The translations under genes were made by a program, and so were the position numbers. This document shows, piece by piece, positions 1-64,000 of a stretch of DNA of 64,000 nt; within the stretch, counting starts at the first letter, position 1; each line of letters opens with the position of its first letter. The notes under the pieces were generated by a model. It was given only the letters and a program-made list of their open reading frames with translations, did no database searches and had not been told where the DNA came from. This DNA is from an uncultured Gammaproteobacteria bacterium. GTDB taxonomy: Bacteria > Patescibacteriota > Microgenomatia > Levybacterales > UBA12049. Where the stretch lies: contig CAZEJU010000001.1 of the NCBI GenBank assembly GCA_964512695.1, positions 7,803-71,802 of the forward strand. The letters run 5' to 3'.

Positions 1-54
1 ACAAAATATGCCTAATAGTGAAACCGCTACGAATAATAATAATTTTTTTCTCAT
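1..54 (-). CDS. 5' end of a secreted/lipoprotein-like gene leaving the window (partial)
   Basis: Minus-strand ATG at 54..52 followed by MRKKLLLFVAVSLLGIFC (basic n-region, hydrophobic core, Cys). Only 18 codons are visible. Confidence 0.3.
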   Translation of the reverse strand, partial: MRKKLLLFVAVSLLGIFC

Positions 55-93
55 CTATAGTCAGTATCACACGGTTTTCTAATAAAATCAAGC

Positions 94-567
94 ATGTTTC
101 TTGCCTACCTTTCAGAACTACTATACAATACAATTATGAACATGTTTAAAACTACATCAGCAAAAACTCCTGAAGAATATATTGCTATGATTGATGAGCC
201 CCGCAGATCTGAGATTAAAACGCTACATGAATTTATCACCAAGACTATTCCAGATCTCAAACCTCATATCATGGCAGGAATGATAGGTTATGGCACATAT
301 CATTATAAATACCCAAGTGGTAGAGAAGGGGACTGGGCTATCATAGCATTAGCAAATCAAAAACAATATATCTCCATTTATGTATGCGCGTCTGAAGGAA
401 AACAATATATTGCTGAGAAAAATAAAGAGAAGTTAGAAAATGCGAGTATAGGTAAAAGCTGCATTCGTTATAAGAGGTTATCAGATATTAACCTCGAAAA
501 GCTTAGTGAAGTAATAAAAGAAGGTGTCAAAATTGCTAAAGAACAAAATTTAACGACTAATCACTAG
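94..567 (+). CDS. DUF1801 / YdhG-like protein
   Basis: ORF translation (..TPEEYIAMIDEPRRSEIKTLHEFI..GYGTYHYKYPSGREGDWAIIALANQKQYISIYV) resembles the DUF1801 family. The true start may be an internal Met near 136. Confidence 0.45.
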   Translation: MFLAYLSELLYNTIMNMFKTTSAKTPEEYIAMIDEPRRSEIKTLHEFITKTIPDLKPHIMAGMIGYGTYHYKYPSGREGDWAIIALANQKQYISIYVCASEGKQYIAEKNKEKLENASIGKSCIRYKRLSDINLEKLSEVIKEGVKIAKEQNLTTNH

Positions 568-657
568 TACTTACTTCACTAAAAGCATTTGTGAACCTTT
601 GTTAAACTATAAGATATCTGATATAATATAAACATACCCCGTGTGAGGGGTTATTTT

Positions 658-2466
658 ATGAAAAACATACGAAACATAGCCATCATTGCGCACGTTGACC
701 ATGGAAAGACCACGTTAGTCGATGCACTACTGAAGCAATCAAATACAAAAATGCATAAAGACACTGCTGATTCTCTTATTATGGATAGTAATGAGTTAGA
801 GCAAGAAAGAGGAATAACAATTTTTTCAAAAAATGCTTCTGTTGTTTGGAAAGACATAAAAATAAACATTATCGACACCCCTGGACATGCAGACTTTGGC
901 GGAGAAGTAGAAAGAGTGCTTAAAATGGCAGATGGTTGTTTACTCCTCGTAGATGCTAAGGAAGGACCTATGCCACAAACCAGATTTGTTTTAAGAAAAG
1001 CACTTGAGATGAAATTAAAAACTATTGTAGTAGTCAATAAAATAGATAAAGCAGATGCGCGTATTCACCATGTACTTGACAAAACGCTCGACCTTTTTCT
1101 CGAGTTAGGTGCAGATGATAACTCCGCGGACTTTCCAATAGTTTATGCATCCGCCAAAGCAGGTAAAGCAGGACTTACAGAATCCCTTGAAGAAATGACT
1201 GATATTACTCCTCTTTTCAATACAATAATAGAGCAAGTCCCACCACCTTCGGGAGATGATAGTCAACCTCTACAAATCCTAATTACGACATTATCAAGCG
1301 ATTCTCATAAAGGAAGAATTGCTACGGGCAGAATATATAATGGTGTCATTAGAAATAATCAGGAAATTGCTCAAATAACTCGTGAAGGAGTTATTAAAAA
1401 GTGGCGTGTAACAAATCTTATAACTTTTGTAGGACTAGATAAAATAGAAACCCAGGAAGCATTCGCAGGAGATATTGTCGCAATTGCAGGTATAGAAAAC
1501 CCACAAATAGGAGAAACTATAGCTGACCCTATTAACCCTCTCCAACTACCTGTACTAAAAATAGAAGAACCGACAATAAGAATGCTTTTCACTGTAAATA
1601 ACTCTCCATTCGCTGGAAGAGAAGGAGAATTTAAGACGTCTCGACAAATTAGAGACAGACTATATAAAGAACTCGAAACTGACATGGCTTTACGAGTACA
1701 AGATGATCCGGGTGGAGGATGGATGGTTTCAGGCAGAGGAGAATTACATTTAGCAATTCTCATAGAGAGAATGCGAAGAGAGGGGTACGAATTCCAAGTA
1801 GGAAGACCACAGGTTATTGACAAAGTTGTAGATGGACAAATGCTAACTCCCTATGAAAGAGTATTCGTGGAAGTTCCTGAAGATCTTAGCGGAGTTGTTA
1901 TGCAAAAGCTTGGTGCAAGACGAGGAGAATTAAAAGATATGAATACGGATAATGGCATTGTATATATGGAGTTTATTATCTCAACTCGAGGACTTTTCGG
2001 TTATAGAAGTGAATTCGTTACAGATACAAGAGGTTTAGGAATAATTAATACTATGTTTCATGAATACTCTCCGGATAATGGATATACGCATGAACGTGAA
2101 CAAGGATCATTGGTAGCGTTTGAATCAGGAGCGTCAAATCTTTATGGCCTTACAAATATACAGGACAGAGGAACTCTATTTATAGGTCCTGGAGTTGAGG
2201 TATACAAAGGTCAAGTTGTAGGCCAAAATTCTCGTCTGGAGGACATGAGAGTAAATGTCTGTAAAGCAAAACAACTATCGAACATGCGTTCTAAAGGAGA
2301 AGGTACAATGGAACATTTTAATACCCCGAAAAAAATGGGGCTAGAAGACGCGCTTGAATTTATAGCTGATGATGAACTTGTAGAAGTAACGCCACAGAAT
2401 ATCCGTATCAGGAAAATCATCCTTGATGAAGTAGAAGAAAGAAGAAGACGTTCACAAAATCAATAA
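658..2466 (+). CDS. typA: Translational GTPase TypA/BipA
   Basis: MKNIRNIAIIAHVDHGKTTLVDALL.. DTPGHADFGGEVER.. NKIDK GTPase motifs and EF-G-like C-terminal domains. GAGGGG SD 7 nt upstream of the ATG at 658. Confidence 0.9.
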   Translation: MKNIRNIAIIAHVDHGKTTLVDALLKQSNTKMHKDTADSLIMDSNELEQERGITIFSKNASVVWKDIKINIIDTPGHADFGGEVERVLKMADGCLLLVDAKEGPMPQTRFVLRKALEMKLKTIVVVNKIDKADARIHHVLDKTLDLFLELGADDNSADFPIVYASAKAGKAGLTESLEEMTDITPLFNTIIEQVPPPSGDDSQPLQILITTLSSDSHKGRIATGRIYNGVIRNNQEIAQITREGVIKKWRVTNLITFVGLDKIETQEAFAGDIVAIAGIENPQIGETIADPINPLQLPVLKIEEPTIRMLFTVNNSPFAGREGEFKTSRQIRDRLYKELETDMALRVQDDPGGGWMVSGRGELHLAILIERMRREGYEFQVGRPQVIDKVVDGQMLTPYERVFVEVPEDLSGVVMQKLGARRGELKDMNTDNGIVYMEFIISTRGLFGYRSEFVTDTRGLGIINTMFHEYSPDNGYTHEREQGSLVAFESGASNLYGLTNIQDRGTLFIGPGVEVYKGQVVGQNSRLEDMRVNVCKAKQLSNMRSKGEGTMEHFNTPKKMGLEDALEFIADDELVEVTPQNIRIRKIILDEVEERRRRSQNQ

Positions 2467-2694
2467 GTTATTTTAAATTTTTAACATATTACTGTAATTC
2501 TTTAAGAATACCCATTGCTATTTCTTTATCTTTGTTTCCACTGTTTAAGTTTTTTTCGGAGAACAACTCCAGACTGTATAATCTTCCTTTTTTAAAACGT
2601 TAGAAAGGAAACGTTTTTTATCATCTTCAGACAATACAAAAAGAACTGTATCGAGTATTGCAGATTAGAATATAGACAAGCTATTATGTAGTAA

Positions 2695-3564
2695 ATGAAA
2701 AGTCCTAAAATTGGGTTAGCATTAGGGAGTGGAGGAGCGCGCGGTTTTGCTCATATAGGCGTCATTCAAACATTAGAAAAGTATAATATACCGATTGATT
2801 ATATAGCTGGATCGAGCATAGGTGCAGTTATAGGCGCACATTATGCTAAGTATAAAAGTAGTGAAAAATTAGTACATGATGCATTTATTTTAAATAGGAA
2901 GAAAGGATTACAATTATTTGATCCTGTTTTTAAATTCGGCATCTTTAAAGGGGAAAAATTCGAGAAACACATCCAGGAACTTCTGCAAACCACTAATTTT
3001 GATGCACTGCAAATACCCTTTGCAGCAGTTGCTACAGATTTACAAACAGCTAACTCTGTTGTTTTTAAAAGTGGTGATTTAATTAAAACGATTCGTGCAA
3101 GTAGTTCTATTCCAGGTTTTTTTCAACCGTTACAATATGAAAATAAAATTCTTGGAGATGGAGGATTATCTAACCCAGTTCCTCACGATGTGGTAAAAAA
3201 GATGGGAGCTGATATTGTAATCGCAGTGAATCTGGATCGAATTTTCGAGAACAGAGATGAAATAAAAATTCCTTCTTTATACAATATACCTATTCAATCT
3301 ATTAATATCTTACGTCATAATTTAGCCCACCACTCGCTTGCAAATGCAGATATTGTTTTATCTCCTCATGTATCCAGTGTCGGTTTAATAGGATTACAGC
3401 ACTTCGTAAATAAAAAAAAGATTGAAGAATTAATTCAAGAAGGTGTTACTGTAACCGAAGAAATGATTCCCTTCATTCTCCAAACTATTAATGAAAAAAA
3501 GAAACTTTCTATTCATGCAAAATTAAAAGGGTATTTTAGAAAAGCCAAAGATGTATTTTTTTAG
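2695..3564 (+). CDS. Patatin-like phospholipase
   Basis: GLALGSGGARGFAHIGV oxyanion motif, GSSIGA nucleophile elbow (GxSxG) and DGG motif. Confidence 0.8.
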   Translation: MKSPKIGLALGSGGARGFAHIGVIQTLEKYNIPIDYIAGSSIGAVIGAHYAKYKSSEKLVHDAFILNRKKGLQLFDPVFKFGIFKGEKFEKHIQELLQTTNFDALQIPFAAVATDLQTANSVVFKSGDLIKTIRASSSIPGFFQPLQYENKILGDGGLSNPVPHDVVKKMGADIVIAVNLDRIFENRDEIKIPSLYNIPIQSINILRHNLAHHSLANADIVLSPHVSSVGLIGLQHFVNKKKIEELIQEGVTVTEEMIPFILQTINEKKKLSIHAKLKGYFRKAKDVFF

Positions 3565-5414
3565 TGGAAAAGTTTATTGTAAACAAATGCCAGTCGTTCT
3601 CTTCTGGTACGCTGATAATGAAGTTCATCAACAGGAACGTAAATATATTTCGTTAATGGACAGTTAGCATCATCCATATGTTTATGTGATTCATTAATTT
3701 GTTTGAGAACGCTTTTTAAGGCCTGCAGCGTCGTAGGATAGAAGTTTTTTGCACCTATTACTTCATAAAGACCAGTTTTTTTGAAAATCTCGACTACTTG
3801 TGACTTTACTGTGGAGAAGAATATTTTCTTTCTTGTAACACGAAGAGTTTCTATAAAACCCGCTAGCAATTCTTCACCAGTTGCATCTATTTCGTTAATA
3901 CCGTTCGCAGAAAAAATAATATGCGTTACATGAGGATGTTGTGATAAATATCTAATAATTTCGTTTTCAAAAAAAGTTGCATTTGCGAAAAAAAGAGGAG
4001 CATCGAGACGTACAACAGCTATGTTTTCACATTGATCTAGATTATATAACTTATAATCATGTAAAAAACCATCTTTATACATAGATAAGAAAGCCACCTT
4101 AGGGCGTGTACTTCGAAAAACAAAATGTCCTATCGAAAAAACAATTCCAAGTAACAGTCCTTTCTCTAAGTCGGGCGCGAAGTATAACGTACCGAAGAAA
4201 GTTAATATTGCTGCAATACCATCATATAAACTAACACTAATAATAGGTTTAATTTTAGAAAAATCTATTAACGTTGAAACAGAGATGATGATAATCGCAG
4301 CGAGAACAACTTTTGGTAAATAGTAGAGTAAAGGAGTAAAAAACAGTAATGTGATAAGCACCATAAAAGAGGTAAAAAAACTAGAAAGCCATGTTTTAGC
4401 TCCCGCCTGATAATTAAGTGCTGTTCGAGAAAAAGAGCCTGAAACAGGATAACTAAGGCTAAATGAGCCTACGGCGTTCGCTATGCCTTGACCTATTAGT
4501 TCTTTATTCGGATCTAGCCGCTCTTTGGTCTTTAGAGCAATTGCTTGTGCTACAGAAACAGATTCTGTAAACCCTATAAGGGACATCGTAATAACAGGTA
4601 TAATTAAATGTCCTAGCACACCAGAATCAAAACGGGGAATGCCAATTATAGGTAAACCGTTTGGAATTGTCCCAACCAGAGCTACTGGATAGTTTAAAAA
4701 TTGTACAATGACAGAAAGCACGACAACAGTTATAAGCACATAAGGTATGTTCCGATTAATTTTTCGTAATATAAGCATCCAAGCGACAGCTATGCAACCT
4801 AGTATAAATGTCTGCCAATGAATTGCTGTTATAGCCTTTTGGAATAAAGCTATTATAGTTTGATAATGATGTTCCTGGTTAGGAACACTAATACCGAAAA
4901 AAGCTGATAGCTGTGTAGTAGCGATTATTAATGCCGCAGCATTCGTAAACGCATAAATAACAGGATGTGAAAGAAAACTAACAAGTCCCCCTAATTTCAA
5001 TGTACCAAGAAGAATTTGGAATAATCCTAATAAACAAGCTAAGAGAACAATATTTGAAATGTATTCGTTCGATCCGAGGGGACTAATGGGCGAAACAGCC
5101 GATAACGCTAAGAGAGATAAAACTGCGACAGGACCTGTTGCCAGCTGAGCGCTTGAACCAAATAATGCAGCTAAAAAAGGAGGTAATAAAGCTGCGTACA
5201 GTCCGTAATGTGGGGGCAAACCTGCCAGCTGAGCATACGCTAATGATTGGGGGATCAATACTAGACCCACTGTTATACCTGCAATAATATCTGCACGTAA
5301 AGTTACCTTATGGAGAAAAGGCCGGTAGACTTTAGCTAAAAATGAAGTGTTTCCTGGAAGTTGTTTCATTCTTTTCCTTATTACTAGCTTATCACAAGAT
5401 TTTTTCTCGCTCAA
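3561..5414 (-). CDS. SulP-family anion (sulfate/bicarbonate) permease with C-terminal STAS domain
   Basis: Polytopic membrane protein with SulP-like segments (AYAQLAGLPPHYGLYAALLPPFLAALFGSS) and a STAS-like C-terminus. Confidence 0.8.
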   Translation of the reverse strand: MSEKKSCDKLVIRKRMKQLPGNTSFLAKVYRPFLHKVTLRADIIAGITVGLVLIPQSLAYAQLAGLPPHYGLYAALLPPFLAALFGSSAQLATGPVAVLSLLALSAVSPISPLGSNEYISNIVLLACLLGLFQILLGTLKLGGLVSFLSHPVIYAFTNAAALIIATTQLSAFFGISVPNQEHHYQTIIALFQKAITAIHWQTFILGCIAVAWMLILRKINRNIPYVLITVVVLSVIVQFLNYPVALVGTIPNGLPIIGIPRFDSGVLGHLIIPVITMSLIGFTESVSVAQAIALKTKERLDPNKELIGQGIANAVGSFSLSYPVSGSFSRTALNYQAGAKTWLSSFFTSFMVLITLLFFTPLLYYLPKVVLAAIIIISVSTLIDFSKIKPIISVSLYDGIAAILTFFGTLYFAPDLEKGLLLGIVFSIGHFVFRSTRPKVAFLSMYKDGFLHDYKLYNLDQCENIAVVRLDAPLFFANATFFENEIIRYLSQHPHVTHIIFSANGINEIDATGEELLAGFIETLRVTRKKIFFSTVKSQVVEIFKKTGLYEVIGAKNFYPTTLQALKSVLKQINESHKHMDDANCPLTKYIYVPVDELHYQRTRRERLAFVYNKLFH

Positions 5415-5481
5415 TGATATAAAAAATTATGGTTCAAGGAAAATTTTAATGAAGTTTTATTATGTTTGAGGAAGCCTCTAC

Positions 5482-6477
5482 TTATTTTATTACTAAAACT
5501 TCATTTTTATCAGAAACTGTCAAACCTGGTTTAGGACCGCCTCCTATCGCATATATTTTACCGTCAACAGCCACAACTGCGAGACCGTGACGGGCAGTAG
5601 GAAGGGGAGGGAGTGAAAACCACTTTCCTTCTTCTATATGAAATGCCTCAACTCTATTAAAAGTCCCTAAGGCTTCTTCGCCACCAATTACTATAAATGC
5701 ATTACGAATAGTGACCCCTCCTATACCGCTTCGCTTCGATAACATTTTGGGTCCTGACGTCCAAACATCTGTAGTCGGATTATATATTTCCAAAGTATCA
5801 AGATTGGAAATTAGGGAATCTTGCCTTCCTCCAGCTACATACACTAATCCATCACTCATACCTATAGCTATATGATCACGCTTCGTAAATGCGCTTTTTT
5901 TCACAGTCCATATATCCGTAACTGTATCGTAGACATGAATACTACCCGTTACTCCATTTTTAGTCACTCCTCCCACAACATAAATTTTTGTCGCGATGGC
6001 AACAGCTGCATGCGCACCTCTCGCAAGAGGCATAGATTTTCCTTTTGTCCATTGTTTTGTTTCCGGGGAATAAATAAAGATATCGGAGGTCGGTGATGAA
6101 TCTTCTGAATATCCACCAAGAATAAATAACTTTCCCGCTACAGCTACTGCTGCAGTATGATGACGAGCCCCGGGCAAATCAGGAGCTGGACTCCATGAAT
6201 CATTCTTCGTATCATAAACCTCAACTTTAGAAGATGTGTTACCTGAATTCTCCAAACCTCCAATAATATAAATCTTACCATCTAACGAAGTACCAGCTAC
6301 TTCAGTCCGTGGTGTAGGAAGAGATTTTTTCACTGCCCATGTAGAAACTGTTTCTAAAAATGTCGTTTTATTTGTATATGATTTTTGTTTTTTTTCATTT
6401 GTAACGAATAGTATATAGAACGAAACAGTAAATAATAGTACAAAAAAAAGAGCAAAAACGAAAAGCTTTTTAATCAT
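5482..6477 (-). CDS. Kelch-repeat beta-propeller protein, N-terminally membrane anchored
   Basis: Repeated ..IYxxGG..(x)..vexYdpxtdxWt.. units (at least 5 blades) after an N-terminal hydrophobic helix. Confidence 0.7.
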   Translation of the reverse strand: MIKKLFVFALFFVLLFTVSFYILFVTNEKKQKSYTNKTTFLETVSTWAVKKSLPTPRTEVAGTSLDGKIYIIGGLENSGNTSSKVEVYDTKNDSWSPAPDLPGARHHTAAVAVAGKLFILGGYSEDSSPTSDIFIYSPETKQWTKGKSMPLARGAHAAVAIATKIYVVGGVTKNGVTGSIHVYDTVTDIWTVKKSAFTKRDHIAIGMSDGLVYVAGGRQDSLISNLDTLEIYNPTTDVWTSGPKMLSKRSGIGGVTIRNAFIVIGGEEALGTFNRVEAFHIEEGKWFSLPPLPTARHGLAVVAVDGKIYAIGGGPKPGLTVSDKNEVLVIK

Positions 6478-6585
6478 TTAATATAAGTATACATAGCTGT
6501 GACTGTTCAGAAAAGTACTCTGTATATTTTCTTTACTGACTCTAGTTCAGTAGATTTTCTAAAATAAGGAAATAATAACTGTTTT

Positions 6586-6700
6586 AGGGGTGTAGGTGGA
6601 CTCCCTCCAGGAGCTACAAACACACCTTCACCGACACCGCCTGATGGTTGCATGAACGGAGTGCAAGACCGAGCTTCAGGAAATCCTTAGTGGATTGTAA
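6586..6700. ncRNA. GC-rich island, candidate small structured RNA (class and strand unknown)
   Basis: About 115 nt, markedly GC-richer than the surrounding AT-rich intergenic DNA, with no ORF. Local hairpins, e.g. GGUGUAG..CUCC cucca GGAGCUAC..ACACC. Confidence 0.2.
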
Positions 6701-6715
6701 AGGAAAAAATAATAA

Positions 6716-7477
6716 TTATAAAATAAATTTTTCTAGAACATCTACTAAACCGTCTTCGTCGACAGTTGAAGCTATATAATCCGCAATTGCCTTTAAATCA
6801 TCTACTGCATTTCCCATAGCTACTTTAAGACCACAAGCCATTAATAATGGAAAATCGTTATACCCGTCACCCACACCTATTACATTATTCTTTTTTAAAT
6901 TCACCTTTTTCATTATGGTTTCAATACCATGAAGCTTTGTTGCATTAACATGCTCAACACTTAGACCATACATTCCCTGATTTCTATGGTGAGACTTTTG
7001 ACCTTTAACATGAGGTAGTTTACTTATTTTTTCTAGAACTTCCTCTACTGTCTGCAAATCATACAATTCATCGGCAAAGAACATATACGCTTTTTTTATT
7101 TCATCATCGTGCGTAAACCTTTTCTGGTAATCTGTGCCAATAACCTGCTGTTTAACATAAAAAGATATTTTTTTTTCTAAAAGTAAATCTTTAATCATAA
7201 TTGCTTCATCTACTGGAAGAGGACAATCATAAAGAAGTTCTCGTGACTTTAAATCCATAACTTGCGACCCATTATTTAAAACAACATAACCTTCATGCAT
7301 TTGTAACTTTGTTAAAACTGGTTCTAAAAAGCTATATGACCTGCCTGTAACAAGACAAACAATGACTTTCTCTTGCGCTTTTTTAATCGCATCAGTGACA
7401 CGTTCAGATGGGAGCGCATCATAATCATAAGGAACAATTGTTCCATCAACATCTAACATGAGTGCTTTATAATTCAT
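6716..7477 (-). CDS. HAD-IIB (Cof-type) phosphatase
   Basis: MLDVDGTI motif I, TGR motif II, GDGYNDFPLL motif IV. Confidence 0.75.
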   Translation of the reverse strand: MNYKALMLDVDGTIVPYDYDALPSERVTDAIKKAQEKVIVCLVTGRSYSFLEPVLTKLQMHEGYVVLNNGSQVMDLKSRELLYDCPLPVDEAIMIKDLLLEKKISFYVKQQVIGTDYQKRFTHDDEIKKAYMFFADELYDLQTVEEVLEKISKLPHVKGQKSHHRNQGMYGLSVEHVNATKLHGIETIMKKVNLKKNNVIGVGDGYNDFPLLMACGLKVAMGNAVDDLKAIADYIASTVDEDGLVDVLEKFIL

Positions 7478-7514
7478 TTTTCTAAGTTTAGCAGGAAAAT
7501 AGAAGCCTACTTGT

Positions 7515-7877
7515 TTAATATAAGTACTTTAGTGTAAAAACAAACGTTGCAAAACTAGAAAACGATGAAAATTTAACAAAGTTCACAGAAAAGTTATCTT
7601 TTTTTTGCATTTTTCTTAAAAGTAAGTATTCAATAACAAAAAGTACAGCTATATATATTCCTATTTTACTACAATAAACTATTGAAGAAGTTTTATCAGA
7701 TAATAAAGCTAATAGCGAACCTGTAATTACTTGCGTTGTGGCAATGGAAGCAATAATTATTGCTAATTTTTTATATGAAGAAAGTAAATTCTTTTTTAAA
7801 ACATACAATGATCTTATGCTAAACAGGAAAAGTAAAGACGCTCCTGTAAGGTGAAGAAGTAATATAAACGTGTACAT
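7515..7877 (-). CDS. Small integral membrane protein, unknown function
   Basis: 120-aa ORF with about 4 hydrophobic segments. No recognisable family. Confidence 0.4.
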   Translation of the reverse strand: MYTFILLLHLTGASLLFLFSIRSLYVLKKNLLSSYKKLAIIIASIATTQVITGSLLALLSDKTSSIVYCSKIGIYIAVLFVIEYLLLRKMQKKDNFSVNFVKFSSFSSFATFVFTLKYLY

Positions 7878-8121
7878 TCTATGAATAGTATACTAAAGCA
7901 AACCTAATTTCAATAAACTGGTTGGGAAGTTGATAGGTACGAATCTCTACGGGAAACCATTTATGAGGAGAAGCATCTTTTTTTGATAATAATGTCCATT
8001 TTTTAGGTGTCATAGCTATCCTTTAAGTAGAGTAAAACACAGTACTGATTTTAAGCCAGCTGCCTCTTCCATATAGAAATATATTTAATTTCTCCTAAAT
8101 ATGGTATTGTATTAGTAGAGT

Positions 8122-9525
8122 ATGAAATATGTTGTAGTTACTTTTGACGGATCAGGTACTCCAGTCGCACAACACTTGCAGTTGGAAGGCCAAGATGTTG
8201 TTTTGGCACAGATAGAAAACATGAGGAGTTTGGCATCTGAAGAGGATGATGAATATGCAGAAGGTCGAAATGATAAAGAACAACGTCTTTCAGTATTTGA
8301 AGGAGTTGTCAGGAAAAAACCCGCGGAAGAACTTTTGAAAGAAATGAAAACGTATAAAAATCCGCAGGATTATTTCGTTTACTTTGACACGAATGGTTTA
8401 TACGCTCTCGCAGAACAGATTAAAGACTTAGGATTCCACGGCAATTTTCCGACACGTGAAGACTATTTATATGAAGTTGACAGGGATAAAGCAAAAGAGT
8501 TTGTCAAAAAGCACTATTCTAAATTAAATATTGCAAGGAAAAAAGAATTTGCAAAAGTTTCCGATGCAAAAAAGTTCTTAACAGACACCGACGAAGTCTG
8601 GGTATTAAAAGGAAATAGTGATGCTTCAAGTGCTTTTGTGCCCGATGTCGATGATCCAATCCTTGCAGCACGACAAATAGTTGAGGTTTTGGATAATGAT
8701 TCGTCTTCATATGAATCAGAGGGATTCATTCTTGAATTACTTATTCCTTCTGTCATGGAACTTACCCCGGAGAAAATTTATTATGACGGCGAATTAATCG
8801 CTTGCACTTTAGATATTGAAAATAAGCCAATTGGCAGCGGTAACATTTCTGTTCAAACAGGTTGTGCTGCTGATTTGGTTTTTCCCATAGCAAATGACTC
8901 TCGGATTAACCAGATTGCATTTCCTCCAATTGTTGATGAATTAGCAAAAAAACACAAAGGGTTATTTTACTGGGATGCCTCAATTCTGATTAATAAACGG
9001 GATGGAAAAATGTACTTTGGAGAATTTTGTCCTAATAGGCCAGGCTACAATGCTTCATTTACAGAATTTGCTCAGTGCGGAAGTGTTCATGAGTTTTTTG
9101 AGAATGTAGTACAGAAAAAAAGTCCATTTAAATTGGGAACTGTCGCTTCCTCTATTCGCATCTTTAATCTTCATCGTGATAATGAAACCCAACAAATTCT
9201 TGGAGGATTAACTGTGGATTTTGCCCCAGAAGTGGAAAAAGATGTTTGGTTATGGGATGTGAAGAAAAAGGGAAAAAAACTGGTGAATATCGGTTATGGC
9301 GATGCAGTCGCGGCAATTACAGGTGCAGGAGATTCTGTTGAAGAAGCAGTCAGCAGGATGTACCGAAATCTAGAAAAGTTTTCTTTCTTAGGAGCTTATT
9401 ACCGTCCGAAAGCGGATTATTTATCTCTCGGGTATCCCACATCTATTCTTAATCGTTTGAATTACGGAATGGAAAGAGGGCTATATCAAATACCATTTAA
9501 TGTCAAAGTAGGGGATATCCTCTAG
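8122..9525 (+). CDS. PurD-like ATP-grasp protein
   Basis: Overall layout and the GEFCPNRPGYN segment (compare EfNxRfGDPE of phosphoribosylamine-glycine ligase). Recalled similarity only. Confidence 0.35.
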   Translation: MKYVVVTFDGSGTPVAQHLQLEGQDVVLAQIENMRSLASEEDDEYAEGRNDKEQRLSVFEGVVRKKPAEELLKEMKTYKNPQDYFVYFDTNGLYALAEQIKDLGFHGNFPTREDYLYEVDRDKAKEFVKKHYSKLNIARKKEFAKVSDAKKFLTDTDEVWVLKGNSDASSAFVPDVDDPILAARQIVEVLDNDSSSYESEGFILELLIPSVMELTPEKIYYDGELIACTLDIENKPIGSGNISVQTGCAADLVFPIANDSRINQIAFPPIVDELAKKHKGLFYWDASILINKRDGKMYFGEFCPNRPGYNASFTEFAQCGSVHEFFENVVQKKSPFKLGTVASSIRIFNLHRDNETQQILGGLTVDFAPEVEKDVWLWDVKKKGKKLVNIGYGDAVAAITGAGDSVEEAVSRMYRNLEKFSFLGAYYRPKADYLSLGYPTSILNRLNYGMERGLYQIPFNVKVGDIL

Positions 9526-9577
9526 AGTTTCAAAGCAGCAGAATGGCAAAGAACAACTTTAGAACTATTGTTTATCT

Positions 9578-10012
9578 TTACCGTACTTTCCAATTCTTCT
9601 TTGTCTTACTGCCTTTTTTCTTTGTAGGTTTTATTTTTACTTCCACACTATAGACTGCTTTTTGATAATTTTTCCAATCCATTCCCATATTCTCTATAAA
9701 GTGGCGCTCTACGTTATTCGCAATGCGGTGATATTTACAGTATAAATCATACTCTTTCTTGTGTTTTTCAGCAGCCGTATCAGTAGTGTCAAAAGCATCA
9801 ATCATAGCCACAGGAATACCAGCTGATCTAATTAAGGTATACTCAATAAACTCATGCAGCATAATAGCATTATTAATAATTGGGTTTTTCATATCATAAG
9901 CGATAATATGCGTGTCAAAATAGTCACCCACGTCATCATAGCGCATTGACTTACTAACCCTGAATTTAAGCTTAGAGTAATCAATTAATTTCGCTCGGTC
10001 TTTCTGTTTCAT
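9578..10012 (-). CDS. Hypothetical protein
   Basis: 144-aa ORF with a lysine-rich C-terminus. No recognised family. Confidence 0.4.
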   Translation of the reverse strand: MKQKDRAKLIDYSKLKFRVSKSMRYDDVGDYFDTHIIAYDMKNPIINNAIMLHEFIEYTLIRSAGIPVAMIDAFDTTDTAAEKHKKEYDLYCKYHRIANNVERHFIENMGMDWKNYQKAVYSVEVKIKPTKKKGSKTKKNWKVR

Positions 10013-10257
10013 AGTCGTTAATTATATCTCAATAGGTTACCTTAGTAAAGCAGTAAGAATCTGAGGCTAAAGCATAATATTATCCTATATTATTTATACA
10101 GAAGTATAATTTTACGAGTCTAATCTCGCAAGAAATAGTCCTATAATAACAGTTACGTTTAAACTAAATACAAGGAACTTAATCAGCTGCCCAACTATTT
10201 AAAAATTCCAACCGCAAGTTCCGCCCATACCATCCTTCCTCAACCAAGATTCAGCAC

Positions 10258-10440
10258 TCAAATTTCTTCTTGATCAATTTCATCATTTTTATACTCAAGA
10301 ATGTCTCCTGGCTGACAGTCTAAAGCTTTGCAAATCGCTTCCAAGGTTGAGAAACGAATAGCTTTTGCCTTTCCATTTTTCAAGATAGAAAGGTTAGCCA
10401 TGGTTATGCCAACTTTCTCAGTAAGTTCAGTAACACTCAT
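10258..10440 (-). CDS. Small XRE/Cro-type helix-turn-helix regulator
   Basis: MSVTELTEKVGITMANLSILKNGKAKAIRFSTLEAICKALDCQPGDILEY matches the YozG-like HTH pattern. I trimmed the ORF-track start to the internal ATG at 10440. Confidence 0.7.
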   Translation of the reverse strand: MSVTELTEKVGITMANLSILKNGKAKAIRFSTLEAICKALDCQPGDILEYKNDEIDQEEI

Positions 10441-10719
10441 TTTCCTTTTGACTAACAGGATACAGCCAGGAAAAGTTAGAAGCTCAGTTGAAAAAAGAAA
10501 CAGACTTTGAAACGTTCTTTGTAAATGCACCGCGACTGAATCCCTCGCGATCTTTAATCAAAGGCGTGATTTGTGGCGTCCGAGTGGAGGATAGTAAAGA
10601 ACCAATTATGCGCGAAATTCGCTATCTAGATAAATTAATCGATGAGCTAGCTGGAGGGAAAACGATGGAAAAGATTTTACGAAGGTGATATCTTACTGCC
10701 TTAACTTTTCCCAGTCAGA

Positions 10720-10790
10720 GCTGGGAAGCCTGGATTCGAACCAGAATAAACGGATCCAAAGTCCGTTGTCCTACCATTAGACGACTTCCC
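10720..10790 (-). tRNA. tRNA-Gln (anticodon UUG)
   Basis: Hand-folded cloverleaf: UGGGAAG/CUUCCCA acceptor with U1-A72, discriminator G73, anticodon loop CUUUGGA, T-loop UUCGAAU. CCA is not encoded. Confidence 0.85.
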
Positions 10791-10798
10791 AGCACTGA

Positions 10799-11050
10799 CT
10801 ACGAATTTTCCCTTGTTAAGATACTATCCAAATACTTTCTTCCTTGTCCAGTTTTTAAGAACTTTTCTCTTTTGACAGCTTCGCTTCTTGTATAAAACTG
10901 CTCTTGATAAATTAACTTCCATGGTTTTCTTCCTTTTGTATATCTAACTTTACCAGCATTGTGTGCAGCTAAGCGTATAGTTACATTTTCTGCACTTCCT
11001 ACATACCGCGTTCCATAGGTTATACTTTTCGGTACATATGCATACAACAT
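10799..11050 (-). CDS. Small GIY-YIG nuclease-family protein
   Basis: MLYAYVPKS..TRYVGSAENVTIRLAAHNAG..PWKLIYQEQFYTRSEAVKREKFLKTGQGRKYL matches the GIY..YVG..R..H..E pattern. The ORF-track N-terminal extension runs through tRNA-derived DNA, so I trimmed it. Confidence 0.7.
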   Translation of the reverse strand: MLYAYVPKSITYGTRYVGSAENVTIRLAAHNAGKVRYTKGRKPWKLIYQEQFYTRSEAVKREKFLKTGQGRKYLDSILTRENS

Positions 11051-11090
11051 AGTATGATTCTCCGCCGAAGGCGGATGCGCCTCTGGCGCA

Positions 11091-11175
11091 GAACCAGAAT
11101 AAACGGATCCAAAGTCCGTTGTCTCAGCCGGAGGCTGATCTGCCTCTGGCATGACTACCATTAGACGACTTCCCA
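11091..11175 (-). pseudogene. Disrupted second copy of tRNA-Gln
   Basis: Identical to nt 1-20 and 22-57 of the intact tRNA-Gln at 10720..10790. A 32-nt GC-rich insert (11124..11155) sits in the D-loop, and the copy is truncated in the T-loop. Confidence 0.75.
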
Positions 11176-11367
11176 ACGCAAACTCCAAGTTTATATTTTA
11201 AATACCATATCTAAATACTTCTTATATACCCATGAGTTTAAAGCCTTTCTCTCTTAGCGCTTTGCTTCTCATTTCTTCATTGTTCTTTATAAAGCAACAA
11301 CCATTCGATAACTTCAAATGAAAGTTAAAATTAACGCTCTGTTATTATAGCATTGAAAACCGTATAT

Positions 11368-12504
11368 CTAAAGGGTAGGGGAGCTAGCTTCAAAATATTT
11401 CTTCGCAGCGATAGTCCATAACTGAGGAGCATTGCCTTTCTTATGGACTTTAAATTCATCTACATGAAGTAACTCCGGAAAATCATGCAAGTAAGGAATA
11501 ATTCGTTCACAAACCTCCATTACATGCGGTAAATTAAACTTTTTCGCTCCAAGGTGAATAAATGCTTGTTCGAATGGCCAGACAGTATTCGTATGGTATC
11601 CATAATGGTGAGCTATATCATGTTGGAGAGAAATATCATGAGTACTTAATGTAAGATAACCTCGTTTCGTTTCTAAACTTTTAGTAGCTTCAACTATCTT
11701 TCTTACTTTTTCGGTTTTTATCTGATCAGGTTCAAGATAATATAAAATATGTAAGTTATCAGATGAAACACCGGGGAAAAAACCTTTTTGGTCCAGGCCT
11801 ATATGGAAAACTCCACGTTTATCATCAAAAAGAATAAATAAATGCTTATTCATCTCTTCAGCTTTCTTTTCTAAATCTTTCGCACCAAGAAGCCGAGCCG
11901 CACTTCGTAATGCTTTCATATTTTGGACATGTGCAAGTGTAAAAACTGCTGGATATGCTGGTATACCATGCTCGCGGTTGGAGATGTGCGAATCTTTCCA
12001 ATATGTAACCTTTAAAGCGTACCGTTTGGCATCGGCATATTTCGGATCTTCTACGAAAAGGTAATTAACCAGATGATGAAGGATATATGTTACTGCTTTT
12101 TCTAAATAATGGTGTTGTTTTTTAATGAAATAATCATCACCAGTCATATTAAGATATTCGTCATGACCAATAAGAAATAGTGCTGTCGTATCACATGCAT
12201 TATAATCAGTAGAATAGCCTTCTGTTAAAAATGGAGGCATTTCATGAAATATTTTTCCTGGCTCTTCACCTGTCTTTGAATCTTTTTTTGTTCCCTGCAA
12301 AAAGGAACAGTAAATTAATTGATCTCTCAGCATCTTCGCATCCCGCATCAAAATTGCAGAGAGAATTCCGTCCCTTGTAAAATTAGCTGGATAGCTGGGT
12401 AATCCTGCGCTATAGAGTGTTATATGGTTCAACTGGATTACTAATGAGTCAAGCGCTTCTTGAACAGTCATATGATGCTCGTGAAGAGGAGAGTGCTTAT
12501 ACAT
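11368..12504 (-). CDS. Glycogen-debranching-enzyme-like (six-hairpin) glycosidase
   Basis: Segments such as STDYNACDTTALFLIGHDEYL and TYWKDS resemble the amylo-alpha-1,6-glucosidase (GDE_C) family. Recalled similarity only. Confidence 0.35.
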   Translation of the reverse strand: MYKHSPLHEHHMTVQEALDSLVIQLNHITLYSAGLPSYPANFTRDGILSAILMRDAKMLRDQLIYCSFLQGTKKDSKTGEEPGKIFHEMPPFLTEGYSTDYNACDTTALFLIGHDEYLNMTGDDYFIKKQHHYLEKAVTYILHHLVNYLFVEDPKYADAKRYALKVTYWKDSHISNREHGIPAYPAVFTLAHVQNMKALRSAARLLGAKDLEKKAEEMNKHLFILFDDKRGVFHIGLDQKGFFPGVSSDNLHILYYLEPDQIKTEKVRKIVEATKSLETKRGYLTLSTHDISLQHDIAHHYGYHTNTVWPFEQAFIHLGAKKFNLPHVMEVCERIIPYLHDFPELLHVDEFKVHKKGNAPQLWTIAAKKYFEASSPTL

Positions 12505-12599
12505 AGTTCAATTGTATAGAAATGCAAGGAAGAAAAAAAGTAAGGTATTATACAACGAAGTAATGAAGCACAAGTTTTAGCAAGAACTATCTCTGGAGG

Positions 12600-12694
12600 A
12601 CTTTTGAGCGGGAGACGGGTAGTCCGATTAACATCGGACTCTCTTCTTTGAGCGGGAGACGGATAGTCCGATTAACATCGGACCCTCTTCTTTG
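12600..12694. repeat. Two 45-bp tandem copies of the tRNA-Gly 3' end
   Basis: TTTGAGCGGGAGACGG(G/A)TAGTCCGATTAACATCGGAC(T/C)CTCTTC occurs twice. GAGCGGGAGACGG is the complement of the tRNA-Gly 3' acceptor/T-stem, and a GTCCGAT..ATCGGAC hairpin replaces the T-arm. Confidence 0.85.
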
Positions 12695-12766
12695 AGCGGG
12701 AGACGGGTATCGCACCCGCGACCTCTTCCTTGGCAAGGAAGCATTCTACTGCTGAACTACTCCCGC
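12695..12766 (-). tRNA. tRNA-Gly (anticodon GCC)
   Basis: Hand-folded: GCGGGAG/CUCCCGC acceptor, discriminator U73, anticodon loop UUGCCAA. The T-loop is unusual (UGCGAUA, G at position 55). Confidence 0.75.
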
Positions 12767-12846
12767 AGTATCTCGCATTATAGCAAATTGACCTATAAAT
12801 AAAAAACCCCTTTACAAAATCATAAAATTTATCTTATCCTAAATAT

Positions 12847-13614
12847 GTGAAGAAAAAAATCAAGAGAAAAGTAGCCTCTAAAAAGAAACGAACTCCTATA
12901 GTACTTACCCGTACCCGATATATATTTATCGGGTTTGCAAGTGTCTGTCTTTTTCTTTTTAGCTTCTTACTGCTTAACCCAAAAACTGAAGAAAAGCATA
13001 GAGAATGCGCAAACTCCCTAAGCTGCGTAGATAATTTATCAGGTATCTACGAAGAAGACACGGTAGGTGTCTTCGCAGGGAGAAAAGTTAAAAGTCCACC
13101 AATAGCATCTCGACCATATATAAGAAACTTGTCTCAAAATATTACCCAGGCTAGTGTTCTCGGTGAAAATACTGATAGTAAACATATCTATGTGGATTTG
13201 ACTAATCAAAAGCTCTATGCCTTTGAGAATAATAGTCTCGTTTATGAATTCAAAGTATCCACAGGTAAACCATGGACACCTACCCCAACTGGTGATTTCC
13301 GCGTATGGATTAAATTGAAATATACCCGCATGAGAGGCGGAAGTGGTAGTGGATACTACGATTTACCAAATGTTCCCTATACTATGTTCTTTTATAACGA
13401 TAAAGTTGCTAAATCACGAGGATATGGGATTCATGGAGCGTATTGGCACGAGAATTTTGGATTTCCAATGAGTCACGGTTGCATTAATTTAGATGAACCG
13501 GATGCAGAGAAACTATATACTTGGGCTACACCCGTATCAGAAAAAAATACAGTGAATGCAACTGCAGAAAATCCTGGAACGCTCATTACTATCTATGGAG
13601 AAACACCAAAGTAA
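12847..13614 (+). CDS. L,D-transpeptidase (YkuD domain), membrane anchored
   Basis: GIHGAYWHENFGFPMSHGCINL contains the YkuD HxxxxxxxxxxxxSHGC active-site motif. N-terminal TM helix and GTG start. Confidence 0.8.
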   Translation: MKKKIKRKVASKKKRTPIVLTRTRYIFIGFASVCLFLFSFLLLNPKTEEKHRECANSLSCVDNLSGIYEEDTVGVFAGRKVKSPPIASRPYIRNLSQNITQASVLGENTDSKHIYVDLTNQKLYAFENNSLVYEFKVSTGKPWTPTPTGDFRVWIKLKYTRMRGGSGSGYYDLPNVPYTMFFYNDKVAKSRGYGIHGAYWHENFGFPMSHGCINLDEPDAEKLYTWATPVSEKNTVNATAENPGTLITIYGETPK

Positions 13615-13618
13615 AGAA

Positions 13619-13646
13619 TTTTCCATTTTCCACTTACCATTTGCCA
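13619..13646. repeat. Left heptamer array (TTTTCCA-type) of an inverted-repeat pair
   Basis: TTTTCCA TTTTCCA CTTACCA TTTGCCA is complementary to the TGGAAAA array at 14058..14085. Confidence 0.8.
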
Positions 13647-13682
13647 TTGATTTTTTAGTATAAAATTTATAGATTGGACATA

Positions 13683-14057
13683 ATGACATCTGATGAATTG
13701 TATAACCGGCTCCTTAATTTCGGTAGAGGTTGTCAAAAACATGTAAAAATGTTACCTAAAACAATTTATAACCTTGAATATGGAAGCCAACTTATTCGTT
13801 CTTCAGCATCAACCGATTCCAACTACATAGAAGCATTAGAAGCAGCTGGTTCGAAAGATTTTTGCTATAGGTTAAAAATCTGCAGAAAAGAGACAAGAGA
13901 ATCTAAGCATTGGTTGTATCTTCTTCTTAGTTCCAATCAAGAAATACAACATATTAATAATAATACTAAAGAACTATTATTAGAAGCATCAGAGCTAATT
14001 AGAATATTTACATCATCCATATTAACTTCTGAAAAAAATCAAAAAATGATTAAATAA
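13683..14057 (+). CDS. Four-helix-bundle protein (23S rRNA intervening-sequence protein family)
   Basis: ..LPKTIYNLEYGSQLIRSSASTDSNYIEALEAAGSKDFCYRLKICRKETRESKHWLYLL.. matches the family signature (QLxRSxxSixxNiaEg..). Flanked by inverted repeats. Confidence 0.7.
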   Translation: MTSDELYNRLLNFGRGCQKHVKMLPKTIYNLEYGSQLIRSSASTDSNYIEALEAAGSKDFCYRLKICRKETRESKHWLYLLLSSNQEIQHINNNTKELLLEASELIRIFTSSILTSEKNQKMIK

Positions 14058-14085
14058 TGGAAAATGATACTTGGAAAATGGAAAA
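14058..14085. repeat. Right heptamer array (TGGAAAA-type) of the inverted-repeat pair
   Basis: TGGAAAA TGATACT TGGAAAA TGGAAAA. Nearly identical to 46162..46189. Confidence 0.8.
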
Positions 14086-14088
14086 TAA

Positions 14089-14874
14089 TTAGTGACAATA
14101 CCCCTTTTCACAAGCTGCTAATAATGTTCCTGTCGTATTGCCTCCATAATACCGTAAACCTTGTTCGACTCCACCATGTTTAGCAAGATAGTTTGCTGCA
14201 CCGTGGATGGCATCTACAGCATTATTAATATCAGCAATCCCGTCTCCATTTCCATCAACACCATAGGCATTCCATGTACCAGGCATAAATTGCAGAGGAC
14301 CTTGCGCGCCAGATCCTTGGGCATTATAAATAGCTCCATCACGTAAACCTGTTTCAGTTAAATGAAGGCCATAGAGAATTTGCCAAGGTACACCATATTT
14401 TTCCCCTGCTTGCTTATAAATTTCGTCATAGTTAGTTGGCTCACCCTGGGTAGGGAGAATAGGGGAGGGACTTGGGAGAGTCTCCACTTGCGTAATTTGT
14501 GCTGAAAAATTTGTTTTATCTTCTTTATTTGATGCTTTTATAGAATTTTTAAGCAAACTTGCTAGTTTATCTGCCGGTATTTTGGCAACCAGGAGTGGTT
14601 TTTGTAAGGTAATGATTATTTTACTTCCTTCTGGCAAAACATTTGGATTGTTTATTTGAGGGTTATCTAACCAAATGTTCGTCCAGTAATCTTTACTCCC
14701 ATAATACTGTTGGGCCAAATCAGTTATAGTTTGTTGGGAAGAAACAACAAACTCTACCTCTGTAGGATAAAAAATAACAGGATAGGTAAAAGCGTAATAG
14801 TTAGGCTGTGAAAATAACGAGAATATAAAATATCCAAGGGCAGCGAGGGTATTTCCTAATACACCTTGCGTCAT
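14089..14874 (-). CDS. LysM-domain lytic transglycosylase (SLT-like)
   Basis: LysM-like TITDLAQQYYGSKDYWTNIWLDNP..LPEGSKIII, and a C-terminal ..GPLQFMPGTWNAYGVDGNGDGIADINNAVDAIHGAANYL transglycosylase motif. Confidence 0.75.
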   Translation of the reverse strand: MTQGVLGNTLAALGYFIFSLFSQPNYYAFTYPVIFYPTEVEFVVSSQQTITDLAQQYYGSKDYWTNIWLDNPQINNPNVLPEGSKIIITLQKPLLVAKIPADKLASLLKNSIKASNKEDKTNFSAQITQVETLPSPSPILPTQGEPTNYDEIYKQAGEKYGVPWQILYGLHLTETGLRDGAIYNAQGSGAQGPLQFMPGTWNAYGVDGNGDGIADINNAVDAIHGAANYLAKHGGVEQGLRYYGGNTTGTLLAACEKGYCH

Positions 14875-15005
14875 AATTGGGGAAATTCAACTATAGTGAA
14901 TTTCTATCGTGGAATTTTAACAATGTTCTTCTATCCTGTCAATAAAACTAATGACATATTACGTGTTTCTTACCCTAATCCATGATGTATGACAAGAGAA
15001 CTAAG

Positions 15006-15078
15006 TGCCGAGGATGTGAGTTGAACACATATCTGATGTTCTTCAGACACCCGCCGTGACCACCTTGGCTACCTCGGC
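15006..15078 (-). tRNA. tRNA-Phe (anticodon GAA)
   Basis: Hand-folded: GCCGAGG/CCUCGGC acceptor, A73, anticodon loop CUGAAGA, T-arm AUGUG-UUCAACU-CACAU, large D-loop. Confidence 0.7.
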
Positions 15079-15219
15079 TAATCGAACGAAACTATTGAAA
15101 CTAAGCTGTAACTGCTCTTAACTTATCCTGTATCATATTATAGCAAACGCTAAACGCATAGTGTAGATTGAAATTAGCAAGATGTGGTAAGGAGATTTTA
15201 TGAATGATATACTTGAGTA

Positions 15220-16203
15220 ATGGAATTGAAGCGCTACGCAGGCAATCCAATCCTCACCAAAAATCCGAAAAATCATTGGGAAGCAGGATCAGTACTTAAC
15301 CCGAACGTTCTTTACGATAATGGACTGTTCCGAATGGTTTACAGGGCTACAAATGACATTAAAACCGATGAGGATGGAGGGTATGTTTCGTCCATTGGTT
15401 ATGCAGAAAGTATTGATGGAATCCACTTTACTCGCTTCCCTCAGCCTCTTTTAGCACCTGATAAAGAGTATGAACTTAACGGGGGATGCGAAGATGCACG
15501 CGTGACAAAAATTGGGGATACGTATTTTCTCTATTATACCGCTTGCCACGTCGATAACGGAAAATGGAAAGTAAGAATAGCTTTAGCGACTAGTAAAGAT
15601 TTTAAGAACTGGAAAAAGCATGGGATTGTTGGCCCGCAGCACACAAAGTCAAAAGCGGCATGTCTTTTTCCTGAAAAAATAAACGGTAAATACACAATGC
15701 TTTATACATGGAAATCCGACAGTCCACTTTCCTCAATTATGCTTGCGCAATTTGAGACTTTGCAAGAAGTAATAAAACCTCCAAAAGGATTTATGGCAGA
15801 CAATATTGACCATTATCAAGATAATGTTGTATTTGAACCTCCGAAACCAGTATATCGTGGGGCAGAGGTCGGAGCTGTACCAATAAAAACAAAGGATGGT
15901 TGGCTCTTTATTTATTGCAATGCCAATGTATCCAATCATCCAGAATGGACTATTAATGCAGCGCTTCTTGACGTACATGACCCACGAAAGATATTGGCAG
16001 AAACAGAAAAGCCTCTTCTCAGACCCGAAACAGAGACAGAATTGAAAGGTGTGGTAAATAATGTCACATTTCCTGAAGGTGCAGCAGTTGTTGGTGATGA
16101 GTTATATGTTTACTATGGAAGTGGAGATCAGGGATGCTGTCTTGCGACCTGTAGTTTCAGCGAACTCATGAAGTATCTTACCTCGCGGATTCCTCGAAAA
16201 TAA
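15220..16203 (+). CDS. GH130-family glycoside phosphorylase/hydrolase (DUF377)
   Basis: NPILT..WE.GSVLNPNVLYDNGLFRMVYRA.. and the overall five-bladed propeller pattern typical of GH130. Confidence 0.65.
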   Translation: MELKRYAGNPILTKNPKNHWEAGSVLNPNVLYDNGLFRMVYRATNDIKTDEDGGYVSSIGYAESIDGIHFTRFPQPLLAPDKEYELNGGCEDARVTKIGDTYFLYYTACHVDNGKWKVRIALATSKDFKNWKKHGIVGPQHTKSKAACLFPEKINGKYTMLYTWKSDSPLSSIMLAQFETLQEVIKPPKGFMADNIDHYQDNVVFEPPKPVYRGAEVGAVPIKTKDGWLFIYCNANVSNHPEWTINAALLDVHDPRKILAETEKPLLRPETETELKGVVNNVTFPEGAAVVGDELYVYYGSGDQGCCLATCSFSELMKYLTSRIPRK

Positions 16204-16407
16204 ATTTATGTGGTTACCGTTATCGCTCACTACAGCCGTTGTTCTCTCTACGTATTTCTTTCTTAATAAACAACAAATAAAAACTGTTTCAATCTACACC
16301 AGCTTCAGCAAAGAAAAAAGTCTGTTTACAATTATGCCTACAATAATGATTACAATTATGTGAATTGGAGAAAACTATGTGGGTAGCACGAACAAGTATG
16401 GTTATTG

Positions 16408-16481
16408 TGGACGATTAGGGACTTGAACCCCAGACCTCTTCAGTGTAAATGAAGCGCTCTAGCCAGCTGAGCTAATCGTCC
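16408..16481 (-). tRNA. tRNA-Val (anticodon UAC)
   Basis: GGACGAU/AUCGUCC acceptor, GCUCAGCUGGCUAGAGC D-arm, anticodon loop UUUACAC, T-loop UUCAAGU. Confidence 0.85.
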
Positions 16482-16485
16482 AGTG

Positions 16486-16569
16486 TGCGGATGAGAGGAC
16501 TCGAACCTCCACGCTTTTTACGGCACTACCACCTCAAGGTAGCGTGTATACCAATTTCACCACATCCGC
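16486..16569 (-). tRNA. tRNA-Leu (anticodon GAG), type II
   Basis: GCGGAUG/CAUCCGC acceptor, anticodon loop UUGAGGU, long variable arm GCCGUAAAAAGCGU. Confidence 0.8.
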
Positions 16570-16575
16570 GTAAAA

Positions 16576-16666
16576 GCAAATAGCCTATGGCTAATAGCTT
16601 ATGGTTTGAAAATTATACCAAAATCTTCTTCCGCAAGCTATTAGCTATATATCCTTAGCCATTTGC
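16576..16666. repeat. Heptamer-periodic inverted repeat in the tRNA-Leu/tRNA-Leu spacer
   Basis: GCAAATA GCCTATG GCTAATA GCTT (16576..16600) is the imperfect reverse complement of AAGCTAT TAGCTAT ATATCCT TAGCCAT TTGC (16635..16666). Confidence 0.65.
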
Positions 16667-16674
16667 TATTTTTG

Positions 16675-16756
16675 TGCCCTGAGGGAGACTCGAACTCCCA
16701 CGGCTTTCGCCACTACCTCCTGAAGATAGCGTGTATACCAATTTCACCATCAGGGC
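16675..16756 (-). tRNA. tRNA-Leu (anticodon CAG), type II
   Basis: GCCCUGA/UCAGGGC acceptor, anticodon loop UUCAGGA, variable arm GGCGAAAGCCGU. Confidence 0.8.
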
Positions 16757-16936
16757 AATTCTGGACTCATTCTAACAAATGGCTGTAGAGGAAACAACAG
16801 AAAGTATCATATGAAATTATAAACTAGTAAAAAATTCACAAAGAAGATATCGAAGCTTAATTTTTACAGAGTGCGTGTGATTACCTACAATAGCCATTCA
16901 ACTTGACATTCTCAACTGTATCTGTAAATATGAAGA

Positions 16937-17521
16937 TTGATGAGAAAGGTTATACTGCTCATAACGTTTTCAATAATCTCACCCTCGCTGTTGATCTTCA
17001 GCCTTTTATTCTATCTTTTTCTATCTTACCATGGAGATACAACAACGTACGCAAACGCCCGGAAGGCAGCTCTCACACGCACCTATGCAGCTTTACCTCG
17101 TAAAAACGCTATAACAACTGATTCTATTACTATCGAAGAGGGCAGAGTAGAAATAGTAAGGCAATTTTTAGCTAAATATAAATCTCCACTTGAGGAACAT
17201 GCAGCATTTATAGTAAAAATTGCTGATAAATACGGGTTAGATTTTAGGCTAATTCCCGCTATTTCCATGCAAGAATCAAATGCTTGCAAAAAAATTCCTA
17301 AAGATTCATATAACTGCTGGGGATTTGGCATATATGGAGGCAAAGTAACGAGGTTTACTGACTATCCTGAGGCTATTGAAATTGTTACAAAAACTTTAGC
17401 CACAAAATACAGAAAGAAGGGCCTAATAACCCCAGAAGAGATTATGACTATGTATACACCCTCAAGTCCGAATGGTAGTTGGGCAAAAGGCGTTTCGCAC
17501 TTCATGGAAGAACTCCAATAA
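16937..17521 (+). CDS. Secreted glucosaminidase-like peptidoglycan hydrolase (paralogue 1)
   Basis: N-terminal TM/signal. LIPAISMQESNACKK..NCWGFGIYGG resembles the glucosaminidase/FlgJ motif. Paralogous to 17737..18279. Confidence 0.4.
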   Translation: MMRKVILLITFSIISPSLLIFSLLFYLFLSYHGDTTTYANARKAALTRTYAALPRKNAITTDSITIEEGRVEIVRQFLAKYKSPLEEHAAFIVKIADKYGLDFRLIPAISMQESNACKKIPKDSYNCWGFGIYGGKVTRFTDYPEAIEIVTKTLATKYRKKGLITPEEIMTMYTPSSPNGSWAKGVSHFMEELQ

Positions 17522-17736
17522 CTTCTGTAGTCAATTTTTCAGCTATTTGCTTATTGCTTAGATACAGGCTAGCCAGATTGCAAGACTAACCACCTGATAT
17601 GCCTTAATCCTATAGCAAACTACTTGACAAACCTATAGTTTAGTGATACAATCCACATCATGTACCTCGGCTAAAACTCCAAACTTTTGGCTGGGGTATA
17701 TTTTTACCAATATTTTAAATACTATAAGATTAAATT

Positions 17737-18279
17737 ATGAAGATTTTTTTAACTTTATTATTCTTTATTTTTCTTTCTACAGTACCTGCTTATGCTGAGA
17801 CTACAGCAGGAGCTTCTGCTATGCTTGTTCCTCAAAATATACCTTTTAAACAGGCTGATAAGAGAATACAAGTACTCAAGTCATATTTTAAAAAATATAA
17901 TTCTCCTTTAGAAAATGACGCTTCAGTTTTCATCGAAGTTGCTGATAAATATGATATTGACTATAGGATTTTACCGGCTATCGCTGGAGTAGAATCTGGT
18001 TTTGGAAAATTCATTCCATATAACTCTTTTAATGGTTGGGGATGGGGTATTTATGGTGGTAAAGTAACATATTTCTCATCATGGGAAGAAGCGATTCAAA
18101 CCATCTCTAAAGAATTACGGGAACGATATATGGATAAATGGGGAGCAAAAAATGTCTATGATATTGGTAAATATTATGCTTCAGATCCAGCATGGGCATA
18201 TAAAGTAAATAGGTTTATGGAAGATATTGAGAACTTTGCGCAGGAAAAAGAAGACAAAGCTATTTCCATTTCTATCTAA
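17737..18279 (+). CDS. Secreted glucosaminidase-like peptidoglycan hydrolase (paralogue 2)
   Basis: Signal peptide (..VPAYAET). ILPAIAGVESGFGKF..NGWGWGIYGG is colinear with the upstream paralogue. Confidence 0.4.
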   Translation: MKIFLTLLFFIFLSTVPAYAETTAGASAMLVPQNIPFKQADKRIQVLKSYFKKYNSPLENDASVFIEVADKYDIDYRILPAIAGVESGFGKFIPYNSFNGWGWGIYGGKVTYFSSWEEAIQTISKELRERYMDKWGAKNVYDIGKYYASDPAWAYKVNRFMEDIENFAQEKEDKAISISI

Positions 18280-18309
18280 ATAGATTATAATTAGCTAAAC
18301 TGTCTATGC

Positions 18310-18392
18310 GCGGATGTGGTGGAATGGTAGACACGTAAGGTTTAGGACCTTATGGCCGCAAGGCTGTGGAGGTTCAAGTCCTCTCATCCGCA
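18310..18392 (+). tRNA. tRNA-Leu (anticodon UAG), type II
   Basis: GCGGAUG/CAUCCGC acceptor, anticodon loop UUUAGGA, variable arm GGCCGCAAGGCUGU. Confidence 0.85.
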
Positions 18393-18423
18393 CTCATACG
18401 CGCACTATATCGCATGCAATACT

Positions 18424-19269
18424 ATGACTAAAGAAGCAACTATTACATCTCTTATAGATAAGAAAGAAGACGGTACTGTACAGTTAACGATAACAATACC
18501 CTGGGGTGATATCAGTAAAACTAAAGAAACAGTTATTCAAAAAGCTGTAGAGCAAGCTGAAGTCGCAGGATTCCGGAAAGGTAAAGCACCTCGAAATATA
18601 GTAGAACCAACTTTAGATACAGCGAAGATCAGAGAAGAAGTACTTCGCGCATTATTACCTGAAGCATATGTAAAAGCTGTTCAGGAACACCAATTACGTC
18701 CAATTATCAATCCCAAAATTCACGTGGAGAAGTTAGAAGATGAGAAAGATTGGGTTGTATCTGCATTAACATGCGAAATGCCTAAGGTCGAGCTTGGTAA
18801 ATACAAAGAAGCTGTTAAGAAGGTTACTGCTGGTTCGAAAATAGTCATACCTGGCAAAGAAAAAAAAGAACCATCACTTGATGAAATTGTTAAAGCCATA
18901 CTAGGTGAAATTACGGTTAAAGTTCCTTCTTTATTAATAGAGCAAGAAGTAGATAGACTATTATCGCAAACACTTGACGAGATTAAACGCTTAGGACTTA
19001 CATTAGACCAGTATTTAGCTTCAACTGGCAAAAATCCTAACCAGCTTCGCGAAGATTATATGAAAAAAGCTGAAGCAGATATTACGTTAGAGTTTGTACT
19101 ACAAGAGATTGCGGAAACAGAAAAAATTACAGTAGAGGAAACGGAAATCAATGAAGCAATTCAAAAAGCAAAAGATCCTATAGAAAAGGAGAACCTCGAA
19201 AGAAATCGATATATGCTTGCAAGCATCTTGAGGCAACAAAAAACACTTGATTTTTTGAAGAATTTATGA
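18424..19269 (+). CDS. tig: Short trigger-factor-like chaperone (N- and C-domains, apparently no PPIase domain)
   Basis: Ribosome-binding signature GFRKGKAP. Only 281 aa. I trimmed the ORF-track start (18352) because it overlaps tRNA-Leu. Confidence 0.6.
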   Translation: MTKEATITSLIDKKEDGTVQLTITIPWGDISKTKETVIQKAVEQAEVAGFRKGKAPRNIVEPTLDTAKIREEVLRALLPEAYVKAVQEHQLRPIINPKIHVEKLEDEKDWVVSALTCEMPKVELGKYKEAVKKVTAGSKIVIPGKEKKEPSLDEIVKAILGEITVKVPSLLIEQEVDRLLSQTLDEIKRLGLTLDQYLASTGKNPNQLREDYMKKAEADITLEFVLQEIAETEKITVEETEINEAIQKAKDPIEKENLERNRYMLASILRQQKTLDFLKNL

Positions 19270-19284
19270 TAACTTGCAGCCTAT

Positions 19285-20037
19285 ATGTCAAAACAGAAAA
19301 CGAATTATACCAAGTCATATGCTAATCCTATAGAAAAGGTAAACAACTCCGGAAGATTTTATAGTGGGGATAAACCAAAAACAGTTTCCCAGCAAGTAAA
19401 AGCCCAAATAGACGGCATCGAAGATGATTTCCTTGCTCAACTTCTAGGATACGATTATAAAGATCCAAAAACGAAAATGAGAATGCCTTCTGAACAAATA
19501 AAGAAGGATACCTCCGGAGATATGCAGCAAGGCCAATCTGTTGATTTTGCTTCACAATCAACAAACACTGACAGTATATCTTCATCCTATTCAGAATCAA
19601 TGTTTATCGAAAATACTGATTATTATTCTGAACAACGAGAGAGAAAACCAGAAGTTCTTGCAGGTATTGATTATAGAAGAGAGGTTATGTATGGAAGTGA
19701 ATCGCTTACGAAGAGAGAAGCAGCACAGCTACAACAAAGAGTCCAGGAAATTATTGATGAACTCTCAAGGCTGGTTAGTGCATCTGTCATATTACAAACA
19801 CAGTTCTCAGTATCCGTAGACCAAGCTCCACAAAGTGTCGGTAAATACCATATTAATTTTTTTGAATGGATGCTTATCTGGGTTAAAGAGTTACGAAGGA
19901 AAACAGAAGATGCGGGTTCTTGGTTGAGTGTTATGCAAAGCAAAAAATCCCAAAAAACGTATGGTAAAATGGCGAAAAAAATGGGTACGAAATTTACATT
20001 AGCCAACGAAAGAACCCCAGCAACGCAGACAGGTTAA
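19285..20037 (+). CDS. Hypothetical protein
   Basis: 250-aa ORF, Ser/Gln-rich middle, no recognised family. Confidence 0.4.
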   Translation: MSKQKTNYTKSYANPIEKVNNSGRFYSGDKPKTVSQQVKAQIDGIEDDFLAQLLGYDYKDPKTKMRMPSEQIKKDTSGDMQQGQSVDFASQSTNTDSISSSYSESMFIENTDYYSEQRERKPEVLAGIDYRREVMYGSESLTKREAAQLQQRVQEIIDELSRLVSASVILQTQFSVSVDQAPQSVGKYHINFFEWMLIWVKELRRKTEDAGSWLSVMQSKKSQKTYGKMAKKMGTKFTLANERTPATQTG

Positions 20038-20260
20038 TAATATTTAATTTCTATTTACCAAATACCATTTTCCATTTTGTTTCTTCAGATTTTTCCTTGA
20101 TGTATTAATTGAGGATGTACATATCCCGATTCCTATTAATGAAGCCAGTGCATTGGTTTGCCGATTTTTAGTACTATGCAATGGAAAATTGAAAAACGGA
20201 CAATGGGAAATTTTAATAGTTGTAGGCATAATAAGAATATGTTACAGTTACACAGGTTTT

Positions 20261-21430
20261 ATGATTTCACAACGTGTCGCAAATCTTACTCCCTCGCCTA
20301 CATTAACATTAGACGCAAAAGTAAAAACTTTACAAGCACAAGGACAAAGTGTTATTAACTTATGTGTAGGTGAACCTGATTTTGATACCCCACAGCACGT
20401 CCAAGATGCAGCTTTCCAAGCCATGCAAGACGGTTTCACTCATTACACTGTCACTGCAGGAATTCAAGAACTCAGGGAAGCAATCGTAGAAAAATTTAAA
20501 AAAGATAATACTATAACGTACAATCCTTCTGAAGTAATCGTAGGTATGGGTAGTAAACCACTACTGTACCTCGCTTTTTTATCTTTATTAAATAAAGATG
20601 ATGAGGTACTTATACCTACTCCCACATGGAACTCGTTCGTGGAACAAGTTAAATTGGTTGGGGGGAAACCAGTATTAGTACCTTTACAACCTCCTTTTAA
20701 ACTCCTAGCTGCTGATATTAAAGAGAAAATCACAAAGAAAACAAGAATGCTACTTGTCAATACACCTTCTAATCCTACAGGAGCAATGATAGATAGCATT
20801 GAGCTTGAAAAAATAGCCGAATTAGCAGTAGAAAATGATTTTTTTATTCTCGCAGATGAAATATATGAAAAAATTGTTTACACACAGCAGCATATTTCAA
20901 TCGCGTCACTATCTGCAGCTATTAAACAAAAGACTATTACTATTAACGGGTTCTCAAAAGCATACGCAATGACAGGATGGAGAATAGGCTATGCTGGAGG
21001 ACCTCAAGAGATTATTCAGGCAATGGTAGCTCTGCAAGGACAAATAACTTCAAACGTGGCTTCTTTTGTGCAGAGAGCAGGCATAGAAGCATTAAAAGGC
21101 GACCAGAATGATTTAATGAAAATGACGAAGGCATTTAGTGAACGGCGAAGGTTTGTTATTCAAACCTTAAAAAATATTCCTGGTATCACATTTTCCGAAC
21201 CAGAAGGGGCTTTTTATGTTTTTATATCAGTTGAAAAAAAATTAGGAAAAGTGTATAAGTCATCTTCAGAGTGGTGCGAAGCATTACTTGAAAAGCAAAG
21301 TGTGGCTGTAGTACCTGGAGAGGGATTCTTCCGCCCAGGCTATTTCAGACTAAGCTATGCTGCTTCGATGGAAGAGTTAAAGAGGGGAATAGAGGGAATA
21401 AAAAAGTTTATTTTGGATCAATATACATAG
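20261..21430 (+). CDS. PLP-dependent aminotransferase class I (aspartate aminotransferase-like)
   Basis: MISQRVANLTPSPTLTLDAKVKTLQAQGQSVINLCVGEPDFDTP.., NPSNPTG, SFSKAYAMTGWRIGY (PLP-Lys motif). Start moved to the ATG at 20261. Confidence 0.8.
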   Translation: MISQRVANLTPSPTLTLDAKVKTLQAQGQSVINLCVGEPDFDTPQHVQDAAFQAMQDGFTHYTVTAGIQELREAIVEKFKKDNTITYNPSEVIVGMGSKPLLYLAFLSLLNKDDEVLIPTPTWNSFVEQVKLVGGKPVLVPLQPPFKLLAADIKEKITKKTRMLLVNTPSNPTGAMIDSIELEKIAELAVENDFFILADEIYEKIVYTQQHISIASLSAAIKQKTITINGFSKAYAMTGWRIGYAGGPQEIIQAMVALQGQITSNVASFVQRAGIEALKGDQNDLMKMTKAFSERRRFVIQTLKNIPGITFSEPEGAFYVFISVEKKLGKVYKSSSEWCEALLEKQSVAVVPGEGFFRPGYFRLSYAASMEELKRGIEGIKKFILDQYT

Positions 21431-21554
21431 TCAGAATTTTTATTTGAAATTTTTAATTCAAAATCAAAATTTAATATTTAAATTTTTAAGTTTACATTAT
21501 TTGATATTGAATAAAAATTAAAAACTTAAAATTAAAAATTATACTCATATAAAT

Positions 21555-23063
21555 ATGGCGCGTAAAATACCAGCAACAATGGTCTCACAACATCCTGATA
21601 ATGCGAGTAAACCGTACTGGCATACGGAAGAATTTATTAGCACCCAACATGAAACATTTGAATGTTTCTTATCTTTCTCTGAACTTGGTGTCTCTGAATA
21701 TAAATGGGATTGGGAAGGAAAGCTCGTAGATGAGTCTATTATGGAACGGCTTTTTAGCCAGTATTATGAATTTTTTAAGACAAATCCACTAGGTTATAGC
21801 AAATTTCTCACATTCCGTCTTCCAAACCCAAAAGTAGAAACAGAATTCCGTATAGGGCGCGCTTTCATGGGTATTCTCAGTGCGGATATGTTAGCTCGTC
21901 AGCTTGGATTCTACAGTCCCTCCTTATTTGAAGTAATCTTACCAATGACAGAGTCAGCGCAAGAGATGATAGAAATTCAAGAAGCTTTTCGCGAAATGAG
22001 TGGATTAAAACATAAATTATATCGCATGGCAGATAAATCTCTTCGTCATATCGAATTGATTCCCTTATTTGAAGATGTACATACGATAATTAACTCTGCA
22101 AATATTCTCGAACAGTATATTAAACTTCACAAAAAGAAATTTAAATTTTTACCTTCATATATAAGGCCGTACATCGCTCGTTCTGATCCAGCATTAAACG
22201 CAGGAATTGTGCCTACGGTACTTGCAGCAAAAATCGCTCTTTCAAGATACAAAGCATTTTCAGAAAAAACTGGCATTCCTTTATATCCCGTTATAGGCTC
22301 TGCATCCTTACCGTTTCGCGGAGGGCTTACACCAGTAACTGTCGAAGCGTTTGCTAACGAATATAAAGGAGTCCGAACAGCTTTGCTCCAGAGCGCATTC
22401 CGATATGATTATGATAAAAATGTCGTTAAACAGGCAGTGGAACAGCTTGAAAAATTACTTCCTTCAAATAGTGCAATTTCAATACCCCAAAAAGACGAAA
22501 AAGTTATGATCGAGCTTATTAACTTATTCGAGGGATATTATAAACCTACTATAGAACAATTAGCAGATAAGATAAACGCAGTAGCCACATCTCTACCTCG
22601 CAGAAGAGAACGAGTGCAGCATGTGGGTTTATTCGGGTACTCAAGGGGTGTCGGAAAAGTAAAACTACCACGAGCCATAGGGTTTACCGCCGCTATGTAC
22701 TCACTGGGTATTCCTCCAGAAATAATAGGCACGGGACGAGGCATAAAAGAAGCAAAGGAACGCGGACTTCTGCCAGTACTCGAAAAGTATTATGTTAATC
22801 TACAAGCTGATCTCACTCGAGCAGGGAAATACGTTAATAAACCAGCAATTAAAAAACTCGCGAAAACTGATACGACATGGAATGATGTTTTAACAGATAT
22901 AACGGAAATCGAAAAATTCCTTAAGATAGCACTTGAACCTGAGACAGAAGAAGAGAAACAACATAAAACCATTACGGATGATATTACGAAGAAACTTGCT
23001 GCTGAGGAATCTATAGCAAAACTCATAGAACAAGCAGCAGTACTCCGAAAAAGTTTAGGATAG
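21555..23063 (+). CDS. Archaeal-type phosphoenolpyruvate carboxylase (PepcA family)
   Basis: N-terminus KIPATMVSQHPDN and a length of about 500 aa are characteristic of the short archaeal-type PEPC family. Recalled similarity only. Confidence 0.6.
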   Translation: MARKIPATMVSQHPDNASKPYWHTEEFISTQHETFECFLSFSELGVSEYKWDWEGKLVDESIMERLFSQYYEFFKTNPLGYSKFLTFRLPNPKVETEFRIGRAFMGILSADMLARQLGFYSPSLFEVILPMTESAQEMIEIQEAFREMSGLKHKLYRMADKSLRHIELIPLFEDVHTIINSANILEQYIKLHKKKFKFLPSYIRPYIARSDPALNAGIVPTVLAAKIALSRYKAFSEKTGIPLYPVIGSASLPFRGGLTPVTVEAFANEYKGVRTALLQSAFRYDYDKNVVKQAVEQLEKLLPSNSAISIPQKDEKVMIELINLFEGYYKPTIEQLADKINAVATSLPRRRERVQHVGLFGYSRGVGKVKLPRAIGFTAAMYSLGIPPEIIGTGRGIKEAKERGLLPVLEKYYVNLQADLTRAGKYVNKPAIKKLAKTDTTWNDVLTDITEIEKFLKIALEPETEEEKQHKTITDDITKKLAAEESIAKLIEQAAVLRKSLG

Positions 23064-23073
23064 ATCAGAATAA

Positions 23074-23658
23074 TTATTGAAACAACGGAACCGTACCAGA
23101 TCCTACTGAATAAGACTTTCTCTGCCATTCATAACCCATTTCTTCAGCTTTTCTTTCATGGACTTTGTTTAAATGTACTCTTACTGAATCTTGAAATCGA
23201 TATTCAGCTTCATCAGGGTCAAGATTTTCAGGAAATTCTGCAAATGGTCCTTCGCGTCTTCTAAACTGCTGATAATACTCACCACTAATCATACTTATTT
23301 CCTGAGGTTCAAGCACTAAGAGATCAGCCGCAAATTGAAATGTAGCACGAATGATTTGTATAGTTTTAGCTTCAGTAATATTTGTTGGGCCATTTCCGGT
23401 ATGCTTATGCGCTTTAACAGCTTTTTCCATAATTCTCCATACTAAGCTCCTGTCTTCAATTACTGCGTTTCCTAATAATCCCGGCTCAGAAAGCCCATCC
23501 CTTTTACAAATTTCAGCAATGACAGCAGCTTGAGCTGTAACAGATCCAGGCGTTCTTACACTTGCTTGGACAAATAAAGACTCTCCCAAAGTTTTTCTGT
23601 CATTTTCTGATACTTGAGAACCATCACGTGGTGTATATAACATTGCTTCTTTATTCAT
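23074..23658 (-). CDS. Hypothetical protein
   Basis: 194-aa ORF, convergent with the PEPC gene. No recognised family. Confidence 0.4.
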   Translation of the reverse strand: MNKEAMLYTPRDGSQVSENDRKTLGESLFVQASVRTPGSVTAQAAVIAEICKRDGLSEPGLLGNAVIEDRSLVWRIMEKAVKAHKHTGNGPTNITEAKTIQIIRATFQFAADLLVLEPQEISMISGEYYQQFRRREGPFAEFPENLDPDEAEYRFQDSVRVHLNKVHERKAEEMGYEWQRKSYSVGSGTVPLFQ

Positions 23659-23728
23659 AAATACTATAAGACAGAATTATACCAAGAATCTGCTTATTTG
23701 TATAGCACAATATTGAATGTAACACTTC

Positions 23729-23875
23729 TTGACAATAAGCAAAAAGTAGAGTATTATCGGATATAACGATATGCATTATATAAAAGTTGAAAACATGATG
23801 GCAATGATGATGACTTCCTAACGGAGGTGTATCACGTGCTGTTTGTGAACGACCTCCTTACTAGGAGGTTTTTTT
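23729..23875 (+). promoter_or_regulatory. Promoter plus Met-codon leader-peptide transcription attenuator
   Basis: TTGACA(23729)-17 nt-TATTAT(23752). Leader ORF 23771..23821 = MHYIKVENMMAMMMTS. GGAGGU (23823..28) can pair with ACCUCC (23852..57), which alternatively forms the terminator ACCUCCU-uacu-AGGAGGU + U6 (23852..23875). Confidence 0.7.
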
Positions 23876-23886
23876 ATTGTAAAAAT

Positions 23887-24684
23887 ATGTTTGTGACCAT
23901 TATTAACGACTGTACAGATCATAACGTAATAGGAAGGCAACTAACCAGAGCAGCTGTCTTATTTTACGCGCCTGTTATTCCGGTTGGGGTTCACAACGAG
24001 TTAGAAGCTGCCGGAAACCTCATAGATGTTCTCGATGCTGCAGAAAAGGGAAAAGGAGTAATCATTCTGAATGTCGCACCCCGACATGGTAACGCGAAAA
24101 AGTGGCCGAATGGAACACCATTTGCGTACTTTAACGTCAATAATATACTTATTATAGCCACAATAGATGGCTACTCCTTGTCTCTTATAAAAAAACTCAG
24201 GATAATAGATTCCGTGAATCTCCTTGATATTCCTGATGTAGTTAACAGGATGCAAGAAGAACATGTCATTTCTTCAGAACTACGAGATCAAATCATTCAT
24301 ACGCAATTTCGAAGTTTCGAGTTCGCTCCCCGCGTAGCAAAGTGGCTGACCGAAAGAATAGAAATCCCCAGCACACCGTATGCTTTATCCCAAGTTCCTG
24401 ATGTACCAAAAGCTATATGGTATATCGATAATTTCGGAAACTGTAAAACCACACTCCTACCAGAAGATGTAAACTTCCAGGCAGGCAAAAAAGTTCATAC
24501 GGAATTAGGTGAGTTAGCTTGCTATAACAGATTAAAAGATGTCCCTGATGGAAAAACAGCTCTTATCATTGGTAGTTCAGGTTATAAAGATAAACGATTT
24601 ATCGAGTTAATAATCCAAGGTAAAAGCGCAGCACAGATATATGGTCTGCAAGTCGGATCATTAATCATAAATACTATTGGTTAA
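23887..24684 (+). CDS. DUF62-family protein (SAM hydroxide adenosyltransferase / SAM hydrolase-like, divergent)
   Basis: C-terminal hallmark IWYIDNFGNCKTTLL (compare iDxFGNxxTN), NVAPRHG (compare VVDPGVG) and TIDGYSL (compare PDNG). N-terminal motif is divergent (IINDC versus lTDFG). Confidence 0.55.
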   Translation: MFVTIINDCTDHNVIGRQLTRAAVLFYAPVIPVGVHNELEAAGNLIDVLDAAEKGKGVIILNVAPRHGNAKKWPNGTPFAYFNVNNILIIATIDGYSLSLIKKLRIIDSVNLLDIPDVVNRMQEEHVISSELRDQIIHTQFRSFEFAPRVAKWLTERIEIPSTPYALSQVPDVPKAIWYIDNFGNCKTTLLPEDVNFQAGKKVHTELGELACYNRLKDVPDGKTALIIGSSGYKDKRFIELIIQGKSAAQIYGLQVGSLIINTIG

Positions 24685-24794
24685 ATTCGACACTACAGAA
24701 ATAACATTTATGGGAATTAAGATTACCATATTAAAAAATAACAGAAAAATACCTCAATGCCTGGACTAAAGGAATCTCGCATTACCGGCTATTA

Positions 24795-25107
24795 TTGACA
24801 AGCTCAGGCTGATAAGGTAAAGTATGGAAAGAATCAAGAGTGATGGGGAGACCCCAGTCTGATCTTCCTTTTCGCCTTAGTAGATTTCTACTTCGGCTTA
24901 AAGAGCGATCTTACCGGGGCGGGAGTTTTGGCTTCATGATCCATCCGGCAACCCTTCGGTAAGTTCAAACAATGCTTGAACAACGAGCAGGGTGCCAAAC
25001 CCAACCCAAGAGATGTGCTACCGAGTACATCTTCGTAAAGGAGGATTTGATCCTGAGACAATCGAAGGATAAACTATGTATTACCTCTCTTTACGAGAGG
25101 TTTTTTT
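24795..25107 (+). promoter_or_regulatory. Promoter plus S-box (SAM-I)-like riboswitch with extra insert, antiterminator and terminator
   Basis: TTGACA(24795)-17-TAAAGT. S-box-like strings AUCAAGAG (24833), GGGAGUUUUGGCUUCAUGAUCCAUCCGGCAACC (24921..53), GGUGCCAAACCC (24991), AAGAGAUG (25008). UUUGGC (24927) is complementary to GCCAAA (24994), like the SAM-I pseudoknot. Terminator ACCUCUC-uuuac-GAGAGGU + U7 (25083..25107). GUAAAGGAGG (25035) can pair with CCUCUCUUUAC as an antiterminator. Confidence 0.5.
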
Positions 25108-25113
25108 ATTTAT

Positions 25114-26868
25114 ATGGCTAAAGAAGGTGAAATAAAAGGCACATATCAGTTTAGTATAGATGGCCCTCAGCTGACCAGTGACGATATACAGAGGAAGTTC
25201 CCTGGTGTCAAAAATAATGGTCATCTCGGAAAGACTGGTGTAGTACTACATGATACAGCAATTCCTATCGCAGCTATCCGACATCCTCGACTTATACCTA
25301 CGCGGTTAGATGGAATTATACCTGTGTTTGGTGGCCCCCAAACACACAGTAAAATAGAGCATATCCGTATCCGACCAGCTGGTGGCTCAGAAGCGAAAAG
25401 AATAGCAAAAGCAGTCCGTGGAACAACCCCAACACTCGGACCAGAAGCAGAAGCATTTGTACATAACAGAAGAACAGGCAGACTTGTACCTACATTTAAA
25501 GGAAAACAAATTGAAACACAAAAAGCACTGAGAGAAGATGCACTTGGACATACGGGATCGCTTGAAGAACACATCGTAGCATCTGCTAAATTTACAGTTT
25601 TTAGAGCTAATCAAGAGCGCAGACGAGGACGTATCGCAGTTGAAACAAGTGTTCCTATAACCTATGGTGAAGGTAAAGATGCTCGAGATAGTGAAGGTCT
25701 CGCAGGTAGTGAAAATCCATATATTGTGGCTATGACACATCTGTTCCCTGAAAATATGCTCCCTACAGAGAAGCTTGATCCACAAGTTGCAAGCGTTTTA
25801 AATCAATACGCTCTTCGCCATGGGTTTGCGACTATTTCTGATATGACCAGCGCTCTCGGTCTTAACCGCACCTGGCACATGGCTGCAAGCCATCTGAGTC
25901 TTGGTCTACCGCAGGAACAACAACCAGATGGGAAATATATTACTTCTACTGAGATCGCGATAGGAGTTATGAATGTATTTATGAGTGACCTTAATATTTC
26001 GCATATGTTTACTCATGGAACACCTATGCTAGGCGGACAATTAGTAGATGTTCCAGCACGAAATCGTCAATCAGAACATGTGGCCTCAAATCAACCGTTA
26101 CGGGATGTACGACTTGGTGCATTTAAGCATATGTTAGGCACTGCTTATCCTGGCCCGCTTATCGCGAATGAAGAAGATCTCTATGATCGCTGGAGAAAGA
26201 TTGTTATTCCAGGGAAAGCCGCGACTGTAGATCGAGCATCGGCAATTAGTATAGCACCAAATGGAGAAATCTATGCCTCAATGCATGCACGGGCTCGTCT
26301 TCGTGTGGGAGGTGATCCCACAAAACAAACTGTACGAGTCGAATCAGTAGGAGATAGCGCTACACCTTCACGCTACGACTTAATAGCGCGTGACGCGTAT
26401 CTAGTAATGTTATGGAACGGTGCTATGGAGGCAATGGCAAAAGGAAAAACCCCACAAGATTTCTGGGGGGGAAATTATCCAGCAATAACTGACTGGAAAA
26501 AGCAGCAGGAAGCGACATTAGGATTTTCTGTTAATGGACCAGCGAATAGGGAAGCACATGTGCTGATTGAACAAAACCTGGGGTTTTTACGTGATATGAA
26601 AGCTCTCCAACCTACATTAGGTACGTACATCGATTATGTAACAGCACGTATTCGTAATTTTAGTAGACCGACAAAAGCACACACACTCGATGAGTATACA
26701 ACAGATCCATCAGGTAGCATAAGCGAGGTAATTCGACGCATGAAAGAAACCGGATATAAAGATGATGAAATCGTGCGAGCTATTGACACACATCAAACTG
26801 CAGTATCACGAAGAGTTGTTCAAGTTCATGGAGATTTTAAAGCGCTTCTACAAGATGTACAAAAGTAA
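25114..26868 (+). CDS. GCS2 / glutamine-synthetase-fold carboxylate-amine ligase-like protein, paralogue A (584 aa)
   Basis: Shares family landmarks with the other paralogues: GRIAVETSV (G-x-E-x-E-type strand), AASHLSLGLPQ, MHARARLRVGGDPTKQTVRVESVGDSA (R-x-R...E...D, compare HWxxRxx...xExRxxD of GCS2/YbdK). Confidence 0.55.
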   Translation: MAKEGEIKGTYQFSIDGPQLTSDDIQRKFPGVKNNGHLGKTGVVLHDTAIPIAAIRHPRLIPTRLDGIIPVFGGPQTHSKIEHIRIRPAGGSEAKRIAKAVRGTTPTLGPEAEAFVHNRRTGRLVPTFKGKQIETQKALREDALGHTGSLEEHIVASAKFTVFRANQERRRGRIAVETSVPITYGEGKDARDSEGLAGSENPYIVAMTHLFPENMLPTEKLDPQVASVLNQYALRHGFATISDMTSALGLNRTWHMAASHLSLGLPQEQQPDGKYITSTEIAIGVMNVFMSDLNISHMFTHGTPMLGGQLVDVPARNRQSEHVASNQPLRDVRLGAFKHMLGTAYPGPLIANEEDLYDRWRKIVIPGKAATVDRASAISIAPNGEIYASMHARARLRVGGDPTKQTVRVESVGDSATPSRYDLIARDAYLVMLWNGAMEAMAKGKTPQDFWGGNYPAITDWKKQQEATLGFSVNGPANREAHVLIEQNLGFLRDMKALQPTLGTYIDYVTARIRNFSRPTKAHTLDEYTTDPSGSISEVIRRMKETGYKDDEIVRAIDTHQTAVSRRVVQVHGDFKALLQDVQK

Positions 26869-27021
26869 CATTTGACAATATATTTGTAAATATAATTGAC
26901 AATATTACATATCTTTCAGTTAGTAATTATGAGTGCTGCCAATGCCTCTCAATACTTTTCGCACTCACTCACATCCTATAGTTGAATTTCTTCTCATATC
27001 TTTGTTACAATTTACCCCTAT

Positions 27022-28503
27022 ATGTCCCGAATACACGAATTACCAAGTATCCATACACTCTCTTCTACTGATGCTCAAAGATATTGGGATAAGTTACATC
27101 CAATAAAAGTTGTATCTCATGAGAGACCCCTGCAATACGGACATCCAGTTGAAATTCCTCCTAAACTCGCAGGAACTATTGGCAGATCAGCAAATCTCAT
27201 GGAAGAAATTGCGATAGATAGCATTATGCAACAAGGGGCCACTACATGGCTTGGAAATAATGCGGCTTCTTTCGCAGGTGATAGTCTTAACATACAAGAA
27301 ATCAACCACCAGCTCGAAGGTAGGCTTCTTCAAGGCTATCGATTACCTATTAGTTACGATGGAATGATAACAGTCTTTCGTGGAAGACCACATTATACAG
27401 TAGTGGAAGCACAATCTCTAGTTGCTCATGGCCCATGGATTCGGTCTATGCTTCAAGCAGCAGATAAAGATCCAGATGATCCATCATCATGGCAAGGGAA
27501 AGAAAATCCTACCCTCGTAGTTCAACAAATGAAAGACAATTTCGCGAAGGGTGAAGTTATAACAGTATTAGATACCACTCCACTTTCAGGTCCATTTATT
27601 CATGAACAAGTGGGTCTAGCGAAAGCATTAGGAACATCGGGAAGCGTGCCTATTTCTGCGCTTGATATCCAATTTAATCCTGAAATAGGTTATTTTCATT
27701 ACGGTTATGCAGTTGATACTAGAGGCTACCCTATACCAAATGGAAACGGCTTTTTAAGAACATCCGACCGAATACCAATCCGGCATGTGTTAAGCCGTAT
27801 GACGCAACCTGATCTGGATCATTTATACAATCTGGTCCGCGGTAACCCCCAACAAAGTGAACTTATACTCAAGTTCTTACGAGATGAAAAGATTAATTGG
27901 ATCTGGCATCCAGCATGGCAGTCCCTCATCGATAAATCGAGATTACCATATATCTGTAAAAAACTGGAAGAAAGACAAGAAAACGTAACACGCAATCAAT
28001 TTGTTCCGATTTTCGTAGCCGGTGAAACTCCACCCCTAGGAACGTATGTGCGTAAACCCGTAAGCAGCGTCCAAGGTGAAGGAGTAACAATTGTGCAAGT
28101 TAATGGCGTACCTCAACAAGTCGAAGAAGGCACAGTATACCAAAAGTATTTTTACCCGTATCCGTTTTCCATTCCCTTAGACGCAGAAATAGCACGGCAA
28201 TTTCCTGTAACACCCCATGCTCCCAGAAATGTCGCGTCTGGCTTCCAGGAACATTTCGGTTGGGGACAAACCACAACGCCTGCTAGTCTAGAATTATGTT
28301 ATATGGTGCCACCTTGGTGTAAAGGAGAACTTACGGGATATTTTATAGGGAGAGTAGCACCCAGGTATACAGGACCAGATTCAAGAAACATAACCCAAAC
28401 AAACCTCTCAAAAGCGCAAGCTGCGATGTACGAATATATCCGAGATCAGGATCATTGGAAAACACCCTTCGGCTTTTCCCCTGTAACTCTTCAAAAGACT
28501 TAA
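27022..28503 (+). CDS. ATP-grasp-like ligase (glutathionylspermidine-synthase-like flavour), 493 aa
   Basis: IWHPAWQSLIDKSRLPYI (compare the W..l.nKa.l..L motif of GspS-type pre-ATP-grasp proteins) and YVRKPVSSVQGEGVTIV (K-P-x-x-x-x-x-G-x-G-V ATP-grasp strand). Own TTGAAT-18-TACAAT promoter-like signal at 26982..27011. Confidence 0.45.
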   Translation: MSRIHELPSIHTLSSTDAQRYWDKLHPIKVVSHERPLQYGHPVEIPPKLAGTIGRSANLMEEIAIDSIMQQGATTWLGNNAASFAGDSLNIQEINHQLEGRLLQGYRLPISYDGMITVFRGRPHYTVVEAQSLVAHGPWIRSMLQAADKDPDDPSSWQGKENPTLVVQQMKDNFAKGEVITVLDTTPLSGPFIHEQVGLAKALGTSGSVPISALDIQFNPEIGYFHYGYAVDTRGYPIPNGNGFLRTSDRIPIRHVLSRMTQPDLDHLYNLVRGNPQQSELILKFLRDEKINWIWHPAWQSLIDKSRLPYICKKLEERQENVTRNQFVPIFVAGETPPLGTYVRKPVSSVQGEGVTIVQVNGVPQQVEEGTVYQKYFYPYPFSIPLDAEIARQFPVTPHAPRNVASGFQEHFGWGQTTTPASLELCYMVPPWCKGELTGYFIGRVAPRYTGPDSRNITQTNLSKAQAAMYEYIRDQDHWKTPFGFSPVTLQKT

Positions 28504-28528
28504 GCACACATACTCTTAAGTTTAAATA

Positions 28529-28675
28529 TTGACAATTTATAATTGATCTGGTAAGATTATAAGACAAATATGCAACATACGTTTAATTCTATTATTGTCG
28601 TCCTTCTCGTTACCCATTAATTGGGCGGAGGACTCGTGTTAAAAAACGTACCCGCTCAAAGAAGCGGGTTTTTTT
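28529..28675 (+). promoter_or_regulatory. Promoter plus Ile/Val/Leu-codon leader-peptide attenuator
   Basis: TTGACA(28529)-17-TAAGAT. Leader ORF 28570..28620 = MQHTFNSIIVVLLVTH (7 consecutive I/V/L codons). UUGGGCGG (28621) pairs with CCGCUCAA (28652) as antiterminator, versus terminator ACCCGCU-caaaga-AGCGGGU + U7 (28650..28675). Confidence 0.75.
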
Positions 28676-28696
28676 ATGTTTTAAAAGGAGAAATAT

Positions 28697-30556
28697 ATGA
28701 GTTCACATAAAGAATATGCAGGGCAAGCTGCTCTCAAATCCTTAGCTGAAAGATATATTAGAAGGTATGGCTTAAAAGCTGATTTTAATCCCGAAGAGAC
28801 AGGTGGAGTAATTTTCGCTCAAGACGGTACACCACTAAGGCAAGTCCGTGCTCCTTTCTGGAGAGCAGAAAAAGGTGCAAAGGGAACAGGCAGAAAAGAT
28901 ATGCCTAGAGTTTACACTGCTACAAATCCTGACCCGGATAAACCTAACTCAGGATTAGAATTAGAATTCCAAGCTTTCCATGCCATGACAGGAGAAATGG
29001 AACCAGTCATGGATGCAGACCACCCAGTACATCAGGGGTTATTGGAACACAATCGAAAAGCAAAAAATGGACACACTGAAAATAATGGAAATGGACTTGG
29101 AAACGGAAATGGGGTTAATGGATATGTTTTTGTAGAAGACGGCGCTGACTGGGACCATGACTTCCCAACTGGACCTAAAGAAGTAGGATTTAGCCCAGAG
29201 CTAACACGTCATACTTTGGAGGAAAACTTTCCTCCGAATGTAGATTCCGGAACACGAAACAGAGAGACATTATATGGTATTAGCACAGTTGTACAATTAG
29301 CAGAAGCAAATAACACACTTATCTCTCCGTTCTCGACTATACCGCATCGAGATATTACACAAATTGATACGAATCAACATCCATATGTCCAACGCATAGC
29401 GTTCGAACACATGGGTCCCGAAAAAGTTAAACACTTTACAGGTACTTCACTGCAAATTCACGTAGAAATCAAGGATTTAGAGTCAGCTTTACACGCTGCA
29501 AACCGTTGGCAGCTAGTTACACCTATTATGTATGCGGGAACACTTTCAGCACCTTTTATCGCAGGAGAAATAACACCCGATTTACAAGAACGGTATGGTC
29601 AAGTTCCCGACGTGGTTGGCGATCCACTAAAAGAAAGCACATTTGATACTATGACACAAGGACCCCATGAATCATATAGATATTATGGTAGATTAATAGG
29701 ATCACCTTCTGGAGGTGCAATGAGACAGCCTCTACCTGAAACATCTGAAGAATTTTGGTCTGCGGCTAATAATCTTCTAAAATCAGGAGAAAGTCCTTCC
29801 GTGGGTAGAGTAGCAGGACACCATGCAGATTTTCGTATTCGCCCTGACTTGGGACCGTATGGCACAATCGAGTTAGCAGTATTAGATACTGCCGGTGCGC
29901 GCATTCCAAATATCGTAGCCATTCAAGAATTCTCCAGAGCTTTGGGTTGGAAGTTACAGAGACAAGCAGGTAATTGGGAACAAATTATGGAAGATCCTCG
30001 TTTTAAATCGATATTCGGGCAAGCACCTTCTAAGGAAACATTCGAGACTGTTCACTGGAATACTATAGAGGTAGCAAAACATGGAAATAAGGCAATGATT
30101 ACTGGTATGGACGGAGAACAGCATTCTATAGCAGAGTTATGGAGTAAGTTAGTGGAATATGTACAAGAACCTATTGAAGAAACCGGTTATACTGGTTTAC
30201 CGGAAGGTATTATCGAGGTATTAGATAAAGCTTATCAAGACCCATCAGAACTATTTGATGTTTATAAAGACGAAAAAGGAGTTACTTCTGTCAAAGGATT
30301 CTATGAAACCGGAGTCGGAACTATGAGCCAGTGGGCCAGACAACGTGCAGAAGAGTTGAAAGCAAGAGGCTTAGCAGAAAAAGAAGCCATTATCGATACT
30401 ACACTTAATGTAGGCAAAAGCTTTCATGAACATGTAAAGTCAATGACACCCAAAGATCTTAATACTTTATATGTAAGCGCTAACAAGGATGTGGATAAAT
30501 CACCCCAATACAGCGCTAATGGTCAGAATCCATCATACCAAACCACTGCGTCCTAA
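28697..30556 (+). CDS. GCS2-fold carboxylate-amine ligase-like protein, paralogue B (619 aa)
   Basis: SGLELEFQAF, GTSLQIHVEIKD, GHHADFRIRPDLGPYGTIELAVLDTA (close to the GCS2 HWDVRP...T(I/V)E(V/L)RV.D signature). AAAGGAG SD 6 nt upstream. Confidence 0.65.
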   Translation: MSSHKEYAGQAALKSLAERYIRRYGLKADFNPEETGGVIFAQDGTPLRQVRAPFWRAEKGAKGTGRKDMPRVYTATNPDPDKPNSGLELEFQAFHAMTGEMEPVMDADHPVHQGLLEHNRKAKNGHTENNGNGLGNGNGVNGYVFVEDGADWDHDFPTGPKEVGFSPELTRHTLEENFPPNVDSGTRNRETLYGISTVVQLAEANNTLISPFSTIPHRDITQIDTNQHPYVQRIAFEHMGPEKVKHFTGTSLQIHVEIKDLESALHAANRWQLVTPIMYAGTLSAPFIAGEITPDLQERYGQVPDVVGDPLKESTFDTMTQGPHESYRYYGRLIGSPSGGAMRQPLPETSEEFWSAANNLLKSGESPSVGRVAGHHADFRIRPDLGPYGTIELAVLDTAGARIPNIVAIQEFSRALGWKLQRQAGNWEQIMEDPRFKSIFGQAPSKETFETVHWNTIEVAKHGNKAMITGMDGEQHSIAELWSKLVEYVQEPIEETGYTGLPEGIIEVLDKAYQDPSELFDVYKDEKGVTSVKGFYETGVGTMSQWARQRAEELKARGLAEKEAIIDTTLNVGKSFHEHVKSMTPKDLNTLYVSANKDVDKSPQYSANGQNPSYQTTAS

Positions 30557-30590
30557 CAAGTATCAACTATTGTTGTGATACAATAACAAC

Positions 30591-31676
30591 ATGATTCAAC
30601 AAGAAAGGCTTCTAAAAACATTCTTCGATCTTGTTTCAATCGATAGTCCTACAGGTGAAGAAGAACGCATTCGTAACGAACTCTCAAATCGTTTGAAAAA
30701 ACTTGGCGCTGAAACAGTGGAAAAAGATACCTATGGTAACCTCATAGCGAAATTCCATGGTGAAGGTGAACCGCTCATGATTAACTGCCATATGGACACT
30801 GTAGAGCCCGGTAGAGGCATAGTACCAATTATGAAAGGTGATAGAGTAGAAACCGACGGGAAGACAATTCTAGCGGGTGATGCAAAGGCAGGTTTAGCGA
30901 TTATCCTCGAAGCCTTAACTTCACTAAAAGAAGAAAATAAAAAACATGTACCTATCGAAATCGTCTTTACTGTAGAGGAGGAAACTGGACTTTATGGAGC
31001 TGTTAACCTCGACTATTCAAAAGTCTCCGCAAAAAAAGGATTTGTTTTTGATGGTTCAAAAGATCCTTGTACCTTAACCACATCAGCACCGGGATATTAT
31101 AGAGTCGATGTTACAATCATAGGAAGAGCGGCTCATGCGGGAGCCGAACCTGAAAAAGGTATTTCAGCTATTAAAATCGCTTCTGATATTATTACGAAGC
31201 TCGAGGTAGGCAGAATTGATGAAGAAACTACGGCAAACGTCGGTATTATAGAAGGCGGAAGCGCCCGGAATGCAGTACCAGAAAAAGCACATTTTAAGGC
31301 AGAAATTCGAAGTAGAAAGCTAGAAAAGCTTGAAAAACATGCAGGTCATTTCCAAGAAGTTTTTGAGGAAGCGATGAAGAAACATCCTGAAGCGAAAATA
31401 GAGATAGACATGCATTTAGAATTTAATCCATATATTTTCGATGAAAACCATCATGTTATTCAGCTTGCGAGTAAAGCGTTAAGCGAACTAGGACAAACAC
31501 CGAAACTTGCACCTTCGAATGGAGGATCCGATGTCAATATTTTTATTTCACACGATATAGAAACAGTGGCTGTAGGAATTGGCGATTATAATGCTCATAC
31601 AACCCGCGAATACGTCGTCATATCTGAAATAGTGTTAGGAGCTAGACTCTGCGAAAAACTCCTTGAGGCGAAGTAA
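30591..31676 (+). CDS. M20-family metallopeptidase (peptidase T / tripeptidase-like)
   Basis: SPTGEE, CHMDTVEPG, LAGDAKAGLA, EEETGLYGA, RAAHAGAEPEKGISA: M20 metal-ligand motifs. 34 nt after paralogue B, so likely the same operon. Confidence 0.75.
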   Translation: MIQQERLLKTFFDLVSIDSPTGEEERIRNELSNRLKKLGAETVEKDTYGNLIAKFHGEGEPLMINCHMDTVEPGRGIVPIMKGDRVETDGKTILAGDAKAGLAIILEALTSLKEENKKHVPIEIVFTVEEETGLYGAVNLDYSKVSAKKGFVFDGSKDPCTLTTSAPGYYRVDVTIIGRAAHAGAEPEKGISAIKIASDIITKLEVGRIDEETTANVGIIEGGSARNAVPEKAHFKAEIRSRKLEKLEKHAGHFQEVFEEAMKKHPEAKIEIDMHLEFNPYIFDENHHVIQLASKALSELGQTPKLAPSNGGSDVNIFISHDIETVAVGIGDYNAHTTREYVVISEIVLGARLCEKLLEAK

Positions 31677-31759
31677 ATTGGTATATTGCTAAACTGCTAA
31701 TTGTTACGTGAGAGTAACCATACAACAATACCCATATCAATAAATTTTCGCTACAAAAA

Positions 31760-32107
31760 TTGACACGTCATTAACCTCATGGTAGAATTACTATAACATA
31801 CGAATAACAGCGTTGATCCAGTATGGATGGGACTGGGGATTCTCCTTCATTAAAGTTACGCAAGGAGAGCGCTGGGTCTAATCAACCCCGGAGGCGAAAC
31901 CGTAAAAAGATCAGCAACATGTGTCATAGCTGCAGATAAGCACTGATTAAAAGCTGATTCTCGCTGATATAGAGCATGTCATGAATGAGAAGTCCTCCCA
32001 CGCCAAAGCTCCGGAGGATAAAACAAGGTGGCACCGTCCTTAAATAAACGTGGGACCCTTGTAAATAACTACAAAGTAATTTTGTGGTTGTTTACAAGGG
32101 TTTTTTT
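31760..32107 (+). promoter_or_regulatory. Promoter plus T-box-like leader (antiterminator bulge UGGC; specifier not resolved)
   Basis: TTGACA(31760)-17-TAGAAT. ACAAGG-UGGCACC-GUCC..GGAC-CCUUGU (32023..32062) is a T-box-type antiterminator with a 7-nt bulge. Its 3' strand is shared with a 14-bp terminator CCCUUGUAAAUAAC/GUUGUUUACAAGGG + U7 (32056..32107). Confidence 0.6.
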
Positions 32108-32108
32108 A

Positions 32109-33269
32109 ATGGTAAAAACTATGAAAGAAGGAGTTATTATACAAGTTGATCCGAGAATACCAGAGCCATATATAACATATATCCGGCAACGAAATGGGAA
32201 TGTCGGCAGAGATATAGCAGATCACCTTGGCCTACCCTATGTAGGAGACAGTCAGGGAGTACAACGTGCAGCTGATTATTATCCTGTACTTGCCAGAACT
32301 GTCACCAGAGAACATGCAAGAGTATTAGGTGCAGAAAATACAAGAGATTTCTATGGTCTTGCAGTTGAAGATTTAAATGTTGTGGGTAAATCTATACTCC
32401 ATCCTTCTATAAGCAGAAGACATCCTTTATTTCATAGAGAACAATTCGCACGAAAAGTCTTAGGTCAAACCCTTCCTGGTATAACCGGTTTCTCTAAAGA
32501 AGATTTATTAGCAGGGTATGAAAATGGTTACGCTGGATCACTGGATCATGCTTTAGATTACGAGCAGTATGGATTACGTGTTAAACTTCCAAATGAATCC
32601 GACGGCGTAGGACAATTTACTATACAAAGCAAGGATGATCTGGTTACTCTTCTAGAAGCTATTGAGGATAAAGATATCCACGAACAAGGACTGGTTCTGG
32701 AAGCTGATGTACAGAAACCTGAGACTATATCAGTCGGATTCGCGAGAATCGGTGATGAACAATTAAGTTTCATAGCCCAACAAAAAGATGCACGTGTGTT
32801 AGTAGATCATAAGGGCAAAACAATAGAGCAGAATAGATATGGTGGGGCATACGTCGTTGTGGCAAAAGGCCCTTTACAGTTACTATGCCAAGCCACGGAA
32901 GCAACTTCGCGTGAGAGATCTGCTGTAGAAAAAACACTGGCGTTTCATGAAGCCTATCAACGCATCTATGATCCTTTAGCTTCGAGATTAAGTTTCGATG
33001 TCATTTTCGGAGAAGGGAAAAACGGTCTCCCACTTGCAGGAATAAGTGACATTACTGGTAGGCTAGGTGGAACGTGTCCAGCACTCATGCAAGCTGCTGA
33101 AGAGTTCAGGAAAAACCCTTCTATTCAAATGGTAGGAACAGAAGTATCTCTTAATTATACTCCCCATGTACGATTTCCCTATGAAGATGAAGCTAAGGTG
33201 TATGTAGACCACCCAACACTCAGACTTACAGCAAGAGTAAACTCAAAACACAGAAGACTCGCAGCATAG
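32109..33269 (+). CDS. ATP-grasp-like protein (386 aa from the ATG at 32109)
   Basis: GLRVKLPNESDGVGQFTIQSKDDLVTLLE.. and ..GLVLEADVQKPETISVGFARIG.. fit ATP-grasp central-domain strands. I rejected the ORF-track start (32028) because it overlaps the leader terminator. Confidence 0.4.
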   Translation: MVKTMKEGVIIQVDPRIPEPYITYIRQRNGNVGRDIADHLGLPYVGDSQGVQRAADYYPVLARTVTREHARVLGAENTRDFYGLAVEDLNVVGKSILHPSISRRHPLFHREQFARKVLGQTLPGITGFSKEDLLAGYENGYAGSLDHALDYEQYGLRVKLPNESDGVGQFTIQSKDDLVTLLEAIEDKDIHEQGLVLEADVQKPETISVGFARIGDEQLSFIAQQKDARVLVDHKGKTIEQNRYGGAYVVVAKGPLQLLCQATEATSRERSAVEKTLAFHEAYQRIYDPLASRLSFDVIFGEGKNGLPLAGISDITGRLGGTCPALMQAAEEFRKNPSIQMVGTEVSLNYTPHVRFPYEDEAKVYVDHPTLRLTARVNSKHRRLAA

Positions 33270-33278
33270 ACATGAATC

Positions 33279-33422
33279 TTGACATTACACATGGGCTATC
33301 CTATAATCATTTATATGATACGACAAGCAGTAAATTTCTTTTTCTTTTTTACCCCACTCGCGGGGAGGTAATTTCGTGATCACACGAAATACTCTATACC
33401 CCGCATAAGGCGGGGTTTTTTT
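33279..33422 (+). promoter_or_regulatory. Consensus promoter plus Phe-codon leader-peptide attenuator
   Basis: TTGACA(33279)-17-TATAAT(33302). Leader ORF 33315..33371 = MIRQAVNFFFFFTPLAGR, with its ATG only 7 nt after the -10 (leaderless). CCCC/GGGG (33352/33362) 1:2 hairpin. GCGGGG (33360) can pair with CCCCGC (33399), versus terminator CCCCGC-auaag-GCGGGG + U7 (33399..33422). Confidence 0.8.
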
Positions 33423-33435
33423 ATGGAGGAATTCT

Positions 33436-35136
33436 ATGGCAATGACTGAACAAGACATACTAAAAGGTACAATGAACGGCCGAGTTGATTCAGGTTTAAA
33501 GGCAACTGATAACACAGCAGTACCTTTAGGTGAACAATCTCATGGCGGCATAGTCCGAAATACCGATGGACTATGGTGGCTACCTGCCTCACCACATCGC
33601 GGAAGGGGTTTCGAATGGCAAGACTCAAAGGATCCTAGATATAACGCAACACATTTAAGTGAAGTTGGCTACCACCCTGAACCTCTAGAACCACAGAGAA
33701 CCGTAGAAGTATTAGCTGAACATTTACAAGAAAAAGTTGAAGGAAGAATTCCGGAAACAGAAACCCATGGAGTTGAAGTTGAAGGGACTACCTATGATCG
33801 AGAAGGCAATCTCTTAGCAATTCCTGTCGATCAGAAAACAAATCCCGAATTATTAGCTTCTACACATGAAGAAGCCACAAAACTGGAAAACGGACAGTAC
33901 CCGAGAAAACCATTTGAAATAGCTCGAGCAGTAGCCAGTGCAACCCAGCGGGGTATCGCAATCGCTGAAAATCATAGCGGAATACTTGTCCTCACAGAAG
34001 TACCAGAAGGTGGAACATTTCATGATGCTGAAAACAGTACATTTCCATATATAGTACGTCAACAAGGAAGAATTCGAAGACACGCATTAGCACACCTTGA
34101 TGAGATACCTGAAGAAACATGGGCTCTCTATCGACGTTACGGCGTAGATATTCGAGAACTACTGGAATCTAATAGACCGCTCAATTGGCCTACTCATGGA
34201 TTGCATCATCATGCCGGTGCGCCACAAATAGAAGGATTAGTCGACCCGAGAGCCGCACTGGTTATGGGAAAAATGCGTCAAACACTTTTTGCAAAATTAC
34301 TGCAATACCCAGCATTTAATAGCAGTAGATTATATGAAAAAGAAACTGATCTCCGCGGAGTCCGATCTGTCGCAAAACACGCGCTTGCTACAACAGTTAA
34401 TAATGATTTACCTGATAGTGCTGAAGAGCTAATGTGGGATGTGCAACGGGCAATGAGAGAGGGAGAAATCGCTACGCCTTCACGATATCCTTATAAAGGC
34501 CAACACGATGTCGTTCGATTTAGGATGGATGGAAAACATAAAACTGTCGAGTCTATTAAAGATCCTATGACACCTGACCTATTAACAGCGCTTCATCTCG
34601 TGTTCGGCAATCAACTCCTGGATACCATCGGCCAGCAAGCTCTCGTACAAGTAGGTGGAGATGAAAGCAAAGTTATGGGTTATTTACAATCTATACATCC
34701 TGAGCTTTTTGCCACATTGCCTTCATTAGGTCCTGAGTCATCACATAGTGCAGATATGCAGTTTAATAAAGCAGGGTATCTAGGAACATTCCGCGGGAAA
34801 ACTTATGCTGAGCTTATAAGAGATGCACGTGCTGTCGTGGAAGGGGTAGGCAAACATTATACAGCACTTGAGACACAAGCTAAAATTGTAAATCACGTAC
34901 TAGGATACCAAACAGATATTCCTCATCCACAGACTGATCTAGCAACATTTATGGGAATAAAAAATGGAGTTTACCAACCAAATAGTATGAGAGCAGGAAT
35001 TCTAACGGATTATAAAACGGGTATTCCTACAAATGAACTGTTAGTTGTCCAGGCTGAAGCAACGAAATTACAAGCTCAAGCTTTAGCACAAGTGAGAGAT
35101 GATAAAGATCTTCTCGAAGTGTATGGATTACAGTAA
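33436..35136 (+). CDS. GCS2-fold carboxylate-amine ligase-like protein, paralogue C (566 aa)
   Basis: HGVEVEGTTY, THGLHHHAGAP, GQHDVVRFRMDGKHKTVESIKDPM. GGAGG SD 6 nt upstream. Confidence 0.55.
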   Translation: MAMTEQDILKGTMNGRVDSGLKATDNTAVPLGEQSHGGIVRNTDGLWWLPASPHRGRGFEWQDSKDPRYNATHLSEVGYHPEPLEPQRTVEVLAEHLQEKVEGRIPETETHGVEVEGTTYDREGNLLAIPVDQKTNPELLASTHEEATKLENGQYPRKPFEIARAVASATQRGIAIAENHSGILVLTEVPEGGTFHDAENSTFPYIVRQQGRIRRHALAHLDEIPEETWALYRRYGVDIRELLESNRPLNWPTHGLHHHAGAPQIEGLVDPRAALVMGKMRQTLFAKLLQYPAFNSSRLYEKETDLRGVRSVAKHALATTVNNDLPDSAEELMWDVQRAMREGEIATPSRYPYKGQHDVVRFRMDGKHKTVESIKDPMTPDLLTALHLVFGNQLLDTIGQQALVQVGGDESKVMGYLQSIHPELFATLPSLGPESSHSADMQFNKAGYLGTFRGKTYAELIRDARAVVEGVGKHYTALETQAKIVNHVLGYQTDIPHPQTDLATFMGIKNGVYQPNSMRAGILTDYKTGIPTNELLVVQAEATKLQAQALAQVRDDKDLLEVYGLQ

Positions 35137-35139
35137 GCT

Positions 35140-35982
35140 TTATTCTCCTGACCAGGACATGGCATTCATAGCTATTTGAGAATCCATATCCAAATTCTTC
35201 AAAGTAAGTGGCAGAAAAGATACATTACTTAATAAGACAGCTCGTTCTAAGGGGGTATTTTCCAGAATAGGAGCATACAGTCGTCCTTCAATACCATCTC
35301 GGACTTCCTTCACATTAACAGAATCAGTAACACCAACCACAGGTACTGTAATTGAGTGTTTTTCTATCTGTAAATATTTCGAGGGCCAGATAAGATCTGG
35401 ATTTTCACTATCTGAAACGAAAAACTGTCTACCATTCGCAGGAACTACTAAACCTGATACAGCAGGTCTGGTATCAAAACTCTGGCCTTCATCACCCCAT
35501 AACATCTCACGAATGTCCTGGTGTACGTAACCTCTTCCACCTGAAAGGAGCGCAGCGCCATTCGCGTTGGAATAGAGCAATCCGAATGCTATACCTATCT
35601 CATCTAATTCTATGGCAGCAGGGGATGCAGCACGCTCTGAAAGTGATAAAGAAGCAGTACGCATTTGTTGCATCTGACTTATAGCACCTCTATGCTTCTG
35701 CATAACCATTTCTCTAACAGATTCACGTTCTTTATTAAAAGCTGACCATGTAGCAGGGAGAACGTCTATATATGCAGTTATACCCAATTCTTCGCGAATT
35801 GTTTTCTCTAATGCAGCCACCCTATCCATAGCGATCAATCGCTCACGGTCAGCGTGGATACTAGCGCCAATATCCTTACCTGCCAGAGCTTTTAAATAAG
35901 CAGCATGATACTCAGCATATAACGTGCGTAGTTGTTGGGTGTAGATTTGCAGCAATCTCGAATTTTCTCTACGTTCTATCAT
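35140..35982 (-). CDS. Hypothetical protein (280 aa) embedded in the ligase cluster
   Basis: Long ORF convergent with paralogue C (stops 3 nt apart), with cluster-like GC-rich codon usage. No recognised family. Confidence 0.45.
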   Translation of the reverse strand: MIERRENSRLLQIYTQQLRTLYAEYHAAYLKALAGKDIGASIHADRERLIAMDRVAALEKTIREELGITAYIDVLPATWSAFNKERESVREMVMQKHRGAISQMQQMRTASLSLSERAASPAAIELDEIGIAFGLLYSNANGAALLSGGRGYVHQDIREMLWGDEGQSFDTRPAVSGLVVPANGRQFFVSDSENPDLIWPSKYLQIEKHSITVPVVGVTDSVNVKEVRDGIEGRLYAPILENTPLERAVLLSNVSFLPLTLKNLDMDSQIAMNAMSWSGE

Positions 35983-36100
35983 GGGTAATATTATATATTA
36001 TAGGATCTAATTCACACAAGCATACGGGTCGGTATTTTCCAGCACAGTTATTTATTAAGCAGTTTGTAATATTAGGAAGACTATTGTAGTTAGTAAAGTG

Positions 36101-36174
36101 TGGGGCCAAGTGGACTTGAACCACTGACCTTTTCAATGTCAATGAAACGCTCTAGCCAACTGAGCTATGGCCCC
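36101..36174 (-). tRNA. tRNA-Val (anticodon GAC)
   Basis: GGGGCCA/UGGCCCC acceptor, A73, D-arm GCUCAGUUGGCUAGAGC, anticodon loop UUGACAU, T-loop UUCAAGU. Confidence 0.85.
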
Positions 36175-36306
36175 ATTTTTTACAATCACCATTCTAACAA
36201 AATAGTACTTGTAAAACAATCTTTCTCGTTTTCTAGCATTGTTAATATTTTTACTGTATTTATTGACATAGCTTTATGACCTTCTGTTATACTATCTGCA
36301 TACTTA

Positions 36307-36900
36307 TTGGGGCAACAAATGACAAGATCTGAAGCATATACAATGCTTACAAAATATCTCCATAATAAAAACCTTATTAAGCATTGTCTTGCTGCTGAAG
36401 CGACAATGAAAGCTTTATATAAACGCCTGACTCCACAGCATGAACAAAACCCAGCAGATGAGGAAAAATGGGGGATTGTGGGACTCATGCATGATGCGGA
36501 TTATGAAATTGCACAACAGACAAACCAGCTTGATAAACATGGATTGTTACTCTTTGAAAAAGAACAGGGAACAATACCAGATGATATCGCGCATGCTATT
36601 AAATCTCACAATTTTTTAAACACGAGAGTAATGCCAGAGAATGCCATGGATTGGGCTATAGAAACATGTGATCAACTAACAGGGCTTATCGTCGCAGCCG
36701 CGCTCATCCACCCTGATAGAAAATTATCCTCACTAGATACACAATTCGTATTAAACCGATTTCACGAAAAATCATTTGCGAAGGGAGCAAAACGTGAGGC
36801 GATTATTCTCGCTGAAAAAAAGCTAGGGTTACAGCTAGAAGAATTCATAACAGTTACATTAAAGGCAATGCAAGGAATTAGTACAGAATTGGGATTGTAA
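36307..36900 (+). CDS. HD-domain phosphohydrolase
   Basis: ..HCLAAEATMKAL.. and GLMHDADYE (H..HD motif). About 197 aa, HDIG-like. Confidence 0.65.
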   Translation: MGQQMTRSEAYTMLTKYLHNKNLIKHCLAAEATMKALYKRLTPQHEQNPADEEKWGIVGLMHDADYEIAQQTNQLDKHGLLLFEKEQGTIPDDIAHAIKSHNFLNTRVMPENAMDWAIETCDQLTGLIVAAALIHPDRKLSSLDTQFVLNRFHEKSFAKGAKREAIILAEKKLGLQLEEFITVTLKAMQGISTELGL

Positions 36901-36930
36901 TTTATACTTTTATTCTCCATAATATTTTTA

Positions 36931-37152
36931 ATGTCTTCCGAAAAATATCATCATGTACATAAAGGAAAGATTGAGATTTTCATCAATAATTTTACAGGCG
37001 GAATTGCCTGGGGATTAGGAGCAAGTGTAGGTGTATCAATCCTATTTACGATTCTCGGTTTTATAGCAACTCAAGCAAATCTCGTTCCCTATATAGGAAC
37101 ATTTGTTTCACAAATTATCGACTTCGTGTTAAAACATAACAAACATTTTTAA
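36931..37152 (+). CDS. Small membrane protein
   Basis: 73-aa ORF with two hydrophobic helices (GGIAWGLGASVGVSILFTILGFIA..). Confidence 0.4.
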   Translation: MSSEKYHHVHKGKIEIFINNFTGGIAWGLGASVGVSILFTILGFIATQANLVPYIGTFVSQIIDFVLKHNKHF

Positions 37153-37163
37153 TAACTGCTGTA

Positions 37164-37296
37164 TTGACGAACTGTATGACTCATGGTATATTGCTCAAAT
37201 ATATGAAATCCACTTTTTTAGTTTGTTGTGTTACAACTCTGCTTTAAGGGGTTGTAGTTATCGTGGAATATGCACCCCGCCAAGCGGGGTTTTTTT
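37164..37296 (+). promoter_or_regulatory. Promoter plus leader-peptide attenuator with tandem Cys codons (specificity tentative)
   Basis: TTGACG(37164)-17-TATATT. Leader ORF 37203..37247 = MKSTFLVCCVTTLL. GGGG (37248) immediately after the stop can pair with CCCC (37275), versus terminator CCCCGC-caa-GCGGGG + U7 (37275..37296), directly abutting the gene's ATG. Confidence 0.55.
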
Positions 37297-38289
37297 ATGA
37301 GAAACTTATTAGAATTAGGAATTTTCGAAACATACGGAAATGGTGGAGGAGCAATTACCAAAGATAGAGTATCTCCTCCTATTTATCCAGTAGATGCTAA
37401 TTTAGGTGAATGGAGGATACTAGCAACTGATCATGAAAGAGAATTCCCGGGCGAGCATCTCGAACGTGCTTTTGAAGTGATAAAGCAATGGCAGGAAGTA
37501 TTTCCTCGGGAAGATACCTGGATTAATCGTGCGTATGGTATTCCGTCACCGATTATTAAACTCGATGCAACAATTACTAATAATGAATTACAGGTGTATG
37601 AAGTAGAAGATAGACCAGCAGGAATGGGTTATAGCGAATTAATAAATCCTGACTTACGAACAAATTTTGCTGATATTGTATCTACTTGGCCAGATTTCCG
37701 AGTCGTCGTTTCTCCTCAAAGATCTGGAAATGACGATCATTTATGGGCAAAGCCAGCAGAAGCAGATTGGCATGGTCTAGTTCTCGTCCGGGCAGAACCG
37801 TCTGAAGAAGAATTCCATGCATTACAGCGAAGATCCATAAGTACTCTGCTTACAGAAGGAGACAAATCGTATGGTGAAAAAATGGGTTTATGGAAAAGAG
37901 TTCATACAGCAGATGAGATAGATTTTTCACAAGGTTTTGTCGTCAAGCCCACCCAAGGAAGCAAAGGGAATGGTGTGTATGTATCTTTACCGAAACAATA
38001 CATGAAAGAACATGGGATCGACCCAGGTAGAAATGGCGTAGCTACTGCAGGGAAAATACGAGGTGTAATCGATACTGCAGCAGCAAATGGAGGAGTCTTC
38101 GTACAACAATATCATCCTCCTATGGAAACAGGTATCCCGACCCATCCCTGGGCAGTAAACCGGTTATTCTTCGGGTATGATATGCAAAATGGAGAATGGA
38201 GATATATAGGGGGAACATGGAATGCTCGAAATAATTTGAAAATTCATGGAGCTAGTGATACATTAACTGGCCCGTTAAAAACGGTATAA
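37297..38289 (+). CDS. ATP-grasp-like ligase (330 aa)
   Basis: GFVVKPTQGSKGNGVYVSL (ATP-grasp K-P-x-x-G-S-x-G-x-G-V strand), ..VFVQQYHPP... Start set at the ATG abutting the terminator U-tract. Confidence 0.5.
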   Translation: MRNLLELGIFETYGNGGGAITKDRVSPPIYPVDANLGEWRILATDHEREFPGEHLERAFEVIKQWQEVFPREDTWINRAYGIPSPIIKLDATITNNELQVYEVEDRPAGMGYSELINPDLRTNFADIVSTWPDFRVVVSPQRSGNDDHLWAKPAEADWHGLVLVRAEPSEEEFHALQRRSISTLLTEGDKSYGEKMGLWKRVHTADEIDFSQGFVVKPTQGSKGNGVYVSLPKQYMKEHGIDPGRNGVATAGKIRGVIDTAAANGGVFVQQYHPPMETGIPTHPWAVNRLFFGYDMQNGEWRYIGGTWNARNNLKIHGASDTLTGPLKTV

Positions 38290-38346
38290 AAAAAATTGAT
38301 TAGATTTTACTTCACTTACCCTCGGTTCGTAAACGTAAATGCTCTC

Positions 38347-38492
38347 TTGACGTCCAAATAGATATAACTCTATAATACAAAGTGTTCTATATGAATATCA
38401 TGAATAACAATGGAGCAGTAAAGAAGAACCTCTCGTAAGAGGGGTCTTTCTGTTGTCTGCACAATAGTACCCCTTACAGAAGGGGTTTTTTT
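38347..38492 (+). promoter_or_regulatory. Promoter plus Asn-codon leader-peptide attenuator
   Basis: TTGACG(38347)-18-TATAAT(38371). Leader ORF 38391..38438 = MNIMNNNGAVKKNLS (5 Asn in 15 aa). CCUCU/AGAGG hairpin over the stop codon. GAGGGG (38439) can pair with CCCCUU (38470), versus terminator CCCCUU-acag-AAGGGG + U7 (38470..38492). Confidence 0.65.
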
Positions 38493-38615
38493 ATGGATTT
38501 TTTGCTGAACCAATAGTTCTACTTAGAAATCCAAATCCTCCAAAAAGCGCTCTTCGAGCCGCAGTTCAAATGAACTAAAGCGGAAAGGAAGCTTAGGAGG
38601 ACAAAGCTTTACATT

Positions 38616-39899
38616 ATGAAAGAAGGACTAAAAGTATTATCACACTCATCTATAGAGGAATATCTATTCGATACTGATGTCGAAGACCGATATTATATTC
38701 CGTGGCGTGCAGCCGCAGAAGCAGCAGCAAGAATCGAACTAGGACAACAAGTTTTGACAATCCTTCCAAAACGTGAAGCTTTTAACGAATACCTCACCCT
38801 TTTACAAATGAAATTACTGGGAGGAAGAAGTATTCCAACGCTGTTTACACCTGATGAAGATTATCTTATGGATACTGATATTAAAAAATATCTTATGGAT
38901 ACTCTTCGTGGCAGATTTAACAGAAGTACCACTATTCATCCCTATCAAGCAACACCTGAATTTTATGATTGGGCGGGGGAGTTAGAACAGAAAGGCGTTA
39001 AAATTTACGCAGATAGAAAACGCAAAGACTTACGTGACTGGTGGGGACATAAAGGAGCATATCATCGATGGATAGATGATCTCGATACTCCCACTCAATT
39101 TGAAGGATTACATTTACCAATACCTCGAGGATACGTGGCTCAAAACCATGGAGAATTACTTGTAGCGAAAAAACTTCTACCAACTGACACTGTTGTGGCA
39201 AAACCAATTTTCGGAGCTGGTGGATTTCAAATAGAGTTCTTAGACGACGATAATATCGATACATATGAATGGCCTACCGACCCCACAACGGAAAAACCCA
39301 TGCCAGTTGCTGTACAAGAAAGACTAAGAATTGGTCGAGATGAATTCGGCGAACGTGTTTTTTCCTACCAGTTTGAGGGCCCACAACCAATGGGACGATT
39401 AACACGACAAATTATGGATCAGGAAACTGGGAAAGTCTGGAGTGGGAATAGAGTACCAGCAGATGTTACACCTGAGTTTGAACGAAGAGCAAAGGATGTA
39501 GTTCATACTTTAGTCATGAAAACAAAACCAAAAGGAGACGGGGGAGTCGATATAGCAGATGTAGATGGAGAACCAGTAATCATCGAAGTAAACGGAGGAA
39601 GGCCAACTGGCGCACATATGCCGAAACGATTTCAACAAGCCTTCGCGCCTGAAGCTCCACATTTCGTATTTCAGAAAGTAGAACCAAACGGATATTCACC
39701 ATTCGATATTTGGGATAGACTCGAAGGAGGAAACTTGCCTCGCACGAATGAAACTCTAGTATTTCAGCGTGAAAGACAACGCGGGGTTTTTCCATTAGTT
39801 TGGTTACCGAACTCTTGGGGAATGCTTGCAAGCTTCGGAGGATCATTCGAAGAAGCAAATAATCAGTTACTCGCAGCTCGTGATAGAATAGGCGTATGA
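38616..39899 (+). CDS. ATP-grasp-like ligase (427 aa)
   Basis: VVAKPIFGAGGFQIEFL, ..GGVDIADVDGEPVIIEVNGGRPTG.. (ATP-grasp C-terminal E-x-N region). AGGAGG SD. Confidence 0.5.
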   Translation: MKEGLKVLSHSSIEEYLFDTDVEDRYYIPWRAAAEAAARIELGQQVLTILPKREAFNEYLTLLQMKLLGGRSIPTLFTPDEDYLMDTDIKKYLMDTLRGRFNRSTTIHPYQATPEFYDWAGELEQKGVKIYADRKRKDLRDWWGHKGAYHRWIDDLDTPTQFEGLHLPIPRGYVAQNHGELLVAKKLLPTDTVVAKPIFGAGGFQIEFLDDDNIDTYEWPTDPTTEKPMPVAVQERLRIGRDEFGERVFSYQFEGPQPMGRLTRQIMDQETGKVWSGNRVPADVTPEFERRAKDVVHTLVMKTKPKGDGGVDIADVDGEPVIIEVNGGRPTGAHMPKRFQQAFAPEAPHFVFQKVEPNGYSPFDIWDRLEGGNLPRTNETLVFQRERQRGVFPLVWLPNSWGMLASFGGSFEEANNQLLAARDRIGV

Positions 39900-40966
39900 C
39901 TGAGAAAAGGGTAGTACAAATATTTTTCGATTTAGTAAAAATTGACAGCCCTTCTGGACATGAAGAGAACGTTTTAGAGTATATAGAAGCATATTGCAAA
40001 AAACTCTCACTAAATACACAGAGGGATTCTTATGGAAACCTCATCGTTAAAAAAGAAGGAGTAGGTGAACCACTACTTCTCTGTTCACATGCCGATACAG
40101 TAGAACCAGGGAAAAATATTCAACCACGAATAGAGAACGGAATTATAAAAAGCGATGGTACGACGATACTTGGTGCTGATAATAAATCGTCTATTGCAGC
40201 GATTCTCGAGGCTGTGAAACAATTAGTTGAAGAAAAAAAACACCATAGGCCTCTAGAGCTTGTGTTTACAAAATCTGAAGAAGTTGCTAGCTGGGGAGCA
40301 GTATATCTGGACTACAAACAACTTCAAGCAAAAGAAGGATATACGATAGATAACGCAAATCCTGTAGGAACAATTGTCTACGCGTCTCCTTTTTACTATC
40401 GTTTCGATATTACAGTATTCGGTAAAGATGCCCATGCTTCAAGACCGCATGAAGGAATTCATGCTTTAAAAATCGCTGCAAGCGCCATTCATAAAATAAA
40501 ACTTGGAAAAATTGATACAAATACACTTGCCAATATCGGCATGATCCAATCAGGCCATGTACGCAACACAATTCCAGGTTCAGTAGTGCTTATGGGAGAA
40601 GTACGAAGCTATTCCGATGAGAAAGCTCAAAGGTACTTAAACAAAATTATTGATACATTTAGAAAAACTGCAGAAAAAACGGGAGGATCTATAACGTACG
40701 AAACGCTGAAAGAAAATGCTGGGTATATATATAAAACAAATGATCCCTTTGTAAAAAAAACGATGCAGATTATGAAAAAGATTGGAGTAGAAACGAACTT
40801 AATTAAAACTCTGGGCTGTGCCGATGCAAATGTGATCCAAGAGCATGGAATTAAAATGCTCGACCTGGGCGACGGCTCACGCAGAGCGCATACACTAAAG
40901 GAGTCAATACCGGTAGCACAGTTACAAAGAGTCGTTGAGCTAGTATTAGCTCTTGCTGGAGCATAA
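39896..40966 (+). CDS. M20-family metallopeptidase (second copy, peptidase T-like)
   Basis: SPSGHE, SHADTVEPG, LGADNKSSIA, KDAHASRPHEGIHA. ATGA start/stop overlap with the upstream ATP-grasp gene. Paralogue of 30591..31676. Confidence 0.75.
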   Translation: MTEKRVVQIFFDLVKIDSPSGHEENVLEYIEAYCKKLSLNTQRDSYGNLIVKKEGVGEPLLLCSHADTVEPGKNIQPRIENGIIKSDGTTILGADNKSSIAAILEAVKQLVEEKKHHRPLELVFTKSEEVASWGAVYLDYKQLQAKEGYTIDNANPVGTIVYASPFYYRFDITVFGKDAHASRPHEGIHALKIAASAIHKIKLGKIDTNTLANIGMIQSGHVRNTIPGSVVLMGEVRSYSDEKAQRYLNKIIDTFRKTAEKTGGSITYETLKENAGYIYKTNDPFVKKTMQIMKKIGVETNLIKTLGCADANVIQEHGIKMLDLGDGSRRAHTLKESIPVAQLQRVVELVLALAGA

Positions 40967-41085
40967 AACCATACACTCTTCACCCTCCCTTTTCGAATTT
41001 ACGTGAACACTTCCCGAGGTTTGAATAGAAACCAACCTCCCAGGTTGGCAACTAGTAATTTGAGGACTTGCTTAAGGGAGCGTTT

Positions 41086-41204
41086 ATGCGATATACTTTC
41101 TTCAACATGAGTAAATCAGTTTTCGGAACTACCACTACAACAACCCTTTCCTAAGGGAGGTTGGCGTGGTATTATTTAACAACCTCCTTAATAGGAGGTT
41201 TTTT
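41086..41204 (+). promoter_or_regulatory. Thr-codon leader-peptide attenuator
   Basis: AGGGAG SD, then leader ORF 41086..41154 = MRYTFFNMSKSVFGTTTTTTLS (6 consecutive Thr codons). CCCUU/AAGGG 1:2 hairpin. AAGGGAGGUUG (41153) pairs with CAACCUCCUU (41180), versus terminator CCUCCU-uaau-AGGAGG + U6 (41183..41204). The terminator is nearly identical to that of the Met leader. Confidence 0.8.
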
Positions 41205-41322
41205 ATTGGGGAGAACACGTATCCGTCAGCTGAGGGATACCACGATAGAATCCCATGGATTATTGCATGGAATCCTATCGCCCCGGTGTACGTCAGGACT
41301 GAAAGCTGACCACAAATAACAT

Positions 41323-43107
41323 ATGACAAACGAACAAGAACTAAAAATAGGAGGACAAAAATCAGCGACGAAAGTTGATTTCGCTCATGCTGAGCATCCT
41401 TTAACCCATGCACGTCTTTATGAAGCAGTAGAAGAACGACGTGGTACCGTAGGTCCTGTAGGAGATGTTCCCAGAGCATATATAAGGGACTCTGCAACTG
41501 CGGCAATTATAGTAAGCACACCTTCAAAAGAGGTGGTTGCTGCTGTTCGATCACCTCTATGGATTCCTAGTGGTGTACGAAATGGAAGAGTAGAATTTGG
41601 TGGAAGACCAGATAAAGATCATATCGAATTTTCTTACTTACGTGAAACTGATTGGGAGTATGTAAAAGAATCTGCGAGGAAAAGATTAGACGCACTTAAA
41701 AAAGCCACAAAACTTAACGAATTTGTTGCTGAGCATGGAGGCTATCTCGGTATAGGAACAGAGCCGGAAGCATTTCTCCTTCATGAAGATGGCAGTGTCG
41801 TACAGATAAACGCTGGAGAGTCATTTTTAGGCCAGAGAGAAGACGCTCTGCCACCGATAGCGACACCCAGAGAGTATGCCCGCGCACGAGCGGAACTTAT
41901 TCAAAATCGAAGACAGCAATTACAGGCTGGTCAAATTGCCTTCGACGGCTCAGTTCGACCTACGGGGAAGATGAGCGAAACAAGAATAACCCAAGAAGGT
42001 GATGAAGCAATATATAATGTAGCTATCACGCAAGCGCTCCATACACGATACACCCATTGTGCAGATCCATTAACACGACAAATCATGGATCAGCTTGCTA
42101 AAACAGAAAACTATAGAGATTTTGACGAAATCTATAATCATGCTTCAACGATAACATACTGGGGTCCTCCCTCTGCATCGCATGCAGCTATAGGAATGCA
42201 TCAAAGACGCGAAAATGGGACAACCTTTGTACCAGAATGGGAAGCAGTAGCTCATGCAGATGTCATAAATAGCGATTTCGCAACTGCTGATGAACTACTG
42301 ATGATGTCAACGCCAGTCATATTCGGAGAACAACCTCAAGTTTTACATAAAGGTACATGGAGAAAACCACGCGACTATCGTCATTTTATGCGACATGTCG
42401 TTGACACTACCTATCCAGCACCTTTTGTCGGCTCGCCAGAAGCATTACGAGCAAATGTTACCGACAGTATACTCTCCGGCAGATCGCACACACTTGATAG
42501 ATCTGCATATACTGCAGATGTACATGGTTTATTAGTCCCTAACTATCATGGAAGAGTACGGATTAGACAAAAGGTTGATGTTACTCATAAAGGAGAAATT
42601 AAACAATCATGCCGTATAGAAGAAACAGGATGTTCACAGTCCGCATCTTTACCTGATGAATTGGCAAGAAATGCACTTATGCAGCTTAGAGCTGTTGCTG
42701 TCGACGAAGCCCTCGCAGCAGGTATGCATCCCTCTGAATTCTATAAAGAGAAATATCCGCATATGACAACTTGGCAAAAGCAGCAAGATATCGTACTCCA
42801 TGCAAATCTCTATGGTTTCCGACATCCTTTACCATCTGCTGTGATAATGGAAAATATTAGGCTTGTACGAGATATCGGTAAGAGATATCCTGTACTCGGT
42901 CTTCAAGCCGTACTCGCAGAAACACGCTTGAGAAATTTATTTGATGATCCAGCACGCTCTTTAGAAGTTTATGAACAAAAACCTATTGGTCCATTTAGCG
43001 AAGTTCTCCAGAATGAATTACATAATGGTACTTCACCTGTAGAACTCGCTCAAAAAGTAGCCGCTTACCAGGATACAGTAGCGGAAAAGATATTAAGAGT
43101 TCCATAG
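41323..43107 (+). CDS. GCS2-fold carboxylate-amine ligase-like protein, paralogue D (594 aa)
   Basis: YLGIGTEPEAFLLHEDG, SASHAAIGMHQ, NYHGRVRIRQKV...SCRIEETGCSQSA. Lies between the Thr attenuator and thrS. Confidence 0.55.
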   Translation: MTNEQELKIGGQKSATKVDFAHAEHPLTHARLYEAVEERRGTVGPVGDVPRAYIRDSATAAIIVSTPSKEVVAAVRSPLWIPSGVRNGRVEFGGRPDKDHIEFSYLRETDWEYVKESARKRLDALKKATKLNEFVAEHGGYLGIGTEPEAFLLHEDGSVVQINAGESFLGQREDALPPIATPREYARARAELIQNRRQQLQAGQIAFDGSVRPTGKMSETRITQEGDEAIYNVAITQALHTRYTHCADPLTRQIMDQLAKTENYRDFDEIYNHASTITYWGPPSASHAAIGMHQRRENGTTFVPEWEAVAHADVINSDFATADELLMMSTPVIFGEQPQVLHKGTWRKPRDYRHFMRHVVDTTYPAPFVGSPEALRANVTDSILSGRSHTLDRSAYTADVHGLLVPNYHGRVRIRQKVDVTHKGEIKQSCRIEETGCSQSASLPDELARNALMQLRAVAVDEALAAGMHPSEFYKEKYPHMTTWQKQQDIVLHANLYGFRHPLPSAVIMENIRLVRDIGKRYPVLGLQAVLAETRLRNLFDDPARSLEVYEQKPIGPFSEVLQNELHNGTSPVELAQKVAAYQDTVAEKILRVP

Positions 43108-43197
43108 GTACAAAGATGCAAGGTTCTACCGTAGTTCTCTGTAACATAAGATCTTCGTAACTATGCAACTATTCGCAGGTATGTTATAGTACAGCTT

Positions 43198-44937
43198 ATG
43201 GATAATAACGAAAAATTACAAAACTTACGACACTCAACAGCGCATTTACTTGCGGCTGCAGTCATGGAATTATGGCCTGATACGAAAAGAACAATAGGTC
43301 CTGCGATAGAAACTGGATTTTACTATGACTTCGATTTCGTAAAACCAATCTCAGTGGAAGACCTTCCTAAAATCGAACAAAAAATGCGGGAAATTCTTAA
43401 GTCATGGACAGGATTTATCAAAGAAGAAGTCTCAATAGAAGAAGCAAAAAAGAAAGTAGCAGGAAATGAATATAAACTCGAACTTATAGAAGAATTCGCG
43501 AAAGATAATAAAACCCTTACATTCTATACATCAGGTAATTATGAAGATTTATGTAAAGGCGGTCATGTAGAAAATCCAAAAATGGAAATCGGAGCATTTA
43601 AACTCCTCTCTCTCGCAGGCGCGTACTGGCGGGGAGACGAGAAAAACAAGATGTTAACTCGCATCTATGGTACTGCTTTTCCGACGAAACAAGAATTAGA
43701 AGAGTACCTAACCATGCTTGAGGAAGCGAAAAAACGAGACCATAAAAAATTGGGGAAGGAACTAGATCTCTTTATTTTTTCTCCTCTTGTAGGAGGGGGA
43801 CTTGCACTCTGGACACCCCGGGGGACAATTATTCGTGAAGAATTAGATAATTTTATTTGGCATATAAGAAAAAAGTTCGGTTATCAGAAAGTAACAATTC
43901 CTCATATTACAAAAAAAGATCTCTATGAGACATCCGGACACTGGGAAAAATTTGCAAATGAACTATTTAAAATCCAAACCCGTGAAGAAGATTTATTTGC
44001 GATGAAGCCTATGAATTGTCCTCACCATACACAACTCTACGCTTATAAACCTCGAAGCTACCGAGAGTTGCCACTACGTTATTCAGAAACAACTATGTGC
44101 TATAGAGACGAGCAAAGCGGAGAACTAGCTGGTTTATCCCGAGTTCGTGCTTTTACACAAGACGATGCGCATGTTTTTCTCAGAAAATCGCAAATAGAAG
44201 AAGAATTCTTACGAACTTGGGATATCGTAGATGATTTCTATAAAACTTTTGGCTTTGAGCTGAGAGTAAGGCTCTCACTTCATGATCCTGAACATATGGA
44301 AAAGTATCTAGGCGATGCGGGAATTTGGAAGGATGCTGAATCAAAAATTCGGGCGGTAGCAGAAAAAAGAAAAGCTAATACTTTTGAAGGAATTGGTGAA
44401 GCTGCAATGTATGGACCTAAACTAGACTTTATGACAAAAGATGCTCTTGGACGTGAATGGCAAGTAGCTACCATTCAACTTGATTTAAATCAACCAAAAC
44501 GCTTTGGCTTAACATGTATTAATGAAGAAGGAAAACAAGAAGACATCGTCATGATGCATTGTGCGGTTATGGGATCAATCGAAAGATTTGCTTCGATTTT
44601 AATCGAACATTACGCGGGAGCATTTCCACTCTGGCTTGCGCCAGTTCAAATCGAACTTTTACCAATAGCTGATCGCCATACAGAATATGCCCAATCAGTG
44701 TATAATCAGCTATCTGCAGCCAATATTCGTGTAAATCTTAATACCGAAAAAGCAACACTCCAGGCAAAAATACGTGAGGCTACTTTACAAAAAGTACCAT
44801 TTATGGGTATAATAGGCGATAAGGAAATTGCTGCAGAAGCGATTTCAGTCCGAACAAGAGAAGGAAAAGATGTCGGCCAACAACAGGTTGGTACATTTAT
44901 AACGGAGTTACAGGAAAAAATTGATAAAAAAGAATAG
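43198..44937 (+). CDS. thrS: Threonyl-tRNA synthetase (no N-terminal TGS domain)
   Basis: HSTAHLLAAAV editing-domain motif, class II motifs (..FRDEQSGELAGLSRVRAFTQDDAH.., ..GSIERF..) and an anticodon-binding C-terminus. TATAGT sits 7 nt before the ATG and there is no SD. Confidence 0.9.
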   Translation: MDNNEKLQNLRHSTAHLLAAAVMELWPDTKRTIGPAIETGFYYDFDFVKPISVEDLPKIEQKMREILKSWTGFIKEEVSIEEAKKKVAGNEYKLELIEEFAKDNKTLTFYTSGNYEDLCKGGHVENPKMEIGAFKLLSLAGAYWRGDEKNKMLTRIYGTAFPTKQELEEYLTMLEEAKKRDHKKLGKELDLFIFSPLVGGGLALWTPRGTIIREELDNFIWHIRKKFGYQKVTIPHITKKDLYETSGHWEKFANELFKIQTREEDLFAMKPMNCPHHTQLYAYKPRSYRELPLRYSETTMCYRDEQSGELAGLSRVRAFTQDDAHVFLRKSQIEEEFLRTWDIVDDFYKTFGFELRVRLSLHDPEHMEKYLGDAGIWKDAESKIRAVAEKRKANTFEGIGEAAMYGPKLDFMTKDALGREWQVATIQLDLNQPKRFGLTCINEEGKQEDIVMMHCAVMGSIERFASILIEHYAGAFPLWLAPVQIELLPIADRHTEYAQSVYNQLSAANIRVNLNTEKATLQAKIREATLQKVPFMGIIGDKEIAAEAISVRTREGKDVGQQQVGTFITELQEKIDKKE

Positions 44938-45502
44938 ATATCAACAAGAAAATAAAAAGTTTTATCGGACGAATGAGCGGATATTCGCACAAACGCTCAG
45001 GGTTGTCGATTCTGAGGGAAAGCAAATAGGTGTTTTCTCCAAACAAGAAGCGTTAGAAAAAGCGCGAGAAGAAGAGTTAGACCTTGTTGAAATAGCGCCA
45101 CAAGCGCAACCACCTGTAGCAAAAATCATAGATTTCCGAAAATTCCTCTATCAAGAAGAAAAAAAGAAAAAAGAAGAGAAAAAGAAAGCTAAAACCAGTG
45201 ATACAAAAGAAGTTCGACTCGGTCCTTTCATGTCTGACAACGATTTACAGGTCATGATAAACCGATGTAGAGATTTCCTAACAGAAGGAGATAAAGTACG
45301 ATTAGTCGTTAAGTTTCGAGGAAGACAAGTTACTCGATCAGATTTCGGTTTCGGTGTCGTCAAAAAAGTGATAGCAGCCGTTAACGATATTTCAAAAGTC
45401 GATAAAGATGCAAAAATGGAGGGGAGACAAATAGTAGCCGTTCTCTCTCCAGAAAGGAAAAAACAACATGGGCAAGATCAAAGTGAGAAAATCAGCAGCT
45501 AA
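44921..45502 (+). CDS. infC: Translation initiation factor IF-3
   Basis: ..NERIFAQTLRVVDSEGKQIGVFSKQEALEKAREEELDLVEIAPQAQPPVAKIIDF... The start codon is uncertain (non-ATG, overlapping the thrS end), as is usual for infC. Confidence 0.8.
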   Translation: MIKKNRYQQENKKFYRTNERIFAQTLRVVDSEGKQIGVFSKQEALEKAREEELDLVEIAPQAQPPVAKIIDFRKFLYQEEKKKKEEKKKAKTSDTKEVRLGPFMSDNDLQVMINRCRDFLTEGDKVRLVVKFRGRQVTRSDFGFGVVKKVIAAVNDISKVDKDAKMEGRQIVAVLSPERKKQHGQDQSEKISS

Positions 45503-45665
45503 ACGTTTTAAAGTTACAAAAACAGGTAAAGTCATGCATGGTTCACAATATAGTAGTCATTTAAAACTACATAAGTCAAAAAGACGACTACGACGACAAA
45601 AAGAACCAACTGCATTAACAGGTGAATTTGCAAAGAAAATTAAAAGAATGCTCGCAGTGGGGTAA
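45468..45665 (+). CDS. rpmI: Ribosomal protein L35
   Basis: MGKIKVRKSAAKRFKVTKTGKVMH.. Confidence 0.9.
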   Translation: MGKIKVRKSAAKRFKVTKTGKVMHGSQYSSHLKLHKSKRRLRRQKEPTALTGEFAKKIKRMLAVG

Positions 45666-45737
45666 CGATTTTCACTGATCAGAAGCGGATTAACACGGAT
45701 CCGCGAAAATCTGTATAGAATCCGTGTAAATCATAAC

Positions 45738-46085
45738 ATGAGAATAAAAAGAGGGATGGTATCCCGAAGAAAACACAACAAACTATTAGGATTAACCAAA
45801 GGGTATCGTGGAACGAAAAGTAAACTCATAAAAGTGGCTCACGAAGCTGCGCTACATGCTGGCGCATACGCATTCCACGGTAGGAAACTTCGTAAACAGA
45901 ATTTCCGATCACTCTGGACTGTCCGTATAAGCGAGGCTTTAAAAACTGAAGACATGTCTTACAGTGTATTCATCAATAAATTAAAAAAGGCCAACATCAC
46001 ACTTGATAGAAAAATTCTCAGTGATCTCGTCGTAAACGATCCAGCCACATTTAAACACATTGTCAATTCGGTAAAAACAGAATAA
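45738..46085 (+). CDS. rplT: Ribosomal protein L20
   Basis: MRIKRGMVSRRKHNKLLGLTKGYRG.. Confidence 0.9.
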   Translation: MRIKRGMVSRRKHNKLLGLTKGYRGTKSKLIKVAHEAALHAGAYAFHGRKLRKQNFRSLWTVRISEALKTEDMSYSVFINKLKKANITLDRKILSDLVVNDPATFKHIVNSVKTE

Positions 46086-46086
46086 A

Positions 46087-46189
46087 CTCCCATTCTCCAT
46101 TGTCCATCTTCCATTTACCATTTATTCTCATTTATCTCATTTTTTGAATTTATTCTTTTCAATGGAAATGATACCTGGAAAATGGAAAA
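46087..46189. repeat. Heptamer-periodic inverted repeat pair with no cargo (long hairpin between rplT and pheS)
   Basis: Left: CTCCCAT TCTCCAT TGTCCAT CTTCCAT TTACCAT. Right: ATGGAAA TGATACC TGGAAAA TGGAAAA, which is near-identical to 14058..14085. Confidence 0.75.
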
Positions 46190-46211
46190 TAAGTATGTTA
46201 TCCTTAAGCCT

Positions 46212-47315
46212 ATGGAAGAGCGATTATTAACAATAAAAAATAATGCACTACCTCTCATATTCGATGCTGAATCACTTAAGGAACTTGAAGCAGCAAGGAT
46301 TCAGATTTTAGGAAAAAATGGAACATTAACTCTTATAATGAAGGAAATAGCGAAAGCTGATCCAGAAGACCGGCCGAGATTCGGAAAGGCAGCAAATGAA
46401 ATAAAAAGTGTTCTTGAAAATGCAATCTCTGAAAAATTATCAGACCTCAACCGTCAGCAGACAGATCAATTCTCCAGCAAAAAAGTAAAATTGGATGTCA
46501 CAGAACCTGGAATCCGGCCGCAGTTAGGGCATCTCCATCTTATTACACAAGCAATTTATGAAATTACTACTATTTTTGAGAAAATAGGTTTTACACGTGT
46601 CCGATACCCTGAAGTAGAGTGGGATTGGTTTGCATTCGAGGCATTAAACTTTCCTGAAAACCACCCAGCCAGGGATGACTGGGAAACTTTTTTTATAAAA
46701 GAAAAACCAGATCCCAAACTCGGTCCTATGCTACTTACTCCACACACCTCATCAGGACAAGTAAGAGAAATGCAAAAACACATGGAACAAAAGTTAAAAG
46801 TCAAAAGTCAAAAGTCAAAAGTTCAAGAAAATGAAGTTAACACAATTAATATTAAAATGTTAAATATTGCGAAGTGTTATCGCCGTCAATCTGATGTATC
46901 CCATACACCTATGTTTCACCAGTTCGAAGGATTGGTCGTAGGAAAGGATATAGCAATTACACATCTAAAAGGAACTTTGGATTACTTCGTAAGATCATAT
47001 TTCGGAGAGAATAGGAAAGCCCGTATTCGACCCTATCATTTTCAATTCACTGAACCTTCATTCGAAGTTGATGTTTCATGTGGGGTTTGTAATGGTAACG
47101 GATGCAGATTATGTAAAGCTGGATGGCTGGAGATGGGCGGAGCAGGTATGGTACACCCTAATGTACTAAAAGCTGGAGGAATAGACCCTAAAGAATATAC
47201 TGGTTTCGCGTTCGGATGGGGAGTAGAAAGAGTACTGATGATGAAAGAAGGAATTGAAATAGATGATTTACGATTGCTGTATTCGAATAAACTAGAATTT
47301 CTTGAACAGTTCTAA
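46212..47315 (+). CDS. pheS: Phenylalanyl-tRNA synthetase alpha subunit
   Basis: ..LTPHTSSGQVREM.., ..CYRRQSDVSHTPMFHQFEGLVV.., ..GFAFGWGVERVLM... Start set at the ATG at 46212, outside the repeat. Contains an in-frame (AAAAGTY)x5 array. Confidence 0.9.
   Translation: MEERLLTIKNNALPLIFDAESLKELEAARIQILGKNGTLTLIMKEIAKADPEDRPRFGKAANEIKSVLENAISEKLSDLNRQQTDQFSSKKVKLDVTEPGIRPQLGHLHLITQAIYEITTIFEKIGFTRVRYPEVEWDWFAFEALNFPENHPARDDWETFFIKEKPDPKLGPMLLTPHTSSGQVREMQKHMEQKLKVKSQKSKVQENEVNTINIKMLNIAKCYRRQSDVSHTPMFHQFEGLVVGKDIAITHLKGTLDYFVRSYFGENRKARIRPYHFQFTEPSFEVDVSCGVCNGNGCRLCKAGWLEMGGAGMVHPNVLKAGGIDPKEYTGFAFGWGVERVLMMKEGIEIDDLRLLYSNKLEFLEQF
46789..46823 (+). repeat. Five tandem heptamers (AAAAGTT AAAAGTC x3 AAAAGTT) inside the pheS coding sequence
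   Basis: Read directly. Encodes ..KLKVKSQKSKVQ.. in a loop between conserved PheS motifs. The same heptamer, as its reverse complement TTTTGAC, occurs in the T-box leader at 56186..56220. Confidence 0.85.
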
Positions 47316-47383
47316 TAAAAATCCTACATCACAAGTGATTGAGTTAGGACTCATAAATGATAACTTTTTAACTATTATAAATT

Positions 47384-49372
47384 ATGAATATTAAAATACT
47401 TGATTCTTGGTTACGGGAGTATGTAAAAACAGATGCGACACCGCAAAAAATCGCTGAGGTTATGTCCTTAACAAGTGTCTCAATAGAAAAAATTGAGAAA
47501 TGGGAAAATGATTATGCCTATGATATTGAAGTAACGACAAACAGACCAGATTTAATGTCTGTAACTGGCTTAGCCAGAGAAGCAGCAGCTGTATTACCAC
47601 ACTTCGGAATACCAGCAACTTTTGAACAACTACATCTGCAGCGTCATCCTGATAAAGCGGCAATCCAAGATAGAATCTCGTCTTCACTCCAGCATGACAA
47701 CAAGGTCAAGTTTGAAATTGAAAACAATCCGGAACTGGTCAATAGAGTGAGTGGCGTTGTGATGGAAGTACAAGTTAAAGATACCCCCAAAGATATTAAA
47801 AAGAGATTGGAAGCTTCAGGAATACGCAGTCTAAATAACCTTATCGATATTACAAATTATGTTATGAGAGTCATCGGACACCCTACGCATGTTTTCGATT
47901 ATGACCGGTTACAATCTCAAAAACTCCGCATTCGGGAATCGAAAAAAGGAGAAAAGATAATAACGCTAGATGGAAAAACATATGAACTACCAGGAGGGGA
48001 CATCATCGCAGTCGATGAAAAGGGAAGAATAGTAGATCTCCTCGGTATCATGGGGCTCGAAAATAGCGTGGTAACTGACGAAACGAAAAGAATTTTATTC
48101 TTCATCGATAATAATGACCCTGAAAGAATGAGAAAAACATCTATGACTTTAGGGATACGTTCTGAAGCAGTACAGCTAAATGAAAAAGCGATTGATCCTC
48201 ATTTAATAGAAGATGCTCTGTATTATGGAATATCCCTGTATGAACAATTCGCAGATGGGAAAATTATCTCAAATATTTTCGATCACTTTCCCAACCAATA
48301 TAAAAAAAAGGTTCTGATCGTTAGTGAAAATCTTATTAATACAGTAATTGGTATTGAAATACCTTTAAATCAAGCTGCTACAATAGTAACTTCTTTAGGA
48401 TTCGATGTAAAAATAGGTAAAGATATTCTTGATATCACCGTACCTTCATTCCGATATAACGATATCAATAATGAAGAAGATATCATCGAGGAAATAGCGC
48501 GTATTTATGGCTACCATAAAATACCATCTGCTTTGCCACCCCTTTCTCCCAGCAATCTAGCTCATTATACAAATGAATTCTACTGGGAACAGCGAATCAA
48601 AGACGCGTTTAAATATTGGGGTTTTTCTGAAGTATATACCTATTCGATGGTAGGAGAAAATCTTTTCGAGGGCGAGTTATCAGAGGCTGTTACTATTCAG
48701 AATCCGCTTACAGAAGATATGGTCTATATGCGGAAAACTCTCATTCCGAATCTTCTACAAGTTATTCACGAAAACAAAACTAGAGAAGAAATTAAAATAT
48801 TCGAAATAGCAAATATTTACAGAAAACAAATAAACAGTTTGCCTCACGAAAAACTACACTTGGCAGGAATCATGAAAAAACCTAATGTTTCTTTCTTCGA
48901 AGTAAAAGGATTATTCGAACAGCTAGCAGAAGATCTTGGAATTAATGGATTAAAATTTAAAGCAATTGATAACGGTAGTACAGGTGCAGAAATATATATA
49001 CATTCAGAAAGAATTGGAGATATTGAAATACTTGATGCGCAAGTCATTGATTTCGAAATAGACTTCGGATTACTTATAGAACATGCTACCGCGAAAAAAA
49101 CCTACGAACCACTCGCGAAGTATCCACCAATAATTGAAGATATGGCTTTTCTACTACCTGATACAGTTTCAATTGGAGAAATAATTGAAACCATAAAAGC
49201 TCAGAATCAACTTATTAAAACAGTAACATTATTGGATAAATACAAAGATACCAGAACCTTTAGAATAACCTACCAAAACCCAGAGAAAAATTTAACATCA
49301 GAAGATGTAACACCAGTACGAGAAAAAATCGAAAAAGTTTTAAAAGAGAAACTTCAAATTCAACTGAAATAA
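47384..49372 (+). CDS. pheT: Phenylalanyl-tRNA synthetase beta subunit (short form)
   Basis: B3/4 domain (..TNRPDLMSVTGLAREAAA..), B5 domain, and a C-terminal ferredoxin-fold anticodon-binding domain. At 662 aa it lacks the usual N-terminal OB-fold tRNA-binding domain. Confidence 0.85.
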   Translation: MNIKILDSWLREYVKTDATPQKIAEVMSLTSVSIEKIEKWENDYAYDIEVTTNRPDLMSVTGLAREAAAVLPHFGIPATFEQLHLQRHPDKAAIQDRISSSLQHDNKVKFEIENNPELVNRVSGVVMEVQVKDTPKDIKKRLEASGIRSLNNLIDITNYVMRVIGHPTHVFDYDRLQSQKLRIRESKKGEKIITLDGKTYELPGGDIIAVDEKGRIVDLLGIMGLENSVVTDETKRILFFIDNNDPERMRKTSMTLGIRSEAVQLNEKAIDPHLIEDALYYGISLYEQFADGKIISNIFDHFPNQYKKKVLIVSENLINTVIGIEIPLNQAATIVTSLGFDVKIGKDILDITVPSFRYNDINNEEDIIEEIARIYGYHKIPSALPPLSPSNLAHYTNEFYWEQRIKDAFKYWGFSEVYTYSMVGENLFEGELSEAVTIQNPLTEDMVYMRKTLIPNLLQVIHENKTREEIKIFEIANIYRKQINSLPHEKLHLAGIMKKPNVSFFEVKGLFEQLAEDLGINGLKFKAIDNGSTGAEIYIHSERIGDIEILDAQVIDFEIDFGLLIEHATAKKTYEPLAKYPPIIEDMAFLLPDTVSIGEIIETIKAQNQLIKTVTLLDKYKDTRTFRITYQNPEKNLTSEDVTPVREKIEKVLKEKLQIQLK

Positions 49373-49450
49373 TAAAGAAAGTTATTCAAAACCACTTGCG
49401 TATGGTTTAGTCCCAAAACTGAAATATTTCTTTCTCTCTCCGACCAGTAT

Positions 49451-51802
49451 TCATGTAGGAGAAGGGGCATCACTAGGAGGGATAGTCGGTGTAGGTGTTT
49501 GTTCTTCTTTCTTTTCCTCCTCCTTCTTCTCTTCCTTTTTCACTTCCAGAATATCACCTGGAGGATGATATTTCTTATCATCTTTATGGGACTGTTCTAT
49601 CCATGCGTTGATACCTTCTTGCCAACGGTTTTTTCCATCATTTGAGGTAAAATCATCTTCACGGAAAACGAAGTAATCCTGACCATCTTTGTTCTGAAAA
49701 ACACGAGATTTCGTGGTAGGTTCTGTTCCTTTTACGAAATATTCAGTACGTGCCTGTAAACCATCTGTAGCCAATCCTCCAGCTAATGTGTCTACTTGTA
49801 CTGCTATGACATTATCTGGTTTTTTAAATTCCTCATTTGGTTTATCTTTTAAAGCCAATTTCATTAATTTGTTCCAGATAGAAGAAGCGCCTGTCGTTCC
49901 TGAAGCTATAGTGGGATTCATAGCACTATTATCGTTATTTCCTACCCATACACCTACTACGAAAGATGGGGTGTAACCCACAGTCCAGTTATCGCGTTTT
50001 TCGTCAGTAGTACCAGTTTTAACTGCAACAGTTTTTCCAGGAATGACGAGCAGCGAATTAGCACCGAACTCCTGTACACGGGCGTTATTATCAAGCAATA
50101 TATGAGAAATGATATAGCTAATCTCTTCTGATAATACTCGGGAACCTTCACGATTTTTATGTTCAAAAAGAATCTTCCCTTTAACATCTTTTACGTTTAT
50201 GAACGATATCAAATCTTTTCTAACTCCACTATTTGCGAAAACACCATATGCTTTTACTTCATCAAGTAATGATGTTTCTCTTCCTCCCAGAACTAACGAA
50301 TAGCCAACATTCTTCATAGTCTCCGTAGTAGGTTCCCAATTTTCTATACCCATTTCATACCCTTTTTGCATTGCGTCTTTTAGACCTACCATAGCAAGCA
50401 TCTTAACGGCAGGGATATTAAGAGAATTTCCTAAAGCGAAACGCATTTGAACAGGACCTTGGAATTTACCGCTATAGTTATTCGGCAGGTATGAATTCTC
50501 ATTTTCATTTGCTCGAAATTCTGTCTTTACATCCATAAACATGGTAGCTGCGGTATATCCTTTTTCTAAACCTTTAGCATAAATAATGGGCTTTAGTGAA
50601 GAGCCAGGTTGTCGTTTACCGATAGCGGCATTAAAATTCGGCTCGAAAACGCAATTCTTTCCCGGAGTACAACCTTCCGGAAGAGGATCGCTAAAATAGT
50701 CTTTACTTCCTACCATAGCAAGAATCTCTCCTGTTTTCGGATTTGTAATCACAGCTGAACCATTACCCACCTTATACTTCTCTAAATTATCAATCTCATC
50801 CTTTAAAATCTCTTGTGCTTCAGTTTGTAGCTTATAATCAAGAGTCGTAGTTACTTGTAAACCACCACGTTCCACCATCTGTTCACCGAACTGCCGCGCA
50901 AGTTGTTCTTTCACATACAAAACGAAGTGGGGGGCTTTAATCGTAGTATCCCGCTGAGAAAAAGTCATTTTCTCAATTTTTTTAATTGTCTCATCTGACT
51001 GTTTCTGTGTGATATATTTATTAGCTACCATTTGCTTTAAGACTGCTTTTGAACGGTCTATATAAAATTTATTACCAGTAAGCGGAGAATAAATGCTCGG
51101 ATTTTGAGGTAAACCTGCCATAAAAACAGACTCTGCTAAGGTTAAATCTTTCGCTGATTTATTAAAATACATTTGCGCTGCTGCCTCAACACCGACCGAG
51201 GTACCACCATAACCGATGTTATTTAGATACATCTCGAGAATCTGGTCTTTACTGAATTTGCTATCTACCTGAATAGCCAAAATTAACTCTTTAATCTTAC
51301 GAGGTAAACTTCTTTCGCTAGAAAGAAGAACATTCTTAACTAACTGTTGCGTAATACTCGAAGCACCGATTGCACGTCTTTTAAAAACGAGATTATATGC
51401 TATTCTCAAAGGACCCATAGGATCAAATCCTTTATTTTTATAGAAGTTTTCATCTTCTATAGCTACAGTAGCATTGCGGAGATTTTTCGCGATGTTATCT
51501 ATCGTGACATATGTCCTGTTTTGTTCAGCGTATACGGAATAGAGTAACTCGCCATTTCTGTCATAAATTCTCGTAGCATCTGAATATTTCGATTCAGCTA
51601 TCTTTCCTGGCTGCGGTAATTGGAAACTATAGTAAACGAAAAGACCCGCCACAAATATAATTCCAGCGATCACTGCAAAGAGAAGATACTTCATAAGCTT
51701 ATTAACAGTGATAACATCGAGAAGTTTTATTTTCCTTTTTGGAAAGCGAGATCTAAAGCGGTTAATCGCCCGGAGATTCCTTCTTCGTGACCGATAATCC
51801 AT
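49451..51802 (-). CDS. Class A penicillin-binding protein (glycosyltransferase + transpeptidase)
   Basis: GT51 motifs (AIEDENFYKNKGFD, GASSITQQLVKN, RKIKELILA), transpeptidase SxxK (GSSLKP) and KTGTT. Pro/Glu/Lys-rich C-terminal tail. Confidence 0.85.
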   Translation of the reverse strand: MDYRSRRRNLRAINRFRSRFPKRKIKLLDVITVNKLMKYLLFAVIAGIIFVAGLFVYYSFQLPQPGKIAESKYSDATRIYDRNGELLYSVYAEQNRTYVTIDNIAKNLRNATVAIEDENFYKNKGFDPMGPLRIAYNLVFKRRAIGASSITQQLVKNVLLSSERSLPRKIKELILAIQVDSKFSKDQILEMYLNNIGYGGTSVGVEAAAQMYFNKSAKDLTLAESVFMAGLPQNPSIYSPLTGNKFYIDRSKAVLKQMVANKYITQKQSDETIKKIEKMTFSQRDTTIKAPHFVLYVKEQLARQFGEQMVERGGLQVTTTLDYKLQTEAQEILKDEIDNLEKYKVGNGSAVITNPKTGEILAMVGSKDYFSDPLPEGCTPGKNCVFEPNFNAAIGKRQPGSSLKPIIYAKGLEKGYTAATMFMDVKTEFRANENENSYLPNNYSGKFQGPVQMRFALGNSLNIPAVKMLAMVGLKDAMQKGYEMGIENWEPTTETMKNVGYSLVLGGRETSLLDEVKAYGVFANSGVRKDLISFINVKDVKGKILFEHKNREGSRVLSEEISYIISHILLDNNARVQEFGANSLLVIPGKTVAVKTGTTDEKRDNWTVGYTPSFVVGVWVGNNDNSAMNPTIASGTTGASSIWNKLMKLALKDKPNEEFKKPDNVIAVQVDTLAGGLATDGLQARTEYFVKGTEPTTKSRVFQNKDGQDYFVFREDDFTSNDGKNRWQEGINAWIEQSHKDDKKYHPPGDILEVKKEEKKEEEKKEEQTPTPTIPPSDAPSPT

Positions 51803-51869
51803 ATATCACCTACAGTATAACAAAAATAGTACCCGCGAGGCAAAATCTACGGAGTGATATACTTCAGGT

Positions 51870-52526
51870 ATGGAAGAAAAATATTTTAAAGCATTCAAAG
51901 AAAAAAGAGATAAACAATTAGAAAACCTGCAACCTGAAGATGTTATTCCTTTTGACTTCACACCAATTCCTACAAGCTATTCACTGATTCTTCGACCTGA
52001 TCAAGGAACGTATATGAAACTTTCCGCATTACAAGACGAACTGAAAATTATAGATAATGATCAATATTATTATCCTAAGGATAGACTCCACCTAACACTT
52101 ATTGGTGGATTTTCAAGTGCTTTAAACGAAGAATTGATTGTTACAGCGATTAGAGATTCGTTATCTAAATATAATCCTATACGTTTTACGTTAGGAGTTA
52201 TCGCAAGTAACCAGTATTGTTCGTCAGTTTCAGCATTGCCAATTAGTTTTTCACTACATGATTTCCGAGAAGAAATCCGAGCAAAAGTTGGAGAAAACGG
52301 AGATGATTATTACCAGCATGTTTTTTACTATGAATATGTAGGATGGATAAACTATTTGCGTTATCTAAAGCAGCCTAAAGAAGCATTACTTAATGCATTA
52401 AGAGAAAAAAAAGAATATTCGGTTGGTGAGATGACTCCATCATCAATTAGCTTATTTAAAACTTCTAGCAGAATATTACATCCTAAAGAAACAACCATAA
52501 TTCATGAATTTGATGTCTATGCATAA
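51870..52526 (+). CDS. Hypothetical protein (possible 2H-phosphoesterase/LigT-like)
   Basis: One H-x-T-x motif (RLHLTLIG). A second is not evident. Confidence 0.25.
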   Translation: MEEKYFKAFKEKRDKQLENLQPEDVIPFDFTPIPTSYSLILRPDQGTYMKLSALQDELKIIDNDQYYYPKDRLHLTLIGGFSSALNEELIVTAIRDSLSKYNPIRFTLGVIASNQYCSSVSALPISFSLHDFREEIRAKVGENGDDYYQHVFYYEYVGWINYLRYLKQPKEALLNALREKKEYSVGEMTPSSISLFKTSSRILHPKETTIIHEFDVYA

Positions 52527-52710
52527 GTTCCGATATATATTAGGCCTAATGATAAAAGTTGTACGGAACGACCGTGGATATAATGTACTTACTATTACTA
52601 AACCTGAGAGTAGGGAATCACATGAAACTAAAAAGAAAAATTACCTCGTAACAAACTTGCGTTGCACAAAGATAACTTCATTAATAATATATTCAATACT
52701 TATTTTGCGA

Positions 52711-54291
52711 TTAGGTTGATTCAACAGCATCAAGTTGAGGAGTTATGATAACCGTGTGCATGGTATCGCTACCAACTTGATATGAATCAAGTTCTTTTAC
52801 TTCGAAATGCACTCCAGATCCATGCGTAAATCTATTTAAAAGTCCCCGGGAAATCAGGCGATATGAAGTATCTCCACGCATTTGAGAAAAAATCGGCAAT
52901 AATTTTCCTTTTTTAGCATACTCTTCAACATATTTTTCTATAAATGCTTGAATTAACTTTATGCCACCCATACCTGTGCTGCTATCAAATCTATCGGTAG
53001 CAAAATCCATTATATATATACAAGATTGATCTGCATATTCAGGGTTATCAGCTATTGATATATCACGCATTTTCCCTTCATACGCTAATAAATACCCTTT
53101 AAGCCTTCCCTCTGATGTTCTATATGCAAAACTCATATTAGGTCTACCTTGTCTTGCGTTATTAATATCTTTCGCAATAAGTGTATTTTCCATCCCGTGC
53201 AAACCTAATAATAATCCATCATTTTCTTTGTATATACGGCTTTCTAGAAAACCTACTTGCAAAGAATCTTCAAATGTAAGAGGCGTTATTTGTTGATCTA
53301 AAGCTGGAGGAGTTTTTTTATCTGTTTGGCTAACATGAACCGTTTTATTTCTTATTTGATGTTTTCTCTTACGTTTTTCTTGAAGACCCAATTCGTATAC
53401 TTCATCATCGATATTATCTGAATAGCTCATCGGTGCTTGGGGAGCGAATGTGTTAGGACGCTTTGGAAGTTGGGTAAGTGCATCAGAATATCCCATACCA
53501 ATCACGACTCTTCCCTTTTCTACTCCAAGTTGATCACCGTATTGATCAACATATTCTTTAAAAAAGTCACTATAGAGTAACTCTAATACTTCATCTTTTC
53601 CCTTAAAATTTGGTGTAATTTCAATATTATCGCAGGCAATTATCCCTTCTTGTTTATCAAGAACGGTTTCTGGAAGGACTTCGTCAAGTGGTGTCTTTTG
53701 CTGTAGTGCTCTCGTGACATTTGGTATTGGTATATTCATATTTTTATCCTTAGTTACGACACTTTGTGCAACTGTCCTTTTCTTTCCATTTTTTTGTACA
53801 ATTTGAATAAGAAGTTGACTACAATTTGGATTAAATGTATACACCGTGTTTTTCCCATCCCCGAACGGCATACAACACGCTGTATCATTGCCTGCTACTG
53901 TTGCTTCGGGATCAGACTTTACTGCTATTTCAACAATATATTTAGTAGTTTGTGCCTCGGATTTCGGTATTCCAAATTCTGGATTATATATAAGACTCTC
54001 AAGTCTGGCTGCAATGTCAGCAGGTAAATCAATCCCAGATTCAAGATAGTCATTAAGCGAAATGTTGGGTATACGGAAAATTGCGGCGATTTCTTTATAG
54101 AGTCTCTGAGGATTACGCGCTTCTCCTGCAATTCGACGAGAACGTGATCCTAATGCTTTTTGAGCAACTTCATTTAAAGCGATAGATTCCTTATAATCTT
54201 CAACTTCATATTCAATTCGCATTGGAGGAAATACTTGTAAAGTATCTATTGTTCCTTCCACTAATGCATCGCGTAAATCTTCCGATGTCAT
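52711..54291 (-). CDS. Hypothetical protein, downstream ORF of a frameshift-linked pair (C-terminal GNAT-like region)
   Basis: 526 aa from the ATG at 54291, but the frame stays open upstream to 54480 with no start codon. The C-terminal ..CIYIMDFATDR..GMGGIKLIQAFIEKYVEEY.. looks acetyltransferase-like. Confidence 0.5.
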   Translation of the reverse strand: MTSEDLRDALVEGTIDTLQVFPPMRIEYEVEDYKESIALNEVAQKALGSRSRRIAGEARNPQRLYKEIAAIFRIPNISLNDYLESGIDLPADIAARLESLIYNPEFGIPKSEAQTTKYIVEIAVKSDPEATVAGNDTACCMPFGDGKNTVYTFNPNCSQLLIQIVQKNGKKRTVAQSVVTKDKNMNIPIPNVTRALQQKTPLDEVLPETVLDKQEGIIACDNIEITPNFKGKDEVLELLYSDFFKEYVDQYGDQLGVEKGRVVIGMGYSDALTQLPKRPNTFAPQAPMSYSDNIDDEVYELGLQEKRKRKHQIRNKTVHVSQTDKKTPPALDQQITPLTFEDSLQVGFLESRIYKENDGLLLGLHGMENTLIAKDINNARQGRPNMSFAYRTSEGRLKGYLLAYEGKMRDISIADNPEYADQSCIYIMDFATDRFDSSTGMGGIKLIQAFIEKYVEEYAKKGKLLPIFSQMRGDTSYRLISRGLLNRFTHGSGVHFEVKELDSYQVGSDTMHTVIITPQLDAVEST

Positions 54292-54419
54292 ATCTAAATT
54301 AGGAAGGCGTGTATAATTAGAAGGTTTTTTTCTATCTTGAATCCAGTCAGGAGTATGGGAAGCTTGAGCATTTAGAACAAGATCGGGATTAAAGGCAAAA
54401 TTTAGTACTGCAGTTTGAT

Positions 54420-55760
54420 CTACTTTACTATTGGGATGAAAGCCGACAGTTGTAACCCATTGATATAATTTTGCTTTTTTTCATCTTTTTTTCCTTCTCT
54501 TCCTAACGTGTTTAATTTTATTAACAAATATTTCTTTTGCAGAAGTTCAGCAAGTTTCGCGAAACGTTTTAGATTATTCCAACTCTCAAAAACTTTTTTC
54601 GGATTTTGAAACTCTGATGCCAGTGCAGAAACTTCTGGTGTATCTTTAGCTTCCTCTAGTAATTGTATGCAAGTCTCCCAATTCGTTAGGATTGTTTGAG
54701 CAATAGGAATAAAAAAGTCATAAGAGGTATATTCAGCTACCTCATCATCATCGCTCAACTTATACCTTCCACGGTCAAGTGAAACTTGATGGAGAATATT
54801 TGCCCAGAATTCATCAGGTGTCAGACCACTGACTTCATATAGCTTTAAGACATCTGGAAATGCATGGATTGCATCATGGGTACTTATATCTTGTTCAAAT
54901 GTTGCTTCATGAGTTTTTGGATCAAGGTGATAGCGTCGTATATATTTAAACATTCTATCATAACCAAATATTTCTCCTGCTGCTCTGAAATTAGTAATGT
55001 CTAACTCCTTCCATTCATTGATCCATGATTCTAAGTTTTTTGATCCACTAGTTATTGCATCAAATGCTCTTTTAAAATCTTCTGAAGATCTTAAGTTAAG
55101 AATGTCAATTCCCGCTTTCTTTACAAACTCTGCATCTATAGGAGATATACCGACTTTATGTGCATAATCAATTTCACTCCTTGTTAAACCAGAAGGTTCA
55201 ATAATTTTATTTAACAAAGCGTAAGCATGATCAAACGGTAAGACATATTCACAAATTGCATAAAGATCTGAGAAGGAATTAACGTTATATGATGCAAAAA
55301 GAGATTGAAGCTGCGGTGGCATATCCTTTTTATATTCTTCTAATAAACCTTTTGAATCGATATCTTTGAACACCTGCATGATCTGACCATTTAGATCGGA
55401 CTCTCTTCCGTAGTTTGTTATTAAGAAATTGGAAAGTACGTTTAAAGGGGGAGGTGTCTGGGAGTGATCATAAATATATTTATAAAAATCAAACCTTTTA
55501 ACTTGTCTAGACCCAGTTCTATTATCATCAGTTAATAATTCATAGGTTTTAGCTGCCTCATCTGGTGTAAGAACTAGGCCATTATATTGAGTTTGTAATT
55601 CTTCTACTAACTTTGTATTATCTTCTCCTTCGACTGTGGAAAATTTTCTAAAAAGATCTTCGAATTTTGCTTTTCTTTCTATTTCAGCAGGATTAACTTC
55701 TACAACACTATTAGTATCTGATATCTGATATCTGATATCTGATATCGACAATATCTTCAT
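54420..55760 (-). CDS. Hypothetical protein, upstream ORF of the frameshift-linked pair (446 aa)
   Basis: Long ORF with no recognised family. It ends 17 codons after the A7 tract. Confidence 0.5.
   Translation of the reverse strand: MKILSISDIRYQISDTNSVVEVNPAEIERKAKFEDLFRKFSTVEGEDNTKLVEELQTQYNGLVLTPDEAAKTYELLTDDNRTGSRQVKRFDFYKYIYDHSQTPPPLNVLSNFLITNYGRESDLNGQIMQVFKDIDSKGLLEEYKKDMPPQLQSLFASYNVNSFSDLYAICEYVLPFDHAYALLNKIIEPSGLTRSEIDYAHKVGISPIDAEFVKKAGIDILNLRSSEDFKRAFDAITSGSKNLESWINEWKELDITNFRAAGEIFGYDRMFKYIRRYHLDPKTHEATFEQDISTHDAIHAFPDVLKLYEVSGLTPDEFWANILHQVSLDRGRYKLSDDDEVAEYTSYDFFIPIAQTILTNWETCIQLLEEAKDTPEVSALASEFQNPKKVFESWNNLKRFAKLAELLQKKYLLIKLNTLGREGKKDEKKQNYINGLQLSAFIPIVK
54474..54480 (-). 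promoter_or_regulatory. Candidate -1 frameshift heptamer A_AAA_AAG
   Basis: Zero-frame codons GAA AAA AAG of the 446-aa ORF. The -1 frame has TGA immediately upstream (54483..54481) and is open from 54480 into the 526-aa ORF. Confidence 0.45.
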
Positions 55761-55810
55761 TCATGCTTTATATTATTACATATTTAAAAACATTTTTTTG
55801 AATCGGTCTA

Positions 55811-56331
55811 TTGACGTACTATAGGGAATATAGTATCATTATTTAACAATTTATAAAGGCTATGACGAAGTCAAAGTAGTTTTCGCAGAGTGACACCAGA
55901 GAGAAGACGTCGCTGCAAGATCTTCCGTATCTTCGAAAATGAATTACGCTTCTGAGCTGTATGCCGAATCCGTTAACCGATGGATAGGCAGAACCGGGTT
56001 CGCACCGTGATAGCGAAAGAATGTGTCGCAGAAGAAGTGGAGCATTCGAAAATAAGCGTTTATCGTATTACTTCGAATCCCTTCATAAGGGATTTTTTAT
56101 TGCTAAGATAAGCGAAACCGAGGTGGTACCACGGAGAAAAATTAAAAGGTAAAAGGTAAAAATTGTATAAGGAAAGATAGTAGTAATTTTACTTTGGACT
56201 TTTGACTTTACACTTTTAACTTTCTTGTTCCGTCCTTGAGAATCATTATTGTTCGAGTGAAGTGAGAGTTATTTTTTACACATAAACTTCTCATTTTGTT
56301 CGAAGAATAGTATTTCTGGGACGGTTTTTTT
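55811..56331 (+). promoter_or_regulatory. Promoter plus T-box leader, probable Tyr (UAC) specifier, with unusually large inserts
   Basis: TTGACG(55811)-17-TATCAT. Stem I base GCUAUGACGAAG/CUUCUGAGC with AGUA...GAA flank and UAC+G at 55945..48. AGAGA box. F-box CCGUUA (55970). T-box GAGGUGGUACCACGG (56119..34). CGAGG-UGGUACC-ACGG pairs with CCGU-CCUUG (56230..38). Terminator arm CCGUCC/GGGACGG + U7 (56230..56331). Confidence 0.6.
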
Positions 56332-57711
56332 ATGAAAGACAATGTACTATCAACTGAGCAAGAACAAGAAAACGAGTTAGAGATGCATGAAGCTTTCCAC
56401 AAGCAAGTACATGCAGTTCTAGAATCTGAAGACAGATTCAGAAAAGCTGAAAGAACAACGAGAATTGGCCTTGAAGCCGAATATAGTGTCATAAATGCAA
56501 CGTGTGATCAAGTAGACCAAACAGTCAGAGATCAAATTATTGAAGACAATAGAGACTTCGCTACCCAAGAGTTAGGGGCAGCACAAATTGAATTACGAAC
56601 TGACCCTATTATCCTTTCTGATGGAGGAATCTGGCAGGTATTTGACCAGATGGCATCTAGAGATGACGCTATAAGGAATGCGGCACATAGACGGGGTGCG
56701 CGTATACTGAGAAGCGGCACAAACCCCTTAGTCGATCTTCATGACATACTAAGAACTGATAAACCAAAATACCGGCAAGTACCTGATTTCCATAATAGAA
56801 AGAGAAAGTTTGGCACAGACACAACAATTGGCAATGGAAAAAGAGTTGATGTAGGAGACGCTGCTGTAGTTGCACTCTTAAACTCTTTGCAGACGAATAT
56901 AGAAGCTGTAGATTTCGCAGATGCCACAGATAAATTAAACAGATCGTTAATGATTGGACCGTATGTTACTGCAGTCAGTTCCGGGGCACGGTATATCGCT
57001 CATCAAGACGCAGGCTTAGCTGATTTACGAATTCTTGCTTGGGAAACGAGTCATGACACGAGAACTGACTCAGAGAGAACACTAGGTGAAAAAACCAGAG
57101 TCGGACTGCCAGCACGATACTATACTGATGTAAAGGATTACTTTACACAAGTGGGATCATATCCATTTATTCTCCATAATCCAGAGGCAGCACTTCAAAT
57201 AGGAATCGGTCTTCATTGGAGAGATACACGGTTAAAAGTAATAGGGGACAGCCTTGTGGTAGAATTCCGTCCCATATCTGCACAGCCAACATCTGCAGAA
57301 AATGTAGCTTCTGCTTTATTTTATACAGGAAGACTACATTGGTCTCAAGCCACAAACGAACCATTGCTGCCGTTTGATAAAGTAGAACATAATAGAAAAC
57401 AAGCACTACACGAAGGCCCTAGAGGGACTATGTACTATACAGAAGACAATAATGTACAGCGATATAAAGCTCCAGAAATCATAAAACTAGAATTAGCGAG
57501 AGCAAAACATGGATTAGAGATGATAGGTTGTCACCCAAAAGATATTGAACCATTCTTTTCAGTTCTAGAAAAAAATCTCGATGAAGGTACACCTGCTGAA
57601 CGGATGCACAATGTCGTATCACGTCTCACAGAAAATGTTTCTGAGAAAGATAAAAAAGAGGCTACACATGATGCTCTTATCACAGCCATTCAAGTCTTAC
57701 AATTCGTATGA
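56332..57711 (+). CDS. GCS2-family carboxylate-amine ligase-like protein, paralogue E (459 aa, the most canonical copy)
   Basis: RIGLEAEYSVIN, GLHWRDTRLKVIGDSLVVEFRPISAQPTSAENVASALFYTG matches the GCS2/YbdK signature closely. Confidence 0.7.
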   Translation: MKDNVLSTEQEQENELEMHEAFHKQVHAVLESEDRFRKAERTTRIGLEAEYSVINATCDQVDQTVRDQIIEDNRDFATQELGAAQIELRTDPIILSDGGIWQVFDQMASRDDAIRNAAHRRGARILRSGTNPLVDLHDILRTDKPKYRQVPDFHNRKRKFGTDTTIGNGKRVDVGDAAVVALLNSLQTNIEAVDFADATDKLNRSLMIGPYVTAVSSGARYIAHQDAGLADLRILAWETSHDTRTDSERTLGEKTRVGLPARYYTDVKDYFTQVGSYPFILHNPEAALQIGIGLHWRDTRLKVIGDSLVVEFRPISAQPTSAENVASALFYTGRLHWSQATNEPLLPFDKVEHNRKQALHEGPRGTMYYTEDNNVQRYKAPEIIKLELARAKHGLEMIGCHPKDIEPFFSVLEKNLDEGTPAERMHNVVSRLTENVSEKDKKEATHDALITAIQVLQFV

Positions 57712-57723
57712 TATACTTTCGAT

Positions 57724-58920
57724 ATGGATAAAATAGAAGAAGTACTCACCAGAGGAGTTGCAAACATTATTCCAGGAAAACAAGTCCTAAAGGACGTTTT
57801 AACTTCAGGTAGAAAAATAAATATCTATCTCGGTATCGATCCTACAGCACCGAGAATCCATCTCGGTCATGCAGTTTCTATTCGAAAACTACAAAACTTC
57901 GTCGACTTAGGTCATAAAGTAACATTTCTTATTGGTAATTTTACTTCGCTTATCGGCGATACCTCTGATAAGGATTCAGAAAGGCCCATTCTCACAGAAA
58001 AAGAAATAGAACAAAACTTCCAGACATATAAAGAACAAGCAGAGAAGTTACTTGATTTTTCAAAAGTACACATAGTACGTAACAGAGATTGGTTAAATAC
58101 ATTAACATTTGCCGAAATTGTACGATTAACACAAAACTTTTCAGTTAATGACTTTATCAGTAGAGAGTTAATTAGAAAACGTTTAGATGAAGGCAAACGT
58201 GTACGACTCGATGAGGTACTCTATCCAATTATGCAGGGATATGACAGTTATTTTATGGATACAGATCTACAGATAGGGGGTACTGATCAAACGTTTAATA
58301 TGCAAGCTGGGAGAACATTACAAAAAGTGATGAGAAATAAAGAATCTTTTGTCTTATCTACTGTTTTCCTAACAGGAACAGATGGTCGAAAAATGAGTAA
58401 ATCGTGGGGGAATGCAATCTGGATAAGCGATTCAGCTGAAGATATGTTTGCGAAAGTAATGGCTGTCAGAGATGACCTTCTCCTAGAATATTTCTTATTA
58501 GCTACAAATGTCCCCTTACACCAGGTCGAGGCTATAAAAGAACGGTTACAATCCGGTGCAAATCCTATGGAAATTAAAAAAGAACTCGCTTTTATAATTG
58601 TCGAGGAATTACATGATAAAACTGCCGCGGTAGCAGCTCAAGAAAAATTCGAAAAAACTGTACAGAACAGAGAATTACCCGAAGAGATACCTGTGGTCAT
58701 TATTCCGGAAACACTACAATCAGAAATTGCTATTGCAGACGTTTTAAGCACACTGGGATTAGTAGAAAGTAAATCAGAAGCCAAACGTTTAGTAGATCAA
58801 GGTGGTGTGGAAATAGATGGACAAAAAGTAACGAATACAAATGAAATAATTAGTGTAAAAGATGATATGATAATAAAAGTAGGAAAGAGAAGAATTGTTA
58901 AACTGACAACGACGAAATAA
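57724..58920 (+). CDS. tyrS: Tyrosyl-tRNA synthetase
   Basis: GIDPTAPRIHLGH (HIGH), KMSKS, and a C-terminal S4-like domain (..SKSEAKRLVDQGGVEIDGQKV..). Starts 12 nt after paralogue E. Confidence 0.85.
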   Translation: MDKIEEVLTRGVANIIPGKQVLKDVLTSGRKINIYLGIDPTAPRIHLGHAVSIRKLQNFVDLGHKVTFLIGNFTSLIGDTSDKDSERPILTEKEIEQNFQTYKEQAEKLLDFSKVHIVRNRDWLNTLTFAEIVRLTQNFSVNDFISRELIRKRLDEGKRVRLDEVLYPIMQGYDSYFMDTDLQIGGTDQTFNMQAGRTLQKVMRNKESFVLSTVFLTGTDGRKMSKSWGNAIWISDSAEDMFAKVMAVRDDLLLEYFLLATNVPLHQVEAIKERLQSGANPMEIKKELAFIIVEELHDKTAAVAAQEKFEKTVQNRELPEEIPVVIIPETLQSEIAIADVLSTLGLVESKSEAKRLVDQGGVEIDGQKVTNTNEIISVKDDMIIKVGKRRIVKLTTTK

Positions 58921-59080
58921 TATGAACTTCGCACGAAAACATCAAAAAATATTCAGAGTGATCATGCTTATTGCTATTATAGCGATGATTCTGTCATCAT
59001 TCCTCATGTACCTACCATACTTCTAACCCTTAGTTTGAAAACTAAAACAAGGCTAAAATAATCTGCTACAATTGCAACAT

Positions 59081-61168
59081 ATGACTTTACAAACTCCAGT
59101 TGCGACATTAGGACGAGCCTTTAAAATGTATGCAGGGAGATTAGCTAAGCTGGGAATATTTACAATCGAAGACCTATTTTTTCACTTTCCTTTTCGTTAT
59201 GATAACTTTTCTTTGATTTCTAAAATTGCCAGCATTCAGCCCGGAGAGGTCGTAACAGTTCAAGGACAAGTTTTAACAATTGATAATATCTATACTCGAA
59301 ACAACAAAAAAATCCAGAAAGGTATGGTTGCTGATGAAACTGGTTCACTAGAAGTCGTTTGGTATAACCAACCTTTTCTTACGAAATATATTCATGTAAA
59401 CGACAAGATTTCTCTTTCTGGCACGGCAGAAATGTTTCAAAATAAAGTAGTTCTTACATCCCCAGAGTACGAGCTTATCCACGCAGAAGGCAAAACCTTA
59501 CATACAGGGAGATTAGTACCAATATATCCAGAAACAGCTGGCGTCACATCTAAATGGCTACGACGGCAAATTTATAAACTACTCGATGAAACGCAAGCCA
59601 GCATTCGAGATTACTTACCAGCTAGTCTGTTAATAAAATACAATTACCCGCCTCTCCGTGAAGCATTGTGGCAGATTCATTTTCCTCAAACGCTAGAACA
59701 AGCACAACGGGCAAGAGAAAGACTTTCTTTTGATGAATTATTGCTGATACAACTGAAGTCTCAAGAGCGACGAAAAGAATGGGAAAAAGACTTACGTGGG
59801 TATAAGTTATCAGTTGTAGGTTATCAGAAGGAACTCGACAATTTTATACAATCCTTACCTTTTACCTTAACACAATCACAATCAAGGGCTGTTGATGAAA
59901 TATTTCGAGATATGACAAAAGAAAAACCGATGAATACACTTTTACAAGGTGACGTCGGTAGTGGAAAAACAATAGTTGGTGCTTTTGCTATATATCTCGC
60001 TTATTTAAATGGTTTTCAATCAGTTTTCATGGCTCCTACTGAAATCCTCGCACAACAACACTATGAAACGATTAAAAAGTTTTTAGAGCCTTTTGGTGTA
60101 AAAATTGCGTTGGCAACAGGAAGTAAAAGAGAAGGATTTAAGATTCAAGATTCAGGATTCAAGAATAAAAAGACAAAAGAACATACATCTTTAATCTTAA
60201 ATCATGAATCTTTTCATGTATTAGTCGGTACTCATGCTGTACTTTCGGACAAAATCAAACTCGATAACCTTGGACTTGTGATCATCGACGAGCAACAACG
60301 TTTCGGCGTAGAACAACGGGGAATAATCAGGGAAAAAGGAACAAATCCTCACTTTCTTACCATGACTGCCACACCAATACCGCGAACTGTTGCACTTACA
60401 ATGTACGGAGATCTTGAGGTAGTATTTCTAGGTGATATGCCTAAAGGCAGAAAGCCAATTAAGACATGGCTCGTACCACCAGAGAAAAGAGAGGGGGCAT
60501 ATGGATGGATTCGAAAGCAGATTACTGACACGCATTCGCAAATATTTATTATCTGTCCTTTTATAGAAGAATCAGAAAATATGCAAACAGTAAAAGCTGC
60601 AAAAGTAGAATTTGAAAGACTTCAAAAAGAAGTGTTTCGGGATTTACGGTTAGGATTACTCCATGGAAAATTAAAAGCAAAAGAAAAAGACCAGGTATTA
60701 ACTGATTTTCGTGAAAATAAGTTTGATATCCTTGTAGCTACACCAGTCGTAGAAGTAGGAATAGATATTCCCAATGCGACAGTTATTATGATAGAAGCAG
60801 CTGACCGGTTCGGCCTAGCGCAATTACACCAGTTACGAGGAAGAGTAGGAAGAGGAGAGAAACAATCATACTGTTTACTTTTTACAGAGTCTCCATCACA
60901 GCAAACGTTTACTCGTCTAAAAGCAATGGAAACGAAACACCAGGGTGCAGAACTGGCTGAACTGGATCTTAAGCTACGAGGTCCAGGAGATATTTTCGGT
61001 ACAGCACAGTCAGGACTACCAACATTAAAAATAGCGACATTTTCAGATTTCCCACTCATAGAAAGAACAAGACAAGAGGCTCACAACTTATTTCCAATGG
61101 TAGAAAAATATCCTGCGTTGCAGGAAAAAGTGACAGAGATTACATCAACAATAGTCTCCCCAGACTAA
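59081..61168 (+). CDS. recG: ATP-dependent DNA helicase RecG
   Basis: Wedge/OB N-terminus and helicase motifs (LLQGDVGSGKT, DEQQRFGV, TATPIPRT, QLHQLRGRVGRG). Confidence 0.85.
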   Translation: MTLQTPVATLGRAFKMYAGRLAKLGIFTIEDLFFHFPFRYDNFSLISKIASIQPGEVVTVQGQVLTIDNIYTRNNKKIQKGMVADETGSLEVVWYNQPFLTKYIHVNDKISLSGTAEMFQNKVVLTSPEYELIHAEGKTLHTGRLVPIYPETAGVTSKWLRRQIYKLLDETQASIRDYLPASLLIKYNYPPLREALWQIHFPQTLEQAQRARERLSFDELLLIQLKSQERRKEWEKDLRGYKLSVVGYQKELDNFIQSLPFTLTQSQSRAVDEIFRDMTKEKPMNTLLQGDVGSGKTIVGAFAIYLAYLNGFQSVFMAPTEILAQQHYETIKKFLEPFGVKIALATGSKREGFKIQDSGFKNKKTKEHTSLILNHESFHVLVGTHAVLSDKIKLDNLGLVIIDEQQRFGVEQRGIIREKGTNPHFLTMTATPIPRTVALTMYGDLEVVFLGDMPKGRKPIKTWLVPPEKREGAYGWIRKQITDTHSQIFIICPFIEESENMQTVKAAKVEFERLQKEVFRDLRLGLLHGKLKAKEKDQVLTDFRENKFDILVATPVVEVGIDIPNATVIMIEAADRFGLAQLHQLRGRVGRGEKQSYCLLFTESPSQQTFTRLKAMETKHQGAELAELDLKLRGPGDIFGTAQSGLPTLKIATFSDFPLIERTRQEAHNLFPMVEKYPALQEKVTEITSTIVSPD
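60135..60213. repeat. Inverted pair of heptamer arrays inside the recG coding sequence
   Basis: GATTTAA GATTCAA GATTCAG GATTCAA (60135..62), and CATCTTT AATCTTA AATCATG AATCTTT (60186..60213). GATTTAAGATT is exactly complementary to AATCTTAAATC. Confidence 0.75.
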
Positions 61169-61248
61169 TGATATAATTACGAAAATTATATTTATAATTT
61201 TTATATATTCACTGACTTATAGGCCAATAGTACTGATATAATATTTTT

Positions 61249-61575
61249 ATGCAATCAATTTGGATTCTCATAAACTGCAATTCTCAGGAAGAAGCCGAAA
61301 AAATAGGAGATAGACTCCTGCATGAATTAATAATTAACTGTTACAATATTTTTGACAGAAAACTCTCAAAGTACTTTTGGCCGCCAAAATCTCATCAGCT
61401 TGAGGCAGCAAAAGGTGCATTATTAATTGCAGAAACTTTTGAACCTTATTATGAACAAGTTCGGACACTAGTAAAATCATTACATAGTGATAAACTCGCA
61501 TTTATAGGATATATTCCAATATATGGATTGGAGAAAGACTTCGTGGATTGGATGAGAGGAGAATTAAAAAAGTAA
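61249..61575 (+). CDS. CutA1-like protein
   Basis: Pattern ..EEAEKIGDRLL.ELIINCYNIF...SKYFW....LLIAET....HSDKLAFI...FVDWM is colinear with CutA1. Confidence 0.45.
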   Translation: MQSIWILINCNSQEEAEKIGDRLLHELIINCYNIFDRKLSKYFWPPKSHQLEAAKGALLIAETFEPYYEQVRTLVKSLHSDKLAFIGYIPIYGLEKDFVDWMRGELKK

Positions 61576-61578
61576 TTT

Positions 61579-62016
61579 ATGAGGTGTAACTTCTGTTATC
61601 CTAATAAATCATTTAAACACTTATGTATTAAACAATATAGATTTTGGAGACTAGAGTTAGGTTGTAATCAATATTTCCTCGGAAAGTCGCTACTAATCCT
61701 TAATAGACACTTAGAAGATTTTATGGAAATATCTACTGAAGAACAAAAAGAGCTGTTTATAATTAGTAAAAAAGTAAAAAAAGCTTTAAATATTTTATTT
61801 AAACCTGATAAATTTAATTATTCTAGTTTGGGAAATGAACAGAACCATGTACATTGGCACATCGTTCCTCGTTATATGCGAAGCAGAAACTATAATGGTG
61901 TTTACTTCGAAGATAAAATTTGGGGCAGAAACTATGCTCATTATGATAAAACTTTTACAATCTCTAAAGAGATTGAGCAATATATTGTTCAGGCAATACA
62001 AAAAAACTTACAATGA
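61579..62016 (+). CDS. HIT-family hydrolase
   Basis: Histidine triad HVHWHIVPR. Confidence 0.7.
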   Translation: MRCNFCYPNKSFKHLCIKQYRFWRLELGCNQYFLGKSLLILNRHLEDFMEISTEEQKELFIISKKVKKALNILFKPDKFNYSSLGNEQNHVHWHIVPRYMRSRNYNGVYFEDKIWGRNYAHYDKTFTISKEIEQYIVQAIQKNLQ

Positions 62017-62555
62017 AACTCTTACTCATCCGACATGGACAAACAGATATAAATGGAACTGGTTATATGCATAAAATTCATGATCCTGTTAGCTTAAACG
62101 ATACTGGAAAGAAACAAGCGAAAGCATTAGTACCTATCTTAGAAATGCACCAAGTAGAGGCTATTTATTCTTCGCCAGAAAGAAGAGCTATAGATACAGC
62201 AGAAACACTTTCAGCTTCACTCAATATTCCAGTTATAACAACACCTAATCTGGAAGAGAGAAACTTCGGAGAGCTGCAGAAACTGCCTTATAGAGAAATA
62301 AAAGAAAAACTTGATGCCCTGTCCATCGAAAAACGGTATTTATTTAAACCTCCTGGGGGAGAGTCATGGGAAGAAATGGATAAAAGACTCCAACTTTTCT
62401 TAAAGGAAATAAAGAAAAAATCATACGCATCAATCGCTATGGTCACGCACGAAGGCGTACTACGGGCACTCATAACATTAATCAACCAAGAACCAAAAGA
62501 AAAAAGTCTCGAAAAACACTTTGATAACGGTTCATGTAGTGTAATTGAAATATAA
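62013..62555 (+). CDS. Histidine phosphatase (phosphoglycerate-mutase-like) family protein
   Basis: LLLIRHGQTD (RHG motif), SSPERRAIDTA, THEGVLRAL. Confidence 0.75.
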   Translation: MKLLLIRHGQTDINGTGYMHKIHDPVSLNDTGKKQAKALVPILEMHQVEAIYSSPERRAIDTAETLSASLNIPVITTPNLEERNFGELQKLPYREIKEKLDALSIEKRYLFKPPGGESWEEMDKRLQLFLKEIKKKSYASIAMVTHEGVLRALITLINQEPKEKSLEKHFDNGSCSVIEI

Positions 62556-62560
62556 AACTT

Positions 62561-63250
62561 CTAAAGAATCCTTAGTCCCTGGAGTAGTTTTTCGGTTGAT
62601 TCTTCGTCTGAGCCACCAGCGATATAAAATGCACGATTACTATCTATTACGACCATACAAAGTATATTCGTCATAGAAAGATCAACATTATACATACATA
62701 AACCAGATTTACCATTAACTGTGTAATTTTTTTCATATGTCCTGTCTGTAATCATACCTTCTCCATTAGAAGACGATTGTTTATAGAGAAATTGATGTCT
62801 CGAACCCCCATCATACGCTCGAATATTTACTGTATATACGAGGAATTGATATCCTTCTTTCAAGTTAAGAGTAACATAATCACTTGTAGCTGTCGCTTTG
62901 TATATTTGTGGATCATATGCGACTTCAAACGTTTTATCTCCACTTTGCATAGTGGTCCATCCTGCCGGTACTGAATAGGTAAGAGATTTAATTGATTCCT
63001 TTTTACTATTTTGTCCGGGGTTTATTGTCTCTGAAATATATGCCGTAGCGACCGGAGACGCGGTCGCTTGTTTATTCATCTCTCCCGTCTCAGTTGGTGG
63101 TATGTCAACCTTAGAAGAACCATGACGTAAACCTGCAGAATATGATAAATAAGACACCAATAACACAAAAACAATGCCAGCAATAATGAAAAATATTTTT
63201 TTAAATTTATTTGTACTTTGTGGTTCCTGTATCGTGCTTCGCTCTTCCAT
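62561..63250 (-). CDS. Membrane-anchored hypothetical protein
   Basis: 229-aa ORF with one N-terminal TM helix. No recognised family. Confidence 0.4.
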   Translation of the reverse strand: MEERSTIQEPQSTNKFKKIFFIIAGIVFVLLVSYLSYSAGLRHGSSKVDIPPTETGEMNKQATASPVATAYISETINPGQNSKKESIKSLTYSVPAGWTTMQSGDKTFEVAYDPQIYKATATSDYVTLNLKEGYQFLVYTVNIRAYDGGSRHQFLYKQSSSNGEGMITDRTYEKNYTVNGKSGLCMYNVDLSMTNILCMVVIDSNRAFYIAGGSDEESTEKLLQGLRIL

Positions 63251-63316
63251 ATAACACTACGATAATATACGAAAAGAACACTGTCAACAAGGAAAAGCTG
63301 TGTTATAATCACATTC

Positions 63317-64000
63317 ATGCAGCCTCAGAGATACTTTATAATTGACTTTGATAGTACACTTGTAACAGTAGAAGCATTGGACGAACTTGCAAAAATCGTA
63401 TTGAAAAATAATGCAAAGAAAGAAACGGTTTTGGAAGAAATAAAACGAACGACTTCTTTAGGTATGGATGGTACAATAAGTTTTCCAGAATCCTTAGCTA
63501 AACGACTTGTATTATTTCAACCTAATAAAGAACATATCCAAAAACTTATAACACATTTAAAGAAACAAATTACACCTTCTATACTCTCGAACAAAGCGTT
63601 TTTTAAAGAAAATGCACAATGTATCTATATTATTTCAGGCGGATTTAAGGAGTATATTTACCCAGTTATAAAAGGATTTGGTATTCCCGAAGATCATATT
63701 TTAGCTAATACGTTCACATTCGCTAAAAATGGAAATGTTACAGGTTTTGATAAAACAAACCCCCTCAGCCAAGAAGATGGAAAAGTAAAACAAATAAGAA
63801 AACTTAAGCTTCAAGGAGAAGTGTATGTGATAGGAGATGGATTTACTGATTATCAAATTAGGGAAAAAGGTCAAGCAACAAAATTTTTCGCTTTTACAGA
63901 AAATGTTAAGAGAGAAATTATTACAGAGAAAGCAGACGATATTGTCAAATCATTTGACGAATTACTTTACAAACTACAGATGCCACGTTCTTTATCTTTT
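63317..64000 (+). CDS. HAD-IB hydrolase, phosphoserine-phosphatase-like (3' end outside the window)
   Basis: My translation from the ATG at 63317: MQPQRYFIIDFDSTLVTVEALDEL.. (DxDxT motif) ..ISGGF.. ..VIGDGFTDYQ... The frame is open to the window end and is absent from the ORF track because it has no stop. Confidence 0.6.
   Translation, partial: MQPQRYFIIDFDSTLVTVEALDELAKIVLKNNAKKETVLEEIKRTTSLGMDGTISFPESLAKRLVLFQPNKEHIQKLITHLKKQITPSILSNKAFFKENAQCIYIISGGFKEYIYPVIKGFGIPEDHILANTFTFAKNGNVTGFDKTNPLSQEDGKVKQIRKLKLQGEVYVIGDGFTDYQIREKGQATKFFAFTENVKREIITEKADDIVKSFDELLYKLQMPRSLSF

Follow-up and report, generated by a model that had tools for sequence, protein, structure and literature searches.

The locus under study, located in the window (the whole 64-kb stretch of DNA analyzed), was organized in the order disabled tRNA-Gln copy, GIY-YIG gene, and intact tRNA-Gln on the minus strand, and the reading that we somewhat favor is that it represents a single instance of a compact selfish element residing in tRNA genes and, like SegB of phage T4, homing to the T-loop. 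Such an element would have three components: (i) a ~80-aa GIY-YIG nuclease without DNA-binding domain; (ii) a 30-nt double hairpin module (designated HPHP) at the exact dyad of the palindromic T-loop-coding sequence GGTTC/GAATCC in the disabled tRNA copy (here and below, a slash marks the point of insertion); and (iii) a functional version of that tRNA directly next to the nuclease gene. The architecture, recurrence, module structure, T-loop preference, and protein family were all observed directly. No description of this GIY-YIG/split-tRNA/double-hairpin arrangement was found in the searched literature, and a compact selfish tRNA-gene element of this type is apparently undescribed.

Organization of the tRNA-Gln locus

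The locus was composed of the following features, given in the minus-strand order:

11155..11175, minus strand: disabled tRNA-Gln copy, nt 1-21 (acceptor 5' strand, D-stem 5' strand, and D-loop), with 100% identity to 10771-10791 of the intact gene
11124..11154, minus strand: 31-nt GC-rich double hairpin at the 3' edge of the D-loop of the disabled copy (TCaTGCC-AGA-GGCAGA plus TCAGCC-TCC-GGCTGA)
11091..11123, minus strand: disabled tRNA-Gln copy, nt 22-54 (D-stem 3' strand, anticodon arm, variable loop, T-stem 5' strand, and T-loop TTC), with 100% identity to 10738-10770
11061..11090, minus strand: HPHP, the 30-nt double hairpin module, between T-loop TTC and GAA (canonical C56/R57; TGCGCC-AGA-GGCGCA plus TCCGCC-TTC-GGCGGA)
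11056..11060, minus strand: GAATC, the 3' half of the split T-loop of the disabled copy; tRNA similarity stops here, 5 nt before the ATG
10799..11050, minus strand: gene for an 83-aa single-domain GIY-YIG nuclease (UPF0213/Slx1 clade), stop codon included (ATG at 11050, stop at 10801-10799)
10720..10791, minus strand: intact tRNA-Gln(UUG) with a cloverleaf (ARAGORN; Rfam RF00005, 63.6 bits)

The disabled and intact tRNA-Gln matched at 54/54 bases, and with this identity the duplication is not due to chance. The intact tRNA-Gln, the partial copy, the GIY-YIG ORF, and the hairpins all lay where an earlier note on this DNA had put them, and the duplication it described was retained with a smaller extent (nt 1-54 in linear and 1-56 in canonical numbering, instead of nt 1-57). 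The T-loop breakpoint was likewise present, but GAATC resumed after the hairpins, and the copy was thus split there instead of being merely cut short; the D-loop insert was indeed made of two hairpins, but its length was 31 nt (11154-11124) rather than 32 nt, and the gap from the stop codon of the GIY-YIG gene to the intact tRNA-Gln was measured at 7 nt rather than 8 nt. The loop triplets gga, ucu, and gaa given previously were valid for the plus strand, but the tRNA sense strand had ucc, aga, aga, and uuc. Five hairpins in the 64-kb window combined a 3-nt loop with a fully paired stem of 6 bp or more, and three of them lay within the 78 nt of 11061-11138. The D-loop insert type recurred at the identical site (GGTAG/GAC) in the related loci L018 and L002. 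tRNA-Gln was the only one of the eight tRNAs in the window to have the T-loop TTCGAAT. The whole insert at the locus was ~380 nt, and the 3' tRNA fragment present in many other loci (see below) was not found in the window.

The 83-aa protein matched PF01541 across residues 3-71 (44.8 bits versus a cut-off of 22.6; E=1.6e-11), and it contained all the residues that were invariant (Y16, G18, R26, H30, N31, and E62) or nearly so (Y5) across 26 homologues. These homologues began at the ATG at 11050; the deposited protein call starts too far upstream (129 aa from TTG at 11188) and runs across the dead tRNA copy and the hairpins. All seven PDB profile matches (E<=0.01) were UPF0213 chains (1zg2, 8.5e-12; 1ywl, 7.9e-11) or SLX1 chains (2.9e-6), and the protein, as judged from its sequence, is a member of the UPF0213/Slx1-like clade and not of the I-TevI/Seg, UvrC, or restriction-enzyme type. 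An appended DNA-binding domain as in I-TevI/Seg proteins was absent: because the GIY-YIG profile takes up residues 3-71 of the 83 aa, a second domain is excluded, and sequence specificity by itself is not expected of an 83-aa catalytic domain without a DNA-binding domain. Slx1-type enzymes are described as structure-specific, and SLX1 activity as requiring SLX4. A strong promoter specific to the ORF was lacking, and transcription from the tRNA promoter probably continues into it.

Several known identities were considered for the locus and rejected: (i) an integrase-mediated tRNA-gene element with att site, since no tyrosine/serine integrase was encoded in the unit or by its neighbors (genes for an HTH protein, a GDE-like hydrolase, and an unknown protein) and the 5' part of the tRNA was duplicated, in agreement with the earlier note, which had set the arrangement apart from ordinary 3'-end att duplication; (ii) a group I intron, known from the anticodon loop of tRNA genes in Patescibacteria (PMC13011429), since the break was in the T-loop, an intact intron-less tRNA lay alongside, and the window had no Rfam intron/ribozyme match, the Rfam search of the window returning tRNAs only; and (iii) a terminator, since no U-tract followed the hairpins. 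The HUH (Y1) transposase of IS200/IS605 and REP-RAYT elements was absent, the GIY-YIG gene being the sole ORF of the unit. The hairpins abutted a TY/GA(A) motif, which was compared with the hairpin-end insertion of IS200/IS605 and REP-RAYT by a short motif. The window protein had no match in NCBIfam and none to phage protein families in PHROG, its match to a PADLOC defense model was marginal only (E=0.0026), and exact sequence look-ups of the 83-aa and 129-aa ORF forms returned nothing or no DNA. The Rfam, NCBIfam, PHROG, and PADLOC screens do not support a known RNA, phage, or defense family.

Recurrence at tRNA genes and the double-hairpin module

Relatives of the ORF amounted to 476 matches in a scan of 185,579 GTDB species genomes, and the locus comparison was applied to the best 80 of these 476, all from other genomes. 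A co-oriented tRNA was located within 100 nt in 64/80 loci (median distance 15 nt): downstream in 55/80 (41 of them Gln) and upstream only in 9/80. The GIY-YIG/tRNA adjacency thus recurred elsewhere, and non-recurrence no longer counts against the earlier note. The tRNA types adjoining the ORF were mainly Gln, together with Tyr, Ser, Lys, and Asn. The carriers were ultra-small bacteria (Patescibacteria), dozens of which showed this layout, plus a few other phyla; relatives in viral contigs numbered only two, and phages are therefore not the main carriers. Contigs often broke at the GIY-YIG/tRNA locus.

A 5' duplicate of the local downstream tRNA was found in 35/43 scored loci (score >=40). The duplicated stretch was confined to tRNA sequence and started at tRNA nt 1, and it was often 54/54 identical and ended in GGTTC, displaying the structure GGTTC/HPHP/GAATCC. 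The endpoint was the same T-loop position in the Gln, Tyr, and Ser loci plus one Lys locus (L013), while in the Lys loci L028 and L057 the duplicate ended at an anticodon-loop hairpin instead. At least 17/49 loci contained an HPHP-capped 3' fragment past the intact tRNA. The T-loop TTCGAAT was present in 49/66 adjacent tRNAs versus 12/39 other tRNAs of the same loci (p=1.6e-5).

HPHP was exactly 30 nt in 50/59 T-loop cases, and its two hairpins (6 bp each, with 3-nt loops) were 99.1% paired; compensatory changes occurred at 6/12 pairs, and 0/500 shuffles matched the observed covariation score. It was flanked by GGTTC and GAATCC, the latter following 35/36 distinct modules. The hairpin density was 3.06 per kb near the ORF versus 0.15 per kb elsewhere in the same loci. 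The inserts in dead fragments (n=61) were found in the T-loop (25), the anticodon loop (14), and the D-loop (~11), with the motif TY/GA(A). HPHP copies were identical within a locus in 8/11 pairs and different between loci, and module subfamilies (30-nt and 31-nt types) were common to distant loci. HPHP alone, gene-free, was found in at least 120 metagenome contigs, with a GIY-YIG protein encoded in only 13/120; 114/130 HPHP matches had no ORF, and the GC content of the contigs was 34-70%. With most copies ORF-less and in contigs of such varied GC content, HPHP is not simply part of the GIY-YIG element. The 5' flank of HPHP matches ended with T or C in 84%, the 3' flank opened with GA or AA in 80%, and a flanking inverted repeat of at least 5 bp accompanied 18% of the matches versus 1.7% of the controls. 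Some HPHP copies lay inside REP-like stems carrying CTAC, and ORF-less dead fragments with HPHP adjoined many tRNA types. The hairpins that the earlier note had proposed to search for elsewhere thus turned out to be a conserved 30-nt module, placed exactly in the T-loop palindrome and reaching far beyond the GIY-YIG element.

Tandem units were found in L005, L007, and L038, and ORF-less 3' units in L018, L019, L022, and L063. Same-genome copies at different tRNAs grouped together in the ORF tree, a tree of ~80 residues that was poorly resolved, and the isoacceptors Gln(UUG) and Gln(CUG) were both occupied within one genome (L003 plus L019, and L042 plus L048). In a conserved Thr-Tyr-Thr-Trp cluster, the Thr-Tyr spacer was 47 nt in L022 (which was occupied after Tyr and not between Thr and Tyr) versus 552-1565 nt, occupied, in L005, L007, L009, and L015. 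Dead and live copies differed by compensatory, allele-like changes in L002, L017, and L065, the dead copy of L002 diverging from nt 4 on; the dead copies of L067 and L072 showed one-sided difference tracts, which on the sequences suggest crossover. When the pairing of dead fragments was compared with that of the live gene, the acceptor strands were identical in the loci with both dead 5' and 3' fragments. At the sequence level, the tandem units, the same-genome copies at different tRNAs, and the allele-like differences between dead and live copies together indicate mobility.

No empty site for the window locus was found among relatives, synteny on that side being missing. The upstream neighbor (GDE-like; 11368-12504) led to no relatives in the metagenome scan, its closest homologues being ~63% identical, and the proteins neighboring the tRNA-Val locus of L082 had no similarity to those of the window. 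L081 and L082 kept the upstream tRNA-Gly and YkuD, had different downstream genes, and were without tRNA-Gln. The empty sites in relatives that had been suggested previously were thus not definable at the window locus.

Proposed mechanism and rival readings

By analogy with phage T4 SegB, the nuclease would break tRNA genes at or near the conserved T-loop motif, and the break would be repaired by copying an occupied locus, with the tRNA sequence itself as homology arms: the left end would pair with the disabled copy, synthesis would copy first HPHP and the ORF and next the 5' part of the tRNA, after which the newly made strand would anneal to the tRNA 3' part. The product would be a dead 5' fragment, its target site interrupted by HPHP, plus an intact tRNA, and the essential gene would thus survive; the duplication would appear to start at tRNA nt 1 because homology begins there. 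Re-cutting of the rebuilt tRNA may generate tandem or nested units, and HPHP copies may also, without harm, patch similar TY/GA(A) sites that dead copies have in the D-loop and the anticodon loop. Cleavage of the element-free allele would be site-specific, the indirect evidence being the insert at the TTC/GAA dyad and the TTCGAAT enrichment. Cleavage (including its specificity), homing, repair, expression, and the role of HPHP are what we infer; the recurrence, the tRNA-specific duplicate, and the signs of mobility give comparative support to the tRNA-targeting mobile cassette, or homing-like invasion repaired by duplication, that the earlier note had proposed. Several points speak against homing: the rebuilt tRNA retains TTCGAAT, and the host gene would stay cleavable; a move to a new tRNA type would first give a chimeric, non-functional tRNA; and to these are added the missing empty site and missing 3' fragment of the window locus, the nuclease without a DNA-binding domain, the mostly ORF-less HPHP, and the poorly resolved ORF tree.

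A rather unlikely alternative centers transposition on the hairpins: the 30-nt double hairpin would be a mobile MITE-/REP-like unit entering TY/GA(A) where sequences such as tRNA arms and REP-like stems form loops as DNA hairpins or cruciforms. Its structure-specific transposase, acting in trans, would be the Slx1-like GIY-YIG protein, with ORF-bearing units as autonomous copies. Staggered nicking of different loops would account for the tRNA duplications, or else they would reflect selection for a copy that survived. The solitary HPHP of metagenome contigs, the biased HPHP flanks with excess inverted repeats, the concentration of inserts in tRNA loops, the subfamilies common to distant loci, the ORF-less HPHP-bearing dead fragments beside many tRNA types, and the structure-specific SLX1 together with UPF0213 as the nearest solved relatives are all consistent with this alternative. 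However, we know of no GIY-YIG transposase of such kind, many HPHP copies lay in GC-rich contigs whose available sequence had no related ORF, REP-like contexts were in several instances one repeat family rather than independent insertions, HPHP in the 64-kb window was found at the ORF locus only, and the duplication start at tRNA nt 1 is unexplained by this model alone. Improbable, too, is a Campbell-type plasmid-like circle of ~400 nt (tRNA 1-56, HPHP, and ORF) that would be excised and would re-enter the chromosome through plain homologous recombination at the resident tRNA gene, the nuclease being merely a recombination stimulator or passenger and T-loop cleavage being needless. The ORF was flanked by 54-nt direct repeats, RecA-type excision of which would restore an intact tRNA, and the restriction of the duplication to tRNA sequence, the chimeric or allele-like dead copies, and the occupation of both Gln isoacceptors in one genome would follow from such a circle; it leaves unexplained, however, the constant endpoint of the repeat, with HPHP, at the T-loop dyad, the anticodon-loop hairpin of the two Lys loci, the TTCGAAT preference, the HPHP-capped 3' fragments, and the gain of new tRNA types, and the divergence of L002 from nt 4 would demand a crossover within nt 1-3.

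Less probable again is an ordinary host gene, i.e., a housekeeping repair/processing GIY-YIG nuclease co-transcribed with tRNA-Gln, with the fragments and hairpins as neutral recombination debris. UPF0213 proteins are common across bacteria, and the intact ORF with catalytic residues invariant across lineages, the lack of a phage-family match, and the marginal defense-model match point in this direction; against it, the gene was located at different tRNAs (Gln, Tyr, Ser, Lys, and Asn) and on either side of them, occurred in several copies per genome and in tandem units, was patchily distributed (476 matches in 185,579 species genomes), and was missing at the syntenic position in L081 and L082, and many contigs broke at the locus. 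That the partial copy is an assembly artifact, formed by a chimeric join of reads from the repeated tRNA, is highly improbable. The source is a metagenome-assembled contig, N-gaps were present inside the repeats of L018, L019, and L037, and a Logan unitig ended inside the repeat; but the same ordered layout with locus-specific tRNA sequence was found in more than 60 independent assemblies from different projects, the hairpin modules belong to no tRNA and cannot come from repeat collapse, and the left junction and D-loop insert were reproduced exactly by a second assembly. The latter was the Logan unitig of run SRR8893623 (L083), possibly built from the same reads as the source, which was identical to window 12739-11094 and reached from the upstream flank across nt 1-21 and the D-loop insert into nt 22-54, most of which it contained; the mis-assembly that the earlier note had allowed for is thus not obviously the case.

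A further, tentative reading is that of an undescribed minimal class of mobile elements (a ~80-aa Slx1-like GIY-YIG nuclease plus a 30-nt double hairpin) that splits tRNA genes and whose hairpin is perhaps itself a tiny dispersed module. Such an element may split essential tRNA genes at the T-loop dyad, leaving or carrying a replacement tRNA, so that its loss would be difficult for the host, much as in addiction systems. Among known dispersed insertion modules, the 30-nt double hairpin could rank with the smallest, spreading to TY/GA(A) in DNA-hairpin loops in many bacterial phyla, and is possibly mobilized in trans by the GIY-YIG nuclease family.

If the selfish-element reading holds, even the most reduced bacterial genomes host selfish DNA, which would be maintained by targeting the most conserved sequence on offer (the tRNA T-loop) and restoring the essential gene that it enters, and SegB-type T-loop targeting would extend from phages to cellular chromosomes by means of a far smaller nuclease. 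The 83-aa domain raises the question of whether structure, a dimer, or the hairpin is the source of specificity, and the origin and mobility of the covarying 30-nt double hairpin, widespread in metagenomes, are now testable. In practical terms, these loci break assemblies, spawn spurious ORF extensions such as the 129-aa call, and give false or missed tRNA predictions in Patescibacteria genomes.

Comparison with known systems

The window protein resembled UPF0213 (COG2827; 1zg2 and 1ywl) in having a single GIY-YIG domain, which amounts to ~100 aa in UPF0213, and no tRNA-gene linkage or mobility of UPF0213 proteins was found in the searched literature; SLX1 is described as a structure-specific repair nuclease activated by SLX4. 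tRNA-integrating phages and genomic islands (e.g., Ms6; PMC1762012) shared with this locus the tRNA target, a crossover at att that is often in the T-loop, and a duplicate that keeps the gene intact, but they use an integrase and duplicate the 3' end, whereas the insert here was ~380 nt, contained no integrase, and usually duplicated the 5' part.

Double-hairpin elements (DHEs) of chytrid and fission-yeast mitochondria are short and GC-rich, fold into a pair of hairpins, and are scattered through AT-rich DNA, RNA genes among it; they show near identity between species and are suspected of mobility (PMC10085805). HPHP fits this structural definition (two hairpins, dispersed, and conserved), which is a resemblance by structure and not membership; the DHEs, unlike HPHP, occur in other hosts, and the text consulted does not describe them at a fixed tRNA-loop position or as GIY-YIG-linked (PMC10085805). 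Fungal mitochondria also contain endonuclease ORFs between a functional gene and a displaced partial duplicate, e.g., the C-terminal parts of cob and atp6 (PMC6279837). Both systems share the logic of restoring the essential gene with a dead fragment as leftover, but the fungal cases involve protein-coding genes, LAGLIDADG or larger GIY-YIG ORFs, and duplication of the 3' part, whereas here the target was a 72-nt tRNA, the 5' part was usually duplicated, and the breakpoint was fixed to one loop.

Phage T4 SegB is a free-standing GIY-YIG homing endonuclease encoded in a tRNA gene cluster; its 27-bp recognition site contains the T-psi-C stem-loop motif GGTTCRANTCC, and it cuts several tRNA genes, including tRNA-Gln, and drives the inheritance of itself and the neighboring tRNA genes (PMC2330249). 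As with SegB, a GIY-YIG gene was found among tRNA genes, the insert lay at the center of the GGTTCRANTCC motif, and tRNAs with TTCGAAT were preferred; as with free-standing homing endonucleases in general, the ORF occupied or adjoined its presumed target both in the window and in 64/80 loci. SegB is a phage enzyme located between genes, and its 27-bp site implies sequence-specific binding, whereas an 83-aa catalytic domain in cellular chromosomes was found here. Target splitting, a restoring duplicate, and a double hairpin have not been reported for SegB, whereas here the target tRNA was split, a tRNA-specific duplicate restored it, and a conserved 30-nt double hairpin marked the break.

Split tRNA-Gln locus and its nuclease product

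On the minus strand of the window, a dead copy (disabled partial duplicate) of tRNA-Gln preceded a GIY-YIG gene and the intact tRNA-Gln gene (live copy):

Organization of the tRNA-Gln locus (minus strand, 5' to 3')
11175-11155, minus: segment 1 of dead tRNA-Gln, after the upstream flank, TGGGAAGTCGTCTAATGGTAG
11154-11124, minus: D-loop insert, 31 nt, TCATGCCAGAGGCAGA TCAGCCTCCGGCTGA
11123-11091, minus: segment 2 of dead tRNA-Gln, GACAACGGACTTTGGATCCGTTTATTCTGGTTC
11090-11061, minus: T-loop double hairpin, TGCGCCAGAGGCGCA TCCGCCTTCGGCGGA
Between the T-loop double hairpin and the ATG, minus: GAATC, then atact
ATG 11050, stop 10801-10799, minus: ORF, 83 codons
10791-10720, minus: intact tRNA-Gln(UUG), 7 nt past the ORF stop

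The locus was as described in the earlier note apart from small details: the duplication extended over nt 1-54 (not 1-57), the D-loop insert measured 31 nt (not 32), the tRNA adjoined the stop codon at 7 nt (not 8), and the hairpins were present with their loop triplets having been quoted in plus-strand reading. The two dead segments matched nt 1-21 and 22-54 of the intact tRNA-Gln at 100% identity, the intact gene being the sole call at this locus by ARAGORN and Rfam. Of the five hairpins in the whole window whose stem was perfect over 6 bp or more and whose loop had 3 nt, three fell within a 78-nt stretch here. A Logan unitig (L083, from SRR8893623), whose ends fall within tRNA-Gly (12739) and the dead tRNA-Gln copy (11094), was identical to the window and reproduced the left junction and the D-loop insert. 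The 3' fragment side was missing, and the window locus carried the 5' side only. Elsewhere in the window, the longest perfect short hairpins were found at 33398-33416 and 37274-37290, with a common 7-bp GC-rich stem (ACCCCGC ... GCGGGGT).

The PF01541 match covered residues 3-71 of the 83-aa product, and ATG 11050 was the start used by homologues too. The deposited 129-aa product P0001 (NCBI; 10799-11188, minus) ran from TTG 11188, its translation taking in the dead tRNA copy as well as each of the four hairpins; artificial N-terminal extensions (e.g., MVVVPEAD and PPLAEN) were likewise found in homologues P0004, P0020, and P0046. Residues Y16, G18, R26, H30, N31, and E62 were invariant among homologues. 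The only solved structures matched by the family profile at E<=0.01 were UPF0213 (1zg2, 8.5e-12; 1ywl, 7.9e-11) and SLX1 (2.9e-6); given these matches and the PF01541 span, the protein belongs to the Slx1/UPF0213 clade and consists of the catalytic domain alone, without a DNA-binding domain. It had no match in the PHROG screen and one marginal match in the PADLOC screen.

Recurrence and architecture at tRNA genes

One genome per GTDB species was scanned, which yielded 476 relatives; the best 80 loci were mostly from Patescibacteria, with a few from Margulisiibacteriota, Omnitrophota, Balneolaceae, and Bacteroidetes. Among these 80, a co-oriented tRNA lay within 100 nt downstream of the ORF in 55 (median 15 nt; 41 Gln, 7 Tyr, 4 Ser, and 3 Lys) and just upstream in 9 further loci (7 Asn and 2 Ser); in the 16 tRNA-less loci, the sequence stopped <130 nt past the ORF in 6 and had an N-gap in 1. 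The GIY-YIG/tRNA adjacency, on whose recurrence the earlier note had made its reading depend, was therefore recurrent. Assemblies frequently broke at these loci: many contigs ended there, and N-runs were present in L018, L019, and L037; since such breaks and gaps fall within repeats, these elements are an assembly hazard in Patescibacteria MAGs.

A separate script scored 43 loci with a downstream tRNA; upstream of the ORF, 35 of them had a 5' duplicate of the same tRNA, usually spanning nt 1 through TTC of the T-loop and often perfect; identity in single-unit loci started at tRNA nt 1 (+/-2 nt). The dead and live copies were identical in 17 of 42 Gln loci (window counted). The dead copies of L002, L017, and L065 had compensatory differences that left the anticodon stem paired, while those of L067 and L072 differed in one-sided tracts, which suggests crossover within the fragment. 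The hairpin-adjoining part of L002 and L006 resembled the tRNA-Gln of the window and L001, and their ORFs clustered with those of the same two loci.

In Asn loci, the order was dead 5' copy, double hairpin, GAATCC, about 35 nt, intact tRNA, about 23 nt, ORF, (A)GGTTC, double hairpin, and GAATCC plus tRNA 3' end. A hairpin-capped 3' fragment past the intact tRNA was also found in at least 17 of the 49 ORF-then-tRNA loci with enough downstream sequence, and thus many loci represent an old T-loop-split tRNA enclosing the ORF and a working tRNA. ORF-bearing units were found in tandem in L005, L007, and L038, and ORF-less 3' units in tandem in L018, L019, L022, and L063; such arrays would be expected if insertions hit the rebuilt tRNA repeatedly at its T-loop.

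Besides the dead-copy differences and the contig ends noted above, two further signs of mobility were seen. Same-genome copies at different tRNAs were mutual nearest relatives: L043 (Tyr)/L044 (Gln), L042/L048, and L053/L062. Within the conserved Thr-Tyr-Thr-Trp cluster, the unit was located before Tyr in L005, L007, L009, and L015 (Thr-Tyr spacer 552-1565 nt) and after Tyr in L022 (spacer 47 nt). The T-loop sequence TTCGAAT was carried by 49/66 adjacent tRNAs versus 12/39 of the remaining tRNAs of these loci (Fisher p=1.6e-5) and, among the eight tRNAs of the window, by tRNA-Gln only.

Two other tRNA-linked arrangements were observed. Directly 3' of the window's tRNA-Gly (12766..12694), two tandem 44-nt ORF-less units (12603-12693, minus) each consisted of a 10-nt 3' flank, a 20-nt hairpin GGTCCGAT-GTTA-ATCGGACT, and a tRNA-Gly 3'-end copy A(C/T)CCGTCTCCCGCT; they followed the same logic as the dead 3' tRNA fragments elsewhere with a different hairpin. 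L082 (1-400; relative genome GCA_964653195.1) encoded another, distinct small GIY-YIG protein of 88 aa (PF01541, and weakly T5orf172), its ORF beginning 3 nt past a tRNA with anticodon TAC (Val) and followed 3' by hairpin GGTCCGGTGTACACCGGAC, which resembled that adjoining the window's tRNA-Gly, and then a 32-nt duplicate of the tRNA-Val 3' end with the T-loop intact. These features suggest that tRNA-linked mini GIY-YIG elements include a second family; the window's tRNA-Val(UAC) (16481..16407) was unoccupied.

Double-hairpin module with and without the nuclease gene

The GC-rich block directly past GGTTC of the dead copy (HPHP) was exactly 30 nt in 50/59 cases. It comprised two hairpins of 15 nt, each with a 6-bp stem and a loop of 3 nt, after which the T-loop resumed with its second half, GAATCC; the insertion therefore lies at the dyad of the palindrome TTCGAA, separating TTC from GAA and canonical position C56 from R57. 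The inner stem pairs GCC/GGC were invariant and the outer three covaried: 99.1% of cells were paired overall versus 32-47% in slid controls, with double changes in 6/12 pairs, 44 compensated cells, and 0/500 shuffles scoring as high. The first loop was typically ARA and the second TYN, so that HPHP has the same form on either strand; an alternative fold was one long hairpin taking in the flanking TTC and GAA. Hairpin-unit density was 20-fold higher near the ORF than in the remainder of the same loci, and copies within one locus were identical in 8/11 pairs (mean 29.3/30), compared with a mean of 23.3/30 between loci.

The window's D-loop insert was a 31-nt variant of HPHP, also found in L018 at the identical site (between GGTAG and GAC), where L002 had a longer, 36-nt double-hairpin insert. 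Hairpin junctions mapped in dead 5' fragments across loci (n=61) fell in the T-loop (25), anticodon loop (14), and D-loop (about 11), with most of the remainder within 1-2 nt of a loop edge; those in the anticodon loop typically split TYT from GAA in the Gln loop, and the motif common to junctions was TY followed by GA(A). In Lys loci L028 and L057, whose T-loop was not TTCGAA, it was the anticodon loop that held the ORF-proximal module.

When metagenome contigs were scanned for the exact HPHP pattern by itself, at least 120 of them matched, against about 0.1 matches expected by chance (own calculation). Among the matches listed, contig GC ranged from 34% to 70%, a nuclease relative was encoded in only 13/120 contigs, about 30/130 HPHP were in T-loop contexts, the 5' flank ended in T or C in 84%, the 3' flank began with GA or AA in 80%, and inverted repeats of 5 bp or more flanked 18% versus 1.7% of controls. 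T-loop-context HPHP often adjoined an intact tRNA, of many types (Arg, Ser, Val, Pro, Thr, Gly, and Glu), without the ORF; other contexts were loops of REP-like stems ending CTAC and short AT-rich repeats.

In contigs L089, L094, L100, L123, L139, L175, L192, and others, HPHP occupied the loop closed by an outer GC-rich stem (GCAGGGCT ... AGCCCTGC or GACAGAGCT ... AGCTCTGTC), with CTAC following, as a REP-like repeat family of higher-GC genomes with no GIY-YIG gene nearby. Contig L092 had HPHP right after ATG, preceded by a purine-rich stretch, at three paralogous sites (1200, 3819, and 8419), where it may represent 10 codons inserted in frame at the beginning of repeated genes. In L181 (3050-3800), an intact tRNA-Arg(UCU) was flanked on either side by a dead copy with an about 85-nt insert replacing the anticodon arm plus HPHP in the T-loop, and this contig contained no nuclease ORF.

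Possible origin and comparison with known systems

SegB-like homing, in which the tRNA sequence itself would supply the homology arms, is favored, since phage T4 SegB is a GIY-YIG homing endonuclease located in a tRNA cluster, has a recognition site containing GGTTCRANTCC, and cuts several tRNA genes, tRNA-Gln included (PMC2330249). Because the flanks diverge outside the tRNA, homing would place the duplication boundary at nt 1, and it would also cover the fixed T-loop breakpoint, the allele-like dead copies, the tandem and nested units, and the TTCGAAT preference; HPHP would interrupt the target site in the dead copy and could spread by repair to similar sites where harmless. The weak points of the homing model are a nuclease lacking a DNA-binding domain, a rebuilt tRNA that would remain cleavable, awkwardness in reaching tRNAs of new types, and the broad occurrence of HPHP where the ORF is absent, the last of which keeps alive a model of transposition centered on the hairpin.

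The literature search found no description of this nuclease/split-tRNA/hairpin arrangement; the reports returned concerned SegB, group I introns in Patescibacteria tRNAs (position 35/36, unrelated; PMC13011429), and GIY-YIG-bearing inserts in CPR rRNA genes. Fungal mitochondria offer partial analogues, namely endonuclease ORFs between a gene and its partial duplicate (PMC6279837) and GC-rich double-hairpin elements (PMC10085805). T4 SegB is the closest characterized system; the window element is read as a variation on an established theme, in which a GIY-YIG nuclease homes to the tRNA T-loop, with a substantial chance that it is more than that.

Follow-up and report, generated by a model that had tools for sequence, protein, structure and literature searches.

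What does an open reading frame of 16 codons, rich in methionine codons and lying between a promoter and a terminator, do upstream of a gene encoding a DUF62-like protein? This arrangement is found in the window, which is the whole stretch of 64,000 nucleotides that was analyzed. The first-pass annotation of this DNA had proposed a methionine-starvation circuit made of the leader and the DUF62-like gene. The comparative evidence presented below largely supports this circuit, read-through and enzymatic activity being inferred. The element is quite likely a transcription attenuator of the ribosome-mediated (leader-peptide) type that responds specifically to methionine, with the reservation that read-through upon stalling and the reaction of the enzyme are deduced. 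The features of the locus are the following.

23729–23757, forward strand: σ70-type promoter scoring 11/12, with TTGACA (23729–23734), a 17-nt spacer and TATTAT (23752–23757).
23771–23821, forward strand: leader small open reading frame (sORF) encoding MHYIKVENMMAMMMTS, with its stop codon, near-leaderless and without Shine-Dalgarno (SD) sequence, from the reading of the ORF.
23795–23812, forward strand: regulatory Met-codon run ATG ATG GCA ATG ATG ATG, unique in the window and with equivalents in 43 related leaders.
23813–23818, forward strand: segment 1, ACUUCC (codons Thr-Ser), partner of segment 2 or segment 4 in the MFE and centroid structures.
23822–23829, forward strand: segment 2, CGGAGGUG, 5′ strand of the antiterminator, from its duplex with the terminator 5′ arm and its spacing.
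23851–23858, forward strand: segment 3, GACCUCCU, 5′ arm of the terminator and also 3′ strand of the antiterminator, from hairpin folding.
23863–23875, forward strand: segment 4, AGGAGGUU, 3′ arm of the terminator, and U-tract (hairpin of −10 to −11.5 kcal/mol, then T7).
23887–24684, forward strand: regulated gene, encoding a 265-residue divergent DUF62-fold protein, putatively a SAM-cleaving, L-Met-releasing enzyme (Pfam, AF2/Foldseek, hhalign).

The promoter, the sORF, the terminator and the gene starting at 23887 follow each other in the order expected of a leader-peptide attenuator. The sORF runs from ATG 23771 to TAA 23819–23821, 13 nt separating the end of the −10 box from its start codon. 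What the first pass stated of the sequence was confirmed throughout: five of six successive codons (23795–23812) are Met codons, and GGAGGU (23823–23828) is found one base past the stop codon. The strong terminator described there as ACCUCCU-uacu-AGGAGGU-U6 was retrieved as GACCUCCU-UACU-AGGAGGUU at 23851–23870, whose 8-bp stem precedes a T run extending to 23875. A fourth complementary segment, absent from that annotation, is the ACUUCC at 23813–23818, which can pair with either copy of GGAGG; ACC-UCC or ACU-UCC codons adjoin the Met run in most related leaders. Two in-frame GTG codons were considered as gene starts, at 23827 and at 23836, the latter 8 nt after GGAGG and extending the protein through the terminator. 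Both were excluded because the N-terminal Met-Phe at 23887 is invariant in 27 homologues.

The pairing of GGAGGU with the 5′ arm of the terminator, likewise proposed in the first pass, withstood comparison with dinucleotide shuffles: the duplex of segments 2 and 3 amounts to −11.3 kcal/mol, versus −5.2 for the shuffles (z = −4.1, p = 0.003). The same duplex was better than shuffles, with p ≤ 0.05, in 12 of 17 leaders from a scan that was blind to the downstream gene, and the antiterminator and terminator sequences covary from AT-rich to GC-rich genomes. In the window, segment 2 begins 12 nt downstream of the last Met codon, counted from that codon's first base. Across the 43 related leaders, the distance from the last Met codon to segment 2 has a median of 15 nt (IQR 13.5–16), and the position of the stop codon relative to the antiterminator strand ranges from −25 to +6 nt, a spread of 31 nt.

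The effect of a ribosome on the predicted structures was examined by footprint-constrained folding of these 43 leaders. The pairing probability of the terminator 3′ arm was 0.97 both in the free RNA and with the ribosome at the stop codon, 0.91 with the ribosome ahead of the run, and fell to a minimum of 0.15 in the Met run. For 41 of the 43 leaders, the lowest terminator probability lay in the Met run or at the codon just past it, a result that holds for footprints of +10 to +14 nt. In the window's own leader, the dip with the ribosome on the run was partial, as the 3′ arm retained a pairing probability of 0.30–0.54 with any partner; the hairpin of segments 3 and 4 itself dropped to 0.01–0.27. 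The duplex, the spacing and the constrained folding together fulfil what is required of the alternative antiterminator of a leader-peptide attenuator, with only this partial dip in the window.

From these predictions, the following functioning is proposed. Transcription would start a few bases before the AUG of the sORF, and the ribosome would load onto a leaderless or near-leaderless mRNA. When Met-tRNA(Met) is ample, the ribosome would pass the Met run, reach the UAA and cover segment 2 (GGAGGU); segments 3 and 4 would pair into the terminator and RNA polymerase would stop at the U-tract. Without ribosome, pairing of segment 1 with 2 and of 3 with 4 (or of 1 with 4 and of 2 with 3) is predicted to bring a hairpin next to the U-tract again. 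When Met-tRNA(Met) is scarce, the ribosome would stall at the last Met codons, masking segment 1 and leaving segment 2 free. Segment 2 could then pair with segment 3, and segment 4 would remain without partner, allowing read-through into the DUF62-like gene.

The same hairpin could instead act mainly on translation. Its 3′ arm, AGGAGG, would hide the SD sequence, translation of the sORF would open the hairpin, and the U-tract would be secondary. In six related loci (L103, L098, L134, L132, L006 and L009), the GGAGG of segment 4 is positioned 7–11 nt before the regulated start codon, and the hairpin therefore also masks an SD sequence there. In the window, however, GGAGG ends 18 nt before ATG 23887, which is beyond SD range. 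The terminators of GC-rich relatives have no SD-like arm (GGGCCGGUC, CGGCUG) and yet keep the U-tract, and no leader lacks a hairpin with a U run behind it. Translational control as the main mode is consequently considered improbable, and transcription attenuation is retained.

Conservation of the Met run at orthologous loci had been designated in the first pass as a test that could refute the circuit. This test was passed. In 14–17 of 80 Patescibacteria loci, a Met-run sORF was found at most 160 nt ahead of the orthologous gene; the run is kept in about 20% of the loci, in several Patescibacteria lineages. With a strict definition of the run (at least four ATG in seven codons, in an ORF not exceeding 45 codons), 16 matches were obtained in 476 kb (both strands): 14 within 160 nt upstream of an orthologue and two elsewhere. 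This corresponds to about 14 occurrences in 16 kb upstream of orthologues versus two in about 935 kb. A relaxed definition yielded 19 loci with a Met-run leader, of which about 17 have a terminator. In the closest relative (66% identity), MNRQNTASTMMMSAS is followed by CGGAGG..GACCUCC..GGAGGU-U. A covariance model built without the window returned the window leader as its top match (43 bits, E = 2.5e-7). Around 80% of the orthologous loci are devoid of Met leader, including that of the second-closest relative, and a search with Rfam found no other known riboregulator in them.

The start signals of the sORFs are uniform. No SD-like sequence was found upstream of the sORF in any of 40 related leaders, and in 35 of them the promoter ends 3–13 nt (median 7) before the ATG.

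It could be argued that the AUG repeats and hairpins form a riboswitch or a protein-binding site that senses Met or SAM, translation of the sORF being irrelevant. The 127-nt leader RNA of the window is indeed significantly structured (folding z = −3.8). As methionine has a single codon, synonymous-site evidence for translation of the sORF cannot be obtained, and conservation of the ATG codons cannot separate selection at the RNA level from selection at the protein level. Against such an RNA-only switch, the Met runs are always in frame with the ATG located 3–13 nt after the −10 box, are never interrupted by a stop codon, and contain spacer codons that vary freely. There is no conserved structure of the size of an aptamer, only about 20 variable nucleotides lying between segments 2 and 3, and no match to an Rfam family. 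Moreover, leaders of the Thr, Phe and Asn types, of like build and present in the same window, differ from the Met leader essentially by the repeated codon. Sensing by the RNA alone is therefore held to be very unlikely, and sensing by a translating ribosome is preferred.

The scan of metagenomes that ignored the downstream gene gave 59 loci, about 40 of which have Met-run sORFs of 13–21 residues. The genes that follow these leaders encode MetRS (PF09334, E = 1e-94), canonical DUF62 proteins (PF01887 plus PF20257) and DUF62-like proteins of the window type. DUF2000-MetRS, B3_4-MetRS and DUF62-MetRS operons also follow such leaders, DUF62 being often in one operon with MetRS. The regulated genes of an attenuator are expected to concern the sensed amino acid, and this is fulfilled by MetRS, canonical DUF62 and the DUF62-MetRS operons. 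In the 43 related leaders, peptides of 13–27 residues contain three to six clustered Met codons each, and an intrinsic terminator, a hairpin followed by a U run, is always present. The occurrence of Met leaders before MetRS and canonical DUF62 genes is the strongest evidence for the Met attenuator, and it is independent of the reasoning of the first pass. Neither a MetRS nor a canonical DUF62 gene is present within the 64-kb window.

These associations also bear on the idea that the Met-rich peptide itself is functional, for example as a substrate or RiPP precursor of the DUF62-like enzyme, the terminator merely setting the stoichiometry. A peptide gene, a partial terminator and an enzyme gene are a common RiPP layout. 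However, the same peptides also precede MetRS and unrelated genes, apart from the Met run and the Thr-Ser codons of segment 1 nothing in them is conserved, and, with 13–27 residues, they lack a leader/core organization; this idea is hardly tenable. Finally, a chance juxtaposition of a short ORF and an ordinary terminator, conceivable as AT-rich intergenic DNA is rich in short ORFs, is effectively refuted by the pattern ATGATGNNNATGATGATG, which has a single occurrence in the window and was absent from 100 dinucleotide-preserving shuffles, by the enrichment upstream of orthologues, and by the recovery of the window leader with a covariance model drawn from other genomes.

The 265-residue protein was assigned to DUF62 in the first pass from the hallmark IDNFGNxxTT, which is present in the ORF as YIDNFGNCKTT. 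The fold check suggested at that stage was passed, the fold being that of DUF62; the Pfam domain SAM_HAT_C (PF20257) matches with E = 2e-9, but the N-terminal domain PF01887 gives no match. With 16 bits on NCBIfam NF058624, for a cut-off of 350, the protein does not meet the usual definition by both Pfam domains or the NCBIfam equivalog. It has more than 1100 homologues, for the most part in Patescibacteria. As a sequence profile search of the PDB was nearly blind (best E of 0.11), a fold search was used. The AF2 model (pLDDT 92.7) returned in Foldseek 14 top PDB matches that are all DUF62, SalL or fluorinase, with E down to 6e-11 and TM-scores of about 0.65, establishing the two-domain DUF62 fold.

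Canonical DUF62 sequences for profile comparison were gathered by tblastn against plasmid records with a fluorinase sequence, which served only as bait for real homologues and as one row of one alignment; a 42-residue fragment of MJ1651 used as a protein-search query found no match. Comparison of the 265-residue protein with canonical DUF62 by hhalign gave a probability of 97.5 and E = 2.6e-11. The local alignment covers the C-terminal half only. The global one places WPNGTPF on WPxGTxF with a gap over the DPGVG loop, leaving the register of the Asp and Arg ambiguous.

Like DUF62 proteins (SAM hydroxide adenosyltransferase/(R)-SAM hydrolase), the chlorinase SalL and the fluorinase FlA, the protein has two domains and retains SAM-binding motifs, invariant in 27 homologues and aligned to the canonical DUF62 ones: D8, the N-terminal Asp after strand 1; D181-N-F-G-N185; and G229-S-S-G232, the G/N-S-x-G region. 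Unlike them, it shares only 13–18% identity with solved members of the fold, and F-H-G-R-D is replaced by F-R-S-x-E, His becoming Arg142 and Gly becoming Ser143. The FRS (141–143) was aligned to FHG in both hhalign runs, an invariant Arg occupying the His position. Deng et al. reportedly identified D68/R75/H127 as the triad of PH0463. The Asp-Arg-His triad (DPGVGxxR, FHGRD) is incomplete here, as the His is absent, and the Asp and Arg equivalents are uncertain, the motif and secondary-structure register pointing to Ala64 and Lys71. The protein is a divergent DUF62 subfamily. Since the N-domain model finds no match and Arg stands in for the triad His, its function as a SAM hydrolase is only inferred, without demonstrated activity.

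What DUF62 proteins do physiologically is debated, the current proposal being the repair of (R)-SAM. All characterized DUF62, SalL and FlA members displace L-Met from C5′ of SAM (10.1101/2025.08.29.672840; PMC12120602). By inference, L-methionine would be released by attack of the window's enzyme on C5′ of SAM or of the inactive R-sulfonium epimer. This enzyme and MetRS, which related genomes place behind a leader of this kind, might jointly constitute a Met-starvation response in bacteria unable to make methionine. It can be objected that breaking down SAM seems a costly way of obtaining Met, except if (R)-SAM or imported SAM serves as the substrate. Read-through itself is inferred, without support from expression, Term-seq or ribosome-profiling data. 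Because DUF62 is co-regulated and often co-operonic with MetRS under a Met-starvation signal, it is suggested that DUF62 serves, in these auxotrophs at least, to make methionine available to translation again.

At the gathering threshold, neither the window nor any of 40 related loci matched an Rfam family, and a permissive search (E ≤ 5) of 23650–25150 gave nothing relevant. The sub-threshold matches RNAI, Phe_leader and STnc370 were discarded, as they reflect the terminator hairpin only. Neither the T-box nor the SAM riboswitches can claim the element, in the absence of an Rfam covariance match, and a literature search found no described methionine leader peptide. In the first pass, too, no description of the circuit was known. 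Judging from sequence, the switch very probably represents a methionine-starvation attenuator that had not been described before. Methionine would then join the short list of amino acids sensed by leader-peptide attenuation, in a phylum where gene regulation is almost unknown.

The design lends itself to direct searches: a −10 box is followed by a leaderless AUG and a codon run, then, at a spacing of about 12–16 nt, by the antiterminator strand, and by a terminator. This rule already picks out the Thr, Phe and Asn siblings, the Thr-type leader of the window lying upstream of ThrRS. Several protein families of unknown function are now tied to an amino-acid-specific signal. A broader hypothesis, which remains tentative, is that Patescibacteria rely on leaderless leader-peptide attenuators of one family (Met, Thr, Phe and Asn types in this window) instead of T-boxes as general sensors of amino-acid starvation, with a salvage regulon of DUF62-fold enzymes and MetRS as the Met branch. 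If so, the DUF62-fold enzymes co-operonic with MetRS would free L-Met from SAM, (R)-SAM or host-derived SAM. The window-type subfamily, with Arg and Ser for the active-site His and Gly, might then represent a novel way of cleaving SAM and not simply a hydrolase. The co-regulated DUF2000, stand-alone B3/4 and 566–594-residue proteins without Pfam domain would be amino-acid-specific factors of salvage or tRNA quality control.

Among known systems, Met T-box and SAM riboswitches (S-box and others; metS/metG, metK and Met transport, in Firmicutes and others) follow the same logic of premature termination dependent on Met or SAM, including at MetRS. The Met leader differs in having no tRNA- or SAM-binding aptamer, the proposed sensor being the translating ribosome. 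Closer in build are the leaderless sORFs encoding polycysteine that attenuate Cys-pathway operons in mycobacteria (bioRxiv 10.1101/834739). As far as the available part of that report allows comparison, both have a leaderless first cistron, a codon run for one amino acid as sensor, and matching downstream genes; the amino acid and the phylum are different, and the Met leaders have a canonical intrinsic terminator and antiterminator pair in every member. With the classical attenuators (trpL, hisL, leuL, thrL, pheL and pheST in Proteobacteria), the Met leader shares a short ORF with a run of cognate codons, four segments with mutually exclusive 1:2/3:4 and 2:3 pairings, an intrinsic terminator ahead of the structural gene, and regulated genes that supply or charge the sensed amino acid. 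A His leader of the same kind precedes hisS paralogues in bacilli (PMC2965389). Unlike these, the Met leader senses methionine, its sORF is leaderless or near-leaderless without SD sequence, and its hosts are Patescibacteria. Its regulon consists of MetRS and DUF62 enzymes presumed to cleave SAM, and not of a biosynthetic operon.

The element ahead of the gene for the 265-aa DUF62-like protein is very probably a Met-responsive leader-peptide attenuator, a judgement made without any measurement of expression. Its leader RNA contains four mutually complementary segments, of which 2 and 3 form the antiterminator and 3 and 4 the terminator hairpin.

Parts of the Met leader (window positions, strand)
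23729-24684, +: whole feature, from the -35 box of the promoter through the stop codon of the 265-aa gene
23729-23757, +: promoter TTGACA-17 nt-TATTAT, matching the consensus at 11/12 positions
ATG 23771 to TAA 23819-23821, +: short leader ORF (sORF) MHYIKVENMMAMMMTS, starting 13 nt past the -10 box
23795-23812, +: Met run ATG ATG GCA ATG ATG ATG, occurring once in the 64-kb window
23813-23818, +: segment 1, ACUUCC, corresponding to the Thr-Ser codons
23822-23829, +: segment 2, CGGAGGUG
23851-23858, +: segment 3, GACCUCCU
23863-23870, +: segment 4, AGGAGGUU, with a T run behind it up to 23875
ATG 23887, +: start of the structural gene, 265 aa

The Met-run pattern was absent from all of 100 dinucleotide-preserving shuffles of the window. 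ATG 23887 is the real start of the gene, because all 27 aligned homologues open with MF at this position; the starts at GTG 23827 (that of the listed ORF) and at the in-frame GTG 23836 were rejected. An archaeal-type phosphoenolpyruvate carboxylase is encoded two genes upstream (21555-23063; PF14010, E 5e-134). The divergent 194-aa neighbour (23074-23658, - strand) has no match in Pfam or NCBIfam.

In 17 leaders picked regardless of their terminator sequence, the terminator 5' arm has a complementary partner, the antiterminator strand, in the stretch that separates the terminator from the Met run. In 12 of the 17 this partner outperformed dinucleotide shuffles (p ≤ 0.05), with z = -4.1 for the window, and its sequence shifts together with that of the terminator (GGAGG/CCUCC, GGGGCCGG/CCGGCCCC, GGGAAGGCUG/AGCCUUCCC). 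The first-pass annotation had reported a 16-codon sORF with five Met codons in six positions and, just past it, a GGAGGU segment complementary to the terminator 5' arm; this sequence observation is confirmed in all details. In a set of 43 leaders, the distance from the first base of the last Met codon to the antiterminator partner has a median of 15 nt (IQR 13.5-16). The place of the stop codon varies between 25 nt inside the partner and 6 nt before it. What is kept at ribosome-footprint distance is the Met run and not the point where the ORF ends.

Folding was predicted with ViennaRNA under a footprint constraint that forbids pairing up to 12 nt past the first base of the A-site codon, the ribosome being moved codon by codon. 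The median probability that the terminator 3' arm is paired in the 43 leaders was 0.97 without ribosome and 0.91 while the ribosome was still upstream of the run, fell to a minimum of 0.15 within the run, and returned to 0.97 once the ribosome had reached the stop codon. The minimum was located in the run or one codon past it in 41 of the 43, and footprint sizes of +10, +12 and +14 nt all gave this outcome. For the leader in the window the predicted dip is weaker: the 3:4 hairpin goes down to 0.01-0.27, and overall pairing of segment 4 drops only to 0.30-0.54 because this segment partly pairs elsewhere.

A sigma-70-type promoter (at least 8/12 consensus matches) ends 3-13 nt, with a median of 7 nt, ahead of the sORF ATG in 35 of 40 leaders, the 13-nt spacing in the window being the longest. 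None of the 40 has a sequence resembling a Shine-Dalgarno (SD) upstream of the sORF. From these distances and the absent SD, and without expression data, it is therefore concluded that Met-leader sORFs are translated from leaderless or near-leaderless transcripts. Such a build would couple ribosome loading with transcription initiation. Segment 4 has its GGAGG 7-11 nt ahead of the start of the structural gene in several relatives, so that in these the terminator hairpin masks the SD as well; the distance is 18 nt in the window.

When 26 leaders from metagenomes, with the window excluded, were made into a covariance model, it returned the window's Met leader as its top match (43 bits, E 2.5e-7) and also recovered the leaders of the genome loci. 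Two more sites in the window were matched by this model, and a third was found by a codon-run scan.

Sibling leaders in the window
Thr leader MSKSVFGTTTTTTLS: sORF 41107-41154, terminator 41182-41199, then a 594-aa ORF (41323-43107, no Pfam match) and threonyl-tRNA synthetase (43198-44937)
Phe leader MIRQAVNFFFFFTPLAGR: sORF 33315-33371, GC-rich terminator 33398-33416, then a 566-aa ORF (33436-35136, no Pfam match)
Asn/Lys-rich leader MNIMNNNGAVKKNLS: sORF 38391-38438, terminator 38469-38486, then an ATP-grasp protein and an M20 peptidase (ORFs 38616-39899 and 39896-40966)

The Thr leader has six consecutive Thr codons and the segment layout of the Met leader; its switch is predicted to be clean, the terminator probability dropping to 0.00-0.07 at the last Thr codons and nowhere else. 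The Phe sORF starts 7 nt past a consensus promoter, TTGACA-17-TATAAT, and the gene upstream of this leader (32121-33269) encodes a DUF3182 protein. The Asn/Lys-rich leader was matched by the covariance model with E 0.003; its predicted switch window spans V-K-K-N codons and its amino-acid specificity is unclear. The last codon of the run is 12 nt ahead of segment 2 in the Met, Thr and Asn leaders. Leaders of one genome that differ essentially in the repeated codon provide strong internal evidence, at the level of sequence, that the codon run would set the specificity.

Just past the DUF62-like gene, at 24795-25113, there is a promoter-like site with a strongly structured 287-nt leader (z -3.9) and a terminator at 25083-25101, followed by ORFs 25114-26868 and 27022-28503. 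The 584-aa ORF that comes next after the terminator, without Pfam match, is a paralogue of the 594-aa ORF behind the Thr leader (26% identity, E 1e-39). The 287-nt leader contains no codon-run sORF and is not matched by Rfam; it could be a riboregulator that has not been described.

More than 1100 homologues of the 265-aa protein were found, nearly all in Patescibacteria/CPR genomes and metagenomes, the nearest being only 64-66% identical. Several TPA assembly labels, such as 'Gammaproteobacteria', appear unreliable. Orthologous loci were sampled from species-representative genomes (n = 80; 476 kb, both strands). When an ORF had to have no more than 45 codons and 4 or more ATG within 7 codons (strict definition), 16 Met-run sORFs were present in the 476 kb, 14 of them no more than 160 nt upstream of the orthologous gene. 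A relaxed definition gave 19 of the 80 loci, about 17 of these with a terminator too. They span AT-rich and GC-rich genomes labelled Saccharibacteria, Wildermuthbacteria, Uhrbacteria, Paceibacterota, Dojkabacteria and others. The closest relative (66% identity) has MNRQNTASTMMMSAS, then CGGAGG, GACCUCC, GGAGGU and a U run; the second-closest lacks the Met sORF and retains promoter and hairpin. The leader is thus conserved, in a patchy manner, being present at about 20% of orthologous loci; the first-pass annotation had named lack of conservation as a refutation.

Three loci (L002, L005, L146), including the second-closest relative, retain a consensus promoter and, ahead of the gene, a short hairpin that leads into a U run; they have no Met-run sORF, and may represent a degenerate or different regulatory form. 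Nine Roizmanbacteria/Woesebacteria-like loci have no Met leader; they carry another conserved block about 120 nt upstream of the gene, with adjoining tRNA genes, and no Rfam match was obtained in the subset scanned.

Metagenome contigs were also scanned with a pattern that leaves the downstream gene unspecified: ATGATGNNNATG, a gap of 25-55 nt, CCTCC, 3-7 nt, GGAGGTTTT. This blind scan gave 59 loci, about 40 with sORFs of 13-21 codons (for example MNTKTSMMMAMLAV, MNKQTSIMMAMYAV, MKLNFAMMMEMMTS).

Genes behind Met leaders (L-numbers denote individual loci)
Window-type (divergent) DUF62-like protein: 11 loci, by tblastn
Canonical DUF62: 11 loci, both Pfam domains, intact VVDPGVGSxR and TFHGRD motifs
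Methionyl-tRNA synthetase (MetRS): PF09334, E 1e-94
DUF62 then MetRS: L111, L114, L144, L143, L134, L091
DUF2000 then MetRS: L112, L139
B3/4-domain protein then MetRS: L088
Small unknown protein then MetRS: L097, L128

MetRS is the expected target for a sensor of Met-tRNA charging, and it adjoins the window-type gene in 4 of the 80 genome loci. The order Met leader, DUF62 (canonical or window-type), B3/4 and/or DUF2000, MetRS was noted in 11 loci (the nine with DUF62, DUF2000 or B3/4 before MetRS, plus L115 and L125). As they belong to conserved Met-leader operons, DUF2000 and stand-alone B3/4 proteins share their regulation with MetRS; tRNA(Met) or Met may be what they act on. Leaders MRTKTVVMMTMPS (L098) and MRALFTTMMHMPS (L129) precede related proteins of 346 and 318 aa, without Pfam match, which are candidates for further members of the Met regulon. 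In L094, from about 27 to about 1550 nt past the leader terminator, the MetRS frame opens (MAKKKFYITAAIPYVNAH...), is broken within a few codons and continues only about 1.1 kb on; the gap contains an HTH and LAGLIDADG endonuclease ORF. The interrupted frame and the endonuclease ORF inside it suggest an intron or intein in metG.

The assignment of the 265-aa protein to DUF62 in the first-pass annotation is borne out at the level of the fold, within a divergent subfamily. The D-N-F-G-N hallmark is present (181-185), as are D8, the Asp after strand 1, and G-S-S-G (229-232). Only the C-terminal Pfam domain, SAM_HAT_C, was matched (E 2e-9), not the N-domain model; the NCBIfam (R)-SAM hydrolase equivalog gave 16 bits against a cut-off of 350, and a PDB sequence profile search gave E 0.11 at best. 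The AlphaFold2 model is confident (pLDDT 92.7, pTM 0.90). A Foldseek search of the PDB with this model gave DUF62 proteins, SalL or fluorinase for every one of the best 14 matches (E 6e-11 to 1e-6, TM about 0.65, 13-18% identity), the next being at E 0.16. Global profile-profile alignment to canonical DUF62 gave a probability of 97.5% and E 2.6e-11. The active site is altered, the canonical F-H-G-R-D becoming F-R-S-x-E: an invariant Arg142 takes the place of the triad His, and Ser143 that of the next Gly, the position of the halide-binding Ser of fluorinase. The residues standing in for the Asp and Arg of DPGVGxxR were not resolved by the alignment. Judged by its modelled fold, the protein is a member of the superfamily, yet of a distinct subfamily.

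Characterised DUF62 enzymes convert SAM to adenosine and L-Met, preferring the inactive (R)-sulfonium epimer, and all characterised members of the superfamily displace L-Met from C5' of SAM (10.1101/2025.08.29.672840; PMC12120602). On balance, release of L-Met from SAM or (R)-SAM is inferred for the window enzyme, no enzyme assay being available; the inference is strengthened by the regulatory signal common to this protein, canonical DUF62 and MetRS.

No Rfam family matches the Met leader, and searches of full-text literature gave no Met-codon leader peptide, which is no proof that it is unpublished. The mechanism is of the classical type, that of ribosome-mediated attenuation in trp, his and phe. 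The closest precedents for its particular features are the leaderless polycysteine sORFs of mycobacteria (10.1101/834739, as far as the available part of that source goes) and leader peptides of aminoacyl-tRNA synthetases, for instance in bacilli, where a His leader lies upstream of hisS paralogues (PMC2965389). The Met leader differs from classical attenuators in its new amino-acid specificity, its leaderless build and its new phylum, and in its regulon, which consists of MetRS and SAM-cleaving enzymes instead of a biosynthetic operon.

Follow-up and report, generated by a model that had tools for sequence, protein, structure and literature searches.

Candidate amino-acid attenuators with terminators abutting start codons in a probable Patescibacteria genome

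Described attenuation systems and how the locus compares

Enterobacterial attenuators (trpL, thrL, pheL, ilvL, and hisL) consist of a short ORF with cognate codons, pairings among regions 1–4, C-rich and G-rich terminator arms, and a U-run, and the units described here are alike in all of these. In E. coli, the trp, thr, his, and phe attenuators likewise end in hairpins that are rich in C on the 5' side and rich in G on the 3' side, with a long U-run behind them. Moreover, E. coli thrL mixes Ile and Thr codons, as does the Thr leader of a related locus, L030. However, the leader ORFs here lack a Shine–Dalgarno (SD) sequence and lie 7–14 nt past the -10 hexamer, the genes are not biosynthetic operons, and the start codon abuts the U-run. 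The score against the Rfam Phe_leader model was 26 bits, whereas the gathering score is 55.

In dual-acting riboswitches, one hairpin is both terminator and SD sequestrator. The present units are alike in having an SD-like 3' arm (GGAGG or GGGG) approximately 7 nt from a start codon; thus, the folded terminator would also block initiation. They differ in that the arrangement is predicted here and that a tiny ORF, not the gene, is opened in four units. In the case of the T-box (RF00230, tyrS type), the Tyr unit is alike in its putative Stem I UAC specifier, its adjoining tyrS, its bulge UGGUACC, which matches an A73 discriminator, and its mutually exclusive antiterminator and terminator. Unlike the usual T-box, it has an insertion of ~95 nt in the antiterminator loop and a terminator loop of ~70 nt, its first gene encodes a GCS2-like ligase instead of an aminoacyl-tRNA synthetase, transporter, or biosynthetic enzyme, and the start codon abuts the U-run.

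Among described systems, the best match is Deinococcus deserti, whose leader peptides are leaderless; leaderless mRNAs prevail in that organism, an SD is found on the downstream gene only, and the targets include tRNA synthetase and amino-acid genes (PMC4007540). Polycysteine leaderless short ORFs are known from mycobacteria (bioRxiv 10.1101/834739). The likeness to D. deserti lies in the prevalence of leaderless mRNAs, predicted here, in a leader AUG just past the -10 box that is 5'-terminal there and predicted to be at or near the 5' end here, and in an SD that the structural gene may have but the leader lacks. However, the lineage here is probably Patescibacteria (CPR), the targets differ, and the transcription start sites, mapped experimentally in D. 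deserti, were deduced here from the -10 positions. Moreover, the terminator 3' arm and U-run here appear to double as a ribosome-binding site (RBS).

The nine units and their sensing elements

In the window, that is, the whole 64-kb stretch of DNA that was analysed, nine units were found on the + strand, namely, six classical leader-peptide units (Met, Ile/Val/Leu (ILV), Phe, Cys (tentative), Asn or Lys, and Thr), one Tyr T-box, one T-box-like leader (U5), and one structured leader without an Rfam family (U2). The genes behind them encode uncharacterised GCS2-like (Pfam glutamate-cysteine ligase family 2) and ATP-grasp ligases, M20 peptidases, and a SAM-hydrolase-like protein. These are likely to be real amino-acid attenuators, nine separate and promoter-proximal units of known types with textbook logic; this reading, already given by the first-pass annotation, was supported by an Rfam T-box match and by alternative folds.

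The leader-peptide units were recognised by reading the sequence, by promoter and terminator scans, and by alternative folds. The Met attenuator (23729–23886) comprises a TTGACA-17-TATTAT promoter (23729–23757), the leader ORF MHYIKVENMMAMMMTS (23771–23821), a terminator stem (23851–23870) with T7 (23869–23875), and a UUG-UAA start-stop (23877–23882) before a SAM-hydrolase-like gene (start 23887; Pfam SAM_HAT_C). In the ILV attenuator (28529–28696), the promoter (28529–28557), the leader ORF MQHTFNSIIVVLLVTH (28570–28620), the terminator (28650–28669), and T7 (28669–28675) are followed by AUG-UUU-UAA (28676–28684), the SD AAGGAG (28685–28690), and a GCS2-like gene of 619 aa (start 28697; NCBIfam YbdK-family, E = 4.5e-6), after which an M20 peptidase gene lies at 30591 (Pfam M20). 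The Phe attenuator (33279–33435) has a TTGACA-17-TATAAT promoter (33279–33307), the leader ORF MIRQAVNFFFFFTPLAGR (33315–33371), a terminator (33398–33416), and T7 (33416–33422); the ATG at 33423 opens an 8-codon ORF, and the SD GGAGG (33425–33429) precedes the gene (start 33436; 566 aa).

The tentative Cys attenuator (37164–37299) contains a promoter (37164–37192), the leader ORF MKSTFLVCCVTTLL (37203–37247), a terminator (37274–37290), and T7 (37290–37296), which is abutted by the gene ATG at 37297. In the Asn or Lys attenuator (38347–38516), the promoter (38347–38376) and the leader ORF MNIMNNNGAVKKNLS (38391–38438), with a 1:2 hairpin at 38428–38445, are followed by the terminator (38469–38486), T7 (38486–38492), and a 7-codon ORF (38493–38516); the ATP-grasp_3 gene (Pfam), which has its own AGGAGG, starts at 38616, and an M20 peptidase gene (Pfam) lies at 39896. 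The Thr attenuator (41068–41322) has a -10 hexamer TATACT (41092–41097), the leader ORF MSKSVFGTTTTTTLS (41107–41154), a terminator (41181–41200) with T6 (41199–41204), and a UUG-initiated 37-codon ORF (41206–41319) that ends 3 nt before the ATG at 41323 of a gene for a ligase-like protein of ~590 aa (g41323); thrS follows at 43198.

The Tyr T-box (55811–56334) was identified from its fold and from an Rfam match to RF00230 of 58.2 bits, which is below the gathering score of 93 though E = 2.4e-10. The promoter (55811–55839) is followed by Stem I to III (55853–56072), with the specifier loop GAA-U-UAC-G, the T-box bulge UGGUACC (56124–56130), and an antiterminator whose segment at 56119–56135 pairs with 56229–56238. 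The antiterminator, CGAGG-UGGUACC-ACGGA ... UCCGU-CCUUG, was read from the sequence and is mutually exclusive with the terminator (56229–56324), behind which T7 (56325–56331) is abutted by the ATG at 56332 of a GCS2-like gene (459 aa; Pfam GCS2), with tyrS at 57724 (Pfam TyrRS). The specifier UAC aligns to the specifier position of the RF00230 model and agrees with the neighbouring tyrS and with the Tyr leader peptides of orthologues.

U5 (31760–32120) has a promoter (31760–31788), a terminator of ~20 bp (32055–32101), and T7 (32101–32107); its antiterminator CAAGG-UGGCACC-GUCC...GGAC-CCUUG (32024–32061), likewise read from the sequence, carries a UGGNACC-type bulge and is mutually exclusive with the terminator. 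Its specifier is ambiguous (AAUCAAC; G73 discriminator), and it had no Rfam T-box match at E <= 10. The gene carries DUF3182 and has in-frame ATGs at 32109 and 32121, of which 32109, 1 nt past the T-run, is probably the start. U2 (24795–25113) is a structured RNA leader of ~280 nt (fold z-score -4.8) with a promoter (24795–24823), a terminator (25083–25101), and T7 (25101–25107), and the gene behind it (start 25114; 584 aa) is a paralogue of g41323. No Rfam family matched U2 at E <= 10, and no antiterminator with a UGGNACC bulge was found on reading its sequence.

The runs of cognate codons are clear in the leaders for Met (5 of 6 codons), ILV (7 consecutive), Phe (5 consecutive), and Thr (6 consecutive), weak in that for Cys (only 2 adjacent Cys codons), and ambiguous in that for Asn (5 of 15 codons, plus KK). 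Downstream of these runs, the alternative pairings 1:2, 2:3, and 3:4 were found. When constrained folds of the nascent RNA placed a ribosome on the regulatory codons, five of the six units (Met, ILV, Phe, Cys, and Thr) showed region 2 paired with the 5' arm of the terminator. The 1:2 pairing formed without a ribosome in four of these five; in the exception, Phe, the antiterminator formed even then. In the Asn folds, the antiterminator was not seen with the ribosome on the N5–N7 codons, and a 2:3 pairing was read by eye only for a stall at K11–N13. As suggested by these folds, the ribosome would stall at cognate codons, or uncharged tRNA would bind; an upstream G-rich segment would thereby be freed to pair with the C-rich terminator 5' arm, and RNA polymerase would read through.

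Leaderless layout and initiation behind the terminators

The leader ORFs had been described as (near-)leaderless, and the layout bears out this prediction, although six and not five of them lie close to a -10 hexamer without an SD. The gap between hexamer and leader ATG is 7 nt in Phe, 9 in Thr, 10 in Cys, 12 in ILV, 13 in Met, and 14 in Asn, and no SD-like 4-mer occurs at -20 to -4 in any of the six. From the -10 positions, the predicted 5' UTR is 0–3 nt in Phe, Thr, and Cys and 5–7 nt in ILV, Met, and Asn. However, this layout is not specific to the attenuator module. A -10 hexamer matching at least 5 of 6 positions ends 4–13 nt before the start in 24 of the 50 window genes, compared with 7.3% of all ATG triplets. 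Since approximately half of the window genes share the layout, leaderless expression appears to be the norm of the genome. The gaps of Met, ILV, and Asn (12–14 nt) fall at the tail of the genome's distribution. Any SD-like 4-mer was found in only 8 of 50 window genes, and strong SDs were found solely at 28697, 33436, and 38616, each behind an attenuator.

Three causes would account for the family look of the units. First, a genome that runs largely on leaderless mRNAs would place a leader ORF, like most genes, a few nt past the -10 hexamer without an SD. Second, each switch would need a strong canonical terminator, its 5' arm rich in C, its 3' arm rich in G, and U7 behind it. Third, a gene behind such a terminator could not be leaderless; the freed 3' arm would then act as the SD and U7 as the spacer, with the start codon directly after. 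Eight of the nine units have a start codon 0–1 nt past the U-run, with a spacer of 7–8 nt to AUG or UUG. For the genes at 37297, 56332, and 25114, the terminator 3' arm is, on reading the sequence, the sole SD-like element, in agreement with the first-pass annotation. Only two genes, those at 37297 and 56332, start with the ATG that follows U7; the ATGs at 28676, 33423, and 38493 open ORFs of 2, 8, and 7 codons, respectively, instead of the genes. For the Cys and Tyr genes, and probably for that of U5, the abutting codon would initiate the gene itself; in Met, Thr, ILV, and Phe it would open a very short ORF whose end lies close to the real start or at it. The corresponding ORF of the Asn unit stops 99 nt short of its gene, too far for translational coupling.

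Pairing with the anti-SD, for which the canonical sequence was assumed because the 16S 3' end lies outside the window, was predicted at -10.8 kcal/mol for the Met and Thr 3' arms and at -7.0 to -7.9 kcal/mol for Phe, Asn, Cys, and Tyr, so that six of nine units reach -7 to -10.8 kcal/mol. ILV (-5.4 kcal/mol) and U5 (-4.3 kcal/mol) pair weakly. For reference, the background has its 5th percentile at -5.8, and values of -8.7 to -10.2 were obtained for the three true SDs. We infer that a G-rich 3' arm followed by U7 may serve as the RBS of the downstream genes; a transcript that leaked past a folded terminator hairpin would likewise be poorly translated.

The shared terminator string and its origin

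The recurring GG-U7-AUG string reported by the first-pass annotation is real. All five sites cited for it matched exactly, as GGTTTTTTTATG occurs in exactly five copies, all on the + strand (28667, 33414, 37288, 38484, and 56323), against 0.02 expected by chance, and none of 100 shuffles reached five. The close variants noted near 23870, 25101, and 32101 were likewise present, namely, GGTTTTTTTATT at 23867 and 25099 (search allowing one mismatch) and GGGTTTTTTTAATG at 32099, and the ninth unit, Thr, has GGTTTTTTATTG at 41197. Besides GGTTTTTTTATG, four terminators thus end GG-T6/7-A(T/A)TG or GG-T7-ATTT; eight of the nine T-runs have exactly 7 T, and A is next in all nine. The near identity of the Met terminator ACCTCCTTACTAGGAGGTTTTTTT (23852–23875) and the Thr terminator ACCTCCTTAATAGGAGGTTTTTT (41182–41204) was verified, as was the CCCCGC/GCGGGG common to the Phe (ACCCCGCATAAGGCGGGG) and Cys (ACCCCGCCAAGCGGGG) terminators. 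In the leader-peptide units, terminator stems of 7–8 pairs (scan) followed by T6–7 lie between leader ORF and gene and are among the strongest hairpin and T-run sites of the window.

The strings could simply be those of any efficient intrinsic terminator with a GC stem and a U-run, the following ATG/TTG having no role and the likeness being generic. The E. coli trp, thr, his, and phe attenuators do look alike, and the attenuators of relatives are of the same style (CCCGCC...GGCGGG, then T7–8). However, ATG directly follows the run in 5 of 9 units but in 4 of 90 hairpin and T>=6 sites from 31 related loci (Fisher p = 2e-4), and a generic likeness does not account for the position of the start codon within 0–1 nt in eight of nine units, for two abutting ATGs that are the sole possible gene starts, or for a Met/Thr likeness that reaches 40 nt upstream of the terminator. 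A hairpin and T-run scan found a canonical terminator at none of the gene 3' ends within the 64 kb; consequently, a genome-typical terminator for comparison is absent. The generic account was thus judged very improbable.

A common origin of the nine units from a single promoter-leader-terminator-ATG module, duplicated with the enzymes and re-targeted, with T7-AT(G/T) left as a non-functional relic, was considered unlikely, though less remote than a generic likeness. The part of the earlier proposal that stands concerns Met and Thr, the attenuators of which are, by sequence comparison, clearly homologous, copied, and re-targeted. They align over 64–65 columns at ~75% identity (z = 16.8), from the last two leader codons to the ATTG past the U-run, and differ in the codon runs and the complementary part of region 2. 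The Phe/Cys and ILV/Asn terminators are near-identical, loops and flanks included, and these pairs are possible copies. Moreover, the ILV and Asn operons both contain M20 paralogues (37% identity), five of the regulated enzymes are distant paralogues (hhalign; BLASTP), three of the ATGs behind U7 do not start a gene, as would be expected of relics, and T7-AT, present in eight of nine units here, is not the rule among relatives. However, duplication of the leaders together with the enzyme genes is not supported by the comparisons. The homologous Met and Thr leaders precede unrelated genes (SAM-hydrolase-like and ~590-aa ligase-like), while the true paralogues g25114 and g41323, 26% identical, have different sensor types and terminators without significant similarity (z = 2.4). 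In the all-unit comparison, most leader pairs have no likeness beyond the terminator itself, with only GGGGTTTTTTTATG common to most of them, and the enzyme paralogues are just 17–29% identical, at which distance a co-duplicated neutral leader would be past recognition.

The Phe, Thr, and Tyr pairings are older than the split from relatives at 37–76% protein identity. Given these old pairings of enzyme and amino acid and the high terminator similarity within the genome, constraint or local copying fits better than one recent burst. By sequence comparison, amino-acid specificity is conserved per enzyme family for Tyr, Phe, and Thr. Tyr leaders stand before the GCS2-like family in at least five CPR loci, the sensor being a T-box in this genome and leader peptides in relatives; in L029, the orthologue of the 566-aa gene follows an orthologous Phe leader, and L030 has the orthologous Thr leader MSKSIIITTTTTTLS. 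The first leader ORFs of L001, L005, L006, L008, L029, and L030 lie 6–12 nt past TATAAT-like hexamers. In L001, L006, L007, L008, and L030, U-run and start codon are not adjacent, and adjacency is therefore not a lineage-wide rule. In L031, where the orthologue of the Tyr gene is 70% identical, the stem differs and yet GAGGAGGGGA-T7-ATG is kept, which suggests function and argues against a relic.

A further reading, judged less likely than not, is that the terminator in this CPR-like lineage may be a composite element, with the 3' arm as RBS, U7 as spacer, and an abutting start codon, start-stop, or short coupling ORF, so that one hairpin would gate both transcription and translation of genes barred from the leaderless default, while the leaders would label a starvation-induced system of ligases and M20 peptidases. 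Searches of the available literature found neither amino-acid attenuation nor expression without 5' UTRs described for Patescibacteria. The units would place classical attenuation, by leader peptides and T-boxes, in a probable Patescibacteria genome that apparently expresses most genes without 5' UTRs, and the arrangement of terminator and start codon, if functional, would show the route of a leaderless-dominated organism to internal initiation. Moreover, the leaders label an amino acid (Tyr, Phe, Thr, Ile/Val/Leu, Met, Cys, and Asn or Lys) for enzyme families of no known function, one of which has only 42 cluster representatives among 1.8 billion. If the further reading is true, the unstudied, paralogous GCS2-like and ATP-grasp ligases and M20 peptidases would constitute a starvation-induced system of amino-acid acquisition or salvage in bacteria thought to be without amino-acid biosynthesis. 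The leader labels make the response of CPR bacteria to starvation for a single amino acid directly testable.

Sensing elements and terminators of the nine units

A near-consensus sigma-70 promoter opens every attenuator unit (9/9), and six units carry a short ORF with a run of a single amino acid. The leader peptides were assigned to Met (ORF start 23771, MHYIKVENMMAMMMTS), Ile/Val/Leu (ILV; 28570, MQHTFNSIIVVLLVTH), Phe (33315, MIRQAVNFFFFFTPLAGR), tentatively Cys (37203, MKSTFLVCCVTTLL), Asn or Lys (the Asn unit; 38391, MNIMNNNGAVKKNLS), and Thr (41107, MSKSVFGTTTTTTLS). Attenuator switching was modelled by constrained folding of the nascent RNA with the ribosome absent, on the regulatory codons, or at the stop codon. 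Without a ribosome, the codon-bearing region 1 paired with the G-rich region 2 and the terminator folded in the Met, ILV, Cys, and Thr units. Once the ribosome occupied the regulatory codons, region 2 paired instead with the C-rich 5' terminator arm in the Met, ILV, Phe, Cys, and Thr units, and with the ribosome at the stop codon, the terminator alone was left. In the Asn unit, a stall at K11-N13 fitted the geometry better than one at N5-N7; therefore, the amino acid of this unit is uncertain.

The other three leaders have RNA sensors. At gathering score, Rfam detected only tRNAs in the window. In permissive mode, the Tyr unit (55811-56334) was matched as a T-box with 58 bits and E = 2.4e-10, under the gathering score of 93. 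Its specifier position reads GAA-U-UAC-G and its bulge UGGUACC, the antiterminator and the 5' arm of the terminator overlap, and tyrS lies directly downstream. No other unit matched the T-box model in the permissive search, in which U2 (24795-25113) and U5 (31760-32120) gave nothing credible, only hairpin-driven chance matches such as psRNA14 and RprA. U5 carries a textbook T-box antiterminator, CAAGG-UGGCACC-GUCC...GGAC-CCUUG, and the Rfam T-box model misses this leader entirely. K-turn/AGUA-like motifs are present in the U5 leader (31795-32107), the UGGCACC bulge implies a G73 tRNA, and the specifier AAUCAAC is ambiguous (Asn, Ser, or Gln). U2 is strongly structured (fold z = -4.8) and matched no Rfam family; in its structured part of about 250 nt (24830-25082), the helix that closes it (GAUCUUCCUUU / AAAGGAGGAU) is in competition with the 5' arm of the terminator. 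U2, which precedes a paralogue of the Thr-regulated gene, may represent a novel riboswitch or a T-box that has diverged strongly. The similarity between the Thr terminator and the Stem III hairpin of the Tyr leader (z = 3.8) was too weak for interpretation. Overall, the sensing parts belong to known kinds and are ordinary examples of them, namely, leader-peptide attenuators and T-boxes.

Upstream of g27022 (genes are named by start position), an 18-codon Ser-rich ORF (MSAANASQYFSHSLTSYS) was considered as an attenuator but was rejected, as it has no terminator. Repeated TTGACAATATAA units occupy 26872-27021 upstream of this gene, and a TACAAT hexamer lies 10 nt before its ATG.

The recurring terminator string proposed in the first-pass annotation, GGTTTTTTTATG, was confirmed at 28667, 33414, 37288, 38484, and 56323, all on the + strand; these five occurrences compare with 0.02 expected from shuffles, the G+C of the window being approximately 38%. 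Allowing one mismatch, GGTTTTTTTATT was also found at 23867 and 25099. U5 has the variant GGGTTTTTTTAATG at 32099, and the ninth unit, Thr, has GGTTTTTTATTG at 41197. The T-run is exactly seven T in 8/9 units, and the next base is A in all nine. In a hairpin and T-run scan of the 64 kb, the nine terminators ranked among the strongest sites, and no canonical terminator was found at gene 3' ends. Thus, an in-window control with terminators of unrelated genes was not available, and 90 sites with a hairpin and at least six T, taken from 31 related loci (L numbers below denote loci of other genomes), were used as a substitute. An ATG directly follows the T-run in 5/9 units here versus 4/90 control sites (Fisher p = 2e-4). 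A dispersed repeat element as the origin of the terminators was rejected: in the repeat search, families D2 and D9 held nothing but the terminators, whose stems are not the same. Separately, a 17-bp hairpin followed by T5 was observed at 17667-17705, after a promoter at 17624-17652 and ahead of gene 17737.

Start codons behind the U-run and the leaderless layout

A start codon lies 0-1 nt past the U-run in 8/9 units. It opens the gene itself in the Cys (ATG 37297) and Tyr (ATG 56332) units and probably in U5 (ATG 32109, in frame with 32121). Short ORFs begin there in the Met unit (UUG 23877; UUG-UAA, ending 4 nt before the gene ATG), the Thr unit (UUG 41206), the ILV unit (AUG 28676; AUG-UUU-UAA, stopping 12 nt short of the gene), the Phe unit (AUG 33423; 8 codons, running past the gene start), and the Asn unit (AUG 38493; 7 codons, stopping 99 nt short of the gene). 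The Thr-unit ORF (41206-41319, 37 codons) begins 1 nt past the U-run and ends 3 nt short of the g41323 ATG; g41323 lacks a Shine-Dalgarno (SD) sequence.

Pairing of the terminator 3' arm was predicted with an assumed, canonical anti-SD. The energies were -10.8 kcal/mol for Met and Thr, -7.9 for Phe, -7.4 for Asn, -7.3 for Cys, -7.0 for Tyr, -6.4 for U2, -5.4 for ILV, and -4.3 for U5, with the 5th percentile of the background at -5.8 kcal/mol and three true SDs at -8.7 to -10.2 kcal/mol. A gene behind a terminator cannot be leaderless. The freed 3' arm with U7 would act as its ribosome-binding site, and in the Met, Thr, ILV, and Phe leaders the short ORFs would bring ribosomes to the real start. 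The 37-codon ORF may be a candidate for translational coupling to g41323. In L030, which holds a 76% orthologue of g41323, neither the length nor the sequence of this ORF is conserved.

L030 and L031 both come from a sister organism (sample SRR13612670), the closest relative found. The 70% orthologue of the Tyr gene in L031 has a different stem, yet GAGGAGGGGA-T7-ATG is kept, which argues for a functional T7-ATG in the Tyr unit. In L001, L006, L007, L008, and L030, the gene start lies away from the U-run; therefore, this adjacency is a local habit and not a lineage rule. A comparable arrangement was found at an unrelated GTPase-like gene at 658, where the 5' hairpin ACCCCGTGTGAGGGGTTATTTTATG (636-660) directly follows a promoter (599-627). 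This hairpin has the 3' arm GAGGGG, the only SD-like element, followed by TTATTTT and ATG. The case is a hint that leadered genes in this genome usually have a G-rich arm and a 7-nt U-rich spacer as their ribosome-binding site.

Leader ATGs close to the -10 hexamer and lacking an SD, as previously noted, were verified in six units (7, 9, 10, 12, 13, and 14 nt after the hexamer). However, the layout is not a property of the attenuator module. A -10 hexamer with at least 5/6 matches ends 4-13 nt before the start in 24/50 window genes (mode 6-7 nt), compared with 7.3% of all ATG triplets at the same spacing. These include thrS, tyrS, and both M20 genes; example starts are 6477-, 7877-, 10012-, 12504-, 21555+, 27022+, 35982-, 43198+, 51870+, and 57724+. 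Any SD-like 4-mer was found at only 8/50 genes versus a background of 11%, and the three strong SDs (AAGGAG, GGAGG, and AGGAGG) all stand at genes behind an attenuator and nowhere else. The genome thus appears, from its sequence, to run mainly on leaderless mRNAs. In L001, L005, L006, L008, L029, and L030, the first leader ORF begins 6-12 nt after a TATAAT-like hexamer. L029 (56% G+C) has the leaderless layout in 2/19 genes, so it is not leaderless-looking overall.

Deinococcus deserti is a direct precedent for leaderless leader peptides: 60% of its mRNAs are leaderless, 14 leader peptides are predicted to act in attenuation, and in the cysS example (Fig. 6) the downstream gene alone has an SD (PMC4007540). 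Mycobacteria are another group with leaderless leader peptides (bioRxiv 10.1101/834739). In the literature searched, no report of either attenuation or leaderless expression was found for Patescibacteria.

Similarity among the leaders and their relatives

The nine leaders had been proposed to be one duplicated module, re-targeted by changes of codons or sensor and duplicated along with the enzyme genes. All 36 leader pairs were compared by local alignment against shuffles, and copying with re-targeting stood for one pair. The Met and Thr leaders stand out (z = 16.8, 64-65 columns, approximately 75% identity); the aligned span opens with TCC-TAA, where the leader ORF closes, takes in region 2 and the terminator, and finishes at ATTG. 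Complementary differences separate their codon runs and the distal part of region 2. Judged by sequence, one attenuator was copied and re-targeted here, but the two genes are unrelated. The window Thr terminator agrees at 24/29 positions with the window Met terminator versus 23/29 with the orthologous L030 Thr terminator. In Phe/Cys (z = 9.0) and in ILV/Asn (z = 8.8), the match is confined to the terminator, and in most remaining pairs the common part hardly extends beyond the end of the 3' arm and T7-ATG. Moreover, the paralogues g25114 and g41323 have different sensor types and leaders without significant similarity; therefore, duplication of a leader together with its enzyme gene is unsupported.

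Homologues of g56332, the Tyr-unit gene, occur in Saccharibacteria, Levybacteria, Microgenomates, Yanofskybacteria, other Patescibacteria (CPR), and some DPANN archaea; judged by these homologues, the window probably stems from a CPR bacterium. In other CPR genomes, its orthologues, similar to glutamate-cysteine ligase family 2 (GCS2), have Tyr-rich leader peptides upstream, often as two tandem attenuators. Such leaders were found in L001 (4801-5056; ...HYYYSS... and ...SFYYYQLLY...), L005 (about 960-1330), L006 (9836-9952; ...INYYYSTVR), L007 (9785-10015), L008 (about 2000-2330), and L018 (8597; MIYYYYY...); in L006, the ligase is followed by an M20 peptidase. As the window has a Tyr T-box ahead of the same enzyme, the sensor type was swapped during evolution. 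The L030 orthologue of g41323 has the leader MSKSIIITTTTTTLS, starting 8 nt past TATAAT. L029 has an Ile/Val/Leu leader ahead of a g41323-family gene and the Phe leader MITASTSFGFFFFFTPQMAG ahead of a 566-aa orthologue of g33436, and the two terminators of L029 are near-identical to one another. Since the pairings of amino acid and enzyme are kept in relatives, they are old; despite this, terminators look alike inside each genome.

Other repeats were also observed in the window. Two coding 7-nt tandem repeats, TATCTGA x4.6 (55715-55746, in the N-terminal part of minus-strand gene 54420-55760) and CAAAAGT x5 (46788-46822, inside pheS), are perfect or near-perfect, and because the unit is not a multiple of three, a copy-number change would shift the reading frame. 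A 44-nt tandem repeat of 2.4 copies (12603-12706) overlaps the end of the tRNA gene 12695-12766, and a segment of the tRNA 10721-10791 has an exact 33-nt duplicate at a distance of 353 nt (10738-10770 / 11091-11123). Integration events could have left these partial tRNA copies as scars.

The regulated enzymes

Five regulated proteins form a paralogous set of 459-619 aa (25114-26868, 28697-30556, 33436-35136, 41323-43107, and 56332-57711), which is very divergent and weakly linked to GCS2/YbdK carboxylate-amine ligases. Each lies behind a different sensor; four of these name an amino acid, the fifth being U2. The paralogues g25114 and g41323 share 26% identity (E = 2e-38), and the family profile of g33436 matches both (hhalign 99%, E = 7e-18). 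The link of g33436 to GCS2 is drawn from a weak direct match to the GCS2-like Tyr family (hhalign probability 62%) and a match to g28697 (hhalign probability 92%), itself a weak YbdK-family match. The g33436 family had no match in Pfam or PDB and only 42 cluster representatives among 1.84 billion; a word-index search for g33436 homologues returned the query itself only, and all ten window proteins tested were singletons at 90% identity. The AlphaFold2 model of g41323, from a 6-sequence alignment, reached pLDDT 45. The two M20 genes share 37% identity, and no relation of g27022 to the other enzymes was found.

The Met-unit gene (23887-24684) encodes a SAM hydroxide adenosyltransferase C-terminal domain (Pfam E = 2.9e-9). 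As methionine is a product of SAM hydrolysis, this predicted activity fits induction under Met starvation, and the gene is the sole regulated one plausibly matching its own sensor.

Three things are new here: the lineage, the start codon that abuts the U-run in nearly all units, and the set of genes under control, which encode GCS2-like and ATP-grasp ligases, M20 peptidases, and a SAM-hydrolase-like protein. The larger prize is an enzyme set of no known function whose members are labelled with amino acids.
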